Position numbers and translations under genes: made by a program
Source: Acutalibacteraceae bacterium
GTDB taxonomy: Bacteria > Bacillota > Clostridia > Oscillospirales > Acutalibacteraceae
Direction: 5' to 3'
DNA: 55,211 bases
Assembly: GCA_045593385.1 (NCBI GenBank)
Contig: JAZNWP010000048.1
Coordinates: forward strand, 1-55,211
The notes under the pieces: generated by a model
Seen by the model: only the letters and a program-made list of their open reading frames with translations
The model's database searches: none
What the model was told of the DNA's origin: nothing
Part shown: piece after piece, positions 1 through 55,211 of the stretch
Numbering within the stretch: the first letter of the stretch is position 1
How the letters are laid out: every line of letters starts with the position of its first letter

Positions 1-2
1 AT

Positions 3-734
3 AATATTTATATTGATAACTCTAATAAAAATATTTATGATAAAAATAATAAAAAAATTGTTATAGGGAAATCATTACGACCAAATTTATTAACTAAAAC
101 TCCATCTTTTAATCAATTTTCAAGATAGGATGTTTATAATAAAAAAAATAAAAAATTATTATTAGATAAAAATAATAAGAAAAAAGTTATTGGAAAATAT
201 CTTAAAACATACTATACAGACAGTAATTTATATTGGAATAAAAATGTTTATGAAAATCCAAATAATTTAAATTTTTGGTTTGACTTTTTAGATAATGGAG
301 AGCTTCAAAGATATAGAGCTTAGATTATTGGGAATCGACCAAAAGCAATCAATGACACAAATGTTAAAGCTATTTATTTTAAAGAAACTCCAGATTTAAT
401 TTTTGTTGAAAATGAAGAGGATATTGATAAAAATTTATCTTATAATTATATAAAATATGAAAATATTGAAAAAGATTTTAGTATTAGTGCCCAAGGATAT
501 TCTGCGAAGGATAAAATAGATAATTTGTTATATTAGTATAGTTATGTAATAAATAATGCTGCAATTACTTCAATTCCTATTTATTATTTAGAGCCAAATA
601 CTAGAATATATATTTATGATGAAAAGACTCAAATAAATGGAGATTATATTATAAATAAATTAATAATTCCATTAACCTATAATGGAACTATGTCAATTAC
701 TGCTTCAAGAGTTGTTGAAAATTTTATTGGATAA
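3..734 (+). CDS. 5'-truncated structural protein (putative tail/baseplate component); frame 3 read through 3 in-frame TAG codons, ends TAA 732-734
   Basis: Frame 3 is continuous from the window start apart from TAG at 150-152, 321-323 and 534-536. A Shine-Dalgarno plus ATG of the next gene follows immediately. Asn/Lys-rich beta-rich composition typical of phage tail proteins. No specific family recognised. Confidence 0.4.
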
Positions 735-757
735 TAAGATAAAAAGGAGAGAAATAT

Positions 758-1051
758 ATGATAAAAAATAAAATTAAATAGTTTAAATTTGATTCTTCTA
801 GTTCAGGAGAGAATTTAACTATTACTGGATATAATATAAAAAGAATTGGAATACAAGGACCCCCAAAAACACTTTTTTATTTTAATGGAATGGAAAATAA
901 CTTAATTGAGATAGGATCTACGGGAATATTTGAATTAGATTTATTAGATACTTCAGGAGACATTTCAAAAGTTACTATTGATACAATTCCTACTTTAAAT
1001 GGAAATGAAAAAGTCATTGTGGATATTTTATATTAGCAATATATAGAATAA
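758..1051 (+). CDS. hypothetical structural protein, 97 aa, 2 in-frame TAG
   Basis: SD aaaaggagag 8 nt upstream of ATG 758. In-frame TAG at 779-781 and 1034-1036. True stop TAA 1049-1051 followed by SD aaggagg. Confidence 0.45.
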
Positions 1052-1065
1052 GGAGGAAAATATTT

Positions 1066-2583
1066 ATGGGATTTTATGGAAATGCCGAGTTTGGTGATAT
1101 TCGATTAAGAAAAGTTGAAAATTAGGGAGTTATTATTCCTGAAAATGAAAATATTAAAAAGAATAATATTAATTCGGGTTGGTTAAGTGATTATAAAGAA
1201 ATTAATTCTTTTGCTCCGAATACTTTATTTTCTAATGTATATTCTGATGAAACTTTAAAAGAAAATTTGTATGAGAGGTTTAATAAAGAAGGATTTTACG
1301 GTGGAAAGGATGGTGAGTCTCTTTCAAAAACTTTTTCTTCTGTGGCACCATATTATTAGTTTGAATTAAAAAGAAAAGATTCTACAAATTATTTATTTCC
1401 AACAGAAATTAGTAAAGTCTTTTTTCATAAAACCATAGTATTTATGCCTTTTTATGCTGTCACATTATTACCAGAGAGTGGAGCAGACATATGTTTTGTA
1501 AATAATAATCCAATTCCAGAAAAAGATTGGAAATTTGTTGATAATGATTCAACTAGACTAGGAATTGAATTTGAAAATGAAATTGCTGATGGTTCAATAG
1601 TTCAATTAAAATTTAGAGAAGATACTGGAGGAGCTATAGGATAGTAGTCAAAAACTTGGAGTGGAGGAAGCGTGGGGCAAAATGCCTTAACTGCTTTTGG
1701 TGGTAGTATTGGTAAAAATTCTTTTTCAGGAACTGGGTTTTCTGGTGGATTATTATCTTCAGTTCTTCCTGAATCACCAAATTATATATATAAAAATAAT
1801 TTTAATTCATTATTGAACATATTAGGTACCTCAAAATTATATACTGCTAGTGGAGCAGCAGCTGGAACTAATGCAACCACTATTGGTTCTGGTGGAGCTA
1901 TTGGTTTCAATACTTTTAGTAGTAATGGAGGAGGCTCCTTGGGAAATGGTGCTTTTTCTTCTAGTGGCGGGTCTATTGGAAATAATACTTTTGTTTTATC
2001 AGGTGGAGCAATTGGCAATGAAGCTACTGCTGGAGAAGGATTTTCTGGTGGAAATGAATCTAAAACAGCTTTACTAAAAATAGAAAATTTTGATTTAGAA
2101 CCAGCATTATGGGAGATTGAAAATAATGAAAATGATAATGAAAATGATTATGATTTAATTTCTATTAATTTAAGTTCGTTTTCGGAGTGGAAAAATGTTA
2201 AAAATCTAGACTATTGTCCTTTTAGTAAAATTGTAGTTGATGATTAGTATAATTATTTTATTGAAATTGCTGAAAAAACAGACAATGGAATAAAAATTAT
2301 AATTGAAAAAAATATTTTTACTAAAAGTTTAGAAAAAATTAATTTAGAAGTTAAATTCTATAAAAATTATAATTCTGTAGCAGTAGGATATTAGGCAGAA
2401 GCATTAGTAGATAATGCTGTTCAATTAGGAACAGGGAAAAATGAAAAAGAAGGCAGCCTTCAATTCAAAAATTATACAATAATGACTAATGATGGGGCTT
2501 ATGTAGTATCATCTAATTGGTATGGCACTACACTACCAGAAACTGGGAATTTTGAAGAAGGATAGCTATTCTTTAAAATTTAA
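1066..2583 (+). CDS. tail-fibre-like protein, 505 aa, with Gly-rich SGGAIG-N-F repeats; merges track ORFs 1444..1644 and 1672..2247
   Basis: SD aaggagg then ATG 1066. Frame 1 is open to TAA 2581-2583 except for TAG codons at 1357, 1642, 1645 (two adjacent), 2245, 2395 and 2563. Repeats such as GGSIGKNSFSGTGFSGG and SGGAIGFNTFSSNGGGSLGNGAF resemble fibre/needle beta-structures. Confidence 0.55.
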
Positions 2584-2614
2584 TAAATAAAAAGATAAAA
2601 AGGAGATAAAAATT

Positions 2615-3946
2615 ATGGATTTTGAACAAGGTCAATTAATTCAATAGTTAGATGATGGAACTGAAATTAATTATTATCCAAAAACTTTATTTAGTTCAGT
2701 CTATGAAAATGAAAAAGATAATGCTCTTAATTTAAAAGAGTATTTAAATAATTTTAAAATAGAGGATTCGGGTCTAATAAAAATAGGAAAAGATACTGAG
2801 TTAGCTAGCGTAACTTTAATAAAATCATCATTATATGTAAAGCCAGAAAATAGTGGTATTATTTCATATGGTAGAATAGAATTAGATTATCCGATAGAAA
2901 ATGTTGAGGAATTAAGACTATTAAGAATTCCTATTGTTGGGTTAGACGTTTATGAAATTAAGGATTTTGAATTAATAGACAAAAAAATTATTCAATATAA
3001 TTCAAAAGAATATGAATATACCGCCTTAGACATAATTAATGTTTATCAAATAAAATCAAATTCTAAGGGATTAATATCTATTGGAAATGGGACTAAATCT
3101 TTAGGATAGACTCCTTTATCATTTGGAAATTTTATTAAAAATACAGAAAGTATTGTTATAGGAAATTCTAGTACTGGAAAATTTAATTCAATTGCAATTG
3201 GAAATAATTCTTCTTCAGGATTAAATGGTTTGTCAATAGGAAATAATTCTATAAGTGAAAGTTTTAGTATTTTATCTCTTTCAATACCAGGAATTGCCAT
3301 TGGAGATAAAGCTGAAACGGTTGGTGGAATTTCAATCGGATATGGGGCAACAAGTACTTTTGGAAGTGTTTAGCTATCTACTGGAACTAATGAGCAATCT
3401 CAAACTTTAAAATTTATGGAACATTAGATATCAAATGGAACGTCCGTAACTGCTTCTGGGTCAGATATGGCAGAATATTTTGAATGGGAAGATCAAAATA
3501 TTAATAATCAAGACCGAAGAGGGTATTTTGTTACAATAAAAAATAATAAAATATAGCTTGCTACTTCAAAAAGTGATTATATTTTAGGAGTCGTTTCTTC
3601 TGAAGGTATTGCTTCATTTATCGGAAATACTGCGGTAGAAAATTGGAAAAATAAGTATTTAAAGGATATTTATGGAGATTATATTTTAGATGAAAATGGA
3701 GAAAAAATTATAAATCCAGAATTTAAAGAGACTGAAAAATATATTCCAAGAAAAGATAGAAAAGAATGGGCAGTAGTTTGTCTTATTGGATAGATTGTTA
3801 TTAATGATGATGGAACTTGCGTTCCAGGTGAATACTGTAAAGTTAATGATAATGGAGAAGGAACTGCCGCAAATATTGAAGATAATATAAAATATAAAGT
3901 TTTAGAAAGATTAGATAATAATCATATAAGAATTTTATTTAAATAA
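2615..3946 (+). CDS. tail fibre/appendage-like protein, 443 aa, with IGN-rich repeats
   Basis: SD aaaaggag then ATG 2615. Frame 2 is open to TAA 3944-3946 with about 6 in-frame TAG. Repeats IGNGTKSLG/IGNSSTGKFNSIAIGNNSSSGLNGLSIGNNS, then a globular C-terminus. Confidence 0.5.
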
Positions 3947-3952
3947 ATTGTT

Positions 3953-3998
3953 AAAAGCGAAGAAAAATAATAGTATTTTCTTCGCTTCTTTTTTTTAG
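3953..3998 (+). terminator. rho-independent terminator
   Basis: aaagcgaagaaaa / ttttcttcgcttc stem followed by a T9 run directly after the TAA of the preceding gene. Confidence 0.7.
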
Positions 3999-4096
3999 GT
4001 CAAGACTATTTAATATAATAAAGATTATTTTTAAATAAATTAGAAATAAAATATAAAATTTTATTTTAAATAAATAAGTTAGAAAGGAGAAAATAT

Positions 4097-7000
4097 ATGG
4101 AAAGAATTAGCTCATTTGATAAGATTCCTTTTAGTTTTGTTTAGTGTTCTTCAAAATATATAAAAGATATTGAAGCTGGAAATAAAACTATTCAAGAAGG
4201 CGCTGTATATTTTGTTTTAGATACGAAATAGATTTTTTTAGGTAAAAATAATAATTTAATTTCTATGGGAAAAGGATCTGGAATAATTTTTGCATTAAAA
4301 GAAACTGATTTAAATAATTTAGATCCTAATGTTTCTTTTAATTTACAAGATTTAGAAGAAGAGTACCAAGCAAATTATCCTTAGCCGAATGATTTAATTT
4401 TTAATAAAGATGGTTGTTTTTATAGAGTTTTAGAAATAGATAATACACAAATAAAAACAATTCGTTTAACTGTTGCTGGTGGCGGCAGTGGAGGTGGAGG
4501 CGGCGTCGGAGGAGCTTCTTCTATTATTTTGGCTGCCTATGCAACTGATGTTGATGATACTATTGTTTATGGAGATTCTTGTGAAATTCAATATGAATTT
4601 TGGGCTACTATGGATGGAGTTTCTACTGGTAGTGGCGTTAGAGAAATTATTATTAACGGAATAACTAAAGAAAGAAAAAATATTCCTCAAAGTACAACTG
4701 ATAATCCATATTAGATCATTGATATTTCTAAATACTTAGAGCCTGGAGATAATTTTATCCAATTAAAATGTTCTGATGTATATGGTAACTATAAAATATT
4801 ACAATTTTCAAGAGCTGTTGTCAAATTAGAAATTGATGATTCAAATTTAACTGCAAAAAACACAAAAAAAATTTTTGCAACTGAAAATGATAGTTTTACT
4901 TATACTTATATTCCCTATGGAATTGGTGAAAAAATTATTACTTTTACTTTAAAAAAAGATGATGGAACTACTACCCAGACCTTAGAAACATTTACCACTT
5001 CTGGCTCGGAGCGTAATAAAACTTTTTCGAATTTGGCTTATGGAGTTTATACATTAGAAGTATCTATGACTACCACCGTAAATGGGAAAGATTTAACTCC
5101 AGTTTAGTATTTTTATACAATTTTATGTGCGGCAAATCCGCCAGATCCTTTAACTGAATTCCATCAACCAATTATAGCTTCTTATTTACCAATATAGGAA
5201 GTTTCTCAGGGTAGTCAGATTGAATTTTATTATATGTTAAATGATCCGGCTAAAAAGACAAATAGTTCAGTTAAATTAGTTATAAAATATAAAGATTCTT
5301 TTGGAGTTATTAAAACTTATAGTGTATCTAATTCAAGAATCGTAAATTCTTTAGTTCATGATATTTGGAGAGAAAGAAATTATCCTTTGCATGATGAAGT
5401 TTATTTTTCTATTAGATATGACTACACAGACGCAATGACTGGACAAGAAATCTCTTTATCTTCTCAAGAATGGAAAGTTAAAGTAAACGCTTCTGAAATG
5501 GATAACAATATATCAAGTTCTGGTTTATTATTATCATTAAGTGCAAATGGAAGAACTAATAATGAAGATAAAAATACTATAAATCAATGGATTTATAATT
5601 CAATTACTACGGATTTTGAAAATGTTAATTGGGTAAATGATAATAATAGTGGAACTGGTTGGTTATCAGATGTAGATAAAAATTCAGTATTGAGATTAAA
5701 TGGTAGAGCTTCTGCAACAGTAAATTTTTATCCATTTAAATATGAAACTACTTCATCTGCGAATAATTTAATCGGAAGTGGATATACCTTAGAGTTAGAT
5801 TTTGCAATTAGAGATGTTAATAATAAAAATGCAATTGCAATTAATTGTATGGATAAAGAAAATGTTGGATTTAAAGTTAGTGCTAATAAAATTACTTTTA
5901 GAGGTAGAACCGGCACTGAATTATCTTCTCATTTTAATGAAGAAGAAAGAGTTAAAGTAACTTTCGTTGTGGAATCTAATGCGAAAACACCAGATGGAGA
6001 GTATGTAACGTCTAGACTTATATCTATTTATTTAAATGGTGTTTTATCTAGTGCTTAGCAATATGCTCCTGAAGAAACGTTTTAGCAAGTAAAACCATTA
6101 GGAATTACATTTGGTTCTCCAGATTGTAGTATTGATATTTATAATATTAGAGCTTATAATCGAGCTTTAACTTCTAAAGAAATTGTAAATAATTTTATTT
6201 ATGACATATCAAATATAGCTACACAATCTGCATATTATGAAAATAATGATGTTTATGATGATTATAATCAATTATCTTATACAAAATTAAAAGAAAAGAA
6301 TTCTATCATGACGATTATTGGTGATTTACCTTCTTTTAAAGGAGATAAAAAGAAAGTTACTATTAAATATGAATGTTTATTTAATAAAGATTTTGATTTT
6401 GAAGATGACGCAAATTTAGATGTGTAGGGTACATCTTCTTAGCTTTATATTAGAAAAAATTATAAAATAAAATGCGATTCAGAGCATTAGCACGGTGAAA
6501 ATCAATTACCAAATAAAGTTTTTTGTTTAAAAGCTGATTATGCTGAATCAACAAGTACTCATAATACTCAAAATGCAAATTTAGTACATACTTTTTATAC
6601 TGAAGAAACTCCAGCTTAGAAAGATGATAAAAGATGTAGAACATCTATATATGGATATCCAATAATAGTATTCCATCAAAAAACTTTAGAATCGACTCCG
6701 GAATTTATTGGAAAGTATAATTTTAACTTTGACAAAGGTAGCGAAGAAGTCTTTGGATTTACTGAAGCTTATGACGTTGAGTGTTGGGAATTTTGTAATA
6801 ATGACAGTAATGCTTGTAATTTTTTAGGACCTATTGCTGAAAATTGGAAAGATGATTTTGAACCAAGATATCTAGCACCTTTTACTATTAACCAAGGAAC
6901 TGAAGATGAATTAGAAATATCTTTTGATAGAATTGAAGAGCTTCAAGAAAAAGAAACTCTAACTGATAAAGAAAAAGCAGAATTAAAGACTCAAAGAGAA

Positions 7001-9997
7001 AAAGCTATAGAAAGATTTAAAACCATGCATAACTGGGTAGTTTCAACAAAAGATGATATTGATAAATTTAAAAATGAATTTGAGCAATATTTTGATTTAC
7101 ATTATTGTTTGATTTATTACGTTTATACTTTTGTTGCTTTAATGGTAGACCAAAGAGCAAAAAATATGTTTTTAACTTATTGGGGAAAAACTAATAAGTG
7201 GCAACCTTGGTTTTATGACAATGATACTTGTTTTGGTTTAAATAATGTTGGTAAAATGACATATGAATATTATCATGAAGATACTGATAAATATGGAAAT
7301 GGTAATGTATATAATGGTCAAGAAAGCGTATTATGGACTAATTTTAGGGAATGTTTTCCTACTGAAATAAGAGACACTTATGCAAGATTGCGAAGTGAAA
7401 AATTAATTAGTTATAATAATTTCATTGACAGATTTATTGAAAATGGATCAAATAAATGGTCAGAAACTGTCTATAATGAAGATACTGAATATAAATATAT
7501 TTATCCTTTAAAAAGTGAAGAAGATTCTAGCCATCTTACTAAGATTCAAGGAACTGGAGAAGAATACCTTCGTTATTTTATTGATAAAAGATTAAATTAT
7601 TGTGATAGTAAATGGAATTGTGGAGATTATGTAGATGATACTATTGCTTTAAGATTTTATACTCCAGACACTTGGGAAGGTATTGCACCAGATCCGACCA
7701 TTACCGTAACTCCTTTTACAAAAATGTATACTGGAGTTCGATATAAAGCTAATGGAACTCTAAAACAATAGAGAACAGAAGCTGATAAAACTGCAACCTT
7801 CTCTCCAGAATCTTCTGACTATGAAGAAGGGGAATATGAGGGTAAATTTAATGATACTGAAGTAGCGATTTATGGTGCTTCTAATTTATCTTCTATAGGA
7901 GATTTATCTGCTTGTTATTTAGGTTCTATTGACATTGGTAAGGCAGTTCGTTTAACTGAATTAAAAGTTGGTAATTCAACTGAAGGATATTATAATAATT
8001 TATTAAAAGAAGTAAATATTGGTACAAATAAATTATTAAAAAAAGTTGATTTTACTAATTGTGTTGAATTAAGAGGAAACTTAGATTTATCTAATTGTCC
8101 TAATATTGAAGAAATAAAAACTTTTGGAACTAAACTTTCAAGTGTATCTTTATCATCTTCTGGACATATTACTAAATTATATTTACCAGAAACAATTTTT
8201 AATTTAACTTTATCTAATTAGTCTTTTATTGAAGATTTTTAGATTTAGACTTTAAATGATGAATTATCCCCTTATCGAAATTTAAGAGAGATTTTAATTA
8301 TAAATTGTCCAACTATTGATTCTCAAAAAATGTTAGAGGAAATAGTTGATAACTTTTCTTCTGAATATGTGTCAATAAAAACAACTTTATCTGCCCCATC
8401 TGGAGAAAATTTATTAATAAATATATATGCTGATGGAGCCATTACAACAGAAATTTATGATGAACAAACTTCTTCATCTGCAAAAACAATTTATAAATTT
8501 ATTCAGGATCATGGAGATAATTCAACTTCAGAAGATTTAAGATATTTTACAGTTGTTTATAAAGAAGAAAATGATACAATTGTTTTAAACGAAACTTTTT
8601 CTGAATTAATAGCAGCTCTTAATAATAATGATAAAATTTATTTAGGTGGTTTAGAACTTACGAATATTGAACAACAAGGAAAATATTTAGACATAGGATT
8701 TATTAACATAGATTGGGACTTTGAAAATGCAGATTTCTTATTATCTTTATTAGATAATGAGAATATTCGAGGAAAACACCCAGAAACAAATGTTATTGAT
8801 CCAAATATGATTTGGATTACTGGAACTTGTCATATTAAAAAACTTAATGGTGAAGAAATGAAAAAACTTAAATCTAATTATCCAGAAGATTTAAAAATAA
8901 CTTATGATGACCTCACAGCTAATTTAAGTTTTTATTTGGGCGGAGACACCGTAGCAGATGGAGAAAACGCTTATTATCATTATAATTACACAATAGGAGA
9001 TACAATTACTTCTGATGAATATTTAACTTTTAGATAGATTTGGATTGATAATAAAGGTATTGATTGTACACAAGAAAATTTGTCTGAATATTTTACTTTA
9101 ATTTTAGAAGAAAATACAGTAATTTCTGGAACTTGTAAGAAAAATGTAGAAATTATTAGAGATTTATTTATTCCGATCCAAATTGCCGCAACCCAAGAAA
9201 TTTTAAATGGTGGAAATGGATTTAATCCTGTCGGCAAAGAGATTGAAGCTCCTAAAAAAGCTTCAACAGCTAAATACGATTATACTTTTAGTGGTTGGGC
9301 ATATCGTTCAGGAGCAGTGGCTAATGATATTATTTTAAATAATATCGAGCAAAATACTAAAGTTTATGCAACCTTTACTAAAACAATAAAAAAATATCCA
9401 GTATATTTTTATAATGATCCATTAAAAGAAGGGAAAGCACCGATTAAATCATTAATAGGAGATCAAATGATAGCTTATGGAAATGGTGTTCCCACAAATG
9501 AAATACCTCCAAATCCAGAATATCCAGATGAAAGTTTGAAACAAGATTATACTTTTACTGGTTGGGATCCAAATCCAACAAAAATTACTGGAGAAACTCA
9601 TTGTTAGGCACAATATAGTTATACAGCTTATTCTCCTGTTCGTTTAATAGAAAGAGATATTGTTGAATTTAGCAGTAATACTTTAACCGATATTGGAGAT
9701 TATGCTTTTTATAATTGTGCAGAATTAGAAATTGTAAATACACCTTTTGTTTTATCGATTGGTTAGTTTGCTTTTGAAGGGTGTTCTGTTTTAGATACTT
9801 TAATCTTATTAAATAATGAACAAGTTTGTACTCTTGGTACAAATGCTTTAAAAGGAACTTTAATTGAACAAAATAAAGGAAGTATTTATGTCGCAGACAA
9901 TATGGTTGAATTATATCAAAACCATAGTGATTGGAACAATTATAAAGATTATATAAAATCAATTAATGAATTAACTATTTTGGAGGTGAATGAATAA
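4097..9997 (+). CDS. giant multidomain fibre/adhesin-like protein, 1966 aa. Contains a Gly-rich linker, LamG (Laminin_G_3)-like domain, CotH kinase-like domain, LRR region, Listeria-Bacteroides (YxFxGW) repeats and a C-terminal BspA-type LRR. About 25 in-frame TAG.
   Basis: SD gaaaggag then ATG 4097. Frame 2 has no TAA/TGA until TAA 9995-9997. Track ORFs 4529.., 5234.., 7025.., 8330.. and 9080.. are all frame 2 and separated only by TAG. LamG signature ...VTFVVESNAKTPDGEYVTSRLISIYLNGVL... then IDIYNIRAYNRALTSKEI. CotH signature MVDQRAKNMFLTYWGKTNKWQPWFYDNDTCFG. LRR_5-type IGDYAFYNCAELEIVNTPF...FAFEGCSVLDTL. YDYTFSGWAY / DYTFTGWDPNP repeats. Confidence 0.6.
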
Positions 9998-9999
9998 TT

Positions 10000-12162
10000 A
10001 TGGCTAGTAAAATGACTGTTGAAAGAAAAATTTATTATGGTTCAGCTATAGATAAAACTAATGTTGATGGTAGTTTCGGTTTTGGGGCTATATATTGTAT
10101 AGGACATTCAGATTTTTCTTCTACTAGTTCTCACTCAAAAGGAGTAAAAGACAACATTCCTCCTTATTCAATTATTAATTCAACAACTATGGGAGTTGAT
10201 AGTGGTACTATTTCTATTACTACTGACGGATTAGATGGTTCTTATTCTTGGCGGCTCATAATAGAAGCATATTATAGATATGTTACGAGCGAGGGAGACA
10301 ATAGCTCAAAATATTCTGGTTCTTTAGGAAATACCAATAATTTTAGAGAAAGTGGTAATCCAAATTCCTTTTCAAATTTTTCTTCTGTTGTTTCTAAATA
10401 TAAGTATGGAACAGCATCAGATTTTTCGAGTGGTACAGAAAATGCAGGATTATTAAAGGCCTTTGATATAAATAATAGTTATACGAATGAAGAAACAAGT
10501 TCTCTTCGTTTTTATTGGGAAGAAAATGGACTAGGACTGAACGCTTCTGCATTATCAATAAAGAATAGTCAACCTTATATAACTTATGAGATTACTTTAC
10601 CCACAATAACTTTATTATCAAATAATTTAGAAATGGGAACGGTTAATGGGGCAGAAAGTGATAATATTTATAATATAGATGTTTCAAGTTCTTATTCTGT
10701 AACAGCTGAACCAAAGCCTGGATATCGTTTTGTAAAATGGTCAGATGGAAATGAAGAAAGGATAAGAACTTTTACTAAAATGGATTTAACTTCTTCGAAT
10801 ACTGAGATTACAGCAGAATTTATTCCCTATTATACAATATCTTATAATTTAAATGGAGGAAATACTAGTGAAACTAGAATAAATTTTTATGATAGTTTAT
10901 ATGGAGCATTAGATTCTAATTTATCTCCTACAGGAGTTTCTGAAATTATTATACCAACTCCATTAAAAACTGGCTATACTTTTATTGGATGGACGGGAAC
11001 AGATATTGAGGAACCTTCCATGGTTATTAATATTCCTTTAGGCTCTTCTGGAAATCGTACTTATACAGCTAATTGGCAAATTAATCAATATAAAGTTACT
11101 ATTAATTGCTCTCCAGAAGACAGCGGAATTGCAACAATTATTTTAAAAGATGGTACTGAATTTTCTAACAGTTCAAAATTATTAGACTATGGAACTTCTT
11201 TGACTGCAATTTCTGCAACAACTACTGATGTTGATAAGTATGAATTTTCAGAGTTCACTATTACTGGAAAAACACCAAGCTTAAATAATACTTTATATGG
11301 ATAGGTTGTACCAGCATAGGACATTGCTTATATAGCTTATTTTGATTTAAAAAAATATGCTGTAACTGCTTCTTCTGTATTAATTTCTTATGATGAAGAT
11401 GGAAATGAGATTGAAACCCAAGATGATTGCGCAGTTTTTGAATTAAATAATCTAAGTACATTTACGCCATAGGAGTATGGAAAATCAATTTATATTTCAT
11501 TTTTGCCCAAATTTGGATATAAATTTGTAAAATGGAAAAATACTGAAACTTCAAAAATGAATAAAGCAGTATTAGAAACAGTAGTTACTGGCGAAATTAA
11601 AGCAGTCGCTTGTTTTGAAAAAATTGAGCCAACTAATAATTCAATCCCAGATAATGTTGAAAATTTGCCATTAGCAGAAAAAGAAAAATTAATTACCTCA
11701 ATTGCAGATTCAATAATTAATAAAACAATTATTAATTATATTAATACCGTAAAGATGAATTCAATAGGTGATTATATATTTTATAATTGTGATAAATTAA
11801 AGTTTATTAATATCCCAAATGTCAATCCTTCAGCTCTTGGAAGTTATGCATTTTATGGATGTAAAAATTTAACTAGTTTACGACTTCCTGAAAATATTAC
11901 TGAATTAAAAGACCATGCTTTTGAAAATTGTATTAATTTAACTACTTTAATAATTCCAAACTCTTCATTGGTAGAATTAACAGGTCAGGATGTATTTTGG
12001 AATACACCGTTTTGTAATTCATTATATAATCAACCTTTTGGATACATTTATGTTCCAGAAGCTTTAATATCTGATTATAAGACAAGGACAAATTGGGTAT
12101 TATATGCAGAGAGATTTAGACCTATTGAAGAGTATTCGGCAATTTGTGGTGTGGAGGAGTAA
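10000..12162 (+). CDS. receptor-binding-protein-like fibre, 720 aa, with Listeria-Bacteroides repeats and a BspA-type LRR C-terminus; 3 in-frame TAG; merges track ORFs 10000..11304 and 11503..12162
   Basis: SD ggaggtg then ATG 10000, 2 nt after the giant gene's TAA. TAG at 11302, 11320 and 11470, then continuing frame 1 to TAA 12160-12162. Motifs PKPGYRFVKWSDG, KTGYTFIGWTG, PKFGYKFVKWKN and IGDYIFYNCDKLKFINIPN...YAFYGCKNLTSLRLPENITELKDHAFENCINLTTLIIP. Confidence 0.6.
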
Positions 12163-12165
12163 AAA

Positions 12166-12330
12166 ATGATTCAAAAAGAAAATATAGAATTTAATGGAAA
12201 ATTATTTGTCAGAACTTTTAGTGACAAAGGTTTTTATATAACAAGACAGGGTGTTTATTATAAAGAAGCTTATGATCCAATTATGATCTCTAGAGTTTAT
12301 GAAGAAAGTGATAAATTAATTAATAATTAA
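12166..12330 (+). CDS. small hypothetical protein, 54 aa
   Basis: ATG 3 nt after the preceding stop (translationally coupled). Ends TAA 12328-12330, followed by a terminator. Confidence 0.35.
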   Translation: MIQKENIEFNGKLFVRTFSDKGFYITRQGVYYKEAYDPIMISRVYEESDKLINN

Positions 12331-12374
12331 TTCTGGACAGATTTTATTAAAATAAAAAATTAAAAAATTAAATG

Positions 12375-12425
12375 TATAGGAGAAAGAAAAAAAAAATTCT
12401 TTCTCCTATATAATAAAATTTTAAG
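12375..12425 (+). terminator. rho-independent terminator
   Basis: tataggagaaagaa-A10-ttctttctcctata inverted repeat followed by a T-rich tail. Confidence 0.7.
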
Positions 12426-12469
12426 AAAGGATGAATTTTTTTATGATAGTAAAAGTAGATAGTACTAAT

Positions 12470-14806
12470 TTTGAGTAGTATCGTGATTTTTTCGCAGAAG
12501 CTTATAAATATTTAGAAGAAATAGAAGCTGCAGAAAATAGGAATATTATTGCAAACGAAGATCGCTCTGAAGAAAAAACTTTCACTTCTATTGCTCAATA
12601 CTTTAGATATATTGAAGAGTTTAATAACAGTGCAAGAAGAGATTATTTTTTGTTAAAATTACCTTTAGATGAGGGAATGTTTAATATTGATGCTAATACA
12701 AGATTAATTGATATTCCTGCCTCTTTTGTAAAAAGTGCAATTATTCAAAAAGATAAAGTTGCTGAAACTATTATATTTACAATTAATCGTTTTATAGACA
12801 ATGTAGATTTATGTAATGTGGAACGAATTTATGTTCAATGGACCGCGCCAGATGGTAATGGAGGAGTGCGAGAATGGGCAACTCCAGTTGAACTAATTGA
12901 TAGAGAATCAATTGCTGAAAAAATTAAATTTGGTTGGACTATAGATGAAGCTGTAACTTTATATCCTGGAAAAGTATCTTTTGCAGTAACTTTCTTTATT
13001 CCAGACGAAAGTCAAGTTGGAAAAGTTTTATATCGTTTAAATACTCTTCCAGTAAGTTTTGAAGTAAAACCAGCTCTATAGCCAGAAATTAATGCCAATA
13101 GTGTTATTAACCGTCCAGGTAATGCTTTAAATGCAGTAATTCGCAATAATCGCTATCCTGGAGTCGGAGTAAAAGCTCCATTAGTTCCAGATTTTAACGA
13201 TCCAGGTTTAGATCTTCCATCAGATGGTATGTTAATGGGGGAAGGTGCTGGAACCTTAACTTTAAAAGCATAGGCTGTTACGAATGATACTGGAATTATT
13301 AATTATAACTGGTATTTTGTTCCTGCTGAAGGTGGAGCTTATAGATATCGTTGTGGAGAAAAAGAAGTGACTGATAGTGACAATAATATAAATTATAGCT
13401 TTATGTTTAAGCCACAGATTAAGACAGCTACTGGAATTGTTGATAATACTTTATCAGCAATAGATTACAATTTATTAACTAACGATTCTAAAGATTTATT
13501 TGAAAAAATTGACACTGAAGGTAATAATTATAAATTAAAAACATCAACAACAGATGAAGTTGAAGTATTTTATAATAATATTGGAACTGTTGGTACTAGT
13601 TATGAAATAATATCAAATACTGAAACAATAAATCCAAGAGATAAAATATATGTTAAAGATATCGATGGAAGTTTTAAACTTTACACCGCCGAGGATAAAA
13701 AAGAAGAAGAAGAGACGGGAATTCCCTTAACAAAGTATGAAAAATATACATTATTTACTGTAGCTAGCAGTGGAGATGTTGTTGGTGAATATTATGTTGA
13801 AGCTGATAATACTATTAGTCCAAACACAAGTTTATCTCAAGCAAGTACATCTTGTTACCTAGAGGGTCCAGAAGATATTGTGATTTTACCTGAAGGCAAT
13901 TTAGAAAGTAATGTTTTTATTGAAAATCCTTATACATATATTAGAGGAACTAAAATAAGTTAGAGTGAATATGATTTAATTTTAGATTCGGATGAAAAAA
14001 ATAAGTTTACAAAAATAGAAGAAGATGGAAATACTTATTATTCAACTGATACCACCGTAACAGTAACTATTAGAAAAATTAATTTAACATTAGAATTAAG
14101 TCAAGTTAAAAACACAACTTTTACTTATGATTGGTATAGATCTTTAACAGAGCCGCCAGTCGACCTTTCAGAAGATGATGAGTTTGGAACTAAGATACCA
14201 AGCATTTCTGGATCAACTGCTTCAATTTCTGATGTTGGTTGGTATCAAGTAAAAGTTTCTGCAAAAAAGAATAGAAAAGAAAAAAAAGCAAGTAGTATAA
14301 TTTGTAGAGCTCTTCTTAATCCAGTTGCTCCTACATTAAATGTTGTTAAATATGACGAAAATAATCAAGAAAATACTAGTTCAATAGGAACATTTTTTTC
14401 TGCAGAAGATGGAAGTGAAACTTATGTCATTGATGGTAATAAAGATTCTAAAATAAATTTAGTTGTAAATGGATAGATTTTAATTGATGATATTGATAAA
14501 AAGAATGATAAATTGTACTCAGATGGAATTAAATATGAATGGAGAATTTATAATAAAGATAAAGGTGAATTTGAAGTATTAAATACGCTAGATCATGGTA
14601 ATTTAATTCCAAGCGTAGATAATCCAAATTTTGTAGATACTTAGTTTGTTGTAGATGCTTAGGGAAATACATTTTCTTCTCATCCGTCAAAAATTATTTA
14701 CAAATTTGATGGTAATCCAGTATTCATTTCTTGTTTTGCAATAAATACTCTATATAATAAAAATACAGTAAATGAATCTATCGCAGCGTTATTTGAAATT
14801 AAATAA
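12470..14806 (+). CDS. large structural protein, about 778 aa, 6 in-frame TAG; 5' end unresolved (see finding on frame discontinuity)
   Basis: Frame 2 is open from 12452 to TAA 14804-14806 with TAG at 13079, 13271, 13961, 14471, 14642 and 14657. Contains track ORFs 12650.. and 13367... The only SD/ATG (12442) is in frame 1 and hits TGA after 14 codons. First in-frame start candidate is TTG 12470 or ATG 12677. Confidence 0.45.
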
Positions 14807-14833
14807 TTCATCTATCAAGGAGGTTTATAAATT

Positions 14834-15430
14834 ATGATTGCTAAAGAATTAGATTTTCTTTTTCAAATTCAGTCAAAAGTAACTCCTTATTTTGTAGAAT
14901 TGCCAAATGGGAAAAAATCATATAGTATAGATTTACAAACTCGTAAAATAAATTCTCCAGAATTTTTAAGTGTTCAAGAAGATCATTTATCAAATGTAGT
15001 TTATTTTAATGTAGATAGATTTTTTGATTATATGGATTTAAGTACTTTATCTTGTGTAATTATATATCAAACACCAGATGGACAATCTCATATGTATCCA
15101 ATTCCTTATTATGATGTTTATACTTTATCCAAAGAAGGAAAAATGATTTTGCCTTGGAATATTAGTAGCATTGTTACTAAAAATAATGGTATTATAACTT
15201 ATTCTTTTAGATTTTTCAAATTATCTGGAGACACTTTTGATAATTCTGAATTAATATATAATTTAAATACTTTTCCAACAACTAGTAAAATATTATATGG
15301 TTTAGATGCCCCAAATATTGATGATAGTGATGAAGTTAATTCTACTGTTAATACTTTAGAAGAACTAATTACACAGGTAAAAGAGCTTAAAGATACTGGT
15401 TTTACTTGGACTGTTATAAACGATATATAA
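14834..15430 (+). CDS. structural protein, 198 aa, paralogous to the N-terminal domain of the 12470..14806 product
   Basis: SD aaggagg then ATG. Intact ORF with no TAG. Shares IDxxTRxI...RFxDxxDL...IxxQxxxPDG...YxLNTxP motif order with residues about 70-210 of the upstream gene. Confidence 0.6.
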   Translation: MIAKELDFLFQIQSKVTPYFVELPNGKKSYSIDLQTRKINSPEFLSVQEDHLSNVVYFNVDRFFDYMDLSTLSCVIIYQTPDGQSHMYPIPYYDVYTLSKEGKMILPWNISSIVTKNNGIITYSFRFFKLSGDTFDNSELIYNLNTFPTTSKILYGLDAPNIDDSDEVNSTVNTLEELITQVKELKDTGFTWTVINDI

Positions 15431-15433
15431 TAA

Positions 15434-15470
15434 AAAGGGGAGTAAATATTTCTATTCACTCCCTTTTTTA
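15434..15470 (+). terminator. rho-independent terminator (weak stem)
   Basis: gggagt...actccc stem followed by TTTTTTA. Confidence 0.5.
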
Positions 15471-15490
15471 CATAAAGGAGGATTTTTGAT

Positions 15491-15889
15491 ATGGAAAATA
15501 TTAATTGGTTAGAATTATTATATCAAATTTTAGAGGTTTGTATCATCCCTCTCTTGGGAATCCTTACAGCCTTTATTGTAAAATTTATTAAAGTAAAAAG
15601 TAATGAAATTACTATGAAAATAGAAAATGATAAAGTTGATAAATATATTAATATGTTAGAAAACACTATTTCTTCTTGTGTTATTGCAACAAACCAAACT
15701 TATGTTGAAACATTGAAGAATAAAAATGCTTTTACTGCGGAAGCTCAAAGAGAGGCTTTTAATATGACTCTTAATGCGGTTATGGCAGTTTTAACCGAAG
15801 ATGCAAAAGAGTATTTGCGCTCGATATATGGAGATTTAGATACCTATATCACTGCGCAGATTGAGGCTCAAGTTAATTTGAGCAAGTGA
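15491..15889 (+). CDS. holin-like membrane protein (single N-terminal transmembrane segment plus hydrophilic tail; Holin_LLH-like architecture)
   Basis: SD aaggagg then ATG. N-terminal hydrophobic stretch LLYQILEVCIIPLLGILTAFIVKFI followed by an amphipathic charged C-terminus. Position at the end of the structural block. Ends TGA. Confidence 0.4.
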   Translation: MENINWLELLYQILEVCIIPLLGILTAFIVKFIKVKSNEITMKIENDKVDKYINMLENTISSCVIATNQTYVETLKNKNAFTAEAQREAFNMTLNAVMAVLTEDAKEYLRSIYGDLDTYITAQIEAQVNLSK

Positions 15890-15900
15890 GGTAATACCCA

Positions 15901-15940
15901 AAAAATACCGAAAAAGGTATTTTTTGGGCATTTTTTTTTA
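15901..15940 (+). terminator. rho-independent terminator
   Basis: aaaaatacc-gaaaaa-ggtattttt hairpin followed by a T-run (tgggcattttttttt). Confidence 0.65.
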
Positions 15941-16030
15941 CCCAAAAATGGGATAAAATAGATTATTTTGGGTCCTTAAAAGGTTATTTTCTGTGCTTAA
16001 AAAGGTTACTTTTCGTTTAAAAAATGAACT
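15919..16030. repeat. cluster of degenerate direct repeats AAAAGGTWAYTTTY / TTTTGGGYC
   Basis: Copies at about 15921 (cgaaaaaggtatttttt), 15979 (ttaaaaggttattttc) and 16001 (ttaaaaaggttactttt), plus ttttgggca/ttttgggtcc. A GC-rich imperfect palindrome lies at 16030-16075. Sits between the holin gene and the higher-GC cassette. Confidence 0.4.
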
Positions 16031-16162
16031 CGAAGTGGTCCCTAGAAGGTTGGCCTTTGGTCCGCACTAGGACAGTATTCATTAATTTTGCCTTCCTAAT
16101 TTTTACATAGTAATGGAGGGGAATGGATATAAAAATTTTTTGTATGGAAGGAGACCTTACAT

Positions 16163-16582
16163 ATGTATCAAAACTATAATTATTATCCAGGTCAGAACCA
16201 ACAAGTCTCCCAAGCTGCTTATGTGTCGCCGCAAACATACCTACGGCAGGCGCCGCCGCAAGGATTAAAAGGCCGTCCAGTAGCATCATTAGAAGAGGCA
16301 CGTGCAACCTCAATAGATTTTGATGGTTCAGTATTTTACTTTCCTGACATTGCGAACAGACGAATTTATACGAAACAAATTAATATCGATGGCACTGCTA
16401 ACTTGCAAATGTATGAATTGAAAGAATTACCAAAAGAAACAGAGTTGTAGCAAGTCCCCACTGATTAGTTTGTTACTAAAGAAGAGTTTGAAAGGGTATT
16501 GGCGGAGTTACGCCAGAGTCTAGCCGGTTAGACTGCACCTGTCGTTGTCGAGAAACCTAAAACAGAGATACTAGCATTCTGA
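16163..16582 (+). CDS. Pro/Gln-rich hypothetical protein, 139 aa, 3 in-frame TAG, ends TGA
   Basis: SD ggaaggag then ATG. Track ORF 16163..16450 continues in frame through TAG 16448, 16466 and 16529 to TGA 16580-16582, followed by an SD. Higher GC than flanks. Confidence 0.45.
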
Positions 16583-16600
16583 AAGAAGGAGGTATGAATA

Positions 16601-16855
16601 ATGTATCCTGTAGACCCAAATGTATTAATTCAATTAATTAAACAAGGTCAAAACCCTCAACAACTAATGCTAAAAATATTATAGGGTTAGGCCGGAAGCA
16701 ACCCCCTCGTAAATAATCTCCTATCTTTAGCTCAACAAGGTAGAACTACAGAAATTGAACAAGTAGTTCGGAATCTTTACACTCAATAGGGTGGACAAGA
16801 TTTTGACCGCGATTTCGCAGCCTTTAAAAAATCATTAGGCTACGAGACAAAATAA
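16601..16855 (+). CDS. Gln-rich hypothetical protein, 84 aa, 3 in-frame TAG
   Basis: SD gaaggagg 8 nt before ATG 16601. TAG at 16685, 16691 and 16787. TAA 16853-16855. Confidence 0.45.
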
Positions 16856-16882
16856 AACTAAATTTTAAGGAGGACAAAAATT

Positions 16883-17641
16883 ATGTTTAATGGAAAAGGT
16901 TACAATTTATCAGATATTGCTGCTGTAACAGGTCGCAATGGAAATGGTGATGGAATGTTCGGAGACAATGGTTGGTGGATCATTCTGTTATTCTTATTTG
17001 CTGGCTGGGGCCGTGGCTTTGGCGGATTTGGTGGCGGAGGAGTAGAAGGTGTTCCCGCAACTCAAGCTGATGTGCGCGCCGCAGTAGATCAACAGACTTT
17101 AATTTCTAAATTAGATAATCAGACTTATGGATTAGCTGATTCTACTTATGCTCTTAATAATTCTCTTATGAGTGGTTTCCATGGAGTAGATACAGCCATT
17201 TGCACTCTTGGATATAATATGCAAGGTGGTTTTAATACTCTTGGTCATCAGATTAGTGATTGTTGCTGCGAAACTGGTCGTGCCATTGAGCGCGGTTTTG
17301 CAGATACCAATTATAATATGGCTACTCAGGCTTGCGATACTCGTAGAGCAATTGCCGATAGCACAAGAGATATTATTGATGCTAATAATGCTGGTGTTCG
17401 TTCTATTCTTGATTTCTTAACTCAAGATAAGATTGCTGCTTTAACAGCTGAAAATCAAACTTTGAAATTTGCAGCTTCTCAGGCAAATCAGAACGCATTT
17501 ATTACTGCTAACCAAGAAGCTCAGACTGCGGAATTAGTTCGTAGACTTGCAACTCCTTGCCCAGTTCCAGCATATGTAGTTCCCAATCCAAATTGTTGCT
17601 ATAATCAATGCGGATGTGGCAATGGCTTTGGCTCTTTCTAA
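16883..17641 (+). CDS. membrane-anchored Gly/Cys-rich protein, 252 aa, unknown function
   Basis: SD aaggagg then ATG. Intact ORF. TM-like WWIILLFLFAGWG, Gly-rich GFGGFGGGG, cysteine clusters CCCETG and CCYNQCGCGNGFG. Markedly higher GC than the surrounding genome. Confidence 0.55.
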   Translation: MFNGKGYNLSDIAAVTGRNGNGDGMFGDNGWWIILLFLFAGWGRGFGGFGGGGVEGVPATQADVRAAVDQQTLISKLDNQTYGLADSTYALNNSLMSGFHGVDTAICTLGYNMQGGFNTLGHQISDCCCETGRAIERGFADTNYNMATQACDTRRAIADSTRDIIDANNAGVRSILDFLTQDKIAALTAENQTLKFAASQANQNAFITANQEAQTAELVRRLATPCPVPAYVVPNPNCCYNQCGCGNGFGSF

Positions 17642-17663
17642 TTGAATAAGGAGGTTGAATTTT

Positions 17664-18086
17664 ATGGAAATTATTGCTAATGCTTTACAAACTGTAGCAG
17701 CAAATCAAAATGTTTATTTCACAGACACGGTAGTTTGTGGTAATGTTTCCATAAGTCACCGAGATGATAGTGGGTTGGTCACTCTTCGTGGAGTGACCAA
17801 CACTCAATGTAGAGCTCGTTTTAAAGTGACTTTTGGTGGAAATATCGCAGTTCCAACTGGAGAAACTGTAGGTCCTATTCAATTAGCTATTGCCATTGAA
17901 GGAGAACCGGCTTTAGCAACAACTATGATAGTTACTCCAGCCGCAGTAGAACAATTCTTTAATGTTGGCGCAAGTATTTTTATTGATGTGCCTCGTGGTT
18001 GTTGTGCTACTGTTAGTGTAAAAAATACTTCCACTATTCCAGTAGAAGTTCAGAATGCTAATTTAATTATTACTCGTGAAGCATAA
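17664..18086 (+). CDS. hypothetical protein, 140 aa, all-beta, with weak resemblance to exosporium BclA C-terminal (TNF/C1q-like) domains
   Basis: SD aaggagg 9 nt before ATG 17664 (track ORF starts slightly upstream at 17655). C-terminal pattern ...ATVSVKNTSTIPVEVQNANLIITREA resembles ...SLALGTSASIIIEKVA of BclA-CTD. This is a from-memory resemblance only. Confidence 0.4.
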   Translation: MEIIANALQTVAANQNVYFTDTVVCGNVSISHRDDSGLVTLRGVTNTQCRARFKVTFGGNIAVPTGETVGPIQLAIAIEGEPALATTMIVTPAAVEQFFNVGASIFIDVPRGCCATVSVKNTSTIPVEVQNANLIITREA

Positions 18087-18103
18087 GAAGGGAGTGTGAA
18101 GCT

Positions 18104-18739
18104 ATGCATGATAAATTAAAACACATGAAAGAAACTCTTATGTGCGCGGTTGAAATGCAGTTATGTGATCTTAGCGAAGTAGATACCAAAGAACTTGGAG
18201 AAGTAATTGATATGATTAAAGATTTAGAAGAAGCAATCTACTATTGCACAGTCACAGAAGCTATGACAAATCCTCTACAAGAAAAAGAGTGGAAAATGCA
18301 AGAAAATGGCCATCACCAAGAAAATGGTGATAGCCGTATGTATTATGATGGTCCAATGTATAAAATGATGTATGCAGATGATGGGCGTCGTCGTAGATCA
18401 GATGGAACTTTTTATGCTGATAGTGGAAATAGTGCATCTGGAGGCCAGAATTATTCAATGTATTCTGATTCTAATATGAACAGTTCAAATGGAAGAAATT
18501 ATACAAATTCAATGTATAATGATTCTATGAACGGACGTAGTTATAATAGTAGAAGAATGTATATGGAAGCTAAACATTCTCATCAAGATAAATCAGTTTA
18601 GCTTCGAGAATTAGAAAAATATATGCAGGAACTTTCTCAAGATGTAGTCGAAATGATTGAAGATGCGTCTTCTGAGGAAAAGCAATATTTAGAAAAGAAA
18701 ATATCTGCTCTTGCTACTAAGATAGGTCAAATGAAATGA
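18104..18739 (+). CDS. low-complexity N/S/Y/M-rich protein, 211 aa, 1 in-frame TAG, ends TGA
   Basis: Track ORF 18104..18601 ends at TAG 18599. Frame continues (QLRELEKYMQELSQD...KIGQMK) to TGA 18737-18739, overlapping the next ATG (ATGA). Confidence 0.5.
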
Positions 18740-19047
18740 TTATTAATGGATTGCGCTGGCGCGTCCGATTGGTCTCACCAGCGCACCCTCTCTTACTAAC
18801 TCCATGGCGCACACACGCATATGGAGTTTGTGATAAAACAACACAAACAATTTGCATTGATAAGACCCTTTCCCCTCACCATTTAAAAGAAGTCTTATGT
18901 CATGAAATTGTTCATGCTTTTATGTTTAGTTATGGTGTTGATTTATCATATGTAGAAGAAGAAATAGTAGCAGAATTAATTTCAGAATATGGAGAAGATA
19001 TTGTAAAAGAAGCTAATGTCATTTATAATGGCATAAAAATGAAATAA
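18736..19047 (+). CDS. putative HExxH zinc metallopeptidase-like protein, 103 aa
   Basis: HEIVHAF motif. ATG overlaps the upstream TGA. Followed by a strong terminator. Confidence 0.45.
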   Translation: MIINGLRWRVRLVSPAHPLLLTPWRTHAYGVCDKTTQTICIDKTLSPHHLKEVLCHEIVHAFMFSYGVDLSYVEEEIVAELISEYGEDIVKEANVIYNGIKMK

Positions 19048-19098
19048 GGGCTCACTTATGAATATTAAATAAATCATAAGTGAGCCCTTATTTTTTTT
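19046..19098. terminator. bidirectional rho-independent terminator at the convergence of the plus-strand late block and the minus-strand early block
   Basis: Perfect 16-bp inverted repeat aagggctcacttatga / tcataagtgagccctt with a T9 run on plus and an A-run (T-run on minus) on the other side. The TAA of minus gene 19097.. lies in the tail. Confidence 0.75.
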
Positions 19099-19747
19099 AC
19101 TCTCCTATATCAGGAATAACTTCCAATCCTTTTACTTTATTATAATAATCTTCAGCCTATCCATTGCCACCAAGACTATGATATAAGTCATAAAAAGCAA
19201 CAATTTGTTCCCAATCATTTTCAGTAATATATCCTTCTTTTAAATGAGTTCTACAAAGTTGAATAAATCTAAATTTATAAGATTCTCTAATTTTTGTTAA
19301 ATTGTATTCATGCTTTTCAGCTAAATCTTTTAAATGAGCATCAACTTCTTTTTTATCACAATCATGATAATCTTTAACGCTTTTGATTTCTTCTTTAAAT
19401 TTTTCTTCGTCTTCTTTAATGAGGTTTTCGACATTAGAAACATGATTATCAATAATCGATTTAATATTATTCATTTCATCCACTATTGGTTCTAATTCTT
19501 CAAGAATCATTTTTCGCTGAGTTCTTATCCTATCTTCTTCTAGTAGTCTTTCATATTCTTTCTTTTTTTCTTCTGCTTTCTTTTTTTCTTCAGCAATTTT
19601 TTCTTCTGCTATTTTTTTTGCTTGCTCTTCTTTTTCATTCATTTTTTTGTATAAATGCTTAATCCAAAGACCGGCAATAGTAGTTAAAATTGTAGTAATA
19701 ACTGCAATTACAATTTCTAATGTATAAGTTTTAAAGATTTCTTCCAT
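19097..19747 (-). CDS. membrane-anchored coiled-coil protein, 216 aa, 2 in-frame TAG near the C-terminus
   Basis: SD aggggag then ATG 19747. N-terminal TM LEIVIAVITTILTTIAGLWI, Lys/Glu-rich coiled coil. Track ORF stops at TAG 19157-19159 but the frame continues to TAA 19097-19099. Confidence 0.5.
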
Positions 19748-19776
19748 TTTTTTTCTCCCCTTTCTTTTGTTTTGTA

Positions 19777-19842
19777 AAATAAAAAAATCCCTTGAAAACT
19801 TCCATTCTAAATTAGATTGAAAGTTTATCAAGGGATTTTTAT
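19777..19842 (-). terminator. putative terminator (long-loop hairpin) for the RuvC-like gene
   Basis: aaatcccttga ... tcaagggattt 11-bp stem. On the minus strand it is followed by TTTTTTT. The loop is about 34 nt, so confidence is moderate. Confidence 0.35.
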
Positions 19843-20340
19843 TTAATCTGACCAGTCAAATGTATTATTCTGATCTAACTAATATTTTCCAATACAGAAA
19901 GAGTCTGCTTCATCTTCTGTACATTTTAATTCATAATTTTTTAATACATACTATTGAGCTAATTTTTTTTCTTGAGTTCTACCTTTTCCCGCAATTTTGA
20001 AATGAGCCTTCCATTTAATAGGTTGAATTACATAATATTTTATATTTAACTCAGTTAATAATTCATGAACTACTCCAAATGCTTCAGCAAGAATTTTAAA
20101 AGTTGTTATTCCTAATTCTTTATTACCATTAACATCTTGAAGTTGAATATCTTCAAACGCAACTTCATCAATATTATATTCTTGAATTAATTCAATAATT
20201 TTATTTCTTAACTATTCTAGTCTATCACCCAAATCATTTCCAACACAATCAAAATGACTTGTTTTTACATTTACTCCATCTTTAAATACTGAATATCCAG
20301 TAGTATGAGAAGATTGATCTAATGCTAATAAATTAGACAT
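19843..20340 (-). CDS. RuvC-like Holliday-junction resolvase, 165 aa, 3 in-frame TAG
   Basis: Absent from the ORF track because of TAGs. Frame is open from ATG 20340 to TAA 19843-19845. N-terminus MSNLLALDQSSHTTGYSVF (catalytic D plus TGY as in the RuvC LGIDPGxxxTGYGV motif). C-terminal DEADSFCIG acidic motif. Confidence 0.55.
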
Positions 20341-20875
20341 TAGTTGAACCAAATCCTCCGAAGCGTTCTCCTGTTGTAATGTCATCTTCAGTTACGCCAT
20401 AAGGAACGATAATTCCTTGACCAATTGCTTCTCCTTTTGGAATTTGAATATTAAATGGAGATAAATTATAAAGTTGAAGAAAAATTTCTCCTTCATTGTC
20501 TGGATTATTATAATAATCTGCGTCGATAATTCCTACCCCATTAGCGAGCATAATCCAATACTTTAGCGGAGAAGAACTACGAACACTAAGTTGAAGATAT
20601 GTTCCTGGGTCTAATTTACACTTCATGCCAGTAGAAACTAATGTAGGTTTATATTCAGTTTTCTTTGTAAAATCTCCCATATCTTTAAGAGTAAGATATT
20701 CATCATCTTCTATTTTTAACATTTGACTTGCTTCACCAGCAAGGTTAAAAATTGATGGAATTATATAATCTTCTGCGGCGACGAGGTCATATCCTGCTGA
20801 CTACCTAGTCTTACGGATCGGCATAACCAATTCCGCATCATTAGCATATCTACTTACTTTTTCAAATTTTGCCAT
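20333..20875 (-). CDS. dut: dUTP diphosphatase, 180 aa, 1 in-frame TAG
   Basis: Track ORF 20333..20722 extended upstream through TAG 20797-20799 to ATG 20875. Motifs SAGYDL, RSSSPLKY, GIIDADYYNNPDNEGEIF and GERFGGFGSTNV. Confidence 0.8.
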
Positions 20876-20877
20876 AA

Positions 20878-21117
20878 TTAACCCTCATACGAAATAGAGA
20901 CGATTCTATCTGGTTCTTTTTCGTCAGTAAATACTTTTGTAGCACTAACTACCTGATATTCTTCTACGATTTCGCCTTTCTGCTTAATATATTTAGTCTT
21001 ATAACTAAATGCCACTAAATCAAAAGTTGGATCATCAAGAAACTCTTGATGAAGATTTTCTACATCGTCTACTGTTGGAACTCTATAAGTGTCAACTGCT
21101 TTTAATAAATATTTCAT
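20878..21117 (-). CDS. hypothetical protein, 79 aa
   Basis: Intact ORF, translationally coupled to neighbours. Confidence 0.4.
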   Translation of the reverse strand: MKYLLKAVDTYRVPTVDDVENLHQEFLDDPTFDLVAFSYKTKYIKQKGEIVEEYQVVSATKVFTDEKEPDRIVSISYEG

Positions 21118-21386
21118 TTTTTTAATACCTCTACTTTAATATTATCTTTATTATAATTTTTTAATGAATAACTTAACACATCTTCTGCGACAGCTTGGCA
21201 AAAGACACTATTACCAGCGAGCACAACATCGCACAAAGATTTATTATAACATGTAGCACTAATGATTTCAGGGAGTTCATCCATTGAGGTAGTTGCTACA
21301 TAATCCATTTGATTTGTTTCAGAATCGACTATAAAAATTCGCTATTCTGCATCGAACATATGTAATTCACAAAATATTTTTTTCAT
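21114..21386 (-). CDS. hypothetical protein, 90 aa, 1 in-frame TAG
   Basis: Track ORF 21114..21308 extended upstream through TAG 21342-21344 to ATG 21386 with ggtaggtg SD. Confidence 0.35.
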
Positions 21387-21387
21387 T

Positions 21388-21876
21388 TTATTCACCTACC
21401 AGAACAATTCCACTATCATAAGGGAATAAGTATAAACAAGTTGGTTCACCGTCTTGGGGCTGAACCCAAATCTCAACAGCATCGCCAGCTTCAGTTAAAT
21501 CCATAGCTTTAATTAAGCCAACATTTAAACAGCAATCAAGAACATCTTCACCAAAATATTGAGGCTCAATAATCTTAAATACTGTGAAATAAGAAATTTC
21601 CTTACCATACAACATAAAATATTTATTATGGTAAGTTTTATATAAAGTCCAAATATCATACATTGCCTTATCAAAATCTTCAAGAATAGGCAATTGAGAA
21701 ATGATTTGTTTATTCATATCATATAAACCAAGCTCAAGATTTGAGCCTTCTATTTTAAGCTCTTTATATTCACCATTTTGATAAATCATAGTTTTTCCAT
21801 CTTCTGTCTAAACTATTTCACCGTCTTGTGGATTTAGAGACTTGGTATTTTTTATTTTAAATTTTTGATTAGTCAT
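21388..21876 (-). CDS. hypothetical protein, 162 aa, 1 in-frame TAG
   Basis: Track ORF 21388..21789 extended upstream through TAG 21808-21810 to ATG 21876 with SD aaaggaga. Confidence 0.4.
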
Positions 21877-21912
21877 ACTATTTCTCCTTTTTATTTCTTC
21901 ATATATAGTATA

Positions 21913-22413
21913 TCAAAAATATTTTTTTAAGTCAAGTATTCTTTGATTGCGGGAGCCACGCATAGAAAGTGTAATGTCTCGCTCAGCCTCTATATAAGGC
22001 CCGTCTATTAGAACGTCTGCGCGCCGCAAACTCTCAATGATAAAAGGATTTTTACTATCTAATAGTTCTTCTATTGTATAACCAGTCCAAATATATATTT
22101 TAGTATCTGGAACATAATATTTAACCTACTCTATTACTGTAAAAGTGAGTAGAGCATTTTCTTCGCATAATGGTTCTCCGCCCATAATACATAAATCTCT
22201 TTTAATATTTTGGGCAGTAAGACCATTAATTATTTCATTTAATGTTTCATCGGTAAATTCCAGTCCGCCATCAAAGCTCCAGGTTTCTGGATTGTGGCAA
22301 CCGGGGCATCTGTGCGGACACCCCTAAGTGAAAAAAGACACACACAGACCGGGCGCCGCACTTATATCATTTAAAATTAATCCACTATACTTCAAAGATT
22401 TTACTCCTTTCAT
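21913..22413 (-). CDS. nrdG: anaerobic ribonucleotide reductase activating protein (radical SAM), 166 aa, 2 in-frame TAG
   Basis: Not in the ORF track. Frame is open from ATG 22413 to TGA 21913-21915. Motifs SFFT-TAG-GCPHRCPGCHNPETW (radical-SAM CxxxCxxC) and ...KIYIWTGY. Lies 30 nt downstream of nrdD. Confidence 0.75.
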
Positions 22414-22443
22414 ATTAGCGTAGTTAATTGTAGTAAACTGTAT

Positions 22444-24669
22444 TTAAGAAAATTCACTATGCTTGATACGATGTTCAACCTCTGACTATTTTCCTTTGTT
22501 AAAATGTCTATAATCAGTTGTTAAATAACCAGTTACTCTGCGCAATTGTTGGATATTTTCACTTCCGCATTCAGGACAAGTATCATTGAATTCACCCTAA
22601 AAACCGCAATCAAGGCAAGAATCAATGGGGAAATTAAATGCCAAATAAGGAATATCCAATTCTTTAAAAGCATAATCAATAATTTGTTCTATTGCTTTAG
22701 TATTTTTTACAAAAGTAGAATCTAATTCAACATAAGTAATACAACCACCAGTAGGATATTTACAGAAAGGAGCCTCAATAGCTAACTTTTCAAAGATACC
22801 TATTTTCTACCATACAGGAACATGATGGCTATTGGTTAAGAATTCTTTATCAGTGACATTTGGAATAGAACCATATTGCTTGCGCAAAGCCTTAACCGCA
22901 CTATGACATAAGCCTTCGGCAGGAGTCGCATAACAAGAGAAATTTAAATTATGTCTTTCAGATGCTTCTTTGGCATATTCATTAATTCTTTTTACAACCT
23001 TTAAAGCAAATTCACGAACTTCTGGATCTGTATGATTTTTACCAAACAATGCTTGACACATTTCTGCAATTCCGATGTACCCCATAGCAAGAGTACCATG
23101 TTTAAGTGCTTCATAATTAGACACTCTACATTTTTGAGAATCCATCATAGTTCCATTTTGATACATAAATGGAGCTGCTTCTGGAGGTTGATTAACCATA
23201 ATATCAAAACGTTCTAATAATCCTTGTTCACATAATTGAAGCAATTCTTCAAATGCAATCCAAAAGCCGTTTAAATCAGGTTCGGTACGCTTACCCAGGC
23301 AGATTCCATATTCGATTCCTAATTTTGGAAGTATCATAGTATTAGGAACTAGATTACCTCTACCAACTCTTTTATAAGATTTTGAATGACGATCATATCC
23401 AATCATTGTCCTGCAACCCATTGTGCTGAATAGGGTGTCGATATCTTCTGGGTTCTCATTTGCCTAAGAATAATCGCAATTAACAAAATTGGGATAAATG
23501 CGTTTACTTAAAGATTCTAATGCTAGTTGTTTTAAATCATAGTTTGGATCTTCTGGATTGGCATTACAACCTTGTTTATATTGGAAAATACTAATAGGAA
23601 ATATTGGTGTTAAATGATGTTTTCCAATACCGGACAGAGAAGATTCAAGCATTTTACGAGAAACGAATTTTCCTTCTGGTGAAGTATCTCTACCAAAGTT
23701 GATAGATGTAAAGGGAACCTGTGAACCAGCTCTTGATTCTAATGTATTTAAATTATGATACATAGCTTCTCCTGCTTGTGTACCCTCTCTTTCTAACTGT
23801 TTAATAGCATAGTTATATGCTTTACCAAATATTTGTTCATGAGTTGCTAATTTTTTATTATCAATACAAATTTCTCCAAATGTTTTTTCAAAATCTATCA
23901 TTAAATCTTTGGCAGTTTTTTCATTATATTCACAAACATCTGTTAAATAATTTTTAATATATTTTTTAAAACTTCTCTTTACAAATGGTGCGAGATCATA
24001 ATCCAAGTGAATTGTTCCAACTCCGCCAAATTGAACCTGAGATTGACATTGAAAAATAACTGCGGTCTGCTGACAAGCACTACTAAACGAAGAAGGTGGA
24101 CGAATATCTCCATTTCTGGTAGAAAATCCATCTGTAAATAATTTTTTAAAATCTACTTGAAGACAATTGTGTTGACCAATATTTGTTTTTTCTAAATCAT
24201 GTTGATACAATAACATATCTCTATGAGCACTACTAATTCTTGGTGATAAAGTATAGTCAAGAGCGATTGTTTTTTGAAGGTCAGCGGAAGCTTCTTTTTC
24301 TCTTCCAGAAAAACTTTTTTCATCAACATTTGCGTTTGAATTTTCAACAGCGATAGCTTCAGTTCTTCTCATTACATTTTTTAATAAATTGCTACGACGT
24401 ATTCTTTCTTTATTGCGCTGGTCTCTATATAAAATATAAGATTTAGCAACTTCTGGATATTCACTTTTCATAAGTTGTTCTTCAACTAAATCTTGTATCT
24501 ATTCAACTGTAAGGTCTTTGCCCAATTGACCAATAGAATCCGCAATTTCTTCTGCGGTTTCAGTTTCATACACTGCTCCATAAGAACTAATCATTGCTTT
24601 ACTAATTGCATTTACAATTTTATCTGGATTAAATAATACTCTAGTTCCATCTCTTTTTATTACATACAT
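22444..24669 (-). CDS. nrdD: anaerobic ribonucleoside-triphosphate reductase, 741 aa, 5 in-frame TAG; merges track ORFs 22807..23421 and 23464..24471
   Basis: SD ggagg 7 nt before ATG 24669. N-terminal ATP-cone (MYVIKRDGTRVLFNPDKIVNAISKA). C-terminal Zn ribbon CLDCGF-TAG-GEFNDTCPECG and glycyl-radical motif RVTGYL. All pieces are in one frame separated only by TAG. TAA 22444-22446. Confidence 0.8.
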
Positions 24670-24705
24670 AAATTAACCTCCTTAATAAAAATACTATATT
24701 TTGTA

Positions 24706-24727
24706 TGAAGGGAAATTTCCCCTTACC
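24706..24727. other. perfect palindrome GGGAAATTTCCC (plus flanks); possible bidirectional terminator or operator
   Basis: aagGGGAAATTTCCCCtt immediately downstream of the nrdD start region. The tandem taatcaat x2 at 24741-24758 follows. Confidence 0.3.
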
Positions 24728-24756
24728 ATATTTGGAGTTTATGATTAATCAATTAA

Positions 24757-25323
24757 TCAATTTTGTCCTTGGGCGAATTGAGTCTCAGCCTAGCTCACAA
24801 TCTTTTTAGGGGCAGCTACTAACATAATTGCACTATCATTTTTGAGTTCAAAATAGTCAAATTCTATATTTTCAAAATCTTCGAAATCTGTTATCGCACG
24901 GCGGACAATTTCTTTTACATTGGGATTTTCTTCTCTATTTAATTGGCGCAGTAGGCGCTCTTTATCGGAAGTCCGCACCCATACAACAAAAACATTACAA
25001 GTTTTTAATTTTAACAAAGTTCTGACCGCGTTAGGACTAAATACCCCAATATTAATTTTATTTTCATCAAGAGCTTTTAATTCTGTTCCATATTGCCAGT
25101 TATTAAAAATTTGATAATCAATCATTTCATTATTATAAATTTTCTCAAAGAATTCTTCATCAGAATAGTAAAAATAATTAACTCTATCTATTTCTTTTTC
25201 TCTTTTTGGTCTACTTGTTGAAGTAATTATTTTATGTAAATCTGGATACTGTATTAAAGTTTCCTTTAATACAGTATCTTTCCCGCTACCAGATTCACCC
25301 ATAAGAGCAATGATATTATACAT
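24757..25323 (-). CDS. guanylate-kinase-like / dNMP kinase-like P-loop protein, 188 aa, 1 in-frame TAG
   Basis: P-loop GESGSGKDT and TSTSRPKREKEIDRVNYFYYSDEEF (guanylate kinase TTRxxRxGE..G.dY.F fold). Track ORF ends at TAG 24790. Frame continues to TGA 24757-24759. Confidence 0.55.
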
Positions 25324-28300
25324 CTTCTTCTACTCCTCCTTGATAACGAGCATCTTGAAGAATTAATTCTCCATTCATTAAAATCTCATTAATCTTATAT
25401 AATTGATGACCACCAGTAGATACATATTTCTTTGAGATGAAATCATCTCCTGAGCGAATACCGGTTACAACAATCATATTACCTCTATTAAACCAAGACT
25501 TTTCCACTATCTTCTTTGTGCCATCTGGCTGCCGCACAGAAATTTGCTTATCAAATAATGTAAAGTATTCTTTTCTAAATTTTACATTTACAACACCAGA
25601 AGGAGTTAACACGCTCACTGTGCTTTTAGTTTTATTCTTTGCGATACAAGTTCCGCAAATACGATTCAATTTAAATATATGAACTTCTTTTCCACCTTTT
25701 GAGAATGAATAATCAATTACTGGATCTTCTGGAAGGCTATAAAAATCTACAAAACCATATCTATCATTGTTAATATGTGCTAATTCATGTTCATGATAAT
25801 AAAAACATAATGCTTCCATTTCCCAAGATGACAAAGTTCCAGTTGCATATTTATTCCAATCTTCCATAAAGATTTCTTTGTTTAATTCATTAAGGATTTT
25901 ATCTTTTTCAAGAGCAATCCATTTGCGGAATACATCCATGTGCTTTTGATATACATTATCCCAAGTTTTAGTTCCAATAAACCAAGCGAGATTATCTGTC
26001 TCCATTAAATCATCAAGACTAAGTTCTTGTAAGAAGCTAATTGCTCTTGTATCCAATGTATATTTATCTTTATAACTATATTTATCAGCTTTTGTAATTG
26101 CTTTTAAATATCTATTAAATTCATAAACTCTGCGAGCAAGAATCTGTTCTTCTGTTTCTTCTGGAAGTAAGTTATGTTTAATTAAACCACCCATATTTTG
26201 AAGAGTTATTCTATTCTTTTTATCACAAGTTTCCCAGATATACCAAGTCATAACAAACTTTCTATCTTCCATTTCATCAAAGGCTCCACCTTTGATTAAT
26301 GAAATCATTGCCTGTTTTCCAGGTTTTACTTTATTTAAAAAATCTCTCGGTGAACTATATGGTCTATTAGCGATGATAGCCGCAACAACATCGTCTCCAA
26401 CATTAAGCATACCTTTGAGTCCAAAAAGTATCTGATTATTTTCGACGTCAGGAACAAATCCATAACTTGATTTATTAATGTTTGCCAAGCTAACTTTAAT
26501 TCCAGCACTAGTGATGTCACCGATTGCTTTTGCTATTTTTGCATAATCAGTTGATCCTCCTGCTTCTTCATCTGTTGCTCCACTATTTACAATAAGACAA
26601 GCAGTATTCCAATAAATAGGATTAAAATTAATGACAAAATAAATGGATTGCATACCAACAAATGAATATGGTAATGAGTGATTTAATGAGAACGCATATC
26701 CAAGCTGTGGAGCAATTGCGTTTTCCCAAAAATAATTTGCGACTTTAACATCATCAAATTGTCCATATACTTTTTCACGAAGTTCCGGGATTTTACTCAT
26801 TTGTTTCTTACCTACAATTTTACGTGCGCCGTTCGCTTCACCGAGCGTAAAGCCAGCTACATCCATAAGCAATTCCATCATTTGTTCCTGAATTGCACAA
26901 CAACCCCAATATTGGTCGCAATGTTTGTGCATGAGCTTGATCATTTCTTCGGTTAATCCAGCCTCGCGCATTTCCTTATCAAATACACCTAATCCATTTT
27001 TCTGAATACGAGCATATCTATCTTGCTGAGATTCTTTATCTTTTTCAGACATAAGTCTCATCATCGCGTTTGCCGCAGTCATTTCCATCGGATTCTGCGG
27101 TTTAAGTTTTTTTGCTATTGCTAATCCGACTCCGGTGTTGAACTGAAATACATCAAGAACATCGCCGGCCGCAAGATGATCCCAAATTCTTTGATCTGTT
27201 GTATCCATTACTTCTGGATGAATATACTTATTATATAAATCTCTTAATCCCATTTTCTCAATAATTTTATCTTCTACAAGAAGTTCAAAACATTTGATAA
27301 TCTTGTCTGAAATTTCAGTTACGAGGAAGTCATACTTTGTATCTCCTGCTGCTTCTGCTTTATGAAGATCATAACAAGTAATCAAATCTCCACTTGGAGT
27401 TCTCATAAAAGCCGCAGTTTCAAATGGGTCTTCACCATATAAGATAACACCAGATGCGTGAGAAGAACGCTTATTAACAAGTCCTTCGATTGACATAATA
27501 ATATCCAATAAACCTGGATAATTATTTACTTCTCTAATAAATGCACTTACAGGTTTTCTATCTTTTTCTTCATTTCCATAAACAACATCATTAATACTCC
27601 ACAAGAAACCTCTCTCTTGGGGAACCAATGAACTCATATATTGTGCGAGGTCGACATCGATTCCATCTGGATAATCCTCGCTTCTATAACCGCGGCAAGC
27701 CGTGAGTATAGCTGATTTTGTTCCTTCTGTTCCAAAAGTAGCTACCTGAATGAGTCCTAACTCTCCACGCTCTTGTCTAATTCTACGGAAGATCTCCGGT
27801 CTTTTAGATGGAGCGAGGTCGATGTCGATATCGGGCAATTCGGCTCTTTCTTTATTAAGGAAACGCCAGTAAGGTAGATTCCATCTGACTGGGTCTAATT
27901 GGGTAATACCCAAGAGATAGTTTGATAGAAATCCTGTGGCTGAACCTCGACCTGGTCCAACAATGCTGCCACACTCCCAGAATAAGTCAATATAGTGTTT
28001 AAAGGTATTAAAGTATGCGAATAAGCAGTCATCAAGTTTTTCTCCTATATCTTTAATAATATCGGCTTCTATTTCTAAACGATCCCAATAATTTATTTTA
28101 TTATGCAAATCTTTGTCGTGTAAGCTTTTAGCGCACTCAAATAACCAATATCTCTCTTGAATATTACCTTCTTCATAAAGTTCTTTTAATACTGGCCATT
28201 TTCCTCCAGAGAAATCCCAATCTACGTGTTTAATATATTCATAAATATCCCAATCACTATATTCTGGTAATTCAATTTTGGGAATCATTTGTTTTCTTTC

Positions 28301-29206
28301 TAATGAATATTCTTTGAAATTATCTTTCAATAAATCTGAATTATATAAAATTTCTTGTGCAATAATTTCAGAATCGAAACACTTTTTTAATAATTCATAA
28401 ACTTCATCATATGTCATAAGATGAGCAAACTCATAGAAACTATCTACTTCTCGTTCTCCACCCTTTGAATTAAGATATGATTTATGAACAAATCTATCTT
28501 CCTTTGTAAGATAGTGTGCGTCAGTTCCAACAACCATTGGTATGTTGTAATATTGCGCTATTTTATATAACTTTCTATTTACTATACATTGGTCTTCTGC
28601 GGTGGACGGAGCGCACTCAATATAAAAATCTGAACCGAAAACATTGATACAATAATTGATAAACTCACAAATTTGATTATAATAAACTTGCATATTTACT
28701 AAATCATTGACATTTTCTGCTAATGACATATTGTATGCGGCCGCAGACAACTCTCCACCCATACATGCAGTGGTTGCTACAATGTGACCCTTATATTTAC
28801 TCATAATTTTAGCTAATTCATCTTTTGTAATCGGAACTCTTTCCATTCCTCTATCAGTATATGAATTATACCAAGCAATTGAACTTAATTCTCTTAATGC
28901 TTTATGACCTATTTCGTCTTTTGCAATTAAGATAAAGTGATTATATTTTATTCCAGACTCTCTTTTATCAACCAGATAAATCTCATTACCCAAAGCGATT
29001 ACAAAATCAGGATTTTTTTCTTTTAACTTTTTAGCATACTGATTTACTTCCATATGAGCACTAAGACATTCGTGGTCTGTGATAGCAATACCAGAAAGAC
29101 CTAATTCAACAGCTTTGTTAATTAGGTCTATCGGTCGGTTAATGCAATCAAGTAGTCGGATATTTGAATACATTGTATGCGAATGACAGTTAAAATATGT
29201 ATTCAA
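25316..29206 (-). CDS. dnaE: DNA polymerase III alpha (DnaE-type) replicative polymerase, 1296 aa, no TAG
   Basis: N-terminal PHP domain (FNCHSHTMYSNIRLLDC), palm motif GPGRGSATGFLSNYLLGITQLDP, OB-fold C-terminus. Apparent TTG start 29206 with SD aggagggtg 4 nt upstream. TAA stop. Confidence 0.85.
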   Translation of the reverse strand: MNTYFNCHSHTMYSNIRLLDCINRPIDLINKAVELGLSGIAITDHECLSAHMEVNQYAKKLKEKNPDFVIALGNEIYLVDKRESGIKYNHFILIAKDEIGHKALRELSSIAWYNSYTDRGMERVPITKDELAKIMSKYKGHIVATTACMGGELSAAAYNMSLAENVNDLVNMQVYYNQICEFINYCINVFGSDFYIECAPSTAEDQCIVNRKLYKIAQYYNIPMVVGTDAHYLTKEDRFVHKSYLNSKGGEREVDSFYEFAHLMTYDEVYELLKKCFDSEIIAQEILYNSDLLKDNFKEYSLERKQMIPKIELPEYSDWDIYEYIKHVDWDFSGGKWPVLKELYEEGNIQERYWLFECAKSLHDKDLHNKINYWDRLEIEADIIKDIGEKLDDCLFAYFNTFKHYIDLFWECGSIVGPGRGSATGFLSNYLLGITQLDPVRWNLPYWRFLNKERAELPDIDIDLAPSKRPEIFRRIRQERGELGLIQVATFGTEGTKSAILTACRGYRSEDYPDGIDVDLAQYMSSLVPQERGFLWSINDVVYGNEEKDRKPVSAFIREVNNYPGLLDIIMSIEGLVNKRSSHASGVILYGEDPFETAAFMRTPSGDLITCYDLHKAEAAGDTKYDFLVTEISDKIIKCFELLVEDKIIEKMGLRDLYNKYIHPEVMDTTDQRIWDHLAAGDVLDVFQFNTGVGLAIAKKLKPQNPMEMTAANAMMRLMSEKDKESQQDRYARIQKNGLGVFDKEMREAGLTEEMIKLMHKHCDQYWGCCAIQEQMMELLMDVAGFTLGEANGARKIVGKKQMSKIPELREKVYGQFDDVKVANYFWENAIAPQLGYAFSLNHSLPYSFVGMQSIYFVINFNPIYWNTACLIVNSGATDEEAGGSTDYAKIAKAIGDITSAGIKVSLANINKSSYGFVPDVENNQILFGLKGMLNVGDDVVAAIIANRPYSSPRDFLNKVKPGKQAMISLIKGGAFDEMEDRKFVMTWYIWETCDKKNRITLQNMGGLIKHNLLPEETEEQILARRVYEFNRYLKAITKADKYSYKDKYTLDTRAISFLQELSLDDLMETDNLAWFIGTKTWDNVYQKHMDVFRKWIALEKDKILNELNKEIFMEDWNKYATGTLSSWEMEALCFYYHEHELAHINNDRYGFVDFYSLPEDPVIDYSFSKGGKEVHIFKLNRICGTCIAKNKTKSTVSVLTPSGVVNVKFRKEYFTLFDKQISVRQPDGTKKIVEKSWFNRGNMIVVTGIRSGDDFISKKYVSTGGHQLYKINEILMNGELILQDARYQGGVEEDV

Positions 29207-29238
29207 TTTACACCCTCCTATTTTTATTCTTACATTAT

Positions 29239-29267
29239 ATTATATCAAATTTTTATATAAAAGTCAA
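29239..29267 (-). promoter_or_regulatory. sigma70-like promoter TTGACT-N17-TATAAT for the polymerase gene
   Basis: Reverse complement reads ttgact tttatataaaaatttga tataat. About 30 nt upstream of the SD. Confidence 0.5.
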
Positions 29268-29300
29268 ATTAATTCTATTATATTGTATATTGTCTCATAA

Positions 29301-30035
29301 TTATTCTCCCTTGTATCTAAATAATTTTTCTACTGCTTTAAAATTATTCTCTTTGTTTGTGGTTCTTGTAACTTCTTGTTCCCAAATAATTTCAAAATCA
29401 TCTGGAGCAGACTGTTCAGATACAAATACATAATTATCTTTACTTAATTCTCTTACCCAATTCCAAAAGTGGTCATAATCCATTTTTTCTTGATTAGCAT
29501 ATCCATAGAATTTTGTTCCTTGATATGGTGGATCAAGATAGATTACTGCACCAGATACCGGTTCAAGATCTTGATATCTTTGAGTTTTAAAAACAACTCC
29601 TTCAAGAGCTTTTGCTTGGGCTTCGAGATTGCGGCGAGCTTCGAGAAAGTAATTTCTAGCCTCGGTATTTTTTGCGTAACCGCGAGGAAAACCTCCATTT
29701 GAGTAGCTCGCAAAGAATTCCATAGCACCGATATCCGCAAGTGTCATGTCTTCTGGCATAATGCCATCTTTAACATAAGCCTTGCCCTTATCCCACAATT
29801 CTCTATTCCCTTCTGGAAGAACAAATTCCATACCCTTTTGAGCCGCTTGAAGAAGCGCGATGAGAGTATTACTTCTGTCATATCCTATTCTATTTTCACA
29901 TTTTATTTTATCTATAATATTCGCTCCACCAACAAAACACTCTATATAAGTATCTACATTGTTGTCGTCGATTGCTTTCTAAATTATAGGCACTATATAT
30001 TTAGCATACTTTGCTTTTGATCCCATATAAACCAT
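29301..30035 (-). CDS. dam: DNA adenine (N6) methyltransferase, Dam-like, 244 aa, 1 in-frame TAG
   Basis: Motif IV IYLDPPYQGT and motif I region FVGGANI. Track ORF 29301..29831 extended upstream through TAG 29978-29980 to ATG 30035 (SD ggag). Confidence 0.7.
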
Positions 30036-30048
30036 ATATAATCTCCTT

Positions 30049-31203
30049 TTAATCCTTTTTTACAATAACAAGTTTATCACTTGCTCTCGTCGCCGCGGTA
30101 TATAACCAACGAGCATGTTCTGTTTTATCAAACGGGAATTTTTCTTCTATTACAAGAACTTTATCCCATTCTGAACCTTGAGCCTTATGACAAGTAATTG
30201 CATATCCATATGTGAATTCTTTTGGAATTACATCACCTATTCTTGCTCTAAGTTTATTTAATTTATATTTATCTCTCCATTCAAGTTCACTCTCTCCGCC
30301 TTTCATAATGCGAGGATCCATGCTAATTATTCCAAAGTTTTCTTCGGCATCAGAAATAAATCCACCAGTAAGAGTATTAATGACTCCTTTATCATATGCA
30401 TACAAAGGGACATTAATTTTACCAGGAGTTGGATTTTGTAATGTTCCAATTGTACCATTTACCAAAGGATCGCCGTTTGTAAAATTAAACCAATCCCAAT
30501 AATTGCGGAGGCAGATAACTTTGTCTCCATTTTGCGGCTCGGGGCCAAATCCTTTTAGTTGGCGCATTTGGTCATTTACGCTATGTCTATTTAGATTTGT
30601 TGCAACCAAAATTTGATCTGCCCATTGGAGCATACCAGTGTTCAAATCATCCATAGTATAAATCTGAACTTGGTCATTTTTTTCGAGAGCTATTGGTTTT
30701 TGCTCACGGATGTCCATTGTAAGTCTAACAATTCCAGATTCAGTTGCTTGTCTCATAATTTCATCAAGGAAAATATGAGGATGATCTAATAAATGATTGT
30801 CTTCATCTTTATCTATTGGTGGTAGCTGAAATGGGTCTCCAAGACAAATTACATAAACATTATGACTAAATAATTTATCCATAATACTTTTTGGTGCCAT
30901 AGATACCTCATCAACTACAACTACCGTATAATCCAAAGATTTCTTGGGAATTCTTGTAAATCCTCCGCCAGGACGGGGAATACTATCATACAAAAGTCTG
31001 TGTAATGTCATGGCATTTTTATTACCTTTTTTAACCAAAACTTGAGCAGCTTTTCCTGTAAATGTAGCATAGCAAACTTTGCTCGCTTCTACGTCAAGAG
31101 CTTCGATAATAAACCGCACAAGAGTCGACTTGCCCGTTCCTGCATAGCCCGCTATTACGGTATATTTTTCGTGATCTCGATGTCGCTGAACCGCGATCCG
31201 CAA
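30049..31203 (-). CDS. Dda/RecD-like superfamily-1 DNA helicase, 384 aa, no TAG
   Basis: Walker A AGYAGTGKST, VVVVDEVSMAP, and C-terminal CHKAQGSEWDKVLV motifs typical of the RecD/Dda (AAA_30/UvrD_C_2) family. Confidence 0.75.
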   Translation of the reverse strand: MRIAVQRHRDHEKYTVIAGYAGTGKSTLVRFIIEALDVEASKVCYATFTGKAAQVLVKKGNKNAMTLHRLLYDSIPRPGGGFTRIPKKSLDYTVVVVDEVSMAPKSIMDKLFSHNVYVICLGDPFQLPPIDKDEDNHLLDHPHIFLDEIMRQATESGIVRLTMDIREQKPIALEKNDQVQIYTMDDLNTGMLQWADQILVATNLNRHSVNDQMRQLKGFGPEPQNGDKVICLRNYWDWFNFTNGDPLVNGTIGTLQNPTPGKINVPLYAYDKGVINTLTGGFISDAEENFGIISMDPRIMKGGESELEWRDKYKLNKLRARIGDVIPKEFTYGYAITCHKAQGSEWDKVLVIEEKFPFDKTEHARWLYTAATRASDKLVIVKKD

Positions 31204-31236
31204 ACCTTCCTCCTATTTTTTACTTAAAATCATATT

Positions 31237-32082
31237 TTATTCTCCCATCAAAATTTCTATTGTAATATCATTAATATCATTAATTCTTATTAATTTAATT
31301 CCTTTATCTAAACAATACTAATTTTTTAATTTATCTCTAAATTGAACCATTTCAATTGATTCCCAGCCTGTTTGTTGAAAATGCTAAATTCCATCAAACT
31401 CAATTAAATGAGATAAAGTCCCATCAGGATTAAAAATAGCAAAATCAAAGCGTAATTTGTTTTTATAAATCAGATCATTAAAAGTATATTCGCGTTCAAA
31501 TATAATATTATTTTCAGATAAAAGATTAGCAATCATTTCTTCTCCAATACTTTTAATACAACCGCAGGATTTAGTAGTTCCGTTTCGCAAAGATATTCCT
31601 CGAATAGATTTAATTGATCCGCATTTTAAACACTAACAATACCAATAAGAATCATTTTCATGGCCAAGATGTTTTTCGCTTAAATCTCGTTTAAGAACTT
31701 TTAAAAAACCATAAGTCTATCCAGACATATCAATTAATGTTGTTTTACGAATATGACAATTACTACAAAATTTTCTTTTTGAACGCAATACATTACTTCC
31801 TACATTTTCTATGTGTCCGCAATGAATACATTTACATTGATATAAAAGACAATTGTCTTTTGCTTTTTCTTTGCATTTATTTAATACTAAAAAATCTCCA
31901 AAGATATTTCCAATCATTTTATCTTTTTGACACTTACAAATAGGATTTTTTTTCAAACTATCAGAACGCATAGATTTTTCGTCTCCACAATATTCACATT
32001 TTATTTTCCAATAACGGGCTGCGGTATTCCTTGAATAATCTCGTTCTAAAACTTTATAACTTCCAAAAATAGAATTTATCAT
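31237..32082 (-). CDS. nuclease with three Zn-ribbon-like repeats and a C-terminal DUF559/Vsr-like PD-(D/E)xK endonuclease domain, 281 aa, 4 in-frame TAG; likely free-standing homing-type endonuclease
   Basis: Merges track ORFs 31717..32082 and 31384..31590 plus a downstream extension through TAG to TAA 31237-31239. C-terminus RFDFAIFNPDGTLSHLIEFDG-TAG-HF...KGIKLIRI matches the DUF559 core. N-terminus has repeated VL(E/K)RD...YW.C..CG...S.....SCGC modules. Confidence 0.5.
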
Positions 32083-32169
32083 TTAATCACTCCTTCTATT
32101 TTAGTTAAAAATTTATAATTAACAAATTTTTCATTTTGTCCTGTTTTTTTGTAAATTTAAATAAAAAAT

Positions 32170-32406
32170 TTAGTCGTGTTCTCCTATTGCTTCATCTAAT
32201 ATTTGAATAAAACGCATTAAATCTCTATTATGTCTATCTCTAATTCTCGTTTCTGCTTCAAACTGAGAAAGACCACGCTCACTTTTTAACATTGTTACTT
32301 CATGCATAAAAGCTTTTGATTGAGCGTCTTTATAGCGATATACAAGACTGTCAAACATATAGCCTTTTAAATGCTTATCATTTTTCTCGAACTTAAATTC
32401 ATTCAT
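32170..32406 (-). CDS. hypothetical protein, 78 aa
   Basis: Intact ORF. Promoter-like element immediately upstream. Confidence 0.4.
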   Translation of the reverse strand: MNEFKFEKNDKHLKGYMFDSLVYRYKDAQSKAFMHEVTMLKSERGLSQFEAETRIRDRHNRDLMRFIQILDEAIGEHD

Positions 32407-32441
32407 ACTAATTCACCTTTACTATATTTTCTCTCATTTAT

Positions 32442-32470
32442 ATTATACTTAATTTTTTAATAAAAATCAA
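32442..32470 (-). promoter_or_regulatory. sigma70-like promoter TTGATT-N17-TATAAT
   Basis: Reverse complement reads ttgatt tttattaaaaaattaag tataat upstream of gene 32170..32406. Confidence 0.4.
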
Positions 32471-32934
32471 TCTAAGAAAATATTATTCTCGCTTAAAATA
32501 GTAAATTCATAAGTTGGAACAATTCGGTCAAAAATTTCTAAATCAACTTTTGGTTTTCGGTTTTCGGCTCTTTCAACCAAGGCCGGCTGGAGCTGGGATA
32601 ATAATTCTCTATATTTAAGTAATTCATTAACTTCTGCTTCAAGTGTGGCAACTCTTTCTTCAAGGGTATCTATTGTAGAAGTTATACAATAAGCACTGTT
32701 CTCTAACATATCAATTTTATTTTTAGTTATACTAATTTCATTATTATATTCATTACCATCATATTGTAATTCAGTTATTGCATTATTTAATTGTGAAATT
32801 GCCTAAGTTGCTTCTTCTGTACTAATTCCAACACAACCCATAATTTCGCTTAAACTTTTTCCTATAACATATGGTTCGTAATCAAAAGAAACCAATCTAT
32901 TTCCATGTTTATCATAAGCATATACTGTTTCCAT
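32467..32934 (-). CDS. coiled-coil hypothetical protein, 155 aa, 1 in-frame TAG
   Basis: Track ORF 32467..32709 extended upstream through TAG 32803-32805 to ATG 32934 with SD aggaga. Confidence 0.45.
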
Positions 32935-32944
32935 ATTATTCTCC

Positions 32945-32996
32945 TATAAATAAAAATAAGGGGCCATATAGAAATATAAGTTTCTATATGGCCCTC
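32945..32996 (-). terminator. rho-independent terminator (minus strand)
   Basis: aggggccatatagaaa / tttctatatggccct 15-bp stem. On the minus strand it is followed by TTATTTTTATTT. Confidence 0.65.
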
Positions 32997-33156
32997 AATG
33001 TTATCCTACAAAGTAGGTATACGCCTTTTGGGCGTTTGTTTGTCTAATATTATAACTAAAAGAAGCACATCTTTCATAGCATTTCGCAAAACATAATGCT
33101 GCTTCAGACGGACTAGATAAATTTAAAAAATTTAAATAATTCATTGAACTACTATA

Positions 33157-33936
33157 TTTATATCCAAATACATTGAATTCTTTTTCAATAGTATTTTTAA
33201 GATATTCGCACTAATATTCTAAACTAGCCCCTGATAAAGTTCCATCAGTGTATGGTAAATACCACTAACAAATACCATAATATTGACCACTGTATAAATA
33301 TGGTTCTATATTTAAAGTCTAACCTCCAACTTCTGCCATAATATTACCCATAATTCCAGCGCATACATAGTCATTCCAACCTAACTCTTTCATATACAAC
33401 CAAATATATGATGCCACCGGATATTCAGATTTTCTTTTTTGCCACAATTCTTCCTCATAATCTATTTCTTCTATTTCAGTAGTAGTTTCGATTATAATTG
33501 GTGTAGTTGTTTCTTCTATAGTTGTTGAAATTTCATTAAAAGTAGTCTTAATTGTGGTTTCTATTTCAGTTGTGCTTTCAACTGTTCCACAGACTTCTTC
33601 CTCAATTGTAGTTTCTACAATTTCAGATGTTATTTCTTTAACAACATTTTCAATTATCTCACAAGATTCTTCTTCAATAATGCTTTCTGTTGGTTTGTAG
33701 GCTATATATTTAACCTCATAAAAAATTTCAGTAGATTCTTCTACCATTCCTTCAGTAGTAGTTTCTAATAATGGTATAACTTTTTTTACAACTTTTTTAG
33801 ATGGGATGTTAATTTCTAATATAGTTGAATTAATTGTTTTATCAGTTATGGCTGATATGTTTTTTATAGATAGAGTAAAAAATAAACTGATTGATAAAAT
33901 AAGTGCTATAATAGCAGTTAGAATATTTTTTTTCAT
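33157..33936 (-). CDS. secreted protein with signal peptide, Thr/Glu-rich linker and a phage-tail-lysozyme-like (peptidoglycan hydrolase) C-terminal domain, 259 aa, 3 in-frame TAG
   Basis: N-terminus MKKNILTAIIALILSISLFFTLSIKNISA is signal-peptide-like. Repetitive TTEIETTIKTT linker. C-terminus VCAGIMGNIMAEVGG resembles the AxGIxGNxxxESG motif of tail-lysozyme domains. Track ORF 33319.. extended through TAG to TAA 33157-33159. Confidence 0.4.
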
Positions 33937-33975
33937 AATTACCTCCTAATATTTCTATCAGGCCGTCAATTATAT

Positions 33976-35766
33976 TTAGAAATAGTATTTTTGTTCTCCA
34001 ATAATTTCATAATCCTCAATAATAATCTGAGGTTCTACAATACCATTCCACTCGTTTCGTCCGCATGTGCCGACGATATTAATGGTTATACAACCGAGTT
34101 CAGAGTAAAACTTTTCATACTCTTCTTGTGACGACTTGAATTTGATTAAACTCGTGCCATTTGGCAAGGTTATCTTCAAGGTAGGACTCTTGTCTTTTGA
34201 CATTAAAGTAACATTAGAACTAGTTAATTTAATATTTTCAATAGCAACAAGAGGTTCTTCTACCCCTTGGCCCCATAAAGATTTTAATTCAGCAATTTTA
34301 ATAATATCTTTTCCATTAAAGTCATTACCAGCATATATGAAATCAACCTTATAACATGGGGTAAAGTCAAAATCTGCCAAAGAATCGTTAGAGTAGTTTA
34401 TAAAGGTATCAATATTTAAATCTTTGATTCCAACACCAAGCGCGTTTGCATGCCCTTCCGCATACATAACTAAGCCGCTTTCTTTTAAAAACTCTCTCAA
34501 GTTGTCAAATTTAGATTTATCGTATCCTCTTCCTGAACCCTCCCAAGAAATGTCTTGTAAAACAAGCCTTTCTCCTTTTGTTCCTAAACATTCTATCTCT
34601 TGGATGGTTTTATTTAATAACAAAACCGGGCGTTGATATTGAGACATTAACTGATTTGCGATTAAACCAGTTAAGTTCTTATCAGTCGCAAAAGTATCTA
34701 ATTTAACAACTAAAATTTTATTCTCCAACAAATTTTGTTCTTCTATTGTGCGTTCAATTATTTCCAAGGCTGCGTCTCTTGCTTTTGTTTGCCTATTTTT
34801 TATGTTCATGCAATTACGACAAGCCTATTCTACTCTCGTCTCTTGCTGACCCTTACATCCTCGTTTAGTTGATGGGATTAGTTCATATCCCCGATAGTCA
34901 AGCATGGACTCGAATAGCATGACCTTTTCTTCTTGCGTTCCCATTCGAATCGTGGCATTTACATAGGGAGCAATATAAAAAGCTATTCCAAAAGGAGTGA
35001 TACCATTTTTTAATTGATATTCCTGTCTTTCGACCATTCCTCTGAAATACGGATTGCGGATACTTTTCAAACCTTTGTTTATTAAATGCTTTGTTTCATA
35101 GTCTCGCAAATCCATCATGTCGGCCACCATACCCAGTGCGACCAAATCTAAATATTGATCTGCATAATCAACATCCAAAAGAGTATCTATGTAAGAACAG
35201 AATTTATATACCATTCCTACACCAGAAAGTGATTTTGTTGGATAATCACACATTTGATTATTGATAACACAGGCATGTTCAGATTCTTTATCTGTTTCAT
35301 GGTGGTCTATTACTAACACATCTACTCCTCTTTCCGCAAGTTCTTTATGAACTTCATAATCATTTGAGCTTGAGTCGGGAGCAATTACTAGCTTAACATT
35401 GGTTGGAATGGTGTTAAGTAGTATTCCGTGTTCCTTCCCTGTATGGATACGATATAAAATGTTATTCTGCACAAAACCAGGGAAGAGACAATTTAAGTAG
35501 TTTATTAACGTTGCGGCAGATGTGTATCCATCGCAGTCGCTATCAATCTACACTAGAACTTTGTCGTTTTGTGAGATATGTTTGATAAGCATTTTTGCGC
35601 CCTTTTTAATATTTTTAATTAAAAGAGGATCTACAATATCCTTATTAGTTGTATTTAAATAGTGTTCTACATTTTCCGGGGCAATGCCTCGGTTGGCAAG
35701 CACCTGTTCGACCGCTGTCAACACTTTATTAGGCGGGAACTGTGGTGCAATAAGTTGATATTCCAT
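33976..35766 (-). CDS. recJ: DHH-family phosphoesterase, RecJ-like ssDNA exonuclease, 596 aa, 2 in-frame TAG; merges track ORFs 35548..35766, 34825..35472 and 33976..34809
   Basis: All three ORFs share one frame separated by TAG at 35548-50 and 34825-27. DHH motifs KVLV-TAG-IDSDCDGYTSAA and VLVIDHHETD. SD aaggagg before ATG 35766. Confidence 0.7.
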
Positions 35767-35819
35767 AAGAAATTCAACCTCCTTTCATGTAGATCACCAC
35801 CAACTTTATATTTGAAAAT

Positions 35820-36182
35820 TTATTCAATATATTTACTTCCTTTCGACCAATCAGGATGCCAATATCGAATATTATTTGGATAATAAGTTGCATAAGTTTG
35901 AGGACGAATTATATTATTATAAACTTCTAAGGTAATTCTAGTATCTACTATAGAAAAATCTGCTCTGTGACCTCTACTACAATCACCAGCTCTTCTAACT
36001 TTCCAAGAATCTATTATACCATCATCATTTTCGAAAAGTGCATTAGAACCATCCCTGCAGATTCTAACGTTCTAAGCTTCAATACCTTTCTTTTGATATT
36101 CCTAAACTATCTATTCAAAAAACTTATTTCCGTCTTCAATTTTTTCAGTCCAAATTATATATCTTCTATACCTTTTTTTCAT
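35820..36182 (-). CDS. hypothetical protein, 120 aa, 3 in-frame TAG
   Basis: Not in the track. ATG 36182 overlaps the primase TGA (ATGA). Frame is open through 3 TAG to TAA 35820-35822. Confidence 0.4.
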
Positions 36183-37279
36183 AAAATTATCCTTTCTTTA
36201 AATAATTGCAAAAATTTTTCTGGACCTTCATCAATTGGACTTGATTTATATCCAGTTATCATATTCTTATCAAAAATAAAAGAAATAGTTGCTGAATTTT
36301 TATATTTATTTCTTAATTTAATAAGATTCGTTTTTAATCTTTTAAACTCTTCATCACCAATTGCTTCAAACTGTCTATCAAACGCAATTACAATTTCTTC
36401 TACGCCTAAATCCAAAAGCATTTGTATTTGATACGCTGATATACTAAAACCGCAACAAGCAACTGAAATATCGTTATCCAAGCCAAAATATGATTTATAT
36501 AATAAAGTTGATTTTTCTGATTCAAAAACAATAACTTTTTTCATAATTTTAATATTATCTTTACTAAAATTAAGATTATATAAATTCATACCAAGAGGAT
36601 GATTATATAGTTCTTTATTAATTTTTAAAGGTCTATATTTACCAAAAAGCTTTCCCTCTTCTTCACACATTGTGCGGCCGCGCAGTCCTACGAACCTACC
36701 AGTCGAGTCAAAATGCGGAATTGTAATTTGGTCTCCTCCTGGATAAAACCCGATTCGTGCCTGATTCATCGCCTCTTGTGAAATTCCTTCATCTAACCAA
36801 GGTCTTATTTTTACACCATAGTTAAATCTATTTAAAATTTCATCATCATATTCTTTCAATATAATATTGCTTTCTTTTAAGGTAATTTCTTGAATTCTTT
36901 CATAATTAGTGAGATATTTCCAATCTTCCAGTTTCTCATCTGGATTTTCTGCGTATTCACCAGATAATCCGAACCGCTGAGCAACCCAGCGCACGGCATC
37001 ATTTAAATCGAATTCTTTTCCCCATTGAATCTTTGCTACTTTAATAACCAACTGAAATGGATCAAAATATTCATCGCAACCAGTGAAGCATTTAAACAGT
37101 CCTGTATTTTCATAATAATATAATTTCTTACTTCCTTCTCCTGGAGGATTGTGGCAGATAGTCGCGGAGATAAGCCCAAATGCTGCCGCATTGGGCTCAC
37201 CACCAAATTCATATAATAAATCAAAAATATTTTCAGTTGTCAAAGATTCTCTAATTTTTAATTTATCAAATGTTATCAT
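36179..37279 (-). CDS. dnaG: DnaG-type DNA primase (zinc-binding plus TOPRIM), 366 aa, no TAG
   Basis: CHC2 zinc finger CHNPPGEGSKKLYYYENTGLFKCFTGC. TOPRIM VIVFESEKS / DxD region. Confidence 0.8.
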   Translation of the reverse strand: MITFDKLKIRESLTTENIFDLLYEFGGEPNAAAFGLISATICHNPPGEGSKKLYYYENTGLFKCFTGCDEYFDPFQLVIKVAKIQWGKEFDLNDAVRWVAQRFGLSGEYAENPDEKLEDWKYLTNYERIQEITLKESNIILKEYDDEILNRFNYGVKIRPWLDEGISQEAMNQARIGFYPGGDQITIPHFDSTGRFVGLRGRTMCEEEGKLFGKYRPLKINKELYNHPLGMNLYNLNFSKDNIKIMKKVIVFESEKSTLLYKSYFGLDNDISVACCGFSISAYQIQMLLDLGVEEIVIAFDRQFEAIGDEEFKRLKTNLIKLRNKYKNSATISFIFDKNMITGYKSSPIDEGPEKFLQLFKERIIL

Positions 37280-37283
37280 TACA

Positions 37284-37520
37284 TTATAGACCTACTATTA
37301 CTTTAGTACAATATCCTTTTAAACCAAGAAATTGATTTACATAATCACACAATGCTTGTTGTGGATTTTTTCCTTTATTTTGATTAACAATTAAATCTGC
37401 TAAAGTTTGAGTCATTTTATACTCAAACAATCCGCTATGAAATTCAGGTGGTTCAACAACAGATTCTTTATTACTACCATAATCTCTTACCTTGTTCTTT
37501 TTTTCATACATTTTAGTCAT
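37284..37520 (-). CDS. small hypothetical protein, about 78 aa
   Basis: Track ORF 37284..37652 overlaps the helicase 3' end. Internal ATG 37520 with SD aaggag is the likelier start. Confidence 0.3.
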   Translation of the reverse strand: MTKMYEKKNKVRDYGSNKESVVEPPEFHSGLFEYKMTQTLADLIVNQNKGKNPQQALCDYVNQFLGLKGYCTKVIVGL

Positions 37521-37596
37521 ATTATTTATCTCCTTCTTATCTACAATTCCAAAATCGGAATCGTGTAATAAATTTAACTTACTTCTAAGCCCTCGC

Positions 37597-39144
37597 TCAA
37601 TCTTCACATTCGAAGGCTGATTCTTCGTCAATTCTAATTCTAACATCATCAATACTTACCATTTCATAATCATATGTCGTGCAGAACATCGGTTGAATTC
37701 TACAACAACCTAAATCTGCTTTACACCATAAGATTACTCCTTTATACCGTCCTCGTCTATTTTTATAAATAGACATTTTAATTGTTGGTCTTTCAAAAAT
37801 ATTAGACGATAATATATTTTCAAGAGCTACTAAGTCATCGTCTTTTACCGAGAGTAAAATCGCCCCATAGTCTATTTTATCGGCAATCGCCTTCGCACCA
37901 CGAAGAAGATTTTGATCAGGAACATCTGCATCTACATATGAGCCATTCAACTGCGTTGCTGACATAATAAATACTCCGTGTTGATTACATATGTCTTTTA
38001 ATCGAGTAGATAACATAAACAAGATATTATCTTCTCTTAATTTAATACCTCCAGAACGACGAGTAATTTCTTCAAGAATCTTCAAGCTTGTATGTATATA
38101 GTCATGAAAAACATACTTTACATCATGTTCTCGAATATTTTTCTTTATCTTATCTTCAACATCTTTTAATGAAAAGTCTGGTAATTCTTCAACATAGATT
38201 GGACTATCTTTTAATAAATTAGCCGCATAAATAACTCTTTCTTCTTCATCACCCTCGTATGAACCATTCAGAATCTTTTCTTCATTAACATTTGATAAAA
38301 ATGCTAACATCATAGTTTGAATTTCTTCAAGTTCCTGTTCTGTTGTAATAAATAAAACAGGCTCTGCGGCGCCACTTCCAATCCAACCAAAAGTATCATC
38401 ATATAGTTTATTACAACCAATATAACAGCAGTCGGCAATCATCGAGCGCGTCTTTCCGATACCAGTTGCGGCTGAGCGCAAATAAAACTTTTTTAATCTT
38501 GCTCCACGAGTTACTGTATTAATAAGCGGTCCGTATAAAGGAACTCCAACTTCTGGATGATCTTTAAATTTTTGAATTAAATCAAGAATTCCTTCTCCAG
38601 CTTGTTGAGCCTCACTAAATGTATCATCAACATATTGAAGTCTAATATTTTCGATTTTTGAATCTACCTTATCAGCAATGTCTTCCAAAGTTGAGTTATC
38701 TAATTGCTCTTCTTGATATTGTTTTTTCTTTGTGTCTAATATATTATCAACATCATAAATGTCTGATATATCAATTCCGCAATTATCATATGCTCTTAAT
38801 AAAGAAAATTTCTTTAATCTACCATAATAATAATCAAAAGCAGAACTAACACAGCTATCAGACACTTTCATTAGCCACTCTTCGCCTTTTCCTTCTTTAT
38901 AAATAGCTTCACTTTTAGGCTTTGTTGATAAGAAGTCTGAAATACTCTCTAAAGTAATTTTCTTTGCTCCTAATTCATATATTTTATAAATTGCTCCAAA
39001 AACTGTTTTATGAAACATATCTGGAAAATCTTCATCAACAATACTATATTTATCAGTAAAATCCAGAAGTTGGGGAGTATTATATACACATCCAATTACC
39101 TGCATAATACTTGTGGTATCTACATATTTAGATGCCATCCGCAT
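37597..39144 (-). CDS. dnaB: DnaB-family replicative DNA helicase, 515 aa, no TAG
   Basis: Walker A SAATGIGKT. DnaB N-terminal domain. RecA-like core with H3/H4 motifs. Confidence 0.85.
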   Translation of the reverse strand: MRMASKYVDTTSIMQVIGCVYNTPQLLDFTDKYSIVDEDFPDMFHKTVFGAIYKIYELGAKKITLESISDFLSTKPKSEAIYKEGKGEEWLMKVSDSCVSSAFDYYYGRLKKFSLLRAYDNCGIDISDIYDVDNILDTKKKQYQEEQLDNSTLEDIADKVDSKIENIRLQYVDDTFSEAQQAGEGILDLIQKFKDHPEVGVPLYGPLINTVTRGARLKKFYLRSAATGIGKTRSMIADCCYIGCNKLYDDTFGWIGSGAAEPVLFITTEQELEEIQTMMLAFLSNVNEEKILNGSYEGDEEERVIYAANLLKDSPIYVEELPDFSLKDVEDKIKKNIREHDVKYVFHDYIHTSLKILEEITRRSGGIKLREDNILFMLSTRLKDICNQHGVFIMSATQLNGSYVDADVPDQNLLRGAKAIADKIDYGAILLSVKDDDLVALENILSSNIFERPTIKMSIYKNRRGRYKGVILWCKADLGCCRIQPMFCTTYDYEMVSIDDVRIRIDEESAFECED

Positions 39145-39151
39145 TTACCTC

Positions 39152-39808
39152 CTAATCTTCATCTAGAAATGTAAATAATTCACGCTTTTTTACTTTTCTC
39201 TGCGGACGAGGAATTGAAATTTCTATTACTTTTGGTACATATAAATTAACTTCAATATCTTTATTCTTTTGTTGATTTAACCATAAATTATAGAAATAAT
39301 TATAAGCATCTTTATATACATAAGGTATAATTCCAATACCACCATTTGCTTTTTCTTTATCTCCATTTTTTATTTCATAAAAATAATATAATGCTTTTCT
39401 CATACCAGAATATGTAAAGTTATATTCTTCAACATATTTTTTAATTTGAGATTTCACTCTTGGTTCTATATAAGAAATTGAAAATAATTTTTTAATATAA
39501 TCTTCCAATTCTTCCTTATCAGTTTTTTCCCTATGCTCTTCAATTTCTTGACATTTTTTATGAGCATATTTGCCATTTGAAATCATTACACAATCTTCAT
39601 CTTTTTTATTTAATGGAGATTTACAATAAGCGCAAACCACATTGTCAGATGGATCAATAATTTCTTTTTTTACATAGTTTGGATCTTTTTCAGCCTCTCG
39701 CAACATACATGCAGCGTGCGCATATCGTCTCGCACTAACAAGCGCATATTCTTCCTTATCTCTATCAAATTTTATTTTACAATAAGGACATATTACAAAA
39801 TGACTCAA
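39152..39808 (-). CDS. zinc-finger protein (two CxxC...HxxC modules), 218 aa, replication-associated, unknown function
   Basis: CPYCKIKF...YAHAAC and CAYCKSP...YAHKKC. Lies in the primase/helicase operon. Confidence 0.45.
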   Translation of the reverse strand: MSHFVICPYCKIKFDRDKEEYALVSARRYAHAACMLREAEKDPNYVKKEIIDPSDNVVCAYCKSPLNKKDEDCVMISNGKYAHKKCQEIEEHREKTDKEELEDYIKKLFSISYIEPRVKSQIKKYVEEYNFTYSGMRKALYYFYEIKNGDKEKANGGIGIIPYVYKDAYNYFYNLWLNQQKNKDIEVNLYVPKVIEISIPRPQRKVKKRELFTFLDED

Positions 39809-39845
39809 TTCAAATCCACCTCTTTATTTTTTAATTTACATATAT

Positions 39846-39874
39846 ATTATACCAAAAAATAATAAAAAAATCAA
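39846..39874 (-). promoter_or_regulatory. promoter TTGATT-N17-TGGTATAAT (extended -10); copy 1 of a conserved ~45-bp element
   Basis: Reverse complement reads ttgatt tttttattattttttgg tataat. Shares the block atatatattataccaaaa..aaaaaaatcaagt with 42257-42305 and 54686-54724. Confidence 0.5.
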
Positions 39875-39905
39875 GTCAGAGCTTTATTTACTCCGACTTG
39901 ATAAA
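39871..39905 (-). terminator. terminator hairpin whose T-tract overlaps the -35 of the promoter at 39846-39874
   Basis: Minus-strand caagtcggag-taaataaag-ctctgacttg followed by atttttttatt. Confidence 0.4.
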
Positions 39906-39920
39906 GTTTTACATTAAATC

Positions 39921-40880
39921 CTACTTAATATCACTTATAATTAAATAAATAAACTCTGCTTGTTCAGGAGTGGTATCACTAACTTTTTTACCCTTTCCAA
40001 GATATTTCTCAACAATAGAGGTAATCTTAGGAGCGTTAGTAGTTCCACTACTCATTAGCTGACCAACTAAATCTTGAAATTCAGCCATAAGCATATCATA
40101 ATCATAAGTTGTTTCAGTAGGAGCTACAATTCTTTCAGTAGTTACAAACATATTATCAGTTTCAGCAGCTTCCTTGTCAATTGCTTCATTAATAGCATTT
40201 TCAAGATTTTTATAGCTCATAGTAATTTCATTAGGAATATACTTAAAGCGGCAACCGCATTCAACAACGCCAGAAGGATCTCTCAAAGTAAGAACAGACA
40301 TTTCATTTGCATTTTTCTGATGGGTATAACCATAAATATCTGCCATACCTGCAATAACAGTCTTCGTTGAATTGCTAAGACTTGGACGGATTTTTGTTGT
40401 CTTCGTTCCATCTGGATTATCAATCTGTTCAAGTTTATCATGTCCGATAAAGAATACAGCGTATCCTAATTGAGTTAGTCCACGGAAAATTTCATTGAAT
40501 TCATCTTTAAATTTAGTCCAACCTTTTCCATATCCCATATCGCCAAGGTCTTCAATACCATTTTGATTACAAATATATTTTTTACATCTATCTGCAGCAA
40601 TATCAATAGTATCTACTATGACTGCGCTAAAAGTGCTTTGAACTTCTGGCTTTTTAAGTTCTCTATAAACTTGTTTCATTTCTGCCCATGAGGTAATGTC
40701 TTGCGCCATTACCCCAGGGAGAGCATGATATCCAGGTTCAAAAGCAAGAAGAAGAGATTTTCCCATCTATGTTGCGAGAGTTGTTTTACCAGTTTTAGGT
40801 GCTCCATAGATATATGTAATATATCCGCTTAAATCACGAGATACTTTATGAGGCTGTATATTTAATAAATTAATAGCCAT
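39921..40880 (-). CDS. phage AAA_24/Sak4-like RecA-fold ATPase, 319 aa, 1 in-frame TAG
   Basis: Track ORF 39921..40766 extended upstream through TAG 40767-69 to ATG 40880 (SD aggagg). Walker A GAPKTGKTTLAT. Walker B VIVDTID. Confidence 0.5.
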
Positions 40881-40905
40881 TTTGATTTCCTCCTCTTGCG
40901 TTTAA

Positions 40906-41850
40906 TTAGAAATTAAATTCGCCTTGAGCTGTTGTAATTGTAGAAGAACCTGCTCCGCTAGCCTTAGATGCTTTATATTCATCTTGACGCTTTTTCATAG
41001 CAGCAAGGTCTACTTCTCTCTTCTGAATTGCTTCATTTAATTCAACAGCAGTAATAGAACTTTCATCATCCCAAAGATAAGGTTCTTTTGCAGCACCAGT
41101 AATTACGAAATCTTTGCGAGTACTCTTAATTTCACGAACTTCATCTTCTCCGAAAGCAGATTCAGTAGTTATAGTTCTAGTAACTACTTCGGATACCTGA
41201 CGACCCCAAACACAAGTGAAAACTGGTTCTTTTTGAGAAGCTCCAAGACCTTCAAAATAATCCATTGCATGAGGATTTGTAGCACTGAATTCTACAGGAA
41301 GAAGATCTTTACGGAAATTGAAAATTGCTCCTTTTACAATTACCTTTTCAGGAATCTTCTTTTCTTCATCAGCTTCTGTACGAGTTACACTATTGATAAG
41401 CATATCTGTCTTAAAGGTATTACGAACTTTTTCATCAGCATCAATTGCATCTACTTTATGAACAAATCCGCCTTCGTTTCTCTTAGCACTTACCAATTCT
41501 TCCTTACCATTTCTATCGGTATAAAATTCGTTAAGACCAATTGCTGAATCTACACGAAGCTTTACAGCTTTGTCAGCACCATCTTTCATATAAGTGCCAA
41601 ATGTTCCATTTATAATATTATTAAGAGTTGTATATGTGTCATTAGGTTTACCAGAACCAAAAGTGGCAGTTACATATGTGAAATGAACTGTGATAATATT
41701 TGTCATAGCATCATCAGTTGCAATGCCAATTGTTCCAGAAATAAACGGAGTACCAGGATTCTTTGAAGTTTCACCACTTACTTTTGATTCAAGAGCGTGT
41801 TCATAAAGTACTCCTTCGATGTGAGTTTGATTAATCATTGTTTTCTTCAT
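40906..41850 (-). CDS. hypothetical protein, 314 aa (possibly ssDNA-binding or recombination-associated)
   Basis: Intact ORF between the ATPase and regulator genes. C-terminal flexible Ser/Gly tail ending GEFNF. No confident family match. Confidence 0.3.
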   Translation of the reverse strand: MKKTMINQTHIEGVLYEHALESKVSGETSKNPGTPFISGTIGIATDDAMTNIITVHFTYVTATFGSGKPNDTYTTLNNIINGTFGTYMKDGADKAVKLRVDSAIGLNEFYTDRNGKEELVSAKRNEGGFVHKVDAIDADEKVRNTFKTDMLINSVTRTEADEEKKIPEKVIVKGAIFNFRKDLLPVEFSATNPHAMDYFEGLGASQKEPVFTCVWGRQVSEVVTRTITTESAFGEDEVREIKSTRKDFVITGAAKEPYLWDDESSITAVELNEAIQKREVDLAAMKKRQDEYKASKASGAGSSTITTAQGEFNF

Positions 41851-41873
41851 TTTTAATTTTCTCCTATTCTACT

Positions 41874-42236
41874 TTAATTTTCTTCAATATTAATATTTTT
41901 ACCTTTTTCTGTGATTGAATAAATTACTGGATCTTTGCTAACTTTTTCAACAAAACCATCTGATACAAGTTTTCTAATTGCGCCAGAGACAGTTCTTGAA
42001 CTAACAAATAAACCTTCTGCAATATCCTTTGCTTTCCACATTGGAGTTTCTGCATTTTCTTGTAAAAATTTCAGAATAAGTTTACCATTGTCAGTAAACA
42101 TCGGCTTTTCTGGTTCATCTTTGCCGCAAAATACTTCCCAATAAAGTCTTACATCTTCTGGCATATTATGAACTTGAACATCAGCTGCATCCATAATTTC
42201 TTCTACAAACTTAATAAATTCTTGTTTCTTACTCAT
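41874..42236 (-). CDS. winged-helix DNA-binding protein, 120 aa
   Basis: ETPMWKAKDIAEGLFVSSRTVSGAIRKLVSDGFVEK is an HTH plus wing. Confidence 0.5.
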   Translation of the reverse strand: MSKKQEFIKFVEEIMDAADVQVHNMPEDVRLYWEVFCGKDEPEKPMFTDNGKLILKFLQENAETPMWKAKDIAEGLFVSSRTVSGAIRKLVSDGFVEKVSKDPVIYSITEKGKNINIEEN

Positions 42237-42275
42237 TTTAAATTACTCACTTTCTTTTTTTTACCTTGTATATAT

Positions 42276-42304
42276 ATTATACCAAAATTAATTAAAAAAA
42301 TCAA
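42276..42304 (-). promoter_or_regulatory. promoter TTGATT-N17-TGGTATAAT; copy 2 of the conserved element
   Basis: Reverse complement reads ttgatt tttttaattaattttgg tataat. The -35 overlaps the folA stop codon. Confidence 0.5.
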
Positions 42305-42795
42305 GTTATTCTGTCATATTGCCAGAATTGAAACGAAAAATCTTTATAGTTTTCCAACTCTCCAAGAGCCATTGATTTCCATTGAGGATCTTTATCCAGG
42401 TTTGGAAAATATGTATCAACATTTTCATGTTTTTTATAAATTTTTGTTATATAAACTCGATTACAATAAGGAAGAAGTTCTTTGTAAATAATACCTCCAC
42501 CTATAATAAAAATTTCTTTTTTAGAAGTTTCTAACCAAGGAAGTAATTCTTCTAATGTCATATAAATAACTTGACTCGTTCCAGAAGGGGGATATTCTTT
42601 CCGTGTAATAATTACATTATTCCTATTTGAGAGAGGTTTTTTTGGTAAAGAATCCCAAGTTTTACTTCCCATTATTACTACATTATTAGTAGTGAGTTTT
42701 TTAAAATTTTTTAAGTCTGCGGGGATTGATTCTAACAAATTTCCATTGTATCCTATTCCCCAGTCTTCATTTACTGCTACTATTGCATTAATCAT
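42301..42795 (-). CDS. folA: dihydrofolate reductase, 164 aa, no TAG
   Basis: MINAIVAVNEDWGIGYNGNLLESIPADLKNFKKLT...VIMGSKTW is the canonical DHFR N-terminus. Ends TGA. Confidence 0.8.
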   Translation of the reverse strand: MINAIVAVNEDWGIGYNGNLLESIPADLKNFKKLTTNNVVIMGSKTWDSLPKKPLSNRNNVIITRKEYPPSGTSQVIYMTLEELLPWLETSKKEIFIIGGGIIYKELLPYCNRVYITKIYKKHENVDTYFPNLDKDPQWKSMALGELENYKDFSFQFWQYDRIT

Positions 42796-43022
42796 ATAAA
42801 TTTTCCCTCATTCCAATTTTTGGCTGCTTTAATTTTAGCATCAAAAAGAGAAATCTCTTGAGCAAACCAGAATCCTCCAGTATTCATAGTTTTCTTATGA
42901 CAATTTGGACATTCAAGCCATAAATGAGTATAATAGGGATTTGGTCTAATAAATTCTGGATAAAATCCACAATCACAGGCCTAAATACTTACTACTTCAT
43001 TTGAAATAATATAATCTTTCAT
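42792..43022 (-). CDS. small Cys-rich (Zn-binding) protein, 76 aa, 1 in-frame TAG
   Basis: ATG 43022 overlaps the thyA TGA. CDCG...CPNCH. TGA 42792-94 overlaps the folA ATG. Confidence 0.35.
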
Positions 43023-43888
43023 ATTCCTAACTCCAATTTTAATTGAGGTTTAATAGGATTATAATTTACCATAGAAAAATCATCAATAGTAAAATCATAA
43101 AAATTATTTTTATCTTCATTAAGAACTAGCATACTTTCTGGATACACTCCATTATAATAATCTTTTGCGTCAAGTTCTTTAAATCTTTTTAGCATTTCAT
43201 TTGCTTGTTCTATATGACGATCATAAATTTGTTCATTGGCAACAAAATGCGAAAATACTCCAGGCAAATAATTTGTATGACGAGCAATCATCATTAATAA
43301 AGCAGCATACTATGCTTCATTAATGCCGCCTGGACCAGAAGCAGTTAGCATATCACCACTGCGCTGAACAAGAACCATATCAAGATATTCTTTTCCGTTT
43401 TCATTGCGGACGTTCCATATTGTGAGGAATGCGCAAGGGGCTAATCCGGCCGTTTCAGCAAGGTCCGTTTCTTGCCAAAGGGATACTATTTTACGACGAC
43501 CATATGGATCAGTTTCAATATCTTTAATAAGTTTGTTAATTAAATCATAGCGACTAACCGTTGCCCCATATCTTTGTCCAATTGTGCCGTCTCCAATATC
43601 CCAATCGCCCCACCAATTAACTCCCATTTCTTCCATTTTAGTTATTTCATTGGTTGGCTTTTGATAAATGGTAAAGATTTCTTTTATTCCAGTTTTCCAA
43701 GCAATTGGACGATATTGACAAATTGGAAATTCTCCACGAGATAAGTCATAAGTTCTAAAAGTATGATTTATTGATTTAGTATGTGCGGGAGTGCCATCCG
43801 CATATTTTGGACGGGGATTCCGGTCCCAATAGCCATCCGCAAGTATTCTATCAATAATTTCTTTCATATAAATATCTGCTTTATTCAT
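43019..43888 (-). CDS. thyA: thymidylate synthase (B. subtilis ThyA-type), 289 aa, 1 in-frame TAG; merges track ORFs 43310..43888 and 43019..43294
   Basis: DGTPAHT, IAWKTGIKEIFTIYQ, DGTIGQRYG, catalytic LAPCAF, QRSGDM, C-terminal FYDFTIDDFSMVNY. TAG 43310-12 aligns with Gln of FNVFQYN in B. subtilis ThyA. Confidence 0.8.
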
Positions 43889-44177
43889 ATTTTATTTTAT
43901 CCTCCAATGATAAGGTATATCCTTTTAAATGTCCAAATAAAAAACTATTTACAAAAACTTCTAATTCATCAATGTAGATTTCTACATCTGGACTTTTGTG
44001 CCTATAATCAAATACGTCTTTATAACTTATAAATTCAATATTTGTAATTCCATAAGAATACGCTTTCTGTTTCATCGCAAATGGATTAATACAAGCAATA
44101 ACCGCACCAGTCTATTCAGCTAATTCCATTAATTTTCCAGTTTTCCCAGTTCCTTTATCATCAATTATTCTATGCAT
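43881..44177 (-). CDS. hypothetical protein, 98 aa, 1 in-frame TAG (P-loop-like GTGKTGK)
   Basis: Track ORF 43881..44075 extended upstream through TAG to ATG 44177. Confidence 0.35.
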
Positions 44178-44403
44178 TTTCACATTTCTCCTTGTATTCT
44201 TTTACGAATTGGGTTAAATTTTCTTGTAAAGATTTGCTAAAATCTTCAATATTATCCGCTTCAAAAATTCCATTTAATGAATATGAACCAACATAGTTAT
44301 TATAATTTTCACAAAATAATACTTGACTTATTTTTTGAATTTGGTCATTCGCTTCATTTTCATTTTTTGCTTCTTGAATTATTGCCGAAAAACTAAACAT
44401 CAT
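44161..44403 (-). CDS. hypothetical protein, 80 aa, 1 in-frame TAG near the C-terminus
   Basis: Track ORF ends at TAG 44170. True stop TGA 44161-63. Confidence 0.35.
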
Positions 44404-44414
44404 AATGGCTCTCC

Positions 44415-45425
44415 TTATTTTATACTATATCCAAATTCTTTTGCTTTAAAATAATCTTGCCAGTAATCTTCTCTTGAATCTAAAAGACTTCTATCGCATT
44501 CTTCAACAACTTCAAATGTAAAGTTTTCAGGTCCAATAGCAATCATAGCTGGATATAACTTATTTTTTGTTGGTTGTTCTGCACCAACTCCACGCTTAAT
44601 ATGTTGTTTCCAACGATCTGCAATATTTGCGGCTTGACCAACATAGCATTTTCCAGAAGAGATTTCAGTTATTTTATATATTCCGGTGTGAGTGCCGGAA
44701 CCGACCACTCGACCAATCATATCAGTAGTAGGTTTTTCATAATAACATTTCCAAATGATTTTATTAAGAGGTTCTTTGTTTCTTAATAGATGTTCTATTG
44801 AGCGCAAAGCCTCGATTTCATTAATATCAACTTCGTTTAAACAAATCCGATAAAAATCTTGTTGAGTGCGCAGTTCTTCCGCCCTTTTGGCGGCTTCAAC
44901 CGCAGCTGCATGAATATTTCTCATTTCTGAAATATCAGTCTATAATTTTTGGAATTCTTTTAAATTATCCTATACTATTTCATCGTATTCAATCTAAAAC
45001 TATTCAATATTTTCATCTTTCGCAGCCATTGCTTTAATAATCTCTTCATTTAATTTACTCTATGCGATTTCTAATTGAAGATTATAATAAGAATCTGCGG
45101 CGGTTTTAGACTATTCTTCAAGCATTCTCATATTATCGTTTAAAATGTTAATATTAGATAAAATAGTATTTTTTTCAGCAGTTAATTCTCTTGTTTCATT
45201 TTCTATTATTTCTTTTTGATCTAATAAAATTAATTTATCATGAATTAACTATTGGTTATCTTTTTCTAATTGCTGATACTCTCTTTTGGCTTTCTAATTT
45301 TCTTCTTTTATCCATTCATCCTATTGCTCAGCCGCAACTAACCGAGGTTTTAGAATAAAAAATATAGATAAGCCAGTTATTACTGCTGTAATAACAATTG
45401 CTATTATTAATACAACAAATTGCAT
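44415..45425 (-). CDS. membrane-anchored coiled-coil protein with C-terminal GIY-YIG nuclease domain, 336 aa, 9 in-frame TAG in the coiled-coil half
   Basis: ATG 45425. N-terminal TM FVVLIIAIVITAVITGLSIFFIL. Coiled coil reads smoothly with Gln at the TAGs (EQQDEWIKEENQKAKREYQQLEKDNQQL...). C-terminus GIYKITEISSGKCYVGQAANIADRWKQHIK...EDYWQDYFKAKEFGYSIK matches the I-TevI-like GIY-YIG domain. The track shows only the C-terminal 169 aa. Confidence 0.6.
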
Positions 45426-45479
45426 AGTAAAAAAAATAAGGGGTAAGAATTATTTTCTTACCCCTTTGATAAAATCAAA

Positions 45480-45755
45480 TTAGTCAGCAGCTTCTTCAGT
45501 TGCGTCTGGATCGAAGCTCATACCTGCAGGAGTGAGGCTCAAAAATTTAACCTGCTTATGTGTTCCATCTTCAAGTTCGATTTCAGCAAGAGTACGAACG
45601 CCAAGACCCTTTCTTTGAATAGCAGAAGTGAAAATACCATCAACAGACTTCTTTTCAAGACCGAGAGCAGCAGCAACATCAGCAGCAGTTACATTTTCAC
45701 CATTGATTTCCTTCAAATAATTTAAAACCTTTTTAGAATTTTCTTTCATAGCCAT
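45480..45755 (-). CDS. winged-helix DNA-binding protein, 91 aa
   Basis: VTAADVAAALGLEKKSVDGIFTSAIQRKGLGVRTLAE is an HTH plus wing. Driven by a consensus promoter. Confidence 0.45.
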   Translation of the reverse strand: MAMKENSKKVLNYLKEINGENVTAADVAAALGLEKKSVDGIFTSAIQRKGLGVRTLAEIELEDGTHKQVKFLSLTPAGMSFDPDATEEAAD

Positions 45756-45817
45756 AACTTTTTTTCTCCTTTTAATTAAATATTTTTTTTTATTTTTTTA
45801 AGCTTAGCTTATGTAAA

Positions 45818-45847
45818 TATTATATCAAAAAATTTTTGTTTTGTCAA
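45818..45847 (-). promoter_or_regulatory. consensus sigma70 promoter TTGACA-N17-TATAAT
   Basis: Reverse complement reads ttgaca aaacaaaaattttttga tataat, 60-90 nt upstream of the 45755 start. AT-rich UP-like region upstream. Confidence 0.6.
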
Positions 45848-45865
45848 GAAATTTTTTAATTTTTT

Positions 45866-46060
45866 TTACTTATTTTTTTCAAGTATTTCCATTACGAGTT
45901 CATCTATAATTACCATATCATCCAAGTTGGCAACATTGCTAGAAATTCTCATAATTTCCTACTCTGCTTTTGCGACTTTCTCTTTGTCATCGCTGGTCTG
46001 AATAATGATTTCACACTTTGCAATTTTTTGTGCGAGATTTTTTAATTCTTTTCTTTTCAT
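45866..46060 (-). CDS. small hypothetical protein, 64 aa, 1 in-frame TAG
   Basis: Not in the track. ATG 46060 with taaggatg SD. TAG 45941-43. TAA 45866-68. Confidence 0.35.
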
Positions 46061-46093
46061 TTAAAAATTTTCATCCTTAATCTTTACAATTTT

Positions 46094-46122
46094 ATTATAC
46101 AAAAATTTTTTTAATTTGTCAA
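46094..46122 (-). promoter_or_regulatory. consensus sigma70 promoter TTGACA-N17-TATAAT
   Basis: Reverse complement reads ttgaca aattaaaaaaatttttg tataat. Abuts the ligA stop codon. Confidence 0.55.
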
Positions 46123-48114
46123 TTAAGTTATTCCAAAAGTCTCGATAAATTCTTCTTCTGACAAGATTGGAATTCCTAATGACTTTGCACTATTATTTTT
46201 ACTTGATGTAGAATTGACATCATTATTTATTAAGTAATGAGTATTTTTTGAAACGGACCCAGTTACTTTCCCACCAAGAGCTTCAATTTTAGATTTTAGT
46301 TCATCTCTATTTTTGAAGCGATTAACTTTTCCAGTTATAACAAATATTTTATCAACAATTTTATTATTTGTAATTTCTTCTGTTTCAACTGGTTTTACAA
46401 AATTTATATAATTATTTACTATAAATTTTGCTTCATCGTAATTAAATTTAGAAATACTTGAATGCATTTCCACACCAAAATTTGGTAATTCATAAAACTT
46501 ATATTTATTTTCAACCGCTGAAATAAAATTTTCCCAAGTTTTAAAATGATTTGCCAGATCTTTTGATGCAGTTGTACCAATCAACGGAATACCTAAGGCC
46601 GCAATGAACTGATGAAGTTCACAGGTTTTTCCTTCCTCAATAGCAGATAGAATTTTTTCAACCGAGCGCATTCCAAATCCAGGTTTCTTAACCCAATCAT
46701 TTTTATGAGAAGAAAGAGTGAATATATCGGTGTAAGTTTCAATCCAACCCCACTCAAGAAGTTTTTCTAAAGTTGCTTTAGATATGCCTTTTATATCTAA
46801 ACCCTTCTTTCCACAGAAATGATCAAGTCTATTAATAAACTTTCCAGGGCAATTTGGATTGGTACATTCAAGCACAGTTGTTCCAAAAGCACCAGAATCA
46901 GATTTCTGTCGTGTTTCTCCATCACAAACAGGACAATATTTAGGTATTGTAAAATAATCTAATCTCGGATAATTATCTGCCTCTTGATAATGTTCGCTAT
47001 TACTAATTTGAGGAATAATCATATTCGCCTTATAAACTTCTATTTTTTGACCATAAAAAGGTTTTGTGTTTAAAGTTTTTCCCATAATACTAATATTATG
47101 AAGACTCGCTCGATTTACTTCAGTGCCATCAATATTCACAGGAGTAAATACAGCAACTGGAGTTAAGGTTCCTGTTCTTCCCATCGTCCATTCAATATCT
47201 AAAAGTGAAGTTAAAAATACATCATCATAAAATTTATATGCTAAAGCATTTTTAAAATGATGTTCAGTTTCTCCTAATGAGCGACCATATTCGCAATCAT
47301 TAAATTTGAAAACTGCTCCATCTATTGGATAAGAACATTCTTCTGCCATCCATTTTACATCTGAAATAAAAGATTCAACATGACTAACTTCTTTCATTGT
47401 TGCTCTAATAAAAGGAACAACAGTAAAAGACATATCCCTAAGATTTCTTAACTTTTCAGATAAAAAATCTATTTCTTGATAATCATCATAAAATGGAGTA
47501 ATAACATCCCAAGCTACGAAAGTTAGTTTTCTTTTAGAACATTCTTTTGAATCTAAAAGCCTAATACTTCCTGAAGCAAAATTCCTTGGTGTTGAATATA
47601 TTCCACTAAAATTTTCAAAATCTTTATAAGTGCAAATAATTTCTCCATCAATTGTTAATTTTTTAAGATAAGGAATTTTCTTTGGGACTGATGGAAGAAC
47701 TTTTACATTATGTAAAATATTTTCTCCAACAAGTCCATTACCTCTCGTTTCTGCGGAAACTAACTCTCCATTTTCATAAGTAAGAGAACAAGTTAATCCA
47801 TCCATTTTACACATAACAAGCATTTCTTCATTTCGTGAAAACCTAAGAACATCTTCTACAAGCTTGGTTTTTTCAAGAGATAACATTTTATGATCGTGAG
47901 TTTTTTTCTCTAACTCATTAACAAGTTCATAACTTATTGATTGAGTTGGAGAATTACTCAAAATGAGACCTGTTTTATTTTCTAAATCTTGTAATTTAAA
48001 ATATAAATCATCCCATTCCTTATCACTAATTAAAGGATTTCCTTCATCATATGCTTTCGTATATTCATTCAAGCATTTTACTAAATGAATTATCTCTCCA
48101 TAGAGTTTAATCAT
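46123..48114 (-). CDS. ligA: NAD+-dependent DNA ligase, 663 aa, no TAG
   Basis: Adenylation motif CKMDGLT. OB fold. Cys4 zinc finger CPVCDGE...CTNPNCPGK. HhH region. C-terminal BRCT (KIFVITGKVNRFKNRDELKSKIEALGGKV). Confidence 0.85.
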   Translation of the reverse strand: MIKLYGEIIHLVKCLNEYTKAYDEGNPLISDKEWDDLYFKLQDLENKTGLILSNSPTQSISYELVNELEKKTHDHKMLSLEKTKLVEDVLRFSRNEEMLVMCKMDGLTCSLTYENGELVSAETRGNGLVGENILHNVKVLPSVPKKIPYLKKLTIDGEIICTYKDFENFSGIYSTPRNFASGSIRLLDSKECSKRKLTFVAWDVITPFYDDYQEIDFLSEKLRNLRDMSFTVVPFIRATMKEVSHVESFISDVKWMAEECSYPIDGAVFKFNDCEYGRSLGETEHHFKNALAYKFYDDVFLTSLLDIEWTMGRTGTLTPVAVFTPVNIDGTEVNRASLHNISIMGKTLNTKPFYGQKIEVYKANMIIPQISNSEHYQEADNYPRLDYFTIPKYCPVCDGETRQKSDSGAFGTTVLECTNPNCPGKFINRLDHFCGKKGLDIKGISKATLEKLLEWGWIETYTDIFTLSSHKNDWVKKPGFGMRSVEKILSAIEEGKTCELHQFIAALGIPLIGTTASKDLANHFKTWENFISAVENKYKFYELPNFGVEMHSSISKFNYDEAKFIVNNYINFVKPVETEEITNNKIVDKIFVITGKVNRFKNRDELKSKIEALGGKVTGSVSKNTHYLINNDVNSTSSKNNSAKSLGIPILSEEEFIETFGIT

Positions 48115-48139
48115 TTTTATTCTCCTTAATTACAAATAT

Positions 48140-48168
48140 ATTATAATAAATTTTTTTTATTTTGTCAA
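48140..48168 (-). promoter_or_regulatory. consensus sigma70 promoter TTGACA-N17-TATAAT for ligA
   Basis: Reverse complement reads ttgaca aaataaaaaaaatttat tataat. Confidence 0.6.
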
Positions 48169-48191
48169 CTATATGCTGCTAGTAAGCAAGG

Positions 48192-50567
48192 TTAAACCTT
48201 GCTTACAGACAACACTTTATTATTTTTTATTACGATATTTCCTGCAGATGCTCTACTTAATACTGGAATTTCAGAAGCTTCTATACAAATACTTGATTTA
48301 TCACCAAGAATTAATACGCTATCTGCATCCTCAACAAGGGTCGCCGCACTTACTCTTCCAGTTGACTCAGTTGGTTTATAGCAAGCAAGTCCCTTACCAG
48401 CTCTCTTTTGGACAGGAATTTCAGATAAATCAATTCTCTTCGCTACACCATTTGTAGCAAATATAGCTAACTTATCAGTCACATTACGAACTGGAATTGC
48501 TGAAACGATATAGTCATCATCTGCAAGATTAATACCTTTAATACCGGTTGTAGTTCTTGATGTGGGTCCAACTTCTTTAGAATCAAATCTAATACATATA
48601 CCTTTTGAAGTGATTAAGATTAATTGTTCATCTTTTACAAGAGATACTGCGGTAAGCTCGTCGCCTTCTCGAAGGTTGATTGCGGCAAGTCCGGTCTTTT
48701 TCTTCGTTTTTACATATTCTTCAAGAGATGTCTTTTTAACAAGACCATTCTTAGTTACAAATAATACATATTGAGCATCGGTATCTCTATAAATTGAATA
48801 GATAACTGAAGGTTCTTCTTCAACTTCCATATTAACCAATGACTTTACCGATTGACCTTTAGAAACATTTGTTCCTACTGGAACATCATTTACCAAAAGT
48901 CTATACATTTTTCCTTTATTTGAGAAAATCATCAAGGAATCTATTGTATTTGTGCGGATAACTGCTTGAGTTATATCATCCTGCGTCTTTATGCCTTTAC
49001 CATTCCTCTTCTGGGTGCGGAAGCTCGATGAGGGGATTCTTTTAACGAGACCACCTTCTGTCATTACCACAACACATTTTTCTGGTTCAACGAATTCAAT
49101 TTCTTTTTCTTCTTTGGTTGAAACTACTTGAGTTATAGATGAACGACGAGCATCACCGTATATTTTCTTTAATGAGTTGAAAGTATTTATCATTTCTGGA
49201 ATTGGATTAGATAAAATTGTATTTAATCTTTCTAATTCTTTAACTAAATCAGCTAATTCTTTTTCAATTTCTACTTTTTCTAATTTAGCTAATTTTGCTA
49301 ATTTCATGTCAAGAATTGCTTTTGCTTGTTCTTCATTCAACTCATAAGCAGCCATAAGTTTCGTTTTAGCGGCTGCCGCAGATTCACTACTCTTAATCAT
49401 TGCAATAACATTATCAATATCTTCAAGAGCTTTCAATAAACCTTCTAAAATATTGATTCTATGAGCAATTTTATCTGCTTCATATTTTGTTTTTCTTAAT
49501 AAAACATCTTTTTGATGCTCTACATATATTTCTAAAAGTTGTTTAATATTTAACAATCGAGGTTTCTTATTTACAAGTGCTACTTGGTTGAAACTATAAG
49601 TATCTTCCAACCTTGTGAGCTTAAATAATTTTGCAATAATCGGCTCAGTAGGGACTCCTTTGGCAACCTCTATAACAAAGCGGACGCCATCTTTATTGCT
49701 TTCATCTCTGATTGCCGTGATGCCTTCCATCTTTCCTTCTTCACATAATTTGTCTATTTCTTGAACAAGGTCTTCTTTTGAGACTTTATATGGAATGGAG
49801 GAAAATACAATACTATCTCCTCGCTTGTCAGATTCAATGGTATATTCACCTCTAATTCTTGCCCTGCCTTTTCCAGTTAAGTAAGCAGTAGGCAATTCAT
49901 CTTTATTAATTATCAATCCGCCAGTAGGAAAATCTGGACCAGAAATATAATTAAGTAATTCTTTTACTTCACAATTTGGGTTTTCTACTAAAAACACTGC
50001 TGCATCCATAACTTCAGTTAAATTATGAGGGGCAAAACTACAAGCCATAGCAACCGCAATTCCAGAAGTTCCATTAACAATTAAATTAGGGATTCTACTT
50101 GTCAAATAAACTGGTTCATTTTCTACGTCAGTATAAGCTAATTGCCAATCAACAGTATTCTTTCTTATGTCTGCAAGCATCTCTTCGCCTATTTTAGATA
50201 ACTTACATTCAGTATATCTGTAGGCTGCAGGTTCATCTCCATCTCTACTGCCATTATTTCCATGAAACGTGATTAATGGATATCTCATATTCCAAGGCTG
50301 GCTTAACCAACATAATGCTCCATATATACTTGAATCTCCGTGCGGATGGAAGCGGCTCATTGTATCTCCAACCGGCTGAGCGCATTTTACAAACTTTTTA
50401 TTATTCATTTGCCCTTTATCAAACATATCCCAAAGAATTCTTCTTGCTACTGGTTTTAAACCATCTTCTGCTGAAGGGATTGCTCGATCAGTTATAACGC
50501 TTAAACTATAATCAAGGAAGCTTTGTTCCACTTCCCCGATAATCGGGGTCTGAATTATGTCTCCCAT
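48192..50567 (-). CDS. gyrA: type IIA topoisomerase subunit A (GyrA/ParC/T4 gp52-like), 791 aa, no TAG
   Basis: RRILWDM...PHGD. Active-site region AAYRYTECKL. C-terminal beta-pinwheel repeats. Confidence 0.85.
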   Translation of the reverse strand: MGDIIQTPIIGEVEQSFLDYSLSVITDRAIPSAEDGLKPVARRILWDMFDKGQMNNKKFVKCAQPVGDTMSRFHPHGDSSIYGALCWLSQPWNMRYPLITFHGNNGSRDGDEPAAYRYTECKLSKIGEEMLADIRKNTVDWQLAYTDVENEPVYLTSRIPNLIVNGTSGIAVAMACSFAPHNLTEVMDAAVFLVENPNCEVKELLNYISGPDFPTGGLIINKDELPTAYLTGKGRARIRGEYTIESDKRGDSIVFSSIPYKVSKEDLVQEIDKLCEEGKMEGITAIRDESNKDGVRFVIEVAKGVPTEPIIAKLFKLTRLEDTYSFNQVALVNKKPRLLNIKQLLEIYVEHQKDVLLRKTKYEADKIAHRINILEGLLKALEDIDNVIAMIKSSESAAAAKTKLMAAYELNEEQAKAILDMKLAKLAKLEKVEIEKELADLVKELERLNTILSNPIPEMINTFNSLKKIYGDARRSSITQVVSTKEEKEIEFVEPEKCVVVMTEGGLVKRIPSSSFRTQKRNGKGIKTQDDITQAVIRTNTIDSLMIFSNKGKMYRLLVNDVPVGTNVSKGQSVKSLVNMEVEEEPSVIYSIYRDTDAQYVLFVTKNGLVKKTSLEEYVKTKKKTGLAAINLREGDELTAVSLVKDEQLILITSKGICIRFDSKEVGPTSRTTTGIKGINLADDDYIVSAIPVRNVTDKLAIFATNGVAKRIDLSEIPVQKRAGKGLACYKPTESTGRVSAATLVEDADSVLILGDKSSICIEASEIPVLSRASAGNIVIKNNKVLSVSKV

Positions 50568-50688
50568 AAGGGACCTCCTTTATATCTACAAATTTATCAA
50601 AATATTCATTATTAATTGTTGGAATATAATTATTTATAATTTCTTCTATTAAATCATATATTTTAACTGAATTATATTTTAAACTAAA

Positions 50689-50802
50689 CTAATTATTTTT
50701 ATATTCTACTTTTCCATCTATTATATCTAAAAGCCTTTTTTCTTGTAAATGTTTTTCAAGTATCATAGAAATTTTTTCTTTTGAATTAGCTAAATGAGGC
50801 AT
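50689..50802 (-). CDS. small hypothetical protein (37 aa to TAG; about 96 aa if TAG is read through to TGA 50512-14, overlapping the gyrA start)
   Basis: SD ggaggaag then ATG 50802 (MPHLANSKEK...). Frame meets TAG at 50689-91. Confidence 0.25.
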   Translation of the reverse strand: MPHLANSKEKISMILEKHLQEKRLLDIIDGKVEYKNN

Positions 50803-51262
50803 ATGCTTCTTCCTCCGTAATATATCCAGTAGCAAGTTGATCTGCAAGTTCATTCCAATCGTCACCAGCATGACCTTTTATTTTTCTCAATTCAATTCGA
50901 TATCCTTCTTTATAGTAATCATAATATGCTTGGATTAAATCTAGATTTTCAGGAATTTTTTTATCGCTTTTTATCCAACCACGTCTAGCCCAACCAAACA
51001 TCCAATCGTTAAGAGTATTTACACAATATGCAGAGTCGCTATATACAACTGGCGGCTGACCCCAATCTTCACATTTAATTCCAAAATTAAACATTACATA
51101 TAATATTGCTTTTAATTCTTCTCGATTATTTGTCGTATTTTCGGACCTTTTGGAGCGGACGAACTGGACACTTCCATTTTCATCCACTCCTACTATTCCA
51201 TATCCACCTTTAGCATTGGCTTTTCCATTTCCAATACAAGAACCATCAGTATAAAAAATCAT
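50786..51262 (-). CDS. rnhA: ribonuclease HI, 158 aa, no TAG
   Basis: FYTDGSCIGNG...GGYGIV, TNNREEL, VVYSDSAYCVN, GHAGDDWNELADQLA match the RNase H catalytic DEDD motifs. Confidence 0.8.
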   Translation of the reverse strand: MIFYTDGSCIGNGKANAKGGYGIVGVDENGSVQFVRSKRSENTTNNREELKAILYVMFNFGIKCEDWGQPPVVYSDSAYCVNTLNDWMFGWARRGWIKSDKKIPENLDLIQAYYDYYKEGYRIELRKIKGHAGDDWNELADQLATGYITEEEAYASFS

Positions 51263-51656
51263 TAAGACTAAACTACCTTTCTGTTTTATTTAAATAAGTG
51301 TCTTTTTCTAAAAAAGGTGCTTCTTCTTTTGGTTTAAAAATAGTTATATTTTTAACAACATTACTATTAACTAATAAAATATCATTATTTGGAAAAACTT
51401 TTTTTAATTCTTGATATAAAATTTTATATTCACCCATATCTATATCATCAGAAATTTGACACATAATAACATCATTGGGGTTTGTTTTAACAATCTAAAC
51501 AGGAATTCCATCTGACCAAACATCAACAGTCCCGTTTAGAGAAGAATCTGGATATATCGGTGAAGACGAATATTTGCTAAAATCAATTCCATCAAGCGTT
51601 GAAGATAAATATTTACTAAAATCAATTCCATCAATTGAATTATTTATATTACACAT
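51246..51656 (-). CDS. hypothetical protein, 136 aa, with a 13-aa tandem repeat (IDGIDFSKYLSS x2) and 2 in-frame TAG
   Basis: ATG 51656 lies 2 nt after the gyrB stop. Track ORF 51273..51464 is its C-terminal part. Reads through TAG 51273-75 to TGA 51246-48. Confidence 0.35.
51562..51639. repeat. 39-bp tandem direct repeat x2 (in-frame, coding)
   Basis: gaagacgaatatttgctaaaatcaattccatcaagcgtt / gaagataaatatttactaaaatcaattccatcaattgaa. Confidence 0.6.
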
Positions 51657-53586
51657 CTACATTTGCCCTCCAAGCATTATTTTCAATGAACTTTTTTCTT
51701 GGGTCAACACTTTCACCCATAAGACTCATAAATGTTTTTGCTACTTCGGTAGCATCTTCCATTGTAATTTGTTTTAAAGTTCTTGTTTCTTTTGACATAA
51801 CAGTTTCTGCCATTTCTTCAGGATCCATTTCACCAAGACCCTTCATTCGACCAAGCTCAAAATTCTTTGAAGTAGACTTTCTAAATGCTTCAAGTGCGGC
51901 ATCATCTTTTAAATATTGAATCTTAGTTCCCATAGTAGCTTTATAAAGAGGAGGCACTGCCGCATATACATAACCCTTTTCCAGTAATTCCGGACAGAAC
52001 TTCCAGATAAATGTGAGGAAGAGGACGCGTATGTGGCTGCCATCAACGTCAGCGTCTGCGGTGATAATAAACTTACCATAACGAAGTTTTGTTTCATCAA
52101 CGATAATTTTATTGTCTTTCACTTCTAAGCCAAAAGCATCAACCATACCACTTATTTCTTTATTTTGAAGAGCTTTATGTAAATCACATTTCAAAACATT
52201 AAGTGGCTTACCACGAAGCTGAAACACTGCTTGTGTTAATCTGTCTCTCGCTTCTTTTGTTGATCCAGCAGCAGATTTACCCTCTACAATAAATACTTCA
52301 CAGTTATATCTATCTTTCGAGCTAGCATCTGCAAGAACATCTGGCATAATTACTCTGCGCTTAGCATCGGCTTTGCGCACAGTTTCCTTAGCCTTTTTTG
52401 CCTTTTCCCTTGCCGCTCGAGCCAAAAGTGCTTTATCTACAATAGCCTTAGCATCTTTTGGATTTGCGTCAAGCCAAACTTTTATTTCCTTAGATACTAA
52501 TCTTTGGACTGCCGTTCTTGCTTCGCTACTGGAAAGAACATCTTTTGTCTGACCAGAGAAAACTGGGTCTGGCATAATAAATGAAAGAACAAGAACAAGT
52601 CCTTCTTTTAATTCTTCGCCAGTGATATTAGCATCTTTTTCTTTTAATAATTTATTATCTCTTGCGTAATCGTTAATTGTGCTTGTAAGCGCAGTTCTGA
52701 AACCGGTTAAGTGAGTTCCCGCGCTATTTGGAATTGAATTGGTATATAATTTATAAGTATCAGTATAATTATCATTATACTGCATAGCAAGTTTTACTCC
52801 AATTCTATCTTCCATATTTTCAGTATAAAATACTGATGTTAATTTTGTTTTGTCTTTATTTAAATCATTAATATAATCTTTAATACCATTTTGAGAAGTA
52901 ATTATTTCTTTTGATTTATCTTCAAATTGAAGTGAAAAAATCAATCCTGGAGACAAATAAGCTAATTCTTGAATTTGCTTTTTTAAAGCATTATAATCAA
53001 GAGAGATACCTTCTTTAAAAATCGATATATCTGGCTTAAAAGATATACAAGTCCCAGAAACTGTTTTATCAATTACACCATTTAAGCCTAAAAGCGGTTC
53101 TTCTTTGTAGCTAATTAATTCACCTTTTTTAAATTCGGCAGTTGCTTTTTTGCCATTTCGAGCAGAAACAACTTTAAATATTTCTGATAAAGCATTAGTC
53201 GCTTTTGCACCTACACCATTCATACCACCAGACGTATTATATCCTGCTTTTCCATCACTATCGAATTTAGCACCGGTATGTAATTTGGTATAAACATTAA
53301 CCAAAGTTTCACTTCCATCTTCAGCTTTGCCGAAAGGAACGCCACGGCCATTATCTCTAATAGTTATAATATCATCTTTAACATAAATTTCGCACTCTGT
53401 GCAATGTCCATTCAGATATTCATCAACAGCATTTGATATAATTTCGAGGGTGATGTGCCTTACACCTTCTGGTCCAGTTGAACCGATATACATACCCGCA
53501 CGAAGTCTAATTGCTTCAATACCCTCTAAGGTCTTAATTTGATTTACGCCATACTCAGCATTATTTACGTTGTTTGGTATTTCCAT
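51649..53586 (-). CDS. gyrB: type IIA topoisomerase subunit B (GyrB/ParE/T4 gp39+60-like), 645 aa, no TAG
   Basis: GHKL ATPase (EIISNAVDE, GRGVPFG). TOPRIM EVFIVEGKSAAGS. PLxGK. C-terminal tail. Confidence 0.85.
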   Translation of the reverse strand: MEIPNNVNNAEYGVNQIKTLEGIEAIRLRAGMYIGSTGPEGVRHITLEIISNAVDEYLNGHCTECEIYVKDDIITIRDNGRGVPFGKAEDGSETLVNVYTKLHTGAKFDSDGKAGYNTSGGMNGVGAKATNALSEIFKVVSARNGKKATAEFKKGELISYKEEPLLGLNGVIDKTVSGTCISFKPDISIFKEGISLDYNALKKQIQELAYLSPGLIFSLQFEDKSKEIITSQNGIKDYINDLNKDKTKLTSVFYTENMEDRIGVKLAMQYNDNYTDTYKLYTNSIPNSAGTHLTGFRTALTSTINDYARDNKLLKEKDANITGEELKEGLVLVLSFIMPDPVFSGQTKDVLSSSEARTAVQRLVSKEIKVWLDANPKDAKAIVDKALLARAAREKAKKAKETVRKADAKRRVIMPDVLADASSKDRYNCEVFIVEGKSAAGSTKEARDRLTQAVFQLRGKPLNVLKCDLHKALQNKEISGMVDAFGLEVKDNKIIVDETKLRYGKFIITADADVDGSHIRVLFLTFIWKFCPELLEKGYVYAAVPPLYKATMGTKIQYLKDDAALEAFRKSTSKNFELGRMKGLGEMDPEEMAETVMSKETRTLKQITMEDATEVAKTFMSLMGESVDPRKKFIENNAWRANVDV

Positions 53587-54317
53587 TTAAAACCTCCACA
53601 TTTATTTCTTTTTCCATTACAAACTTTTGAAATGCCACTGGCATCGCAATCATTATCTGCGGCAGCTAATGCTACACTACCATAAATCTGTAATTCTTCA
53701 TTATTATCATTCATTTTTATTACTTGTTTACTTGATTTTGTAATTCTATTATTTTGAACTTGATTAACTTTTATTTCTGGAATAATAATTTCATTTTCTT
53801 CATCTAAAAATCTAAAAATACGATTGCCAGTTGTCAATCTTGTTCCATTACAAACATTACTGATTTTAAATCTATCTAATCCAGTTGCTTCACCTGCTTC
53901 TGCGAGAGAGTTCCAAATAACAAGAATGTTATTGGCAGAGTCAATTTCACAAACTCGTTTACCGTATTTTTCTCTTTTGGTATCACTCATTTTCTTTGCT
54001 ATTACAGGATCAAACATAGGACTATCAGTTTTATCAGTTTGATTATATCCATTTGGCTTAACACAATCTTCTTTAATAATCCAATTGTGCTCTGCTTCAA
54101 TCATTGCTTTCCAAGTTGGTAAAGTATCAACTATTTCAAAAGTGAAGTTAGCAATACCAAACTCTCTGAAAGCGACCATTAAAGGATAATTATAATGATG
54201 GTCTTTTTCGTTGATGGAAGCTTCTTTATGCTACCTCCATCTGCGTTCAGTTTCAATTGATGAACCAATATAAACCATTCCATTTTTTTGATTAGTTATT
54301 TTATAAATTTGATACAT
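53565..54317 (-). CDS. free-standing GIY-YIG homing endonuclease (Seg/I-TevI-like with NUMOD-like linker), 250 aa, 1 in-frame TAG
   Basis: ATG 54317 with SD aaggtaaggtg. YQIYKITNQKNGMVYIGSSIETERRWR-TAG-HKEA (GIY...YIG...R..H). EHNWIIKEDCVKPNGYN. Repeated ISNVCNGTRLTTGNRIFRF / ISKVCNGKRNKCGGFKWKY modules. The 3' end overlaps the gyrB start by 22 nt. Confidence 0.7.
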
Positions 54318-54413
54318 AGAATTCACCTTACCTTTCTATTATATCATAAAAATTGATAAAAATTAATTTTCCATTCTGGGCCAATGCCAGGACAGAGTTG
54401 ATGAAATTAACCT

Positions 54414-54656
54414 TTATTCTGTCAATAGATGTGCGGCAGCAGGCAATTCTGTTACAATATGCTCTAATTCTCCATTAAATTCATATTCTTTTTTACATTT
54501 TTTACATAACCAATGACTTAAAGTGAGATATCCATCAATTAAATTCATTGATTGCTTACAATATGGACATTTTAAAGGAGTAATACCGGGTCTTAACCGA
54601 ATTGCTTCAATGCCTTCGAGTGTTTTTATATCTTTAACACCATAATCTATTGACAT
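54414..54656 (-). CDS. 80-aa ORF whose first ~24 aa duplicate the GyrB N-terminus (IKTLEGIEAIRLRPG), then a Zn-ribbon (CPYC...CKKC)
   Basis: The shared 15-aa core (IKTLEGIEAIRLR) is identical to GyrB 51649..53586 at protein level; differs at synonymous sites (att/ata, aag/aaa, tta/ctc, aga/cgg ...). Own promoter upstream. Confidence 0.5.
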   Translation of the reverse strand: MSIDYGVKDIKTLEGIEAIRLRPGITPLKCPYCKQSMNLIDGYLTLSHWLCKKCKKEYEFNGELEHIVTELPAAAHLLTE

Positions 54657-54693
54657 AGCTTAAAATCCTTTCTATTTTTTATTTTACAAATAT

Positions 54694-54722
54694 ATTATAC
54701 CATATTTTTTTTAAAAAATCAA
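54694..54722 (-). promoter_or_regulatory. promoter TTGATT-N17-TGGTATAAT; copy 3 of the conserved element
   Basis: Reverse complement reads ttgatt ttttaaaaaaaatatgg tataat, upstream of ORF 54414..54656. Confidence 0.5.
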
Positions 54723-54731
54723 TTAAGAAAA

Positions 54732-55211
54732 TCAGAATAATCCCTCAATTTGATTTTTATCATTAACAAAAATAAAGTTTGCGGCAGGAACTTTCGGCAA
54801 ACCAGGCATTGTCATAATTTTTCCACAAATAATTACTATAAATCCAGCACCTGCAGACAATCTTACTTCATTAACTTTAATGGAGAAATCTTCGGGTGCT
54901 CCTAATAAAGTTGCGTCATCACTAAAGCTATATTGTGTTTTTGCTATGCAAATTGGTAATTTATCATAACCAAGAGAAGTGATTTTTTCTATCATACGTT
55001 CAGCTTCTTCTGAATAAATTACATCATTAGCCCCATAAATATTATGCGTAAGATTATAAATTTTTTGCTTTATATCTTGATTGATGTCATATGGATGAGT
55101 TAAAACGCCAGTATCTTGTTGAATTGCGTCAAGCACTTCCCAAGCCAGGGCTTCCGCACCTTTCCCGCCTCGCGCAAAAGAATCACATACAACGCAAGGA
55201 ACTTTTATATC
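54732..55211 (-). CDS. fhs: formate--tetrahydrofolate ligase, 3' portion (gene continues beyond the window end)
   Basis: ...ARGGKGAEALAWEVLDAIQQDTGVLTHPYD...LPICIAKTQYSFSDD...EVRLSAGAGFIV...TMPGLPKVPAA...IEGLF is the characteristic FTHFS C-terminus. Frame is open to base 55211. Slightly higher GC than the phage average. Confidence 0.65.
   Translation of the reverse strand, partial: DIKVPCVVCDSFARGGKGAEALAWEVLDAIQQDTGVLTHPYDINQDIKQKIYNLTHNIYGANDVIYSEEAERMIEKITSLGYDKLPICIAKTQYSFSDDATLLGAPEDFSIKVNEVRLSAGAGFIVIICGKIMTMPGLPKVPAANFIFVNDKNQIEGLF

Follow-up and report, generated by a model that had tools for sequence, protein, structure and literature searches.

Recoding of the TAG stop codon has already been documented in phages (bioRxiv 10.1101/2021.08.26.457843; Peters, PMC9523058; Cook, PMC11210395), and the locus described here is a clear example. 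Large TAG-recoded gut phages with Firmicutes hosts make up the clades Jade, Sapphire, and Agate of Borges et al. (bioRxiv 10.1101/2021.08.26.457843; later Nature Microbiology). The model published there has early genes in the standard code and recoded late genes, with suppressor tRNAs, which were detected in only 40% of TAG-recoded genomes. Metaproteomics has shown TAG to be read as Gln in two crAss-like phages (Peters et al., PMC9523058), and the coding density of code-15 phages rises from 66.8% to 90.0% on recoding (PMC11210395).

We analyzed a 55,211-nt stretch of DNA (the window), which has no detectable DNA similarity to deposited phages and probably represents about one third of the genome, roughly 160–200 kb, of an uncultured tailed phage. 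The whole is very probably best explained by a phage on genetic code 15, where TAA and TGA terminate and TAG is translated as glutamine, with a TAG-free replication core, a suppressor tRNA, and delayed late products.

With TAA and TGA as the sole stops, the window holds 56 genes (Table 1), of which 40 end in TAA and 16 in TGA. The long frames bounded by these codons form two strand blocks, plus at 1-19047 and minus at 19097-55211, and in almost every frame an AGGAGG-like Shine-Dalgarno sequence lies upstream of the first ATG. Greedy ORF calling over the window gave a coding density of 94.0% under code 15 and 76.6% under code 11, values similar to those published for code-15 phages, and among codes 11, 15, and 4 only the code 15 calls showed 100% strand coherence. 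Code 4 (TGA=Trp) was excluded, as its density reached only 79.3%, no TGA occurs in frame, and 16 genes are TGA-ended; for dihydrofolate reductase, the TGA must be a true stop because PF00186 covers residues 1-162 of 164.

Table 1. Features of the window, with the number of in-frame TAG codons in each
Gene	Product	Position	Strand	TAGs	Remarks
g01	tail/fibre-like, 3' part	3..734	+	3	TAA-bounded; runs off left end of window; weak match to phrog_32343
g03	glycine-rich fibre-like	1066..2583	+	7	Shine-Dalgarno GGAGG ahead of ATG at 1066
g04	tail fibre/spike	2615..3946	+	6	C-terminal pre-neck-appendage-like domain
g05	tail/adhesin, 1966 aa	4097..9997	+	19	
g06	large structural gene	10000-12162	+	3	
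g07	large structural gene	12431-14806	+	7	
g17	RuvC-like resolvase	19843..20385	-	3	PF07066/PF02075, residues 16-168 unbroken
g18	dUTPase (Dut)	20333..20875	-	1	PF00692
g22	NrdG activase	21913..22413	-	2	PF13353, E=2e-35; TGA end
g23	NrdD anaerobic ribonucleotide reductase	22444..24669	-	5	PF13597, E=5e-149
g25	DNA polymerase III alpha (DnaE/YorL type), 1285 aa	25316..29173	-	0	
g26	Dam-type N6-adenine methyltransferase	29301..30035	-	1	PF02086
g31	secreted phage lysozyme (Phage_lysozyme2)	33001..33936	-	3	TAGs within catalytic domain
g32	RecJ-like DHH exonuclease	33976..35766	-	2	PF01368 + PF17768
g34	putative primase	36179-37279	-	0	TGA end; label from the sequence-only reading, no Pfam family matched
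g35	small gene	between g34 and g36	-	0	
g36	DnaB helicase	37597-39144	-	0	Pfam + PHROG
g41	dihydrofolate reductase (DHFR, folA)	42301..42795	-	0	PF00186; TGA end
g43	thymidylate synthase (B. subtilis ThyA type)	43019..43888	-	1	PF00303, residues 9-285
g46	transmembrane + coiled-coil + GIY-YIG nuclease-domain protein	44415..45425	-	9	PF01541, residues 248-328
	LigA	46123-48114	-	0	
	GyrA	48192-50567	-	0	
	RNase H	50786-51262	-	0	
	GyrB	51649-53586	-	0	
g50, g52	small TAG-containing genes	interleaved within 46123..53586	-		
g54	GIY-YIG/NUMOD homing-endonuclease-like	53565..54317	-	1	PF01541 + PF22083; directly upstream of gyrB
g56	formate-tetrahydrofolate ligase (FTHFS), 3' end	54732..55211	-	0	PF01268, profile positions 400-556 of 556; TGA end; runs off right end of window

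There are 106 in-frame TAGs, spread over 37 of the 56 genes and positioned uniformly along gene length (KS p=0.59). TAG, which is commoner than CAG in the window, accounts for 18% of its Gln codons overall and for 37% in the tail and fibre genes. The standard code, with split or decayed genes (a dead prophage or pseudogenes) or sequencing errors, has nothing in its favor beyond the in-frame TAGs themselves, and we give it next to no weight. TAG alone breaks the frames of the 56 genes and TAA or TGA never does, and segments from one TAG to the next stay free of TAA and TGA for up to 383 codons, far beyond chance because off-frame TAA and TGA occur about once per 8-20 codons. Furthermore, TAG sites are shared, or swapped for CAA/CAG, in many independent assemblies, the same pattern is found in most of the clade, and in both NrdD and NrdG, TAGs precede the codons for essential catalytic motifs.

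Protein domains lead to the same reading. Pfam matches run as single, full-length stretches across the TAGs for NrdD, its ATP-cone (residues 1-86), ThyA, DHH, AAA_24, Phage_lysozyme2, NrdG, and the RuvC-like resolvase. The PF13597 match of NrdD is unbroken over residues 112-737 (profile positions 2-562 of 562), with the glycyl-radical motif RVTGY downstream of the fourth TAG, and the PF13353 match of NrdG spans residues 21-159, crossing both TAGs. Residues 175-309 of the lysozyme match PF18013 over all three TAGs, and residues 271-429 of g04 match phrog_4775 (E=9e-21), again unbroken. As far as gene structure and homology can tell, these data show that TAG is a sense codon and that TAA and TGA are the stops of the window phage.

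A sequence-only reading of the window had reached much of this. Our gene set bears out its long frames on both strands, interrupted by TAG only, ended by TAA or TGA and followed by Shine-Dalgarno plus ATG; its use of TGA as terminator of folA, the primase gene, and nrdG; its dismissal of code 4; and the tandem TAG TAG at 1642-1647 within the fibre gene g03. Its proposal that NrdD, NrdG, ThyA, the RecJ-like protein, Dut, the RuvC-like protein, and Dam become full length only by TAG read-through is upheld by the Pfam matches, and the re-calling it suggested under tables 11, 15, and 4 gave the densities above. The 25 TAGs that it reported for the 4097..9997 frame were 19 on counting, and TAG, said to be sense throughout the genome, is indeed sense but not uniformly used, 19 of the 56 genes, including the replication core, being TAG-free.

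The amino acid inserted at TAG was addressed with codon-level alignments of 68 window sites, 13 of them in g05 (homologues in 17 IMG/VR loci, identity 25-39%), against approximately 150 related IMG/VR phage loci. Gln is the commonest residue opposite TAG, and CAA/CAG contributes 221 of the 436 pairings between a window TAG and a relative's codon, with TAG itself contributing 42. Substitution-profile likelihoods place Gln 47 nats above the runner-up at 36 sites and, at all 68, about 60 nats above Glu and 66 above Lys. Q stands opposite 40-50% of TAG sites versus 52-61% of canonical Q sites; in the other classes compared, namely sites with E, K, Y, W, L, or S, the figure is at most 4%. Roughly every second TAG site in the alignments faces a non-Q residue, which is normal for a residue of low conservation but leaves some ambiguity possible. 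With TAG included, Gln makes up 2.67% of the residues of the structural genes instead of 1.68%, near the 2.47% found in the replication genes, which lack TAG.

Individual sites agree. The NrdG sequence reads FFT-TAG-GCPHRCPGC, with TAG immediately ahead of the radical-SAM cysteine motif; 19 relatives have Q at this position and one has TAG. In the best PDB match of ThyA, the B. subtilis enzyme (1BKO/1B02), the residue opposite TAG is the Q of FNVFQYN. One RecJ TAG is opposite Q in nine relatives and TAG in eight, the other opposite Q in 17; the Dut TAG is opposite Q in 15 of 20, and the NrdD TAGs are mostly opposite Q. The sequence-only reading had singled out the NrdG and ThyA sites, had proposed tabulating the residues aligned to TAG, and had assigned TAG to Gln, an assignment that our results corroborate.

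A sense TAG could alternatively encode Glu, Lys, Tyr, or pyrrolysine. Glu and Lys do rank second and third opposite TAG (weighted 8.5 and 4.9 of 68 sites), and Glu might be inserted if a Gln-type suppressor remained un-amidated in a host that uses the GluRS/GatCAB route to Gln-tRNA; however, E and K commonly replace Q at ordinary Gln codons too. ARAGORN calls any CUA tRNA 'Pyl', but no Pyl-pathway domain was found in the window proteins searched with Pfam (g01-g07 lie outside that scan). Given the likelihoods, the predominance of CAA and CAG as partner codons, and Q in nearly all relatives at the conserved sites of NrdG, ThyA, RecJ, and NrdD, we regard another amino acid as very improbable. 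The assignment to Gln, drawn from these comparisons, is well supported.

Use of TAG differs among the window's genes (p about 5e-5). Nine genes of replication and folate metabolism (Pol III alpha, primase, DnaB, LigA, GyrA, GyrB, DHFR, RNase H, and FTHFS) have TAG at 0 of 117 Gln codons (P about 6e-11). Genes with and without TAG alternate along one strand, so that operon structure lends no backing to a division into early and late genes. The relatives follow suit, with TAG at 27 of 4895 Gln codons (0.55%) of the replication set versus 537 of 5301 (10.1%) in other genes. TAG numbers 2/1583 Gln codons in their GyrA, 2/1130 in GyrB, 0/475 in LigA, 0/227 in primase, and 6/285 in DnaB; Pol III alpha orthologues from 22 relatives have 7 TAG versus 909 CAA/CAG. 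The family of g46, the clade's most heavily recoded, has 268 TAG versus 648 CAA/CAG in 47 relatives. Codon counts thus show avoidance of TAG in the replication genes of the window and its relatives.

This avoidance would be unexpected if TAG were an ordinary codon of the host, with the phage matching its host's code and no switch during infection. Sharing the host's code is known from phages that infect code-4 and code-25 bacteria, but the MAGs with which related contigs co-bin are ordinary Clostridia, and we know of no bacterial lineage with TAG=Gln; host recoding is thus a shade less credible even than another amino acid. The uneven use of TAG is instead consistent with the published early-standard, late-recoded model.

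On the code-15 reading, selection would keep the replication and DNA-topology core, together with DHFR and FTHFS, TAG-free across the clade, so that a standard-code host ribosome could make these proteins right after infection. Full-length products of the TAG-bearing genes (structural genes, lysozyme, nucleases, homing endonucleases, and here also NrdD/NrdG, ThyA, Dut, and RecJ) would become possible only after TAG decoding starts. TAG would then act gene by gene as a translational lock that delays these products. The decoder is most probably a phage tRNA with anticodon CUA whose gene lies beyond the window. Host enzymes would charge this tRNA with Gln, and a weakening of RF1 action may contribute.

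ARAGORN and Rfam found no tRNA gene of any type in the window. Domains of release factors, aminoacyl-tRNA synthetases, or amidotransferases were likewise absent from the window proteins scanned (g01-g04, g06, and g07 against PHROGs only; g05 unscanned). A tRNA(CUA) was absent from the approximately 150 related loci around Pol III, GyrB, a phosphoesterase, and the g05 homologue, and from tRNA arrays of 11 and 15 tRNAs in two relatives, and an IMG/VR scan yielded no class-I release factor from the clade. These absences, with the 40% figure of Borges et al. (bioRxiv 10.1101/2021.08.26.457843), would fit Gln insertion without a canonical phage suppressor, by a host factor, a non-canonical RNA, or a modified host tRNA(Gln) or RF1. 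However, the loci amount to no more than about a third of each related genome, making absence from them weak evidence, the clade's tRNA arrays differ in location and composition, and one distant relative (L029) carries a well-formed tRNA(CUA). We therefore consider this route unlikely, though the most plausible of the alternatives, and favor a suppressor tRNA. L029, the sole tRNA(CUA) carrier among the inspected loci, also has an FTHFS gene with three in-frame TAGs.

The host is most likely a low-GC, Shine-Dalgarno-using bacterium of the gut Clostridia of an animal or human. Among named FTHFS homologues, the nearest belong to Clostridia, and related contigs of approximately 150 kb co-bin with MAGs of Oscillospiraceae, Eubacterium, and Lachnospiraceae. 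For the replicative polymerase, the closest relatives in culture are the SPbeta-like Bacillus phages (YorL; 40% identity over 99% of the length), which are likewise large and infect Firmicutes; identity is nevertheless low and DNA-level similarity absent, and SPbeta-like phages are described as standard-code.

Code-4 phages and mollicute or other code-4 systems share with the window a reassigned stop codon and a low-GC genome, but here TGA terminates and is never in frame. The crAss-like (Crassvirales) and Lak megaphages are closer in code, with TAG read as Gln, TAA and TGA as stops, and late-gene recoding, yet they are unrelated lineages with Bacteroidota hosts, and the window differs in its strong Shine-Dalgarno sites, DnaE-type polymerase, and gyrase. 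The Borges clades are defined on a large-terminase tree and the window has no terminase gene, but the resemblance is broad: relatives' genomes of approximately 150-200 kb, a predicted Firmicute host with the standard code, TAG opposite Gln, and heavy recoding of structural, lysis, and endonuclease genes with variable or no recoding of replication genes. The extent of recoding also differs between close relatives; a switch to code 15 adds 5-17 points to the coding density of most related loci, and a few look compatible with the standard code. Unlike in those clades, neither a suppressor tRNA nor RF2 turned up here, and recoding extends to NrdD/NrdG, ThyA, Dut, and RecJ, genes in which the nearest relatives have almost no TAG.

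Taking TAA and TGA as the sole stops, the window (30.9% GC over 55,211 nt) is tiled nearly gap-free by long frames, which form a plus-strand block followed by a minus-strand block, and an AGGAGG-like Shine–Dalgarno sequence precedes the first ATG in nearly all of the frames bounded in this way. The 56 genes so defined end in TAA (40) or TGA (16) and contain neither codon in frame, and 37 of them carry in-frame TAG codons, 106 in total. The sequence-only reading had claimed that TAG is a sense codon and that TGA is not, and both claims hold. We re-called the genes under alternative codes with a greedy ORF caller and found that the coding density is restored only with TAG as sense and with TAA and TGA remaining as stops, as in code 15. 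Reading TGA as sense (code 4 or 25) was rejected, since in-frame TGA occurs in none of the 56 genes, 16 genes end in it, and the density is not raised; a sense reading of TAA was likewise rejected from these gene calls. The values for the window resemble those of code-15 phages, for which an increase in density from 66.8% to 90.0% has been reported (PMC11210395).

Gene calls for the window under four assignments of the stop codons
Code	Coding density	Genes	Median length (aa)	Strand coherence, left/right block
Code 11 (standard)	76.6%	74	134	0.86/0.96
Code 15 (TAG sense)	94.0%	56	190	1.00/1.00
Code 4 (TGA sense)	79.3%	81	122	0.83/0.92
TAA as sense	88.8%	84	142	0.61/0.79

Chance is ruled out as the origin of these frames, because TAA or TGA occurs every ~8–20 codons in the two non-coding frames of the 56 genes, whereas TAG-to-TAG segments free of both extend for up to 383 codons. 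The TAG positions are evenly distributed along the genes (KS p = 0.59), a pattern that speaks against a terminator role for TAG close to gene ends. Homology likewise runs across these codons. In a Pfam search of the window proteins with TAG translated as X, the match of NrdD (residues 112–737) spans the whole 562-position profile in one stretch (E = 5e-149), with the ATP-cone matched too, and the matches of ThyA (residues 9–285, across its TAG) and NrdG (residues 21–159, across its TAGs) are unbroken, as are those of the DHH domain of the RecJ-like protein, AAA_24, and the RuvC-like protein; the Phage_lysozyme2 domain, with three TAGs inside, is also matched as a single stretch. Under code 11, NrdD would be split into pieces of 56, 344, 218, 69, 36, and 13 residues, parting the glycyl-radical motif from the barrel, and NrdG would be left as a 29-residue stub that has lost the radical-SAM cysteine motif. 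Split genes or pseudogenes were rejected as an explanation of the interrupted frames. The earlier claim that a series of enzymes (NrdD, NrdG, ThyA, the RecJ-like and RuvC-like proteins, Dut, and Dam) becomes full-length only when TAG is read through holds. Dut, Dam, and guanylate kinase were recognized too, each by a listed best domain stretch lying to one side of its single TAG. Among the other details read from the sequence, the tandem TAG TAG in g03 is correctly placed, the frame of the tail/fibre gene g05 contains 19 TAGs rather than the 25 first counted, and folA, the primase gene, and nrdG do end in TGA; the DHFR profile is matched to its end just before TGA.

In order to assign an amino acid to TAG, we collected related phage loci from IMG/VR, first 22 at the Pol III alpha gene (46–82% protein identity) and later others at GyrB, at a phosphoesterase, and at the homologue of g05, and compared codons in BLASTP alignments. 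Among 436 pairings of window TAGs with relatives, the partner is CAA or CAG in 221, TAG in 42, a Glu codon in 30, and a Lys codon in 23. When each site is weighted once and the TAG profile is set against the substitution profile that each of the 20 amino acids shows in these alignments, the best fit is Gln, by 47 nats over Lys (36 sites) and by ~60 nats over Glu (68 of the 106 TAG sites). Q is the most frequent residue at these 68 sites and the majority residue at 31 of them. It is aligned at 40–50% of TAG sites versus 52–61% of CAA/CAG sites, and at no more than 4% of E, K, Y, W, L, and S sites (the classes compared), with a background of 3%. The two individual sites singled out in the sequence-only reading agree: the ThyA TAG aligns with the Q of FNVFQYN in the best solved homologue, B. 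subtilis ThyA (1BKO/1B02), and the NrdG TAG in FFT-X-GC is matched by Q in 19 relatives and by TAG in one. With TAG counted as Gln, the tail/fibre genes go from 1.68% to 2.67% Gln, close to the level of the TAG-free replication genes (2.47%). Pyrrolysine was considered and rejected, as the 37 genes with TAG belong to all classes, the codon aligns with Gln, and no Pyl-pathway domain was found in the Pfam-scanned window proteins, all from genes other than g01–g07. On the evidence of the alignments, the Gln assignment of TAG stands. A specific origin of the window TAGs from CAG was also rejected, since relatives have CAG at 44% of TAG sites versus 47% of CAA sites.

The use of TAG is far from uniform, and the claim that it is a sense codon throughout is overstated. 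TAG accounts for 18% of Gln codons overall and for 37% in the structural genes g01–g07, but for 0 of 117 in the replication set (P ~6e-11; among-gene heterogeneity p ~5e-5), which comprises Pol III alpha, primase, DnaB, LigA, GyrA, GyrB, DHFR, RNase H, and the formate-tetrahydrofolate ligase (FTHFS) fragment; Pol III alpha alone extends over 1285 aa without a TAG. In the relatives, the same nine genes have TAG at 27 of 4,895 Gln codons (0.55%), compared to 537 of 5,301 (10.1%) in other genes, with counts of 2/1,583 for GyrA, 2/1,130 for GyrB, 0/475 for LigA, and 0/227 for primase. This avoidance, seen in both the window and its relatives, shows that selection holds the replication genes readable by the standard code. 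The TAG-free genes do not form a block, but are interleaved with TAG-bearing genes on the same strand. The genes kept TAG-free are those that would have to function in a naive host. Such an arrangement follows the published model, in which recoding affects late, lysis, and selfish genes and early genes stay compatible with the standard code (bioRxiv 10.1101/2021.08.26.457843). With a standard-code-compatible gene set and recoded structural genes both present, a division into early and late expression is predicted for the window.

The most consistently recoded family is that of g46, with 9 TAGs in the window and TAG at 29% of Gln codons across 47 relatives, and it may encode a toxic late activity that the code switch delays. 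The g46 protein combines a transmembrane helix at its N-terminus with an extended coiled coil rich in Q, E, and K and with a GIY-YIG nuclease domain at its C-terminus. TAG is also found in g54, a homing-endonuclease-like GIY-YIG/NUMOD gene located directly upstream of gyrB. The same endonuclease occurs in a related locus (L038), where a duplicate of the 5' portion of gyrB precedes it; this suggests that an endonuclease or an intron-like element has inserted where gyrB begins.

Coordinates of features in the window and in loci from other phages
Feature	Sequence	Coordinates	Strand
Plus-strand gene block	window	1-19047	+
Tandem TAG TAG in g03	window	1642-1647	+
g05, tail/fibre gene	window	4097-9997	+
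Minus-strand gene block	window	19097-55211	-
g46, coiled-coil/GIY-YIG protein	window	44415-45425	-
Region of g54, GIY-YIG/NUMOD gene	window	53565-54656	-
FTHFS fragment, running off the right end	window	54732-55211	-
FTHFS gene	L029	8729-10474	
tRNA(CUA) and DUF2828/DUF7788 gene	L029	16262-18058	
Endonuclease and gyrB fragment	L038	8828-10022	
Release-factor gene and tRNA(CUA)	L143	10001-11601	
Release-factor gene and tRNA(CUA)	L147	10001-10884	
Structured element	L179	1222-1302	+

The window falls within a well-populated group of uncultured phages, the longer contigs of which reach ~130–200 kb. A megablast search of 24 kb of window sequence against INPHARED phages gave no match, and among cultured phages the nearest polymerase (40% identity) is YorL, from the SPbeta-like Bacillus phages. 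Code 15 raises the coding density by 5–17 points in most related loci; no such gain was seen in the regions covered of L012/L014, L006, L064, L065, L069, L084, and L106. Two of these, L012 (3300024272_001728) and L014 (3300028454_000371), are relatives at 73% Pol III alpha identity. Their aligned orthologues all lack TAG and, in the regions seen, their densities are equal under codes 11 and 15; they may be standard-code members of the clade. The GC content is 31% in the window versus ~39% in the orthologous region of the nearest relatives (L001–L018), and TAG makes up 12.5% versus ~5% of the Gln codons in the shared region. TAG (106) even outnumbers CAG (94) in the window, and NrdD, NrdG, Dut, and ThyA contain TAGs there and almost none in relatives. 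The low GC content and higher TAG use fit a spread of TAG that went along with AT pressure. As for the host, the strong Shine–Dalgarno sites, the nearest named FTHFS homologues (Clostridia, ~50% identity), and the binning of related ~150 kb contigs with Oscillospiraceae, Eubacterium, and Lachnospiraceae MAGs provide circumstantial evidence for Clostridia. The FTHFS fragment itself is an auxiliary one-carbon/nucleotide-metabolism gene alongside DHFR, ThyA, and NrdDG; its homologues on long contigs proved to be bacterial.

No tRNA was found in the window by ARAGORN or Rfam, the sole Rfam result being a sub-threshold mir-14 match dismissed as noise. About two thirds of the phage genome extends beyond the window: a 44-nt exact query from the right end had no match in IMG/VR or in JGI metagenomes, and the identical protein of g55 was located only on ENA contigs of 0.9–3 kb, with identical fragments present in the ENA samples ERZ28593832, ERZ27316494, and ERZ28593937. 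ARAGORN detected no tRNA(CUA) in ~150 related loci of ~20 kb each. Among the loci taken at Pol III, the FTHFS fragment, GyrB, the phosphoesterase, and the homologue of g05, the one exception is L029, a distant relative found via the FTHFS fragment, whose proteins are 53–58% identical to clade members and which has a largely cloverleaf-shaped tRNA with the anticodon CUA adjoining a tRNA array. Downstream of this tRNA, at a distance of ~200 nt, is the ATG of a gene for a DUF2828/DUF7788 protein (Pfam E = 1e-36 and 2e-29); the array itself includes an FTHFS gene carrying three in-frame TAGs. A homologue of the DUF2828/DUF7788 gene in L172 has no upstream tRNA, and nothing matching the L029 tRNA(CUA) turned up in JGI metagenomes, searched by pattern, or in the fetched loci, searched by blastn. 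A search with a conserved tRNA-Pro pattern returned four tRNA arrays but no further CUA tRNA; one (L181) is the L029 contig, in a 2.5-kb locus that stops short of its CUA tRNA. No CUA anticodon is present among the ~11 tRNAs of contig 3300029305_001878 or the 15 of the L182 contig, and Rfam added a single tRNA-like match, with anticodon CAT, in the relatives' arrays. In the array of another clade member (L179), a structured element (MFE z = −2.7) lies directly upstream of a 92-nt tRNA. It recalls the ribozymes found next to phage tRNAs, where TAG=Gln has been linked to tRNA-processing ribozymes (PMC10879173), with a sub-threshold Rfam match to type-P1 twister (41.6 bits; gathering threshold 67.2).

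Regarding protein factors, no release factor, synthetase, or amidotransferase was recognized in the Pfam-scanned window proteins; g01–g04, g06, and g07 were scanned by PHROGs only, and g05 lay outside both scans. An IMG/VR scan, with a GGQ-region alignment as the query, matched 31 viral contigs, all outside the clade, and thus gave no class-I release factor within it. In two unrelated IMG/VR phages of 230–276 kb (L143 and L147), a tRNA(CUA) lies no more than ~0.6–1.3 kb downstream of a class-I release-factor gene, a pair that looks like a compact code-switch module. We consider it improbable that neither a canonical phage suppressor tRNA nor a release factor takes part in reading TAG as Gln and that an undescribed agent, such as a non-canonical RNA or a modified host tRNA(Gln)/RF1, does so instead, with TAG acting as a gene-by-gene rather than module-level lock that is heaviest on g46 and has spread into nucleotide-metabolism genes with the drift to 31% GC. 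Suppressor tRNAs have been detected in only 40% of TAG-recoded genomes (Borges et al., bioRxiv 10.1101/2021.08.26.457843). Based on the L029 tRNA(CUA) and by analogy, a phage-encoded suppressor tRNA is most likely the agent that decodes TAG.

In practical terms, the default code 11 makes a quarter of the sequence look non-coding and its enzymes look broken, and code 15 is needed for annotation, host prediction, and counts of auxiliary metabolic genes in this phage and its relatives. The reading of TAG as Gln in phages has been recognized since 2014. It has been confirmed by metaproteomics (PMC9523058) and covered in a large-scale survey (PMC11210395). Both the reassignment with its amino acid and the early/late pattern are already in the literature, and no new question is opened here. 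The main added value is to have measured, across the clade, how TAG is avoided in replication genes that are interleaved with recoded neighbors: these genes are kept TAG-free across ~100 related genomes, while nucleases, lysozyme, and tail genes on the same strand are TAG-rich, which makes a clean, quantified case for the idea of stop-codon reassignment as a phage timer. With in-frame TAGs that align with Gln, TAA and TGA as stops, and a TAG-free gene set, the window is that of a code-15 phage. Placement in the Jade, Sapphire, or Agate clades of Borges et al. rests on a large-terminase tree (bootstrap of at least 95%), and the window contains no terminase gene; the relatives of ~150–200 kb and a Firmicutes-type host are compatible with these clades. 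The closest match is to the large TAG-recoded Firmicutes phages described by these authors, and the distribution of TAG in the window agrees with their early-standard/late-recoded model, the timing being predicted from sequence.

Follow-up and report, generated by a model that had tools for sequence, protein, structure and literature searches.

One TAG-recoded gene in a phage tail module

The gene under study lies at 4097..9997 of the window (the whole 55,211-nt stretch of DNA analyzed) on the + strand, as do all features described below. It starts at ATG 4097, 7 nt after a Shine-Dalgarno-like AAAGGAG read directly from the sequence (4083..4089), and ends at TAA 9995-9997, so that 1966 codons precede the stop when its 19 in-frame TAG codons are read as glutamine. 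These are the only internal stops of the frame (19 TAG, 0 TAA, 0 TGA) in a gene whose G+C content is 27%, and TAA plus TGA codons number 96 and 274 in the two remaining frames over this interval. TAG positions 777, 841 and 1375 align with glutamine in 29/29, 24/29 and 16/29 homologs, respectively, and a standard-code bacterial homolog carries CAA at position 777. NCBI already holds an identical protein of 1966 aa (P0001), encoded on a 176-kb contig, and all tail genes of the window have the same TAG pattern, as does a syntenic contig (L004). The proposal of the preliminary description that this is one continuous frame with TAG read through is thus borne out by the stop counts, the glutamine columns and the identical database protein. 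The opposite reading, in which TAG terminates, the stretch has decayed into a pseudogene or consists of separate ORFs, and 7025-7771 is a gene in its own right, could draw on the shortness of the standard-code pieces (the longest being 274, 248, 235 and 175 aa) and on our finding no suppressor tRNA in the window, but it is effectively refuted by the lack of TAA and TGA over 1966 codons at this base composition, by the glutamine columns, by the TAG pattern shared among the tail genes and with the syntenic contig, and by a single kinase fold modeled at a pLDDT of 92.7 across five TAG codons, of which the ORF at 7025-7771 makes up only the C-lobe.

The surroundings of the gene agree with the phage fiber setting that had been proposed for it. 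Upstream lies a fiber gene with a Peptidase_G2 chaperone domain, and downstream a gene for an LRR_5/Flg_new protein, followed by a holin gene. Homologs are placed in tail modules as well: in a siphovirus prophage (L005) the order is Dit, Tal, two small genes, the homolog, one small gene, holin and endolysin; in Hankyphage (L002) the homolog follows the baseplate hub and a minor tail protein and bears a DGR variable repeat at its C-terminus; and in an Empedobacter prophage (L001) it lies ~6 kb downstream of the tape-measure gene in the same gene array. The family occupies the receptor-binding slot of tail modules, and the locus is very probably a single gene for a giant modular tail fiber or receptor-binding protein, from a large low-G+C phage (the 176-kb contig) in whose tail genes TAG specifies glutamine. 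The replication genes of the window resemble those of SPbeta-group phages and not those of crAss-like phages, and the host of the phage is probably a member of the Bacillota.

Domain organization of the protein

The protein is built from a conserved core with exchangeable ends. The 64 homologs compared (1095-2778 aa, mostly 1700-2700 aa) share residues 471-1470, and segment-wise BLAST searches revealed that this core is retained but the N- and C-terminal parts are exchanged. The order of parts (glycine linker, LamG, CotH, LRRs, Flg_new repeats and LRR_5) is as originally described, with several refinements of extent.

The N-terminal domain (aa 11-125; 4127..4471), recognized by segment BLAST and in the AlphaFold (AF2) model, is present in only a subset of homologs, with something else in its place in the rest, and would represent an exchangeable module that attaches the fiber to the virion. 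It is followed by the Gly-rich flexible linker GGGSGGGGGVGG (aa 126-139; 4472..4513), which has a pLDDT below 50 in the AF2 model and accounts for the GC-rich patch noticed earlier at 4480-4510. Residues 140-470 (4514..5506) are predicted from AF2 secondary structure to form three or four all-beta Ig-like spacer domains, and their Foldseek matches are tandem-Ig proteins.

The core opens with a probable LamG/concanavalin-A-like jelly roll (aa 477-690; 5525..6166). A Laminin_G_3-type domain had been placed at 5234-6200, and this assignment was supported, at sub-threshold level, over a narrower extent. Pfam Laminin_G_3 (PF13385) gave no match on the full-length protein, and on the isolated segment it reached E 8.6e-5 and 23.2 bits (cut-off 27.6) while covering profile positions 8-150 of 151; the same family matches 5/13 relatives, with a best E of 4.7e-9. 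The family profile finds the NanA lectin domain 4c1w (E 5e-4) and, weakly, calreticulin. The AF2 model of this block is all-beta, with pLDDT values mostly between 85 and 95 except in a short loop near aa 552-555, and a fold search with the multi-domain model containing it was swamped by tandem-Ig matches.

The kinase-like domain described below is followed by a beta-sandwich domain in the AF2 model (aa 1180-1290; 7634..7966) and by a leucine-rich-repeat stretch (aa 1291-1470; 7967..8506), which is kept in most homologs and forms the last part of the conserved core. That leucine-rich repeats follow the CotH domain is supported by the family profile, which matches the LRR protein 4h09 there, but Pfam returned no match when the stretch was scanned alone. 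Residues 1471-1712 (8507..9232) constitute a variable middle region with no family assignment and no Pfam match, and with similarity only in close relatives. The YxFxGW repeats that had been read as Flg_new-type do occur twice (KYDYTFSGW and QDYTFTGW, within 9233..9616), but their Pfam assignment is sub-threshold: one repeat matches Flg_new (PF09479; cut-off 27) at only 21.2 bits and E 3.2e-4, and Flg_new_2 with E 0.012. The BspA-type LRR_5 cap at the C-terminus (9617..9994), probably the receptor-binding tip, is confirmed: LRR_5 (PF13306) exceeds its cut-off of 27.7 both with the full-length protein (30.8 bits) and with the fragment (37.9 bits, E 2e-9). The gene that follows (10000..12162) has a homologous C-terminus of the same kind, with LRR_5, Flg_new_2 and a Flg_new match above the gathering score. 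The pair of genes recurs in the syntenic contig, and the neighbor is a candidate for a second receptor-binding protein of the same module.

The CotH domain and its putative active site

Residues 768-1172 (6398..7612) form a CotH-type atypical protein-kinase-like domain, an assignment confirmed by Pfam, AF2 and Foldseek. Pfam CotH (PF08757; cut-off 23.8) matches the isolated domain with 32.2 bits (E 1.1e-7) and the full-length protein with 21.3 bits, under the cut-off, and the match takes in only positions 117-296 of the 322 in the profile. The region was modeled with a pLDDT of 92.7 and a pTM of 0.91, and the only significant PDB matches of the model are the two B. cereus CotH kinase structures, 5JDA (E 6.7e-12) and 5JD9 (E 1.7e-11), with target-normalized TM-scores of 0.71-0.72 and a probability of 1.0; the next match has E 0.15. 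Sequence profile searches against PDB sequences did not reach CotH 5JD9. Both the domain search and the structural comparison suggested in the preliminary description thus recovered CotH, but the domain itself spans 6398-7612, and the region of 7025-7770 to which it had been assigned corresponds to a standard-code ORF covering the C-lobe. The domain also contains a helical insertion of ~65 residues at about aa 925-990.

Residues expected at a kinase-type active site are conserved across ~215 homolog clusters that are at most 50% identical to each other. K812 (6530..6532), at the end of an N-lobe strand, is present in 215/215 homologs and, judging from topology, is a putative ATP-binding lysine. 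A putative catalytic loop, D1018-Q-R-A-K1022-N1023 (7148..7165; D in 214/215, K in 215/215 and N in 215/215 homologs), comes in the AF2 model after a helix (1001-1013) and before two strands, a kinase-like order. The motif Y1040-D1041-N-D1043 (7214..7225), with both aspartates in 214/214 homologs, is a putative metal-binding, DFG-equivalent element. The catalytic residues of B. subtilis CotH are D228 and D251 (PMC7821199). The 23 residues from D1018 to D1041 equal the spacing from D228 to D251, and, judging from motif, spacing and predicted topology, the two pairs may be equivalent.

The invariance of these putative catalytic residues, and the completeness of the kinase-type site that they would form, lead us to expect activity, and the domain is likely to be an Mg-nucleotide-dependent phosphotransferase rather than an inert scaffold. 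Kinase-like folds can also support different reactions, AMPylation and glycan phosphorylation among them. A non-catalytic role, in which the CotH domain serves as a binding or structural module that aids adhesion or fiber rigidity, has a precedent in the fungal CotH invasins, since the Mucorales CotH proteins are ligands for GRP78 and integrin (PMC9973265), and it would suit a long fiber whose other modules are all binders. However, the expected nucleotide-binding, metal-binding and catalytic residues are invariant within a domain that is elsewhere variable (columns average 44% identity even in a set of 8 sequences), a pattern typical of an active site and not of a scaffold, and we regard this role as unlikely.

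A large and previously noticed family

The occurrence of a CotH domain within a phage fiber, which had been considered unusual, proved to be common. A profile of the CotH core found at least 4785 clusters at 50% identity, and among the best 150 of these the proteins are mostly ~2000 aa long, with the CotH domain ~650-1300 residues in. Hankyphage, crAss002, Bacillus phage G and the DAC Bacteroides phages are among the 45 deposited phage genomes that the same profile matches. Fold matches in BFVD comprise 22 structure entries, which derive from ~15 viral proteins, and some of these already carry the name "CotH kinase protein" or "Spore coat protein H kinase fold". The combination of CotH and Laminin_G_3 in phage proteins of ~2000 aa has also been noted before (Wu 2018, PMC5758913; Benler 2021, PMC8008677): these are the primary motifs of the DGR targets placed in category f1 (Wu et al., 2018), and the proteins were referred to as "currently unstudied" (Benler 2021). 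The LamG-CotH-LRR core defines a large family that has been noticed but not characterized, and the protein encoded at 4097-9997 is a new member of it.

How the fiber might work

Taken as a whole, the locus is explained best, and with somewhat better than even confidence, by a giant modular tail fiber carrying a probably active CotH kinase. Such a fiber would run from the exchangeable N-terminal attachment domain through the glycine linker and Ig-like spacers to the LamG/CotH/LRR core and an exchangeable C-terminal tip. The LRR tip, and probably LamG, would bind the host surface, and the CotH domain might phosphorylate the fiber itself or neighboring tail proteins.

The site of action is the more tentative part of this explanation. 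Abundant ATP is confined to the cell interior, and CotH of B. subtilis combines a structural role with the phosphorylation of neighboring proteins while the coat is being assembled. Because of this location of ATP and by analogy to the Bacillus protein, we consider the infected cell, during virion assembly, to be the most plausible setting in which CotH might phosphorylate the fiber or adjacent tail proteins, although we hold this with less than even confidence.

Alternatively, as the preliminary description suggested, a virion-borne CotH domain could modify a host surface component outside the cell, at adsorption, be it a protein or a phosphorylatable glycan (for example capsule or teichoic acid). 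Its position in an exposed fiber, between LamG and LRR modules that bind carbohydrates or other ligands, would fit such a role, as would the invariant catalytic signature, and relatives in the CotH/Fam20 superfamily include sugar kinases. But a kinase requires a nucleotide donor, and such donors are scarce in the extracellular environment; we also found neither a candidate substrate nor, in the literature searched, a precedent for this role, which makes it improbable. Slightly less probable still is the specific version in which the domain phosphorylates or nucleotide-modifies a receptor glycan or protein in the course of adsorption or superinfection exclusion. If true, host-surface activity would add a new enzymatic class to phage receptor-binding proteins, beside depolymerases and esterases, and thousands of gut phages would have conserved it.

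Comparison with known systems

A close counterpart is the DGR target of the gut phage Hankyphage (Bacteroides phage p00, BK010646), a hypervariable tail protein of ~2245 aa with the same LamG-like and CotH core. In a tblastn comparison it aligns with 99% of the CotH core at 26% identity (E 5e-28). Both proteins are encoded in a tail module, in Hankyphage after the baseplate and tail genes, but they differ in their N-terminal domains and in their C-termini: the Hankyphage protein closes with a C-type lectin that contains a DGR variable repeat, with the template repeat and reverse transcriptase adjoining, whereas Flg_new-like repeats and the BspA LRR_5 cap make up the end of the window protein. 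We found no direct repeat of >=50 nt near the 3' end of the gene, and neither a TR/VR repeat nor an RT-like ORF in the 55,211-nt window. Because of these absences over the 55,211 nt analyzed of the 176-kb genome, and of its LRR_5 C-terminus, the protein is a relative of DGR targets and not a DGR target itself.

Bacillus CotH (5JD9, 5JDA; PF08757) shares its atypical kinase fold with the window domain (E 6.7e-12, TM 0.71), as well as the 23-residue spacing in the D...N...D motif, and the window protein, as CotH does, would belong to a large extracellular assembly. Identity between the domains is only about 11-12%, however, and the window domain, unlike Bacillus CotH, is embedded in a 1966-aa fiber and carries the ~65-residue helical insertion; CotB and CotG, the substrates of Bacillus CotH, are without a counterpart here.

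A CotH fold accompanied by LRRs, as in the window protein, also occurs in crAss002 gp20 (annotated as "transferase/internalin-J, leucine rich repeat"; 2622 aa), in gp353 of Bacillus phage G, and in the "internalin-like" and "spore coat protein-like" proteins cr52_1, cr124_1 and cr272_1 of crAss-like phages. These proteins are more distant, with 21-27% identity in the CotH core, and belong to other phage lineages. Finally, the LRR_5 and Flg_new modules of the C-terminus are shared with the BspA/InlB-type adhesins of Bacteroidota and Bacillota, a likeness also seen in the similarity of the family profile to 4fs7, 4h09 and 4gt6; but whereas those adhesins sit on the surface of bacteria, in the present protein the modules probably form the tip of a phage fiber.

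Read-through of in-frame TAG codons yields one 1966-residue tail-fibre protein

The gene at 4097-9997 (+) runs for 1966 codons to a TAA, and all 19 of its internal stops are TAG. TAA and TGA together occur 96 and 274 times in the other two frames over the same 5.9 kb and not once in the gene frame, which at 27% G+C excludes chance. An AAAGGAG lies seven bases ahead of the ATG. Glutamine occupies the column of TAG residue 777 in 29/29 homologues (in 24/29 at residue 841 and 16/29 at residue 1375), one bacterial standard-code homologue has CAA at the position of residue 777, and TAG ranks between CAA (42) and CAG (4) among the glutamine codons of the gene. Together with an identical 1966-residue protein, derived from a 176-kb contig, in an NCBI-derived protein collection, these observations bear out the single continuous TAG-read-through frame of the preliminary description. 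Gene callers that apply the standard code would split the gene into 20 pieces at its 19 in-frame TAGs and miss the CotH kinase-like domain entirely.

Use of in-frame TAG is gene-dependent across the window (1-55211): each other plus-strand gene from 1 to ~15 kb has 3-7, the minus-strand replication genes for DnaE, DnaB, NAD-ligase, GyrA and GyrB have none, and some other minus-strand genes (an NrdD-like gene at 22444-24672, 33001-33957 and 44415-45449) have 5-9. The last of these, with nine, encodes an N-terminal membrane helix and a coiled coil, and its C-terminus resembles GIY-YIG by eye only (GIYKITE...YVGQA). No tRNA genes were found within the 55,211-nt window; a suppressor tRNA, if there is one, has to be encoded outside it. 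The DnaE-type DNA polymerase III alpha subunit (25319-29173, minus strand) shares 40% identity, across 99% of its length, with its counterpart in SPbeta-group Bacillus phages, a sequence likeness that points to a Bacillota host and not to a crAss-like phage; with DnaE, gyrase and ligase forming an SPbeta-like replication module, a crAss-like identity was rejected.

The protein combines a kinase-like CotH domain with lectin-like and leucine-rich parts

A Pfam scan of the full-length protein returned only LRR_5 (30.8 bits, passing) and CotH (21.3 bits, under the cut-off of 23.8), and scans of isolated segments were more sensitive: CotH rose to 32.2 bits (E 1.1e-7; residues 768-1172) against the same cut-off, and LRR_5 in the C-terminal fragment to 37.9 bits (cut-off 27.7). 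Laminin_G_3 (residues 468-700; 23.2 bits, E 8.6e-5, cut-off 27.6) and one Flg_new repeat (21.2 bits, cut-off 27) stayed below threshold. The Laminin_G_3 match spans almost the entire profile, 5/13 relatives also match (best E 4.7e-9), and a family profile of the segment matches pneumococcal NanA in its ConA-like lectin domain (4c1w; E 5e-4). Of the architecture first proposed, CotH and LRR_5 are thus firm, and the sub-threshold LamG and Flg_new assignments are likely.

For aa 1-717, AlphaFold2 gives a model (pLDDT 84) that divides into an N-terminal domain (aa 11-125), a glycine linker modelled as disordered (aa 126-139), a stretch of all-beta Ig-like domains (aa 140-470) and a jelly roll (aa 477-690); Foldseek matches to it were mostly tandem-Ig proteins (complement C5, alpha-2-macroglobulin) and are uninformative on LamG. 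For aa 701-1290, a model built from 36 homologues (mean pLDDT 92.7, pTM 0.91) has as its sole significant PDB fold matches the B. cereus CotH kinase structures 5JDA (E 6.7e-12) and 5JD9 (E 1.7e-11), both with probability 1.0 and a target-normalised TM of 0.71-0.72; the next match has an E of 0.15. This fold match and the segment score uphold the CotH assignment. In the model the kinase fold is unbroken across five TAG codons, so the standard-code ORF 7025-7771, considered as a possible separate gene, is no gene of its own but the C-lobe alone.

Homologues occupy the receptor-binding slot of unrelated phages

The surroundings of the gene are a tail module. Upstream lie a fibre-like gene with a long Gly-rich GGxIGxNxF-type repeat run and no family match (1009-2583) and a fibre with a C-terminal Peptidase_G2 intramolecular-chaperone domain (2591-3946; E 3e-28; phrog_4775, pre-neck appendage). 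The gene directly downstream (10000-12162) specifies a protein of 720 aa carrying LRR_5, Flg_new_2 and Flg_new; two genes without assignment and then a holin (15476-15889) follow. This 720-aa neighbour and the 1966-aa protein have homologous C-terminal BspA caps (26% identity, E 2e-10), and the neighbour is a candidate second receptor-binding protein. The same gene order, including the pair, recurs in a 193-kb TAG-recoded contig.

The truncated first ORF of the window contains a 69-nt direct repeat (4-198; 71% identical, 126-nt spacing) that encodes a repeated NKNIYDKNNKK-type peptide. Directly after the holin, a G+C-rich island (16000-18740; 0.39 versus ~0.27 around it) holds three ORFs nearly without TAG, none with a Pfam family: a Gly/Cys-rich protein (16862-17641; phrog_16490, E 2e-61), a 147-codon ORF whose product, counted from the first Met, is 140 aa (17646-18086; phrog_20016, E 1.5e-56), and an ORF at 18080-18739 whose product has a low-complexity centre rich in Ser, Asn, Arg and Tyr.

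Homologues fill the receptor-binding slot in unrelated phages. In a siphovirus prophage of a Gram-positive host, the order is Dit, Tal, two small genes, the homologue, one small gene, holin, endolysin, one small gene and integrase; in Hankyphage, the homologue is the target of the diversity-generating retroelement (DGR) and follows the baseplate hub and a minor tail protein; in an Empedobacter prophage, it lies ~6 kb downstream of the tape-measure gene in the same gene array. Virion mass spectrometry of Hankyphage lists a 'minor tail protein' (15 peptides, 10% coverage, >250 kDa fraction) that would fit the ~2245-aa DGR target, which we do not count as evidence. A DGR in the window was rejected: there is no direct repeat of at least 50 nt near the 3' end of the gene and no reverse transcriptase-like ORF in the window.

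Segment-wise BLAST across 64 homologues delimits a conserved core of LamG (aa 471-700), CotH (aa 701-1290) and LRR (aa 1291-1470). Outside this core, lineages swap the first 130 residues as well as the entire C-terminal part beyond about residue 1470.

The family is large and already noted

A profile of the CotH core matches 4785 representatives of 50%-identity clusters at E <= 1e-3 (1594 at E <= 1e-30), and the best 150 of these mostly have lengths of 1500-2900 residues and carry the domain ~650-1300 residues in. Megablast of the gene against INPHARED phages gave no match. Tblastn against deposited phage genomes returned 45 records, including Hankyphage and relatives, crAss002 gp20 ('transferase/internalin-J, LRR'), Bacillus phage G gp353, the ~167-179-kb B. 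thetaiotaomicron phages DAC16/19/20/22/23 and SJC03, and one Lacticaseibacillus phage. BFVD holds 22 entries, about 15 viral proteins, with the CotH fold, several already labelled 'CotH kinase protein' or 'Spore coat protein H kinase fold'. CotH and Laminin_G_3 were reported as the main motifs of ~2000-aa DGR targets in phage contexts (Wu et al., 2018; PMC5758913), and likewise in phage proteins of ~2000 aa by Benler et al. (2021; PMC8008677), who call them 'currently unstudied'. CotH domains are therefore nothing unusual in phage fibres, contrary to what was initially supposed.

The window thus brings no new kind of object: the protein is a further member of an already noted, uncharacterised family, with a tip that is not a DGR target. 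Among the carriers of this very large family are some of the most widespread phages of the human gut (Hankyphage, crAss-like phages and phages of Bacteroides thetaiotaomicron), and its interest lies in the task of a conserved kinase-like active site on the tail fibres of thousands of phages.

A conserved putative active site and where it might act

Among about 215 homologues clustered at <=50% identity, a few residues are essentially invariant while the remainder of the CotH domain diverges: K812 (215/215), D1018 (214/215), K1022 and N1023 (215/215 each), D1041 and D1043 (214/214 each), and the QGTSS motif (776-781), of which four positions were counted (Q777, G778, T779 and S781; 212-213/213 each). 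Such conservation favours a nucleotide- and metal-binding active site over a dead scaffold. Putative catalytic residues kept by selection make a simple biochemical test worthwhile.

We tentatively favour, short of considering it likely, that the CotH domain would act on the fibre or neighbouring tail proteins while virions are assembled within the infected cell, because ATP is available there and because CotH is both a structural component and, during assembly, the kinase of its neighbours. The search for a CotB/CotG-like substrate turned up a single, purely speculative candidate, the Ser/Asn/Arg/Tyr-rich ORF at 18080-18739, which matches no family. In crAss002 (MN917146; 182-11514), the CotH-bearing gp20 ('transferase') directly follows the 1153-aa gp19, annotated 'phosphatase', and the two may be a kinase/phosphatase pair in a tail module; the crAss002 paper yielded nothing on gp20. 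A role in binding only is unlikely, the invariant putative nucleotide and metal residues arguing against a pure adhesin. Action on the host surface, as originally suggested, seems quite improbable, and literature searches found no functional studies of CotH in phage receptor-binding proteins.

Comparison with known systems

With its conserved core and exchanged ends, the protein follows the common plan of modular phage fibres, in which a shaft joins the end attached to the virion and a tip that can be swapped. Hankyphage carries a DGR-diversified lectin tip, whereas the 1966-aa protein ends in a BspA LRR tip, on the same LamG-CotH-LRR core: a portable chassis for different binding tips, also found in TAG-recoded phages with SPbeta-like replication genes. 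In protein kinases, a helix is followed by the catalytic loop, two strands and the metal-binding Asp, and the model places its elements in the same order (long helix, D1018xxxKN, two strands, YD1041xD). Phmmer and profile searches of PDB sequences did not reach 5JD9 from the CotH region. It was reached through the fold alone, and for that reason catalytic residues are not alignable residue by residue. Those of B. subtilis CotH are D228 and D251 (PMC7821199), whose spacing of 23 residues equals that of D1018 and D1041, and from this spacing and the modelled order we infer that D1018 and D1041 are their equivalents.

Follow-up and report, generated by a model that had tools for sequence, protein, structure and literature searches.

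A mobile accessory gene cassette of gut phages encoding a putative hendecad-repeat membrane protein and a stand-alone C1q/TNF-like domain

Examples of phage morons and conversion cassettes are the genes that Gram-positive prophages carry between their lysis module and attP, and bor and lom of phage lambda. The DNA pilot protein H of phiX174 is an essential virion protein in which a Gly-rich hydrophobic N-terminal region is combined with a helix of 11-residue periodicity. Spore coat and exosporium proteins have Cys-rich, Tyr-rich or Gln-rich compositions comparable to those of several products described here. Their genes form a six-gene cassette at positions 16163-19047 of a 55,211-nucleotide stretch of phage DNA, which was analysed as a whole (the window). 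The cassette is very probably one copy of a mobile, dispensable accessory operon of gut phages; the best reading places it outside the core virion and replication machinery. Along the window, the cassette and its flanks comprise:

15491..15889, + strand: holin gene, the last of the late operon and outside the cassette (phrog_13712 holin, E 1.1e-34)
15897..15928, + strand: predicted intrinsic terminator ending the late operon before the cassette, a 13-pair stem followed by CATTTTTTTT
15975..16012, + strand: CTTAAAAGGTTAYTTT twice, 22 nt apart, in the leader; candidate operator or promoter element
16094..16129, + strand: leader motif TCCTAA-N-TTA.A...GAGGGG..TGGATA, about 35-70 nt 5' of the P1 start
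16163..16582, + strand: P1, 139 aa (phrog_21718, E 1.4e-8)
16601..16855, + strand: P2, 84 aa, Q/L/N-rich (15% Q), helical
16883..17641, + strand: P3, 252 aa, invariant core of the module (phrog_16490, E 2e-61)
17664..18086, + strand: P4, 140 aa, by fold comparison a stand-alone C1q/TNF-like beta jelly roll
18104..18739, + strand: P5, 211 aa, helical ends around a S/N/M/Y/G/D/R-rich centre of about 110 aa
18736..19047, + strand: P6, 103 aa, minimal HExxH metallopeptidase-like protein (phrog_1233, E 6.7e-15)
19041..19094, unstranded: perfect 21-bp hairpin between an A-run and a T-run, a predicted bidirectional terminator between the cassette and a convergent reverse-strand block

With TAG read as a sense codon the six co-oriented genes are tightly packed and lie exactly where the initial annotation had put them. 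They are spaced by 17-27 nt, and P5 and P6 share 4 nt; P6 is therefore probably translationally coupled. We counted seven in-frame TAG codons, three each in P1 and P2 and one in P5, with none in P3, P4 and P6. This agrees with the initial annotation, which had seen TAG in three of the six genes (16163.., 16601.., 18104..), and because of these seven codons its view that the cassette is adapted to the phage code is correct. Its descriptions of single products were likewise borne out. The two Q-rich small proteins are P1 (11% Q) and P2, the N/S/Y/M-rich protein is P5 (residues 55-165: S 14%, N 12%, M 10%, Y 10%), and the HEIVH motif of the metallopeptidase-like protein was located at residues 56-60 of P6. 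The cassette products match PHROGs 16490, 20016 and 21718, i.e. conserved phage proteins. None of the six reached a Pfam or NCBIfam threshold, with P3 and P6 scoring only below cut-off, and none matched PADLOC; in these three resources no toxin, adhesin or defence domain was recognisable. None of the annotated homologues gives a function. GXX repeats are absent from all six products.

The cassette is bounded on both sides. The holin upstream has one strong hydrophobic segment (residues 12-30) and is followed by the predicted late-operon terminator; an equivalent stem-loop and T-run is located at the same place in two relatives, L006 and L009. At the other end, the 21-bp hairpin has a minimum free energy of -33.5 kcal/mol (z-score -7.9), and none of 200 shuffled sequences folded as well. 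Spurious microRNA-like Rfam matches at 19031-19106 are due to this hairpin. By its sequence signals the cassette is probably its own transcription unit, insulated by predicted terminators on both sides. In the leader, the CTTAAAAGGTTAYTTT pair is possibly an operator or promoter element; two matches compare with 0.57 expected, two or more were obtained in 11 of 100 shuffles, and the repeat is not kept in L006 or L009. The leader motif at 16094..16129 is kept in the window and in both relatives despite divergent surrounding intergenic sequence. It has no Rfam family and is a candidate promoter or 5' UTR element. Sigma-70-like sites were at chance level in our scan and a promoter can thus not be assigned.

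The initial annotation had called the genes GC-richer than their surroundings of about 30%, with 16163-16320 near 45%. This was confirmed: the cassette has a GC content of 0.376 compared with 0.309 for the whole window, no non-overlapping segment of the same length reaches this value (s.d. 0.024), and 16163-16320 measures 0.462. Per-gene GC exceeds that of the late block (Mann-Whitney p=0.0012) and of the reverse block (p=0.0011). What drives this rise? The coding GC observed was 0.380; encoding the same proteins with the codon usage found in the rest of the genes would give 0.358. About two-thirds of the GC excess is due to amino-acid composition, i.e. to the content of Ala, Gly, Arg, Gln and Pro. 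GC3 reaches 0.24; the late genes next to the cassette have 0.125 (p=0.0012) and the reverse-strand genes 0.205 (p=0.043). A distinct composition thus stands for GC and GC3; the GC excess is, however, mostly driven by amino acids, and GC3 is marginal against the reverse block. One might then argue that these are ordinary conserved late genes in which the GC rise is an amino-acid by-product. The predicted 0.358, the barely elevated GC3 relative to the reverse-strand genes, the synteny of the cassette across several related jumbo-phage contigs and the use of in-frame TAG, which shows long residence in the recoded genome, would agree. Yet the block is the GC-richest 2.9 kb of the window, its GC3 is double that of the adjoining late genes, it is bounded by its own terminators, it occurs at other positions in unrelated backbones, and it is missing from a syntenic relative. 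We consider this reading hardly tenable. It is largely refuted by the absence of the cassette from phages L092 and Montmirail.

In L092, a 169-kb TAG-recoded relative, all six genes are missing: only 50 nt past the holin gene begins the counterpart of the reverse-strand replication block, with homologues of the gene at 19097.., the RuvC-like gene, dUTPase, NrdG, NrdD and PolIII. Similarly, Blautia phage Montmirail has, in this order, a gp7-like minor head protein, a 40-aa open reading frame, scaffold and major capsid protein (MCP) without the module, whereas the module occupies the gp7/scaffold junction in Dulem virus 35, whose gp7 is 57% identical, and in seven further loci. In Dulem virus 35 the lysis genes form a cassette of their own at a different site in the genome. 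The presence or absence of the cassette is therefore polymorphic in two unrelated phage backbones. The spread is large and takes in thousands of gut phages. P3 and P4 each have more than 8000 homologue clusters, and the module was found in 266 GTDB species genomes, nearly all Clostridia, and on at least 546 IMG/VR contigs. In 89 loci a colinear order is kept, P1-(P2|c6)-P3-(P4|c7)-(P5|c27)-(P6|c10), in which alternative families share a slot. Carrier hosts are overwhelmingly Clostridia, including C. perfringens, and most are Gram-positive. Full-length P3 also occurs in Crassvirales and in the cultured Bacteroides uniformis phage C3_41T2LP (HMM E 8e-31 and 2e-36), accompanied by a DUF7841 protein (E 5e-16) and an HExxH protein. 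At least three carriers are in culture, C3_41T2LP and the C. perfringens phages CPD1 and XP41-N3.

The position of the module varies. In Crassvirales and Dulem-like siphophages it lies between packaging (terS) or minor-head (gp7-like) genes and scaffold/MCP; in CPD1 and XP41-N3 its neighbours are antirepressor and recombination genes, and it lies apart from the structural genes. In temperate Clostridia phages the module is preceded by an open reading frame that, in seven of nine cases tested, encodes a canonical endolysin, and integrase and repressor genes are located downstream. Some phages carry an XhlA-like gene (c19, phrog_937, E 4e-15) alongside the module. Taken with the own terminators, the distinct composition and the presence/absence polymorphism, the slot between endolysin and integrase lends good support to the initial proposal of a moron-like accessory cassette. 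The converse suspicion, that homologues would reveal ordinary conserved virion proteins, was half right. These are conserved phage proteins according to the PHROGs and the cluster numbers; they do not belong to the ordinary core set of virion proteins, since virions are also made by close relatives that lack them.

P3 is the sole product of the cassette with a strong N-terminal hydrophobic segment. An acidic N-tail of about 30 residues precedes a lone hydrophobic segment (31-43) and a Gly-rich linker; a helix of about 14 hendecads (70-223) and a Pro/Cys-rich tail (224-252) follow. The protein has ten Cys in total and contains WWIILLFLFAGWG, GFGGFGGGG, a CCC triplet at residues 127-129 and a CCYNQCGCG tail. 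The CCC/CC/CGCG clusters and GFGGFGGGG noted at the outset for the predicted membrane-anchored protein at 16883..17641 are thus present, as is a hydrophobic segment. C107, C127-129 and C151 are in register with the hendecads. Residues invariant among homologues include CCC, C151, Y144, W32, W42 and P.PAY..P. An AF2 model showed a single long helix from 70 to 223 with pLDDT 70-84, at low overall confidence (pLDDT 59.6, pTM 0.22). The hydrophobic periodicity of 3.65 residues was reached by only ten of 1000 shuffles and came out as the strongest period for 36 of the 57 homologues. In 84 homologues the N-tail has on average 3.6 Asp/Glu and 1.3 Lys/Arg; the charges flanking the hydrophobic segment are weak on both sides. 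Between the window and L006/L009 P3 is 85-88% identical in phages whose NrdD share 43-45%, and it is better conserved than the neighbouring NrdD, NrdG and dUTPase. The ratio dN/dS was 0.05-0.07, with dS saturated at or above 1. As judged from these comparisons P3 is under unusually strong purifying selection. Conservation above that of NrdD, NrdG and dUTPase argues for a precise, important interaction, probably with the bacterial membrane. Sequence and profile searches of the PDB gave no relative of P3.

P4 was modelled as a compact monomer, a beta jelly roll of ten strands and about 130-140 residues, in which a GCC doublet (C113-C114) is conserved. Its best structural matches are spore proteins, the C-terminal domains (CTD) of F-BclA and BclA, and ExsFA; the fold also matches phage tail-fibre tips and PRD1 P5. 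The all-beta, BclA-C-terminal-like character initially assigned to 17664..18086 is therefore right at the level of fold. By sequence, P4 had no Pfam or NCBIfam match at E<=0.1, and phmmer against the PDB returned nothing below E 0.18. In other phages its slot is taken by c7, an unrelated Cys-rich beta protein.

The remaining products are less uniform. P1 starts with a Q/Y/P/N-rich N-terminus (residues 1-37: 22% Q, 16% Y), continues with a conserved domain of about 55 residues (RPVASLEEA...IYTK...G) and ends in an amphipathic helix. It is present in 77 of the 89 P3-bearing loci, every time upstream of P3. Among 1.84 billion representatives it matched 837 stand-alone clusters and no domain fusions, and it has no relative in Pfam, NCBIfam or the PDB. 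P2 has no Pfam match and shares its slot with an alternative, the M/Q-rich family c6 (phrog_22984). P5 occurs in about 61 of the 89 loci and is replaced in other modules by c27, an R/D/Y-rich protein with DUF7841 (E 4e-21). P6 occurs in 28 of the 89, and its HExxH motif, preceded by a G..D....I.I strand pattern, is retained in 22 family members. Its Pfam scores remained under the curated cut-offs (DUF6782 23.5/27, Peptidase_M78 21.8/22, SprT 17.8/25.6 bits). The P6 HMM finds a HELGH protein of C3_41T2LP (E 8e-5), which its depositors labelled 'PolyVal metallopeptidase superfamily'.

How might these proteins operate together? As a model, and with less than even confidence, we propose that they form a membrane-tethered stalk-and-head complex acting on the cell envelope. 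P3 would insert into the cytoplasmic membrane via its single hydrophobic Gly-rich segment. About 150 residues of 11-residue repeats would then oligomerise into a straight helical stalk, estimated at about 23 nm (154 residues at 1.5 Å per residue). The Cys ladder, which is in register with the repeats, and the tip rich in Pro and Cys would either cross-link the stalk or bind metal. The stalk would most likely extend from the cytoplasmic face of the membrane because P1, P2, P4, P5 and P6 have neither a signal peptide, a signal-like hydrophobic N-terminus nor a transmembrane segment, and because the N-tail of P3 is short and acidic. P4, which is presumably trimeric, would assemble on the stalk together with P1, P2 and P5, all three of low complexity, and one of these four may be processed by P6, the small HExxH protein. 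The envelope of the infected cell would be the target of the complex at a late stage of infection, possibly for exclusion of other phages, or for control or assistance of lysis and release. Some points speak against this model. An operon of six genes would be remarkably complex for superinfection exclusion, and the conservation of P3 goes far beyond what lysis proteins normally show. Phage fibres commonly end in TNF-like domains. The explanation as a whole, i.e. a mobile accessory operon which encodes a membrane-anchored stalk-and-head complex, falls somewhat short of an even chance in our judgement.

In two lineages the module is located between packaging or minor-head genes and scaffold/MCP; therefore a head-associated protein would also fit. 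The cassette might encode dispensable virion components, which we regard as possible, yet doubtful. First, P3 could be the coiled-coil stalk and P4 the trimeric head of a decoration fibre or spike, as in phi29 head fibres, PRD1 P5 or SPP1 gp12. Second, P3 could be packaged as a pilot or ejection protein, similar to the tube of phiX174 H, with P2 as a chaperone of its hydrophobic segment. The module ends the structural block here, the P4 fold matches PRD1 P5 and the tips of phage tail fibres, P3 joins a hendecad helix to a hydrophobic, Gly-rich N-terminal region as phiX174 H does, and the Crassvirales homologues of P3 were deposited as 'spike protein/glycoprotein' or 'viral fiber'. Moreover, decoration proteins are often optional, which fits the presence/absence pattern. 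However, a genuine hydrophobic anchor is atypical of decoration proteins, and the absence of the module from relatives is at odds with an ejection protein, which would normally be essential. Nor does its position outside the structural genes in CPD1 and XP41-N3, or after the endolysin and beside the integrase in temperate Clostridia phages, suit a virion protein. The 'spike' annotations carry no stated evidence, and sequence searches of the PDB gave no relative.

The structural matches of P4 raise another question, namely whether these are conversion genes for BclA/ExsFA-like coat proteins which remodel the spores of Clostridia hosts. Cys-rich P3, Tyr/Arg/Asp-rich P5 and c27 and Gln-rich P1 and P2 recall coat and exosporium proteins, the hosts are overwhelmingly Clostridia including C. 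perfringens, and the slot in temperate phages is typical of lysogenic-conversion genes. The spore flavour is weakened because P3 with its DUF7841 and HExxH partners is found in Crassvirales and a B. uniformis phage, and Bacteroides do not sporulate. Several host genera listed, Subdoligranulum, Agathobaculum and Butyricicoccus, are not known spore formers. Furthermore, the copy studied here resides in a large TAG-recoded phage with no integrase seen within the window, and its products have neither collagen-like repeats nor a Pfam match to BclA_C, C1q, DUF4183, DUF3992 or CotY/Z. A spore-specific role is unlikely, and spore remodelling as an account of the whole cassette is very improbable.

If the reading as a mobile accessory operon is true, the module is among the most widespread gut-phage gene modules without an assigned function, spread over thousands of protein clusters, over prophages of at least 266 Clostridia species, and over Crassvirales and large recoded phages. 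Being compact, dispensable and present in cultured phages it is directly testable. P4 offers a clear case of a C1q/TNF-like phage protein that is not linked to a fibre, and P3 one of a putative hendecad-repeat membrane protein with a Cys ladder. More speculatively, and with rather low probability, the P3 module may represent a previously unrecognised membrane apparatus of Bacillota and Bacteroidota phages. A hendecad barrel or stalk in the cytoplasmic membrane, lined or clamped by the Cys ladder, would carry a C1q/TNF-like trimer as a cap, a metalloprotease and low-complexity partners, and might act as a new conduit, fusogen or exclusion device independent of the type of host envelope.

How does the cassette relate to known systems? 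With BclA CTD (1wck), the F-BclA tip (9h38) and ExsFA/BxpB (7r1m) P4 shares just 9-18% identity. In contrast to BclA-type proteins it is a bare domain of 140 residues without a collagen-like region or an exosporium-targeting N-terminus. Unlike BclA, F-BclA and ExsFA it is phage-encoded, and its module also occurs in phages of non-sporulating hosts; the restriction to spore-formers of the exosporium nap/BclA-ExsFA-ExsY system is not shared by the set of P3, DUF7841 and HExxH proteins. P6 has the HExxH motif in common with ImmA/IrrE (M78), SprT-like, DUF6782 and PolyVal domains, but, in contrast to ImmA/IrrE-type systems, this 103-residue protein has no partner repressor gene. Like the spanins (lambda Rz/Rz1) and XhlA, P3 has a putative N-terminal membrane anchor, a long helix with conserved Cys and a Pro-rich end, and the module often adjoins holin or endolysin genes. 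However, an outer membrane is lacking in most hosts, which are Gram-positive, no + strand open reading frame of at least 25 aa with a lipobox was found in 15890-19100, i.e. no outer-membrane lipoprotein partner, and P3 is conserved far more than is usual for lysis proteins. With phiX174 H P3 shares a Gly-rich hydrophobic N-segment followed by a long Gln/Asn/Thr/Arg-rich helix of 11-residue periodicity. The P3 profile found no H/VP2-type chain in the PDB and no pilot protein in Pfam or PHROG; a Cys ladder and a Pro/Cys tail set P3 apart, and H is essential whereas the P3 module is dispensable. Like phage morons, the cassette is independently terminated, located at module junctions, compositionally distinct and variably present, and like conversion cassettes it lies between endolysin and integrase genes in temperate Clostridia phages. 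It differs from morons in that it consists of six co-adapted genes instead of one, is kept as a colinear module by hundreds of phage lineages infecting hosts of two phyla, and is carried also by large, apparently virulent recoded phages and by Crassvirales.

The phage reads TAG as a sense codon. GC content of the window was 30.9%, and when TAA and TGA alone were taken as stops, both strands showed long ORFs, most of them with in-frame TAG; replication genes were affected as well as late genes (5 such codons in NrdD, 3 in the RuvC-like gene). Because tRNA genes were absent from the 55-kb window, yet TAG is sense throughout, a suppressor tRNA must be encoded elsewhere on the phage genome. Near-identical and related contigs reach up to 150-199 kb; thus the window comes from a phage with a large genome. 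The following features were identified:

758-15889, + strand: late block with large fibre-like proteins, the holin gene being last
15491-15889, + strand: holin gene (phrog_13712, E 1e-34), which closes the late block
15897-15928, + strand: strong predicted intrinsic terminator (13-pair stem and T-run) directly 3' of the holin gene
16094-16129, + strand: leader motif TCCTAA...TTA.A...GAGGGG..TGGATA within a 230-nt leader
16163-16582, + strand: P1, in which an N-terminus rich in Q, Y, P and N precedes a conserved ~55-aa domain and a C-terminal helix
16601-16855, + strand: P2, a small helical protein
16883-17641, + strand: P3, with a hydrophobic segment and a long predicted helix
17664-18086, + strand: P4, an all-beta protein
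18104-18739, + strand: P5, with a low-complexity centre, in which S, N, M, Y, G, D and R abound, between helical ends
18736-19047, + strand: P6, a minimal HExxH protein
19041-19094, no strand: predicted bidirectional terminator, a perfect 21-bp hairpin with A- and T-runs on either side
from 19097, - strand: reverse block with a RuvC-like protein, dUTPase, NrdG, NrdD, guanylate kinase and DNA polymerase III alpha

One fibre-like protein of the late block has a pre-neck-appendage-like C-terminus (phrog_4775). Among cultured phages, the DNA polymerase III alpha was nearest to that of SPbeta-like Bacillus phages (40% identity). The first gene of the reverse block (19097-19747, -) codes for a protein with a transmembrane segment at the N-terminus, a coiled coil rich in K and E and a conserved domain at the C-terminus, and corresponds to phrog_4257 and phrog_4105, to which PHROGs assigns no function. 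The RuvC-like and dUTPase genes (19843-20385 and 20333-20875, -) overlap by 53 nt if each is taken to start at its first ATG; translation of the downstream gene may in fact start further in.

P1 to P6 form a compact cassette of six co-oriented genes, as initially annotated; 17-27 nt separate neighbouring genes, except that P5 and P6 overlap by 4 nt. In-frame TAG was present in the three genes for which it had been reported (3 in P1, 3 in P2, 1 in P5). The cassette had been described as GC-richer than its surroundings, near 45% at 16163-16320. We measured 46.2% in that stretch and 37.6% for the cassette, a value which no non-overlapping window of the same length attained (S.D. 2.4%). Per-gene GC exceeded that of each flanking gene set (Mann-Whitney, p ~0.001 each). 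The distinction was partial, however. Coding GC was 38.0% compared to 35.8% predicted from the amino acids and the codon usage of the other genes, i.e. the excess was largely driven by amino acids, with Ala, Gly, Arg, Gln, Met and Cys enriched. GC3 was 0.24. The late genes next to the cassette had half this value (0.125, p=0.0012), but the reverse-strand genes were only a little lower (0.205, p=0.043), and relative synonymous codon usage correlated with r 0.88 to the reverse block and r 0.82 to the late block. Of the Gln codons, TAG accounted for 12% in the cassette, against 33% among the late genes and 14% among the reverse-strand genes. With those shares, and with a very low GC3 of 0.09-0.14 in the late + strand genes (758-15430) and a GC3 of 0.13-0.31 in the reverse-strand genes (19097-55000), the two blocks look like two codon-usage regimes inside one phage.

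Is the cassette then nothing special, its features a by-product of composition? The terminators on both flanks argue against this. A stem-loop with a T-run is present at the position matching 15897-15928 in two large recoded relatives, L006 and L009, and the leader motif is retained there despite diverged flanks. It matched no Rfam family, and sigma-70-like sites occurred at chance frequency only, so that no promoter was assignable. The hairpin at 19041-19094 (-33.5 kcal/mol, z -7.9) divides the cassette from the convergent reverse block; Rfam matches at 19031-19106 were rejected as merely this hairpin. GC skew flips its sign exactly at the convergent junction (~19070), coincident with the 21-bp terminator, and cumulative skew has its maximum near 19 kb.

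The by-product view is also contradicted by presence and absence in relatives, and we consider it scarcely credible. In the 169-kb TAG-recoded contig L092 (IMG/VR UViG_3300031992_000016), whose holin is 50% identical to that of the window, homologues of the 19097 gene, RuvC-like protein, dUTPase, NrdG, NrdD and PolIII start 50 nt past the holin gene; homologues of P1-P6 were absent from this junction. In Dulem virus 35 and seven other loci, the module follows a minor head gene like that of SPP1 gp7 and precedes the genes for scaffold and major capsid protein (MCP). In the cultured Blautia phage Montmirail, with a gp7 57% identical to that of Dulem virus 35, gp7 is followed by a 40-aa ORF, scaffold and MCP, and the module is absent between gp7 and scaffold. 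These two independent comparisons show that the cassette is optional. Since L092 and Montmirail do without the module, its products are not needed to build those virions.

The module is extremely common. P3 and P4 each had at least ~8000 homologue clusters (90% identity clustering); a second search with a mixed P3 alignment recovered the same narrow clade and no extra diversity. P3 relatives occurred in 266 genomes (one per GTDB species), nearly all of them gut Clostridia (Lachnospiraceae, Oscillospiraceae, Acutalibacteraceae, Enterocloster, Blautia, Dorea, Agathobaculum, Anaerotruncus colihominis DSM 17241) with a few Bacilli or Erysipelotrichaceae, and in at least 546 IMG/VR contigs. A plasmid search yielded almost nothing. 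MT838220 and similar contigs were rejected as complete small viruses; they are linear, unverified scaffold fragments.

ORFs were called in 89 loci and clustered after jackhmmer searches. This gave a colinear module, [c9 TM protein][c11/c12 small HTH][c5] P1 (P2|c6) P3 (P4|c7) (P5|c27) (P6|c10), in which c numbers denote protein families and bars alternative fillers of a slot. P1 was present in 77 loci, P4 in 47, P5 in ~61 and P6 in 28. With hhalign, no homology was detected between P4 and c7, P5 and c27 or c10, and P6 and c10; P2 and c6 are both small, helical and Q-rich or M/Q-rich. The 837 clusters of P1 relatives were all small stand-alone proteins, so a Rosetta-stone search for domain fusions gave none. 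The c5 protein (~128 aa; loci L010-L089, e.g. L027 995-1381), directly 5' of P1 in 34 loci and not encoded in the window, has an invariant Asp-Cys, His and Asp in what may be a papain-like or transglutaminase-like pattern; it is phrog_3754 of unknown function, and PDB and Pfam searches found no relative.

The position of the module depends on the lineage. In large recoded phages (L006, L009, L012, L013, L061) it follows the holin gene; temperate phages have it downstream of a canonical endolysin, with integrase and repressor genes in reverse orientation on its other side. The Dulem-like lineage carries it between head genes, and in the C. perfringens phages XP41-N3 and CPD1 its neighbours are antirepressor and recombination genes. 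CPD1 has tandem P3-like genes (L090 6185-7432; CPD1_038 and CPD1_039, 207 and 205 aa), the related XP41-N3 has one. L012 (CALCFD010000051.1, 148 kb, bin Eubacterium sp.) and L013 (CALWOP010000177.1, 149 kb, bin Oscillospiraceae) are contigs from GTDB genome bins and members of the TAG-recoded large-phage lineage; P3 is split in the standard code, and holin-cassette-dUTPase synteny is kept. They are a weak clue to the host and an example of phage contigs binned with bacteria. Canonical endolysins (GH25, M23+SLH, Amidase_2 or CHAP+CW_7) were identified in 7/9 upstream ORFs tested in temperate carriers. A role as the phage's lysis system was rejected because of these endolysins just upstream; it is also contradicted by a separate lysis cassette in Dulem virus 35.

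Pfam, NCBIfam and PADLOC scans of the six products and the alternative module proteins returned nothing above threshold except DUF7841, which was found only in c27 and one protein of a Bacteroides phage. P1-P5 belong to no curated family, and PHROGs lists P1, P3 and P4 as 'unknown function'. P6 resembles DUF6782, M78 and SprT below threshold and matches phrog_1233. A description of the module was not found in the literature. We are confident that the cassette is a mobile and dispensable accessory operon, insulated by predicted terminators, a copy of a very widespread gut-phage module not described before.

P3 starts with an acidic tail of ~32 aa (mean 3.6 Asp/Glu and 1.3 Lys/Arg in 84 homologues) and a single hydrophobic segment which runs into a Gly-rich linker. 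In an AF2 model, weak overall (pLDDT 59.6, pTM 0.22), residues 70-223 form one long helix (pLDDT 70-84) with disordered ends. Its hydrophobic periodicity of 3.65 residues was reached by 10/1000 shuffles and was best in 36/57 homologues. Written in rows of 11, the helix comprises 14 hendecads, and 22-residue repeats place C107, C128/129 and C151 in register. The CCC motif, C151, Y144, W32, W42 and P.PAY..P are invariant in homologues of 33-99% identity. Compared to L006 and L009, P3 was 85-88% identical by tblastn and 89-92% by global alignment, NrdD 43-45%, NrdG 59-63%, dUTPase 58-66%, holin 56-61% and the other cassette proteins 43-71%. By Nei-Gojobori, P3 had dN 0.07-0.09, dS at least 1 (saturated) and dN/dS 0.05-0.07; for the holin and the other cassette genes dN/dS was 0.15-0.32. 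Because synonymous sites were saturated, the conservation of P3 reflects purifying selection, and recent horizontal transfer was rejected as its cause. In L012, L013 and L061 a P3 allele of 41-48% identity with extra repeats stands next to a P4 of 64-66% identity.

PDB sequence and profile searches found no relatives of P1, P3, P4, c5 and c7. The predicted structure of P4 did have matches:

Structure matches of P4 (protein, entry, score)
F-BclA tip domain, 9h38, 16.4
Ectodysplasin (EDA), 1rj7, 15.3
BclA CTD (18% identity), 1wck, 15.3
ExsFA, 7r1m, 14.1
C1q, 6z6v, 13.6
Cyanophage tail-fibre tips, 9k09 and 8ke9, about 13
PRD1 P5, 1yq5, 10

P4, whose modelled fold is of the C1q/TNF type, represents a new sequence family of that fold, and the BclA-like character initially assigned to it was confirmed at this level. 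BFVD contains stand-alone proteins of this fold (~135-145 aa) from gut sipho-, myo- and podo-type metagenomic phages. The BclA matches raise the question of a role at the spore surface. Spore F-ENA fibres are defined by DUF4183 (PMC12357932). Membership in F-ENA/DUF4183 or Ena was rejected, as the Pfam search was without matches and DUF4183 is not in the cassette.

A spore-surface role is made very improbable by homologues in Bacteroides phages. Many Crassvirales (cr116_1, cr52_1, cr1_1, cr53_1, cr115_1, cr125_1, cr271-273, cr4_1, cr10_1, csAssE-Sib) have full-length P3 homologues, and so does the cultured phage C3_41T2LP of Bacteroides uniformis (HMM E 8e-31 and 2e-36). They keep the hydrophobic Gly-rich segment, CCC, the P.PAY motif and the Cys tail; depositors named them 'spike protein/glycoprotein' or 'viral fiber', evidence unstated. 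P3 is followed there by genes for a Cys-containing beta-rich protein, a beta domain with coiled coil and an R/D/Y/E-rich protein of ~75 aa, then in C3_41T2LP by a DUF7841 protein (E 5e-16), with the same domain as in c27 of the Clostridia modules, and a terminal HExxH protein (P6 HMM, E 8e-5); in cr116_1 the HExxH protein itself takes the DUF7841 slot. With hhalign, no homology was detected between P1 or P4 and their positional counterparts, and the other companions of P3 likewise showed none to P1 or P4. The cr116_1 module has terS on one side and scaffold/MCP on the other and lies ~1 kb past the holin and L,D-carboxypeptidase genes; an additional HExxH ORF (HECLH, 115 aa, 'VOG3488'; L094 2066-2413) directly precedes the P3 homologue. 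Since Bacteroides form no spores and their envelope is Gram-negative, a general function specific for spores or walls is unlikely.

What might the products do? Tentatively, sequence and models suggest a membrane-anchored P3 stalk with a P4 head which acts on the envelope of the infected cell. P3 would anchor in the membrane and oligomerise into a straight hendecad stalk of ~23 nm (estimated from 154 residues at 1.5 Å each); the Cys ladder and the Pro/Cys tip may cross-link the stalk or bind metal. In the other cassette products hydrophobic N-terminal segments were absent, as were lipobox ORFs in the cassette. These partners have no export signals and P3 begins with a short, acidic tail, so that the stalk would probably be on the cytoplasmic side. 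In that place it would carry the P4 head and the low-complexity partners, and the complex could act late on the envelope, in exclusion of other phages or in modulation of lysis. As the main alternative, the module may specify a fibre of the virion that is dispensable, or a pilot-like protein that is packaged, in line with its position inside the head module of some lineages and with P4 having a fibre-tip fold. The putative membrane anchor of P3, the dispensability, and the location outside structural genes in temperate phages and those of C. perfringens speak against it, and we regard this as rather unlikely. The likeness of P3 to the phiX174 H protein and to i-spanins is one of general layout only. 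We see the finding as an accessory operon of phages whose proposed head protein is C1q-like, and the odds that the P3 apparatus is of a new kind are not negligible.

Follow-up and report, generated by a model that had tools for sequence, protein, structure and literature searches.

Partially recoded phages of the gut, which assign an amino acid to the stop codon TAG or TGA, have been described in the crAss-like, Agate, Garnet, Amethyst, Topaz and other groups (Borges et al., bioRxiv 10.1101/2021.08.26.457843). In these phages, the structural, lysis and homing endonuclease genes are rich in the recoded stop, the replication genes are free of it, a suppressor tRNA is encoded by the phage, and recoding has been proposed to gate late translation. 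Certain crAss-like phages reassign stop codons in their late genes only (Yutin et al., 2021; PMC7886860). Dual-coded genomes, using an alternative code in one part and the standard code elsewhere, are the subject of Mgcod (bioRxiv 10.1101/2022.06.29.495998), which models them as contiguous blocks. According to the portion of its description considered here, phAss-1 ('Phassvirus', PMC10607447) has a genome of ~136 kb, reads TAG as glutamine, encodes a DNA polymerase III alpha subunit and carries multiple tRNA-Sup(CTA) genes; a family-level analysis of TAG avoidance was not found in that portion.

The 55,211-nt stretch analyzed here (the window) belongs to a phage of ~190 kb in which TAG is decoded as glutamine, and constitutes a clean example of the pattern known from recoded gut phages. 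The phage size is within the range that Borges et al. give for large clades; the genes depleted of and enriched in the recoded stop are likewise distributed, and gating of late translation is proposed here as well. In contrast to the separate blocks of the Borges phages, TAG-free and TAG-bearing genes of the window are interleaved on one strand and within predicted operons, the holin is TAG-free, and the suppressor tRNAs, which were found in close relatives and not in the window, belong to an early promoter class. Compared with the contiguous blocks of Mgcod, the mosaic is thus one of single genes and is graded. Part-genome reassignment, a code switch at short phylogenetic distance and suppressor tRNAs are shared with the crAss-like phages of Yutin et al.; however, the window group is another lineage, with a DnaE/gyrase/LigA replisome and a host probably from Bacillota rather than Bacteroidota, and crAss hallmark genes were not seen in the window phage. 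Contigs related to the window are placed in MAG bins with the labels Bacillota and 'Tenericutes', which is weak evidence for the host. phAss-1 resembles the window phage in its glutamine-decoding TAG, its polymerase type and its multiple suppressor tRNAs (a tandem pair in the close relatives of the window), but the two are not close, the best DnaE match among GenBank phages being 40%. The genes for the large terminase subunit (TerL) and major capsid protein (MCP) were not found in the window.

TAG is a glutamine sense codon in the window. Reading through TAG raises the coding density from 68.1% under the standard code to 90.7%, glutamine stands opposite TAG in 173 of 407 ortholog-aligned positions (a 15-fold enrichment), and TAG is exchanged with CAA and CAG at the codon level among relatives. 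The window genes end in TAA (45 genes) or TGA (13 genes) and essentially never in TAG. Among ~1000 orthologs of the relatives, TAG was the first stop encountered downstream in 9; in relatives without in-frame TAG, no ortholog ends in TAG.

Six large replisome genes, all on the minus strand, lack in-frame TAG codons: the DnaE-type DNA polymerase III alpha subunit (25316..29206, 1296 aa, 37 Gln codons; Pfam DNA_pol3_alpha, PHP, finger and HHH_6), the NAD-dependent DNA ligase LigA (46123..48114, 663 aa, 8 Gln codons), GyrA (48192..50567, 791 aa), GyrB (51649..53586, 645 aa), the DnaB helicase (37597..39144, 515 aa), the last four likewise assigned by Pfam, and a DnaG-type primase (36179..37279, 366 aa; phrog_47, E=2.4e-35). 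Their 4,276 codons (103 Gln sites) include no TAG, versus 52 TAG among the 7,175 codons (284 Gln sites) of the remaining minus-strand genes of the window (Fisher P=4.8e-11 per codon). The codon mass observed in TAG-free genes was reached by none of 200,000 multinomial simulations. The absence of TAG from these genes in the initial annotation was therefore reproduced, as was that from RNase H (rnhA, 50786..51262, minus strand, 158 aa; Pfam) and dihydrofolate reductase (folA, 42301..42795, minus strand, 164 aa; Pfam). The latter two are uninformative, since chance predicts as much (P0=0.32 and 0.30, neither significant alone); when the six large genes are set aside, 10 genes lack TAG versus 11.2 expected under a Poisson model.

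The TAG-bearing genes named with them also kept their counts. NrdD (22444..24669, minus strand, 741 aa) has 5 TAG codons and matches anaerobic ribonucleotide reductases from end to end only with read-through (Pfam NRDD profile 2-562 of 562), the PDB alignment extending beyond the last TAG; its orthologs mostly have none. NrdG contains 2 TAG, the RuvC-like resolvase (19843..20385, minus strand, 180 aa; Pfam DUF3882, RuvC) 3, and a transmembrane, coiled-coil and GIY-YIG protein (44415..45425, minus strand, 336 aa), which is preceded by a terminator (45466..45438), has 9, all within codons 35-162. Further TAG-bearing genes are those for Gmk (2 TAG), a GIY-YIG homing endonuclease (53565..54326, minus strand, 253 aa) with one TAG at a Gln conserved in a relative, and, among replication and recombination genes of the same block, a RecJ-like exonuclease (33976..35766, minus strand, 596 aa, 2 TAG; Pfam DHH, RecJ_OB), an AAA_24 ATPase (2 TAG), Dam, ThyA and dUTPase (1 TAG each). 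Two statements had to be corrected. The RecD/Dda-like helicase (30049..31233, minus strand; Pfam AAA_30, UvrD_C_2), listed as a TAG-free protein of 384 aa, had been started at an internal TTG; its true start is the ATG at 31233, giving 394 aa with one TAG at codon 7, exactly at the conserved Gln of the ortholog N-termini M(I/V)LTxKQEEGL. The window maximum is 19 TAG rather than 25 and occurs in the largest gene of the late block (4097..9997, plus strand, 1966 aa). The first observation was thus largely right and is partly confirmed: TAG counts are non-uniform and the core replisome is depleted, but the genes grade into each other instead of falling into two clean classes.

The same gradient over gene families is observed in the relatives. 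Across ~78 related loci, the core six genes have 25 TAG in 132,057 codons (0.19 per 1000) and the neighbour genes 749 in 178,639 (4.2 per 1000), counts that ignore kinship; in the relatives with the heaviest recoding, the rates are 1.28 per 1000 codons in the core and 12.7 per 1000 elsewhere. GyrA orthologs have no TAG in 28,962 codons from 37 loci, and LigA orthologs none in 19,593 codons (0/226 Gln sites, 17 distinct sequences). TAG occupies 2/310 Gln sites in GyrB, 3/671 in DnaE, 5/247 in DnaG and 11/328 in DnaB, the leakiest core family (up to 6 in one locus), so the constraint is strong and not absolute. Outside the core, TAG occurs at 1/68 Gln sites in RNase H, 10/92 in the holin, 58/377 in the TAG-rich RecJ family, 105/368 in the transmembrane GIY-YIG protein and 55/157 in the RuvC-like proteins, the TAG-richest family. 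Conserved Gln sites flip between CAA and CAG about as frequently in the core (39.3%) as elsewhere (42.8%), and Gln-to-TAG changes number 9 in the core versus 125 elsewhere; equal synonymous turnover implies that TAG depletion was selected. According to these observations, avoidance of TAG by the core replisome is conserved across the phage group and under selection.

The predicted promoters of the window are of a host type. Three perfect sigma-70 consensus sites were found versus a simulated mean of 0.17, and the cassette TTGAYT-N14-16-TGnTATAAT occurs four times, always on the minus strand, versus a simulated mean of 0.01. DnaE, LigA and the GyrB, DnaB/DnaG and wHTH units each have such a match 26-40 nt upstream, and the matches are kept upstream of the orthologs. 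DnaE is preceded, at 33 nt, by the early-type cassette TTGACT-N17-(TG)TATAAT (29239..29267, minus strand), which scores at least 11/12 upstream of 10 of 13 distinct DnaE orthologs, and LigA, at 26 nt, by the perfect consensus TTGACA-17-TATAAT (48140..48168, minus strand). The early cassette TTGATT-N17-(TG)TATAAT (54694..54722, minus strand) lies upstream of a predicted unit of g54414, the GIY-YIG homing endonuclease and GyrB. Another early cassette (39846..39874, minus strand), following a terminator (39902..39870), heads the predicted unit g39128-DnaB-g37284-DnaG-g35820-RecJ-lysozyme; a 10/12 match with TG is present in 9/9 distinct orthologous upstream regions. For GyrA, an 11/12 sigma-70-type promoter was predicted 153 nt upstream (50720..50749, minus strand); its position is not conserved, the promoter of the relatives lying at RNase H. 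These motifs support placement of the TAG-free genes behind strong host-type promoters (sigma-70/sigma-A with extended -10). In addition, the TAG share of genes that directly follow an early promoter is roughly half of that of genes further down, also when the core families are left out (OR 0.51, P=2.8e-6). On the other hand, the TAG-bearing genes nrdD, nrdG, gmk, recJ and the AAA_24 gene share predicted operons with TAG-free genes, so TAG content does not split early from late transcription classes.

That annotation also expected a phage suppressor tRNA and asked which promoter class drives it. ARAGORN and Rfam searches detected none in the window; two tandem tRNA(CTA) genes were located in close relatives with 84% GyrA identity to the window (L153, 1154..1303; L152, 4043..4192), and their presence in this genome is accordingly inferred. 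The pair is situated ~45 kb upstream in the relatives, matching a position ~41 kb past the right end of the window, and ~150 nt downstream of an early cassette on the same strand, the cassette of the TAG-free genes. Given this promoter class, any switch would have to be a lag in tRNA accumulation rather than a late-promoter event, and only a very short time without suppression might be left.

We propose, with a probability of roughly 60%, that the core replisome avoids TAG because it is made before amber suppression builds up. DnaE, LigA, GyrA, GyrB and, less strictly, DnaB and DnaG would be kept TAG-null, with TAG as neither sense codon nor stop, so that the product is identical with or without active suppression. 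Strong sigma-A-type promoters would allow the host RNA polymerase, still unmodified, to transcribe their genes, and the products would be needed in the first minutes of infection, when host release factor 1 (RF1) would still stop at TAG and the phage tRNA(CTA), although of the same promoter class, would be scarce. Products needed later or harmful early, such as the resolvase, homing-type nucleases, RecJ, and tail and lysis-module proteins, could tolerate or gain TAG, resulting in a load graded gene by gene and not in two clean blocks. The order of events and RF1 competition as the selective agent are what we infer; the scheme is that of Borges et al. and Yutin et al., with which the present data are consistent, and the placement of the predicted promoters adds new support. 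The original interpretation is thereby partly supported, its wording of a lytic-phase switch being weakened by the TAG-free holin (15491..15889, plus strand, 132 aa; phrog_13712, E=1e-34).

A possible but distinctly less probable explanation dispenses with timing: RF1 would compete throughout infection, suppression would never be complete and each TAG would cost yield, so TAG would be purged where truncation or low yield is costliest, i.e., in large, multi-domain, stoichiometric replisome enzymes, irrespective of expression order. Such a cost fits the gradient of gene families, the predicted operons and promoter class common to TAG-free and TAG-bearing genes, the early promoter of the suppressor tRNA itself and the low TAG content of the holin, g16883 and g17655 in the late block. 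However, late proteins with 19 TAG (1966 aa) and 7 TAG (791 aa) require very efficient late suppression, avoidance is not predicted by length alone, and the promoter-proximal bias would follow more naturally from timing or polarity.

Polarity avoidance, in turn, is doubtful as the cause. An unsuppressed TAG could uncouple translation from transcription and provoke Rho-type polarity, so that operon-head genes would be purged and would merely happen to encode the replisome. DnaE, LigA, GyrA, g45480, the wHTH gene and g32170 are indeed first after a promoter and TAG-free, and TAG takes 7.0% of Gln sites in first-in-operon genes versus ~13%, non-core genes included. However, GyrB, DnaB and DnaG contain no TAG despite operon ranks of 2-4, GyrA lacks TAG even where a relative has it further from a promoter, and the 10-20 fold effect of gene identity greatly exceeds the ~2 fold effect of position.

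Synthesis of the replisome before amber suppression builds up remains the preferred reading; the pattern is not accounted for by base composition, by the number of Gln codons or by a recent transfer of the genes. Recent horizontal acquisition from a standard-code bacterium or phage, too recent for TAG gain, might be suggested by the bacterial type of the genes and by the 40% identity of DnaE to SPbeta YorL, but is effectively refuted: the synteny of the six genes extends to relatives with as little as 46-50% identity, their GC3 (0.212 vs 0.207) and off-frame TAG density (14.19 vs 14.17 per kb) equal those of the remaining minus-strand genes, their synonymous Gln turnover is as high as in other genes, and replisome genes of the relatives hardly ever terminate in TAG. 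Moreover, in one contig scan covering close relatives only, bacterial GyrA matches were 29-38% identical, and the matches at 69-70% were MAG-bin contigs. Chance or composition could be invoked for LigA with its 8 Gln codons, and small genes such as rnhA and folA lack TAG about as often as expected by chance, but for the six large genes it is refuted by the depletion per Gln site (P=3.6e-8), the equal off-frame TAG density and the retention of the pattern over 78 loci.

The 55,211-bp window (GC content 26-39%) comprises two gene blocks in convergent orientation, with the plus-strand block (1..19047) encoding tail-fibre-like, BspA/LRR, Peptidase_G2 and holin proteins and the minus-strand block (19097..55211) containing replication and nucleotide metabolism genes. 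Under the standard code many of the window genes are broken up, whereas with only TAA and TGA as stops they form long fused ORFs, one of which (4097..9997) encodes 1966 aa with 19 in-frame TAG codons, and the coding density increases from 68.1% to 90.7%. All 58 called genes end with either TAA (45 genes) or TGA (13 genes). The 741-aa NrdD protein obtained by reading through TAG covers positions 2-562 of the 562 positions of the Pfam NRDD profile, and its alignment to solved anaerobic ribonucleotide reductases runs past the last TAG. These PDB alignments did not resolve the amino acid for TAG, because the TAGs occupy variable positions, but the ortholog columns did: the partner residue is Gln at 173 of 407 TAG differences between the window genes and their orthologs, which is a 15-fold enrichment, and TAG is exchanged with CAA and CAG at the codon level. 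Both observations indicate that TAG is a glutamine codon in this phage. Gene calling in such genomes needs TAG as a sense codon; the standard code miscalls a third of the window.

The gene annotations were backed by Pfam and PHROG scans, and our recount of in-frame TAG codons agrees with the initial annotation for DnaE, LigA, GyrA, GyrB, DnaB, primase, RNase H and DHFR (no TAG in each), as well as for NrdD (5), NrdG (2), the RuvC-like protein (3) and the TM-GIY-YIG protein (9). Two other statements required revision, as the highest count in any window gene is 19 rather than 25, and the Dda/RecD-like helicase, previously listed as TAG-free, contains one TAG at codon 7. Orthologs of this helicase start with M(I/V)LTxKQEEGL, and the window TAG falls on exactly that conserved Gln; the ortholog N-termini place the start at ATG 31233 and overturn an internal TTG start (384 aa, TAG-free) with AGGAGG 5 nt upstream. 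RNase H and DHFR are TAG-free, but have no value as evidence, since zero TAG is expected in such short genes about 30% of the time; when the six large replisome genes (DnaE, LigA, GyrA, GyrB, DnaB and primase) are set aside, the minus-strand block has 10 TAG-free genes vs. a Poisson expectation of 11.2. These six genes contain no TAG in 4,276 codons and 103 Gln codons, compared with 52 TAG in 7,175 codons (18% of Gln sites) in the rest of the block (Fisher P = 4.8e-11 per codon and 3.6e-8 per Gln site), and none of 200,000 random allocations matched the observed codon mass in TAG-free genes. Off-frame TAG frequencies (14.19 vs. 14.17 per kb) and GC3 values (0.212 vs. 0.207) are alike in the six genes and the rest, and thus give no signal of composition or foreign origin; together with the Gln-site test, they rule out composition and Gln content as the cause of the TAG-free core.

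Related phages were represented by 78 loci that IMG/VR scans with GyrA and DnaE returned, on contigs mostly of 20-200 kb. One 192-kb contig has GyrA at each end, which suggests a complete genome of ~190 kb. The best DnaE match among GenBank phages reaches 40%, leaving this lineage without a close relative there; phAss-1 was rejected as a close relative. Summed over the orthologs, the six core genes have 25 TAG in 132,057 codons (0.19 per 1000), compared with 749 TAG in 178,639 codons (4.2 per 1000) in other orthologous genes, and the difference persists in the eight most heavily recoded relatives (1.28 vs. 12.7 per 1000). GyrA and LigA have no TAG in 28,962 and 19,593 codons, respectively; as exceptions, DnaB reaches six TAG in a single relative, and an occasional lone TAG is seen in DnaE, DnaG and GyrB. 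The constraint on the core genes is strong, yet not absolute. At shared Gln positions, CAA/CAG flips are about equally frequent in the core (39.3%) and in other genes (42.8%), whereas changes to TAG at Gln sites number 9 and 125, respectively. Lack of time or mutational opportunity is thereby ruled out, as is recent horizontal acquisition of the core genes, whose synonymous Gln turnover equals that of other genes. As judged from these substitution patterns, the TAG depletion is due to selection. The clade thus provides a clean and quantitative case of selection keeping a recoded stop out of replisome genes, with equal synonymous turnover in both gene sets and yet a ten-fold rarer change to TAG in the core.

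The TAG share of Gln sites forms a gradient across gene families, from zero in LigA and GyrA, 0.4% in DnaE and 0.6% in GyrB, through 1-4% in ThyA, RNase H, primase, dUTPase, DHFR, DnaB and NrdD, 4-11% in the helicase, AAA_24, NrdG and holin, and 14-15% in Gmk and RecJ, to 26-35% in small late-block proteins, the TM-GIY-YIG protein, the g31237 product and the RuvC-like resolvase. TAG is also rare as a terminator (9 of ~1000 ortholog stops in relatives), and this is also the case where a relative lacks in-frame TAG throughout the region. The replication genes thus read alike under both codes. Five related loci (L055, L057, L037, L033 and L025, contigs 3300024272_001728 and 3300028454_000371) with ~72% protein identity to the window are almost devoid of in-frame TAG here and do not use it as a stop (0 of 22 genes in L055), and an 816-aa tail-like protein also lacks TAG; this looks like a TAG-depleted state beside recoded lineages. 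Across the clade, the TAG load goes up as GC goes down, from light at GC 0.38-0.40 to heavy at 0.29-0.31.

Perfect TTGACA-17-TATAAT sites occur three times in the window, vs. a simulated mean of 0.17, and the five intergenic sites scoring at least 11/12 are all on the minus strand, 26-153 nt upstream of DnaE, LigA, GyrA and two small genes. A stereotyped cassette, TTGAYT followed by 14-16 A/T-rich bases and TGnTATAAT, has four copies in the window (simulated mean 0.01), all on the minus strand, located 33-40 nt upstream of DnaE, of a unit comprising the small ORF g54414, a GIY-YIG homing endonuclease (HEG) and GyrB, of the wHTH unit, and of the DnaB/primase unit. It is conserved upstream of the orthologs, and occurs in relatives dozens of times, always on the early-block strand. 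No such promoter sites were found in the late-block intergenic gaps, and a comparison of six of these gaps did not establish a common late-promoter motif. In two late-block gaps (3947..4096 and 12331..12430), a terminator-like hairpin is directly followed by ATATAATAAA without a -35 element; these two predicted instances may represent a late-promoter motif.

The initial annotation had proposed that a phage-encoded suppressor tRNA should be located and its promoter class determined. The window contains no tRNA; both answers came from related phages, where the tRNA was found and its promoter is of the same host-type class as for the TAG-free genes. T-arms in these phages are too variable for a specific generic tRNA pattern; no tRNA was present in the first 137 related loci of close relatives, and the 78 loci around GyrA and DnaE and the first two rightward steps had no suppressor tRNA. 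Stepping left from the tail-fibre protein 1066..2583 gave no relatives, and the tRNA cluster was reached at the third rightward step, plus an exact-DNA anchor on tRNA-Lys. This cluster of at least 10 tRNAs lies to the right of the replication genes and includes two tandem tRNAs with anticodon CTA (1154..1303 in locus L153 and 4043..4192 in locus L152), on the strand of the replication genes, ~45 kb upstream of GyrA and ~150 nt downstream of the same cassette type, TTGACT-17-TGATATAAT. The relatives' suppressor tRNAs thus belong to the host-type, presumably early, promoter class of the TAG-free genes. Between this promoter and the first suppressor tRNA (L153 1040..1150) there are two tRNA-half-like pieces, namely a T-arm with a 3' acceptor that terminates in CCA, followed by a 5' acceptor with a D-arm, which may constitute either a processing element or a tRNA that is split, permuted or degraded. 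Beside the tRNA array, a ROOL RNA (Rfam RF03087, 263 bits, E=7e-60) occupies L152 7982..8394 (-), where it is cut by the locus end, and L152 2050..2137 gives a weak OLE-like match (53 bits); the GC-rich spacers of ~400 nt between the relatives' tRNAs have no Rfam match. The gene groups between the tRNA cluster and GyrB (L137 2074..9998; L081 and L079 1..10000) are nearly all TAG-free. Named by eye from sequence motifs rather than by a family scan, they include a sigma-70-family factor, a Thg1-like protein, an RNA ligase with an N-terminal tRNA-binding domain and a GatB/YqeY-domain protein, as well as an NAD-salvage set (Sir2-, NadE-, NMNAT- and NAMPT-like). For the charging of tRNA(CTA) with Gln in hosts without GlnRS, the genes for YqeY and tRNA handling may be relevant, and the NAD-salvage genes are in keeping with the NAD-dependent ligase.

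Directly behind an early promoter, window genes have no TAG or almost none, and those with TAG follow further downstream, as in the predicted units running from DnaE through Gmk, NrdD and NrdG to RuvC, and from DnaB and primase to g35820, RecJ and lysozyme. Among 668 distinct genes of the window and relatives, the first gene after a promoter has 1.0 TAG per 1000 codons vs. 2.7-4.1 at later ranks; with the six core families excluded, TAG takes 7.0% of Gln sites in first genes vs. ~13% (odds ratio 0.51, P=2.8e-6). This rank effect is a lead, not proof, because the sequences are related and the promoters only predicted. All nine TAGs of the TM-GIY-YIG gene (44415..45425) fall within codons 35-162, the coiled-coil half, leaving the nuclease domain TAG-free, and a strong terminator hairpin (45466..45438) lies 12 nt ahead of its start; the gene thus seems to be insulated twice over from the early promoter upstream of it.

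The evidence best supports the published account, in which genes translated straight after infection avoid the recoded stop and later-acting genes carry it (Borges et al., bioRxiv 10.1101/2021.08.26.457843; Yutin et al., PMC7886860): genes needed immediately would face standard-code translation by the host, and TAG would be tolerated in those acting later. Earlier publications describe both the pattern and this reading of it, and the window is a new, well-behaved example. We add that the avoidance is conserved and selected, that the core genes are code-neutral, that they have predicted host-type promoters, and that the clade encodes tRNA(CTA). With the suppressor tRNA in the early promoter class, gating would come from delayed accumulation of the tRNA, not from a late transcriptional event. 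The simple early/late picture is qualified by operons common to TAG-bearing and TAG-free genes, by the graded load, and by a TAG-free holin. The gene-by-gene mosaic within predicted operons, the common promoter class and the position effect extend the published model modestly; two testable details are the promoter class common to the tRNA and TAG-free genes and the grading of TAG load by family and operon position.

The main rival, that suppression is incomplete throughout and a TAG costs most in large, essential enzymes, is less likely; the 19 TAGs of the 1966-aa late protein speak for efficient suppression at a later stage. Avoidance of polarity is a possible component of the TAG pattern, but its effect is too small to account for the differences between gene families. 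As a tentative extension of the published account, which we consider doubtful as yet, TAG load could act as a per-gene translational delay line within early operons. A single host-type promoter class would start replisome genes and suppressor tRNAs together, and each co-transcribed gene would come on once charged tRNA(CTA) sufficed for its TAG number (0 for DnaE and gyrase, 1-5 for nucleotide metabolism, 3-12 for resolvase and nucleases), with promoter-proximal bias adding to the effect. Such a line would be a graded timer without extra transcription factors, unlike the two-state switch between early and late codes in earlier descriptions.

Several other features of the region were observed. 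The HEG (53565..54326; also in L007, region 5407..8487) sits between GyrB and the small ORF 54414..54656, whose start duplicates the GyrB N-terminus (MSIDYGVKDIKTLEGIEAIRLRPG vs. EYGVNQIKTLEGIEAIRLRAG in GyrB), and relatives without the HEG (L001, L003) have one GyrB starting with MSDYGVKDIK; the arrangement resembles the trace of a mobile HEG cassette that carried in its own GyrB 5' end. The DnaE match in five related loci (L062, L068, L075, L078 and L074) has a DNA span 1.0-1.2 kb longer than in the window, which suggests intein or intron/HEG insertions. In the late block, a GC-rich island (16000..18100; 0.36-0.42 vs. ~0.27 around) encodes two small, very TAG-rich and Gln-rich proteins (16163..16582 and 16601..16855), with 28-39 TAG per 1000 codons in relatives, and beside them the TAG-poor proteins phrog_16490 (16883..17641) and phrog_20016 (17655..18086). 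Finally, a formate-tetrahydrofolate ligase (Pfam FTHFS, E=3.5e-46) is represented at 54732..55211 by its C-terminal 159 aa, encoded by a TAG-free gene that is cut by the window end and whose position holds other genes in relatives; together with DHFR and ThyA, this enzyme points to phage-encoded folate and thymidylate metabolism.

Follow-up and report, generated by a model that had tools for sequence, protein, structure and literature searches.

Nine near-consensus host-type promoters, probably one family, in the replication module of an uncultured TAG-recoding gut phage

Many phages carry early promoters that are read by the host sigma-70/sigma-A holoenzyme, including T5 (P25, P26, and N25), T7 (A1-A3), T4, SPO1, and phi29. 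These promoters combine near-perfect -35 and -10 hexamers and a 17-nt spacer with A/T-rich surroundings and, frequently, an extended -10; they cluster in a one-strand early or replication module and are absent from the structural module. The sites described here are alike in all of these respects. Unlike the phages above, the gut lineage that carries them is uncultured and reads TAG as glutamine, and among its -35 variants, TTGATT with a T-run after it is unusually common. Three further systems bear on the comparison. In T4-type phages, repeated units of a sigma-70-like promoter and a stem-loop terminator, the PeSLs (promoter-early stem-loops), lie between early genes (PMC2839356, PMC4122927), and PeSL recombination yields excised mini-circles (PMC2839356). 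In SPbeta, the repeated operator SPBRE is bound by the repressor MrpR and is found in early promoter regions, including those of yorE and yorM (PMC10516654). Finally, Phassvirus and related SPbeta-like gut phages recode TAG; the paper describing them contains no promoter analysis (PMC10607447).

The stretch of DNA analyzed here (the window, 55,211 nucleotides) is uncultured, AT-rich gut phage DNA in which TAG is decoded as glutamine. The Phassvirus group is alike in its gut-metagenome genomes of ∼130-190 kb, its DnaE-type polymerase, a very long tail gene, and the use of TAG as a sense codon in many ORFs; the G+C content of phAss-1 is 44.5% versus 31% in this window. A minus-strand block of ∼36 kb holds DNA-replication and nucleotide-metabolism genes of early/middle phage type (GyrA/B, LigA, DnaB, DnaE, RNase H, ThyA, DHFR, and NrdD). 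This module is similar to the yorF-yorL replication genes of SPbeta, and the best match to DnaE is YorL of the SPbeta group (40%). A search of cultured phages for near-identical DNA found none. LigA gave no match by exact-protein look-up or by an IMG/VR scan, after which related phages, with contigs of 125-200 kb among them, were reached via the AAA_24 protein. An Rfam scan of the entire window returned no family, and a tRNA scan of the window returned no tRNA. Of only two metagenome bins matched among genome contigs, one, labelled Gemmiger formicilis, was considered as the host and was not convincing at 54% identity. The sigma-A consensus, taken with strong Shine-Dalgarno sites, points the host prediction to Bacillota.

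A sequence-only reading of this DNA had placed eight promoter-like sites on the minus strand, and all eight are present where it put them, bar one base: the site ahead of the 91-aa gene lies at 45819-45847, not 45818-45847. We add a ninth, P9, which that reading lacked. The gene names DnaE, LigA, and the 120-aa winged helix-turn-helix (wHTH) are supported; two others reach only sub-threshold matches, namely the 91-aa "wHTH" (a z-alpha match, 19.6 bits versus a cut-off of 21) and the 80-aa "Zn-finger" (a Zn-ribbon match, plus CxxC motifs). The promoters and hairpins are as follows, in the order in which the minus strand is read.

54694-54722, minus strand: P1, TTGATT-N17(TGG)-TATAAT, followed by the 80-aa CxxC gene (54656-54414), an HNH-like gene, gyrB, RNase H, and gyrA
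48182-48206, minus strand: 11-bp hairpin without a T-tract, which includes the gyrA stop codon and lies 13 nt ahead of P2
48140-48168, minus strand: P2, perfect TTGACA-N17-TATAAT, preceding ligA (48114-46123)
46094-46122, minus strand: P3, perfect TTGACA-N17-TATAAT, abutting the ligA stop codon, followed by a 64-aa gene that contains a single in-frame TAG
45819-45847, minus strand: P4, perfect TTGACA-N17(TGA)-TATAAT, with an A/T-rich tract upstream, followed by the 91-aa gene (45755-45480)
45438-45466, minus strand: intrinsic-terminator-like hairpin of 12 pairs followed by ATTTTTTTTA, at the end of the P4 unit of one gene
42276-42304, minus strand: P5, TTGATT-N17(TGG)-TATAAT, whose -35 contains the TGA stop codon of DHFR, followed by the 120-aa wHTH, YorF-like, and AAA_24 (YorG-like) genes
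39870-39902, minus strand: predicted terminator hairpin of 13 pairs, whose 3' arm and T-tract form the -35 and spacer of P6
39846-39874, minus strand: P6, TTGATT-N17(TGG)-TATAAT, followed by the YorH-like gene and DnaB helicase, on to recJ
32961-32994, minus strand: terminator-like hairpin of 14 pairs (6 G-C), after a 311-aa gene
32442-32470, minus strand: P7, TTGATT-N17-TATAAT without TGn, whose -35 contains the TGA stop codon of the upstream ORF, followed by a 78-aa gene (no match), a helicase, and a methyltransferase
29239-29267, minus strand: P8, TTGACT-N17(TGA)-TATAAT, preceding dnaE (29206-25316)
21907-21935, minus strand: P9, TTGACT-N17(TGA)-TATACT, whose extended -10 TGA also ends the upstream ORF, preceding the last minus-strand genes, including dUTPase

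The sequence, statistics, orientation, and conservation of these sites were observed directly. Chance expectations were taken from 300 dinucleotide-preserving shuffles. The pattern TTGAC[AT]-N17-TATAAT has 4 matches in the window versus 0.10 expected, TTGATT-N17-TATAAT has 4 versus 0.16, the perfect TTGACA-N17-TATAAT has 3 versus 0.05, and TTGATT-N14-TGGTATAAT has 3 versus 0.00; none of the 300 shuffles equaled the observed count for any of the four. The last element had been written with N17 before TGGTATAAT; it is present, and the formula is slightly wrong because the TGG sits within the 17-nt spacer. A weight matrix trained on the eight original sites scores them at 38.6-54.5 and gives the ninth 32.6, with the best background at 11.3. 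All nine sites have the 17-nt spacer and match 10-12 of the 12 bases of the sigma-70/sigma-A hexamers, a consensus that may not be the host's own. Downstream of each of the eight original sites, at 25-60 nt from its end, lies a start codon with a ribosome-binding (Shine-Dalgarno) site.

All eight strict matches fall on the minus (gene) strand, and the strict patterns have no match on the plus strand, including its module at 1-19 kb. This plus-strand structural module has loose promoter-like counts equal to the shuffle expectation and holds no sites comparable to P1-P9. Related metagenomic phages (752 kb) have the promoter pattern 195 times on the gene strand versus 3 times on the other. Orthologous genes with as little as ∼40-60% protein identity are still preceded by the pattern; its 17-nt spacer length and TATAAT are retained, and the spacer sequences and flanks of these orthologous promoters diverge. 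The earlier claim of near-consensus, host-type promoters is thus upheld: the sites are correctly oriented, intergenic, far beyond chance, and kept at orthologous positions in relatives.

Taken together, the nine sites are quite probably copies of a single strong-promoter family, read by the host housekeeping sigma factor (sigma-A/sigma-70 type) and splitting the replication module into operons. Shared by all of them are the A/T-only 17-nt spacer, the -10, and an ATAT(A/T)T-GTAA start region, and all nine retain the TTGA of the -35. The TGn of an extended -10 is present in P1, P4, P5, P6, P8, and P9. It had been proposed as the mark of a second, TTGATT class; it is also found in two of the four sites assigned to the TTGAC(A/T) class (P8, 29267; P4, 45847) and in P9, and it is absent from P7. 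An extended -10 does not define a separate class here, as TGn is not confined to one group of sites and the -35 is never lost. Across 98 distinct promoters of the phage group, a set that is dereplicated but phylogenetically related and whose percentages are not independent samples, TGn accompanies 50% of TTGACA, 85% of TTGACT, and 86% of TTGATT sites, and G at -14 occurs in 50%, 85%, and 94%, respectively. TTGACT promoters are intermediate between the proposed classes, with a T-run spacer and 85% TGn, as in TTGATT. TGn becomes commoner as -35 mismatches increase, suggesting compensation along a continuum.

We infer polymerase usage, start sites, termination, and relative strength from these features. 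Host RNA polymerase would read a -35 of TTGAC(A/T) or TTGATT, an A/T-only 17-nt spacer, often with TG at -15/-14, and a TATAAT -10, and transcription would start ∼7 nt downstream of the -10, within the conserved ATAT(A/T)T-GTAA. The -35 variants would then form a continuum of strength in which the weaker TTGACT and TTGATT may be offset by the extended -10. The element resembles the promoter/terminator cassettes of T4-type phages and other phage early promoters, and current understanding of phage transcription is unchanged by it. What the analysis provides is a usable operon map, with nine promoters and three predicted terminators, of the replication module of a widespread uncultured TAG-recoding gut phage lineage that appears to use host-type promoters for this module and has none in its structural module.

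The hairpin overlapping the -35 of P6, proposed from the sequence alone to share its T-tract with that -35, was recovered at 39870-39902 by a terminator scan. Its 13 pairs (5 G-C) are followed by TTTTTTTATTA, the predicted fold has an energy of -18.2 kcal/mol, and it lies 6 nt past the AAA_24 stop codon; its 3' arm includes the TTGAT of the P6 -35. In 7 close sequences, 100% of the hairpin cells are paired versus 24-48% when the partner is slid. Changes within the close clade are one-sided (wobble), and double compensatory changes are absent there. Distant relatives have different, unrelated stems at the same junction, each abutting the -35. These observations point to a real intrinsic terminator that is kept at this gene junction across the family. 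The hairpin and UUGAUUUUUUU would end transcription arriving from P5, and the same TTGATT and T-run would double as -35 and spacer for the promoter that follows, and such a double role would explain why the T-rich variant is retained there. Such an overlap may insulate the yorH-dnaB operon and reset its expression, and is a neat, conserved case of signal compaction.

It is possible, but on the unlikely side, that the repeated promoter and promoter/terminator blocks also serve as recombination joints, portable cassettes like the T4-type PeSLs or "moron" boundaries by which small genes would be gained, lost, or exchanged between related phages. By definition, a PeSL joins a strong sigma-70-like promoter to a stem-loop terminator and is associated with indels (PMC2839356, PMC4122927), and the window is alike in its strong sigma-70-like promoter repeats and in having P2 and P8 at points where an indel or module junction separates close relatives. 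Alignment of five relatives with the window breaks off at the gyrA stop codon (48196) and is restored at 48168-48171, where the P2 -35 begins; between these points the relatives hold ∼270 bp with an extra ∼90-aa gene. Eight alignments begin no more than 10 nt from the P8 -35 (29267), and the 64-aa gene lies between two near-identical perfect promoters, P3 and P4. However, selection that keeps a promoter while neighboring DNA turns over would also be expected to leave a break in homology at its edge, and several indels lie away from promoters, such as the 281-aa gene at 32082-31237 (absent from relative L001) and a ∼220-bp difference between thyA and DHFR (43019-42798). Unlike in T4 PeSLs, most copies here (seven) lack a stem-loop; one is adjacent only at P6 and, loosely, P2, and P6 is the sole true composite, with its terminator overlapping the -35 rather than beside it. 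The phage lineage is also unrelated to T4, and its host is probably Gram-positive. A role as joints would add to promoter function, not replace it.

The close clade differs from the distant relatives in how -35 variants behave. Within it, each position has a fixed -35 variant while the spacers vary, which suggests that promoter strength may be tuned site by site; this stability would also fit functional classes. We consider it unlikely that the blocks are joints swapping small genes in the TAG-recoding SPbeta-like lineage, a Gram-positive analogue of PeSLs, and that stable -35 variants set a hierarchy of operon strength timing TAG-free replisome genes before TAG-containing accessory genes in the code switch.

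The sequence-only reading had instead proposed two classes acting at different times. In such a model, TTGAC(A/T) promoters would be constitutive and immediate-early, and the ∼45-bp TTGATT/TGGTATAATATAT element would carry an extra site for a phage regulator, for example a small wHTH encoded downstream. We consider this very unlikely. The conserved block was correctly seen, in that three TTGATT sites of the window are near-identical across it (33 of 36 bases or similar), but it is fully covered by the -35, T-run, TGn, -10, and A/T discriminator, with neither a dyad nor an additional conserved motif seen. SPbeta, which shares the replication module, does have the repeated SPBRE in its early promoter regions (PMC10516654), and in both phages early operons carry a repeated element in their promoter regions. 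Compared with the description of SPBRE, the repeat here is explained by promoter elements, and it showed no conserved 15-bp motif apart from these. Beyond the elements that contact the polymerase, orthologous sites conserve neither spacers nor flanks, and since the spacers diverge in distant relatives, an additional operator-like motif in the block was rejected. The close clade keeps each position's variant as spacer bases change, which would also fit two classes, but in distant relatives orthologous -35 elements swap among TTGACA, TTGACT, TTGATT, and TTGAAA, with switches at the orthologs of P4, P5, P6, and P7. P5 and possibly P4 are indeed followed directly by phage wHTH genes; nevertheless, small regulator-like or Zn-finger genes do not set the TTGATT sites apart, because sites of both proposed classes precede small DNA-binding-like genes. 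The shared elements, graded TGn, and -35 switching at orthologs thus speak against two temporally separate classes, and the sites are better read as variants of one promoter type.

That the sites are functionless chance products of an AT-rich genome is extremely improbable: the 31% G+C and the shuffle-level frequency of loose matches (≥9/12) would suit such an origin, but strict matches at least 25-fold above shuffles, the total strand bias in the window with its 195:3 counterpart in relatives, and the conservation of intergenic sites at orthologous positions refute it.

Two minor observations concern the rest of the window and its genetic code. Several genes of the plus-strand module have TATAATAAA upstream, which was considered as a late-promoter motif; no flanks common to these copies were seen, and it was rejected as too weak. 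The promoter map also bears on how TAG-recoding phages time the genetic-code switch: the first gene after the promoter is TAG-free in 6 of 9 cases, versus 16 of 42 for all genes, an association between promoter proximity and TAG-free genes that is at most suggestive.

The window has a G+C content of 31% and comprises a structural module of plus-strand genes (1-19 kb) and a replication module on the minus strand (~19 kb to the window end). Products of the latter include GyrB, GyrA, RNase H, an NAD-dependent ligase, ThyA, DHFR, a wHTH protein, the AAA_24 ATPase, a DnaB-type helicase, a RecJ-like nuclease, an SF1 helicase, a D12 methyltransferase, a 1296-aa DnaE, guanylate kinase, NrdD, and dUTPase. 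Because gene calls of relatives contribute YorF and YorH family matches and the window DnaE shares 40% identity with SPbeta YorL, this block is assigned as an SPbeta-like yorF-yorL replication module. No DNA-level match to the window was found among cultured phages; metagenomic relatives number in the hundreds, on contigs of 125-200 kb. The related phAss-1 group of TAG-recoding SPbeta-like gut phages was described in a paper that contains no promoter analysis (PMC10607447).

Reading the minus strand at each coordinate and scanning both strands with regular expressions recovers the eight sites described in the sequence-only reading, four TTGAC(A/T)-N17-TATAAT and four TTGATT-N17-TATAAT, all on the minus strand. 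A weight matrix trained on these eight identifies a ninth, P9, with a score of 32.6 (best background position, 11.3). The total is now nine promoters and three terminators, all predicted. The promoters and the terminator at P6 are as follows, where TGn is the extended -10 element (TG at -15/-14).

P1, 54722-54694, minus strand: TTGATT promoter, TGn present
P2, 48168-48140, minus strand: TTGAC(A/T) promoter
P3, 46122-46094, minus strand: TTGAC(A/T) promoter; ligA stop codon abuts the -35
P4, 45847-45819, minus strand: TTGAC(A/T) promoter, TGn present
P5, 42304-42276, minus strand: TTGATT promoter, TGn present; TGA within the -35 is the DHFR stop codon
P6, 39874-39846, minus strand: TTGATT promoter, TGn present
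P7, 32470-32442, minus strand: TTGATT promoter, TGn absent; TGA within the -35 is the upstream ORF's stop codon
P8, 29267-29239, minus strand: TTGAC(A/T) promoter, TGn present
P9, 21935-21907, minus strand: TTGACT-N17-TATACT promoter with TGn, whose TGA is the upstream ORF's stop codon
39902-39870, minus strand: predicted terminator hairpin, 13 pairs then a T-run

Several promoters thus overlap the 3' ends of upstream genes. At each of the eight initial sites, the promoter ends 25-60 nt before a downstream start codon that is preceded by a GGAG-type ribosome-binding site. In 300 dinucleotide-preserving shuffles, 0.10 and 0.16 matches are expected for the TTGAC(A/T) and TTGATT patterns, against four observed for each, and no shuffle attained these counts; three perfect 12-of-12 promoters are observed against 0.05 expected. 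Under looser criteria, the number of promoter-like matches does not exceed the shuffle level, and the signal is confined to near-perfect sites. The scan of the window found no promoters of this kind in the plus-strand structural module, and the real contrast within the window is between that module and the minus-strand one.

We compared the window with four ENA contigs and 50 IMG/VR loci retrieved via the AAA_24 protein (61-99% identity). Across 752 kb of these loci, the gene strand carries 195 copies of TTGAnn-N17-TATAAT and the opposite strand 3. When orthologs are anchored on the first gene 3' of each window promoter, the orthologous upstream region in most relatives contains a promoter that retains the 17-nt spacer and TATAAT, to ~40-60% protein identity, while the spacer sequence and its surroundings diverge. 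This strand bias and conservation are strong evidence that the sites function, and together with the sequence statistics they leave the proposed host-type promoter interpretation of the nine sites well supported.

The sequence-only reading had further divided the sites into two temporally distinct early classes, TTGAC(A/T) and TTGATT with an extended -10. Although the window does contain both -35 variants, all other elements are common to both: an A/T-only spacer, T at -15, TATAAT, and downstream ATAT(A/T)T then GTAA. TGn crosses the proposed classes. Among 98 distinct promoters pooled from the phage lineage, TGn accompanies 50% of TTGACA, 85% of TTGACT, and 86% of TTGATT sites (G at -14: 50, 85, and 94%); with its T-run spacer and high TGn frequency, TTGACT resembles TTGATT rather than its supposed classmate. 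The graded TGn frequency agrees with the established rule that a weaker -35 is offset by an extended -10. The -35 variant also switches at orthologous sites in distant relatives (P4: TTGACA, TTGACT, TTGATT, TTGAAA; P5: TTGATT, TTGACT, TTGACA, TTGAAA; P6: TTGATT, TTGACT, TTGACA; P7: TTGATT, TTGACT). Small putative DNA-binding proteins are indeed encoded downstream of TTGATT sites, as had been noted, but also downstream of TTGAC(A/T). We conclude that the sites probably form one promoter family with tuned variants, with no indication in the sequence of two temporal sets. Since each position keeps its -35 variant among close relatives, whose downstream proteins share at least ~70% identity, while spacer bases vary, the strength of each site may be under selection.

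At the AAA_24-yorH junction, base reading and an independent terminator scan bear out a hairpin sharing its T-tract with the P6 -35: the stem ATCAAGTCGGAGT/GCTCTGACTTGAT is followed by TTTTTTTATTA, and TTGATT consists of the last five bases of the stem plus the next T. In seven close sequences 13/13 pairs are kept (24-48% with the partner slid), with wobble-only changes at five positions and no double compensatory changes. Distant relatives have unrelated stems at this junction (GGGTAGTA/TACTACCC, GCCGAGG/CCTCGGC, CTCTGGA/TCCAGAG), all except one directly adjoining TTGA(T/C)T and a T-run. A T-rich -35 and spacer could serve also as the terminator U-tract, which TTGACAAAA could not, and we infer that this double use is a concrete reason for TTGATT at P6.

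A secondary possibility is that the promoter blocks are cassettes akin to the promoter-early stem-loops (PeSL) of T4-type phages, in which a strong sigma-70-like promoter and a stem-loop terminator lie at indel junctions (PMC2839356, PMC4122927). The resemblance lies in the module junctions: alignments with relatives stop at the gyrA stop (48196), after which relatives have ~270 bp including an additional ~90-aa gene, and start again where the P2 -35 begins (48168-48171); eight alignments begin at the P8 -35. We rate this reading as secondary because other indels do not border promoters. The SPbeta repeated operator (SPBRE, PMC10516654) is another comparator; no separate conserved motif is seen at the window promoters. 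The relatives L001-L003 (90-92% DNA identity) differ slightly from the window in gene content (32082-31237, 30049-29301, 43019-42798). L001 lacks the window's 281-aa gene and has a promoter-like site with a 16-nt spacer immediately 3' of the helicase stop; L001 and L003, and not the window, have 318-aa and 98-aa genes between helicase and methyltransferase.

TAG is a sense codon across the window, most clearly at 1-15000 (plus strand) and also at 22444-24669, 33976-35766, 43019-43888, and 39909-40880 (minus strand). Read this way, broken plus-strand ORFs join into genes of 505, 443, 1966, 720, and 787 aa, and NrdD, RecJ, ThyA, and AAA_24 become full-length. Aligned with a solved homologue, NrdD continues across five TAGs without a break, and two TAGs in AAA_24 align to CAA or CAG (Gln) of relatives. 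No tRNA genes were found in the window. In-frame TAGs are unevenly distributed in the minus-strand module (19100-55000): the core replisome genes gyrB, gyrA, ligA, dnaB, the 366-aa gene, dnaE, RNase H, DHFR, and yorF-like have none, and accessory genes have 1-9 (GIY-YIG gene 9, nrdD 5, 281-aa gene 4, recJ 2, thyA 1). At six of nine promoters the first gene is TAG-free. These patterns may be related to when genes are expressed with respect to the change of genetic code.

Directly 3' of P4, the predicted transcript would open with a small stem-loop, TAAGC-TAA-GCTTA (45800-45818, minus strand). Its counterpart in relatives is TAACC-GAGA-GGTTA or TAAGC-AAAA-GCTTA, so that pairing is preserved through an exchange of G-C for C-G. 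The stem-loop may act as a 5' stabiliser or as a regulatory hairpin. The convergence point of the two modules (19048-19100, both strands) is occupied by a strong bidirectional terminator-like hairpin, AAGGGCTCACTTATGA...TCATAAGTGAGCCCTT, with a T-run after it. A long non-coding stretch after a terminator (15885-16170, plus strand, and the 16-18 kb region) has repeated GGTCC/AAAAGGTTA-like words, a local G+C of 39% (~27% nearby), and no Rfam match. TATAATAAA lies shortly 5' of several structural genes (4014, 12409, 14753, 15426, plus strand), twice immediately 3' of a terminator hairpin. No -35 can be recognised and the flanks are not shared; it could be a late-promoter core, as a weak candidate. 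At 54338-54366 (minus strand), a possible -35-poor extended -10 promoter, TTAATT-N17-TGATATAAT, precedes a 253-aa I-HmuI/NUMOD-like endonuclease gene. The GIY-YIG gene (45425-44415) is also homing-endonuclease-like, and in L002 such a gene interrupts dnaB.
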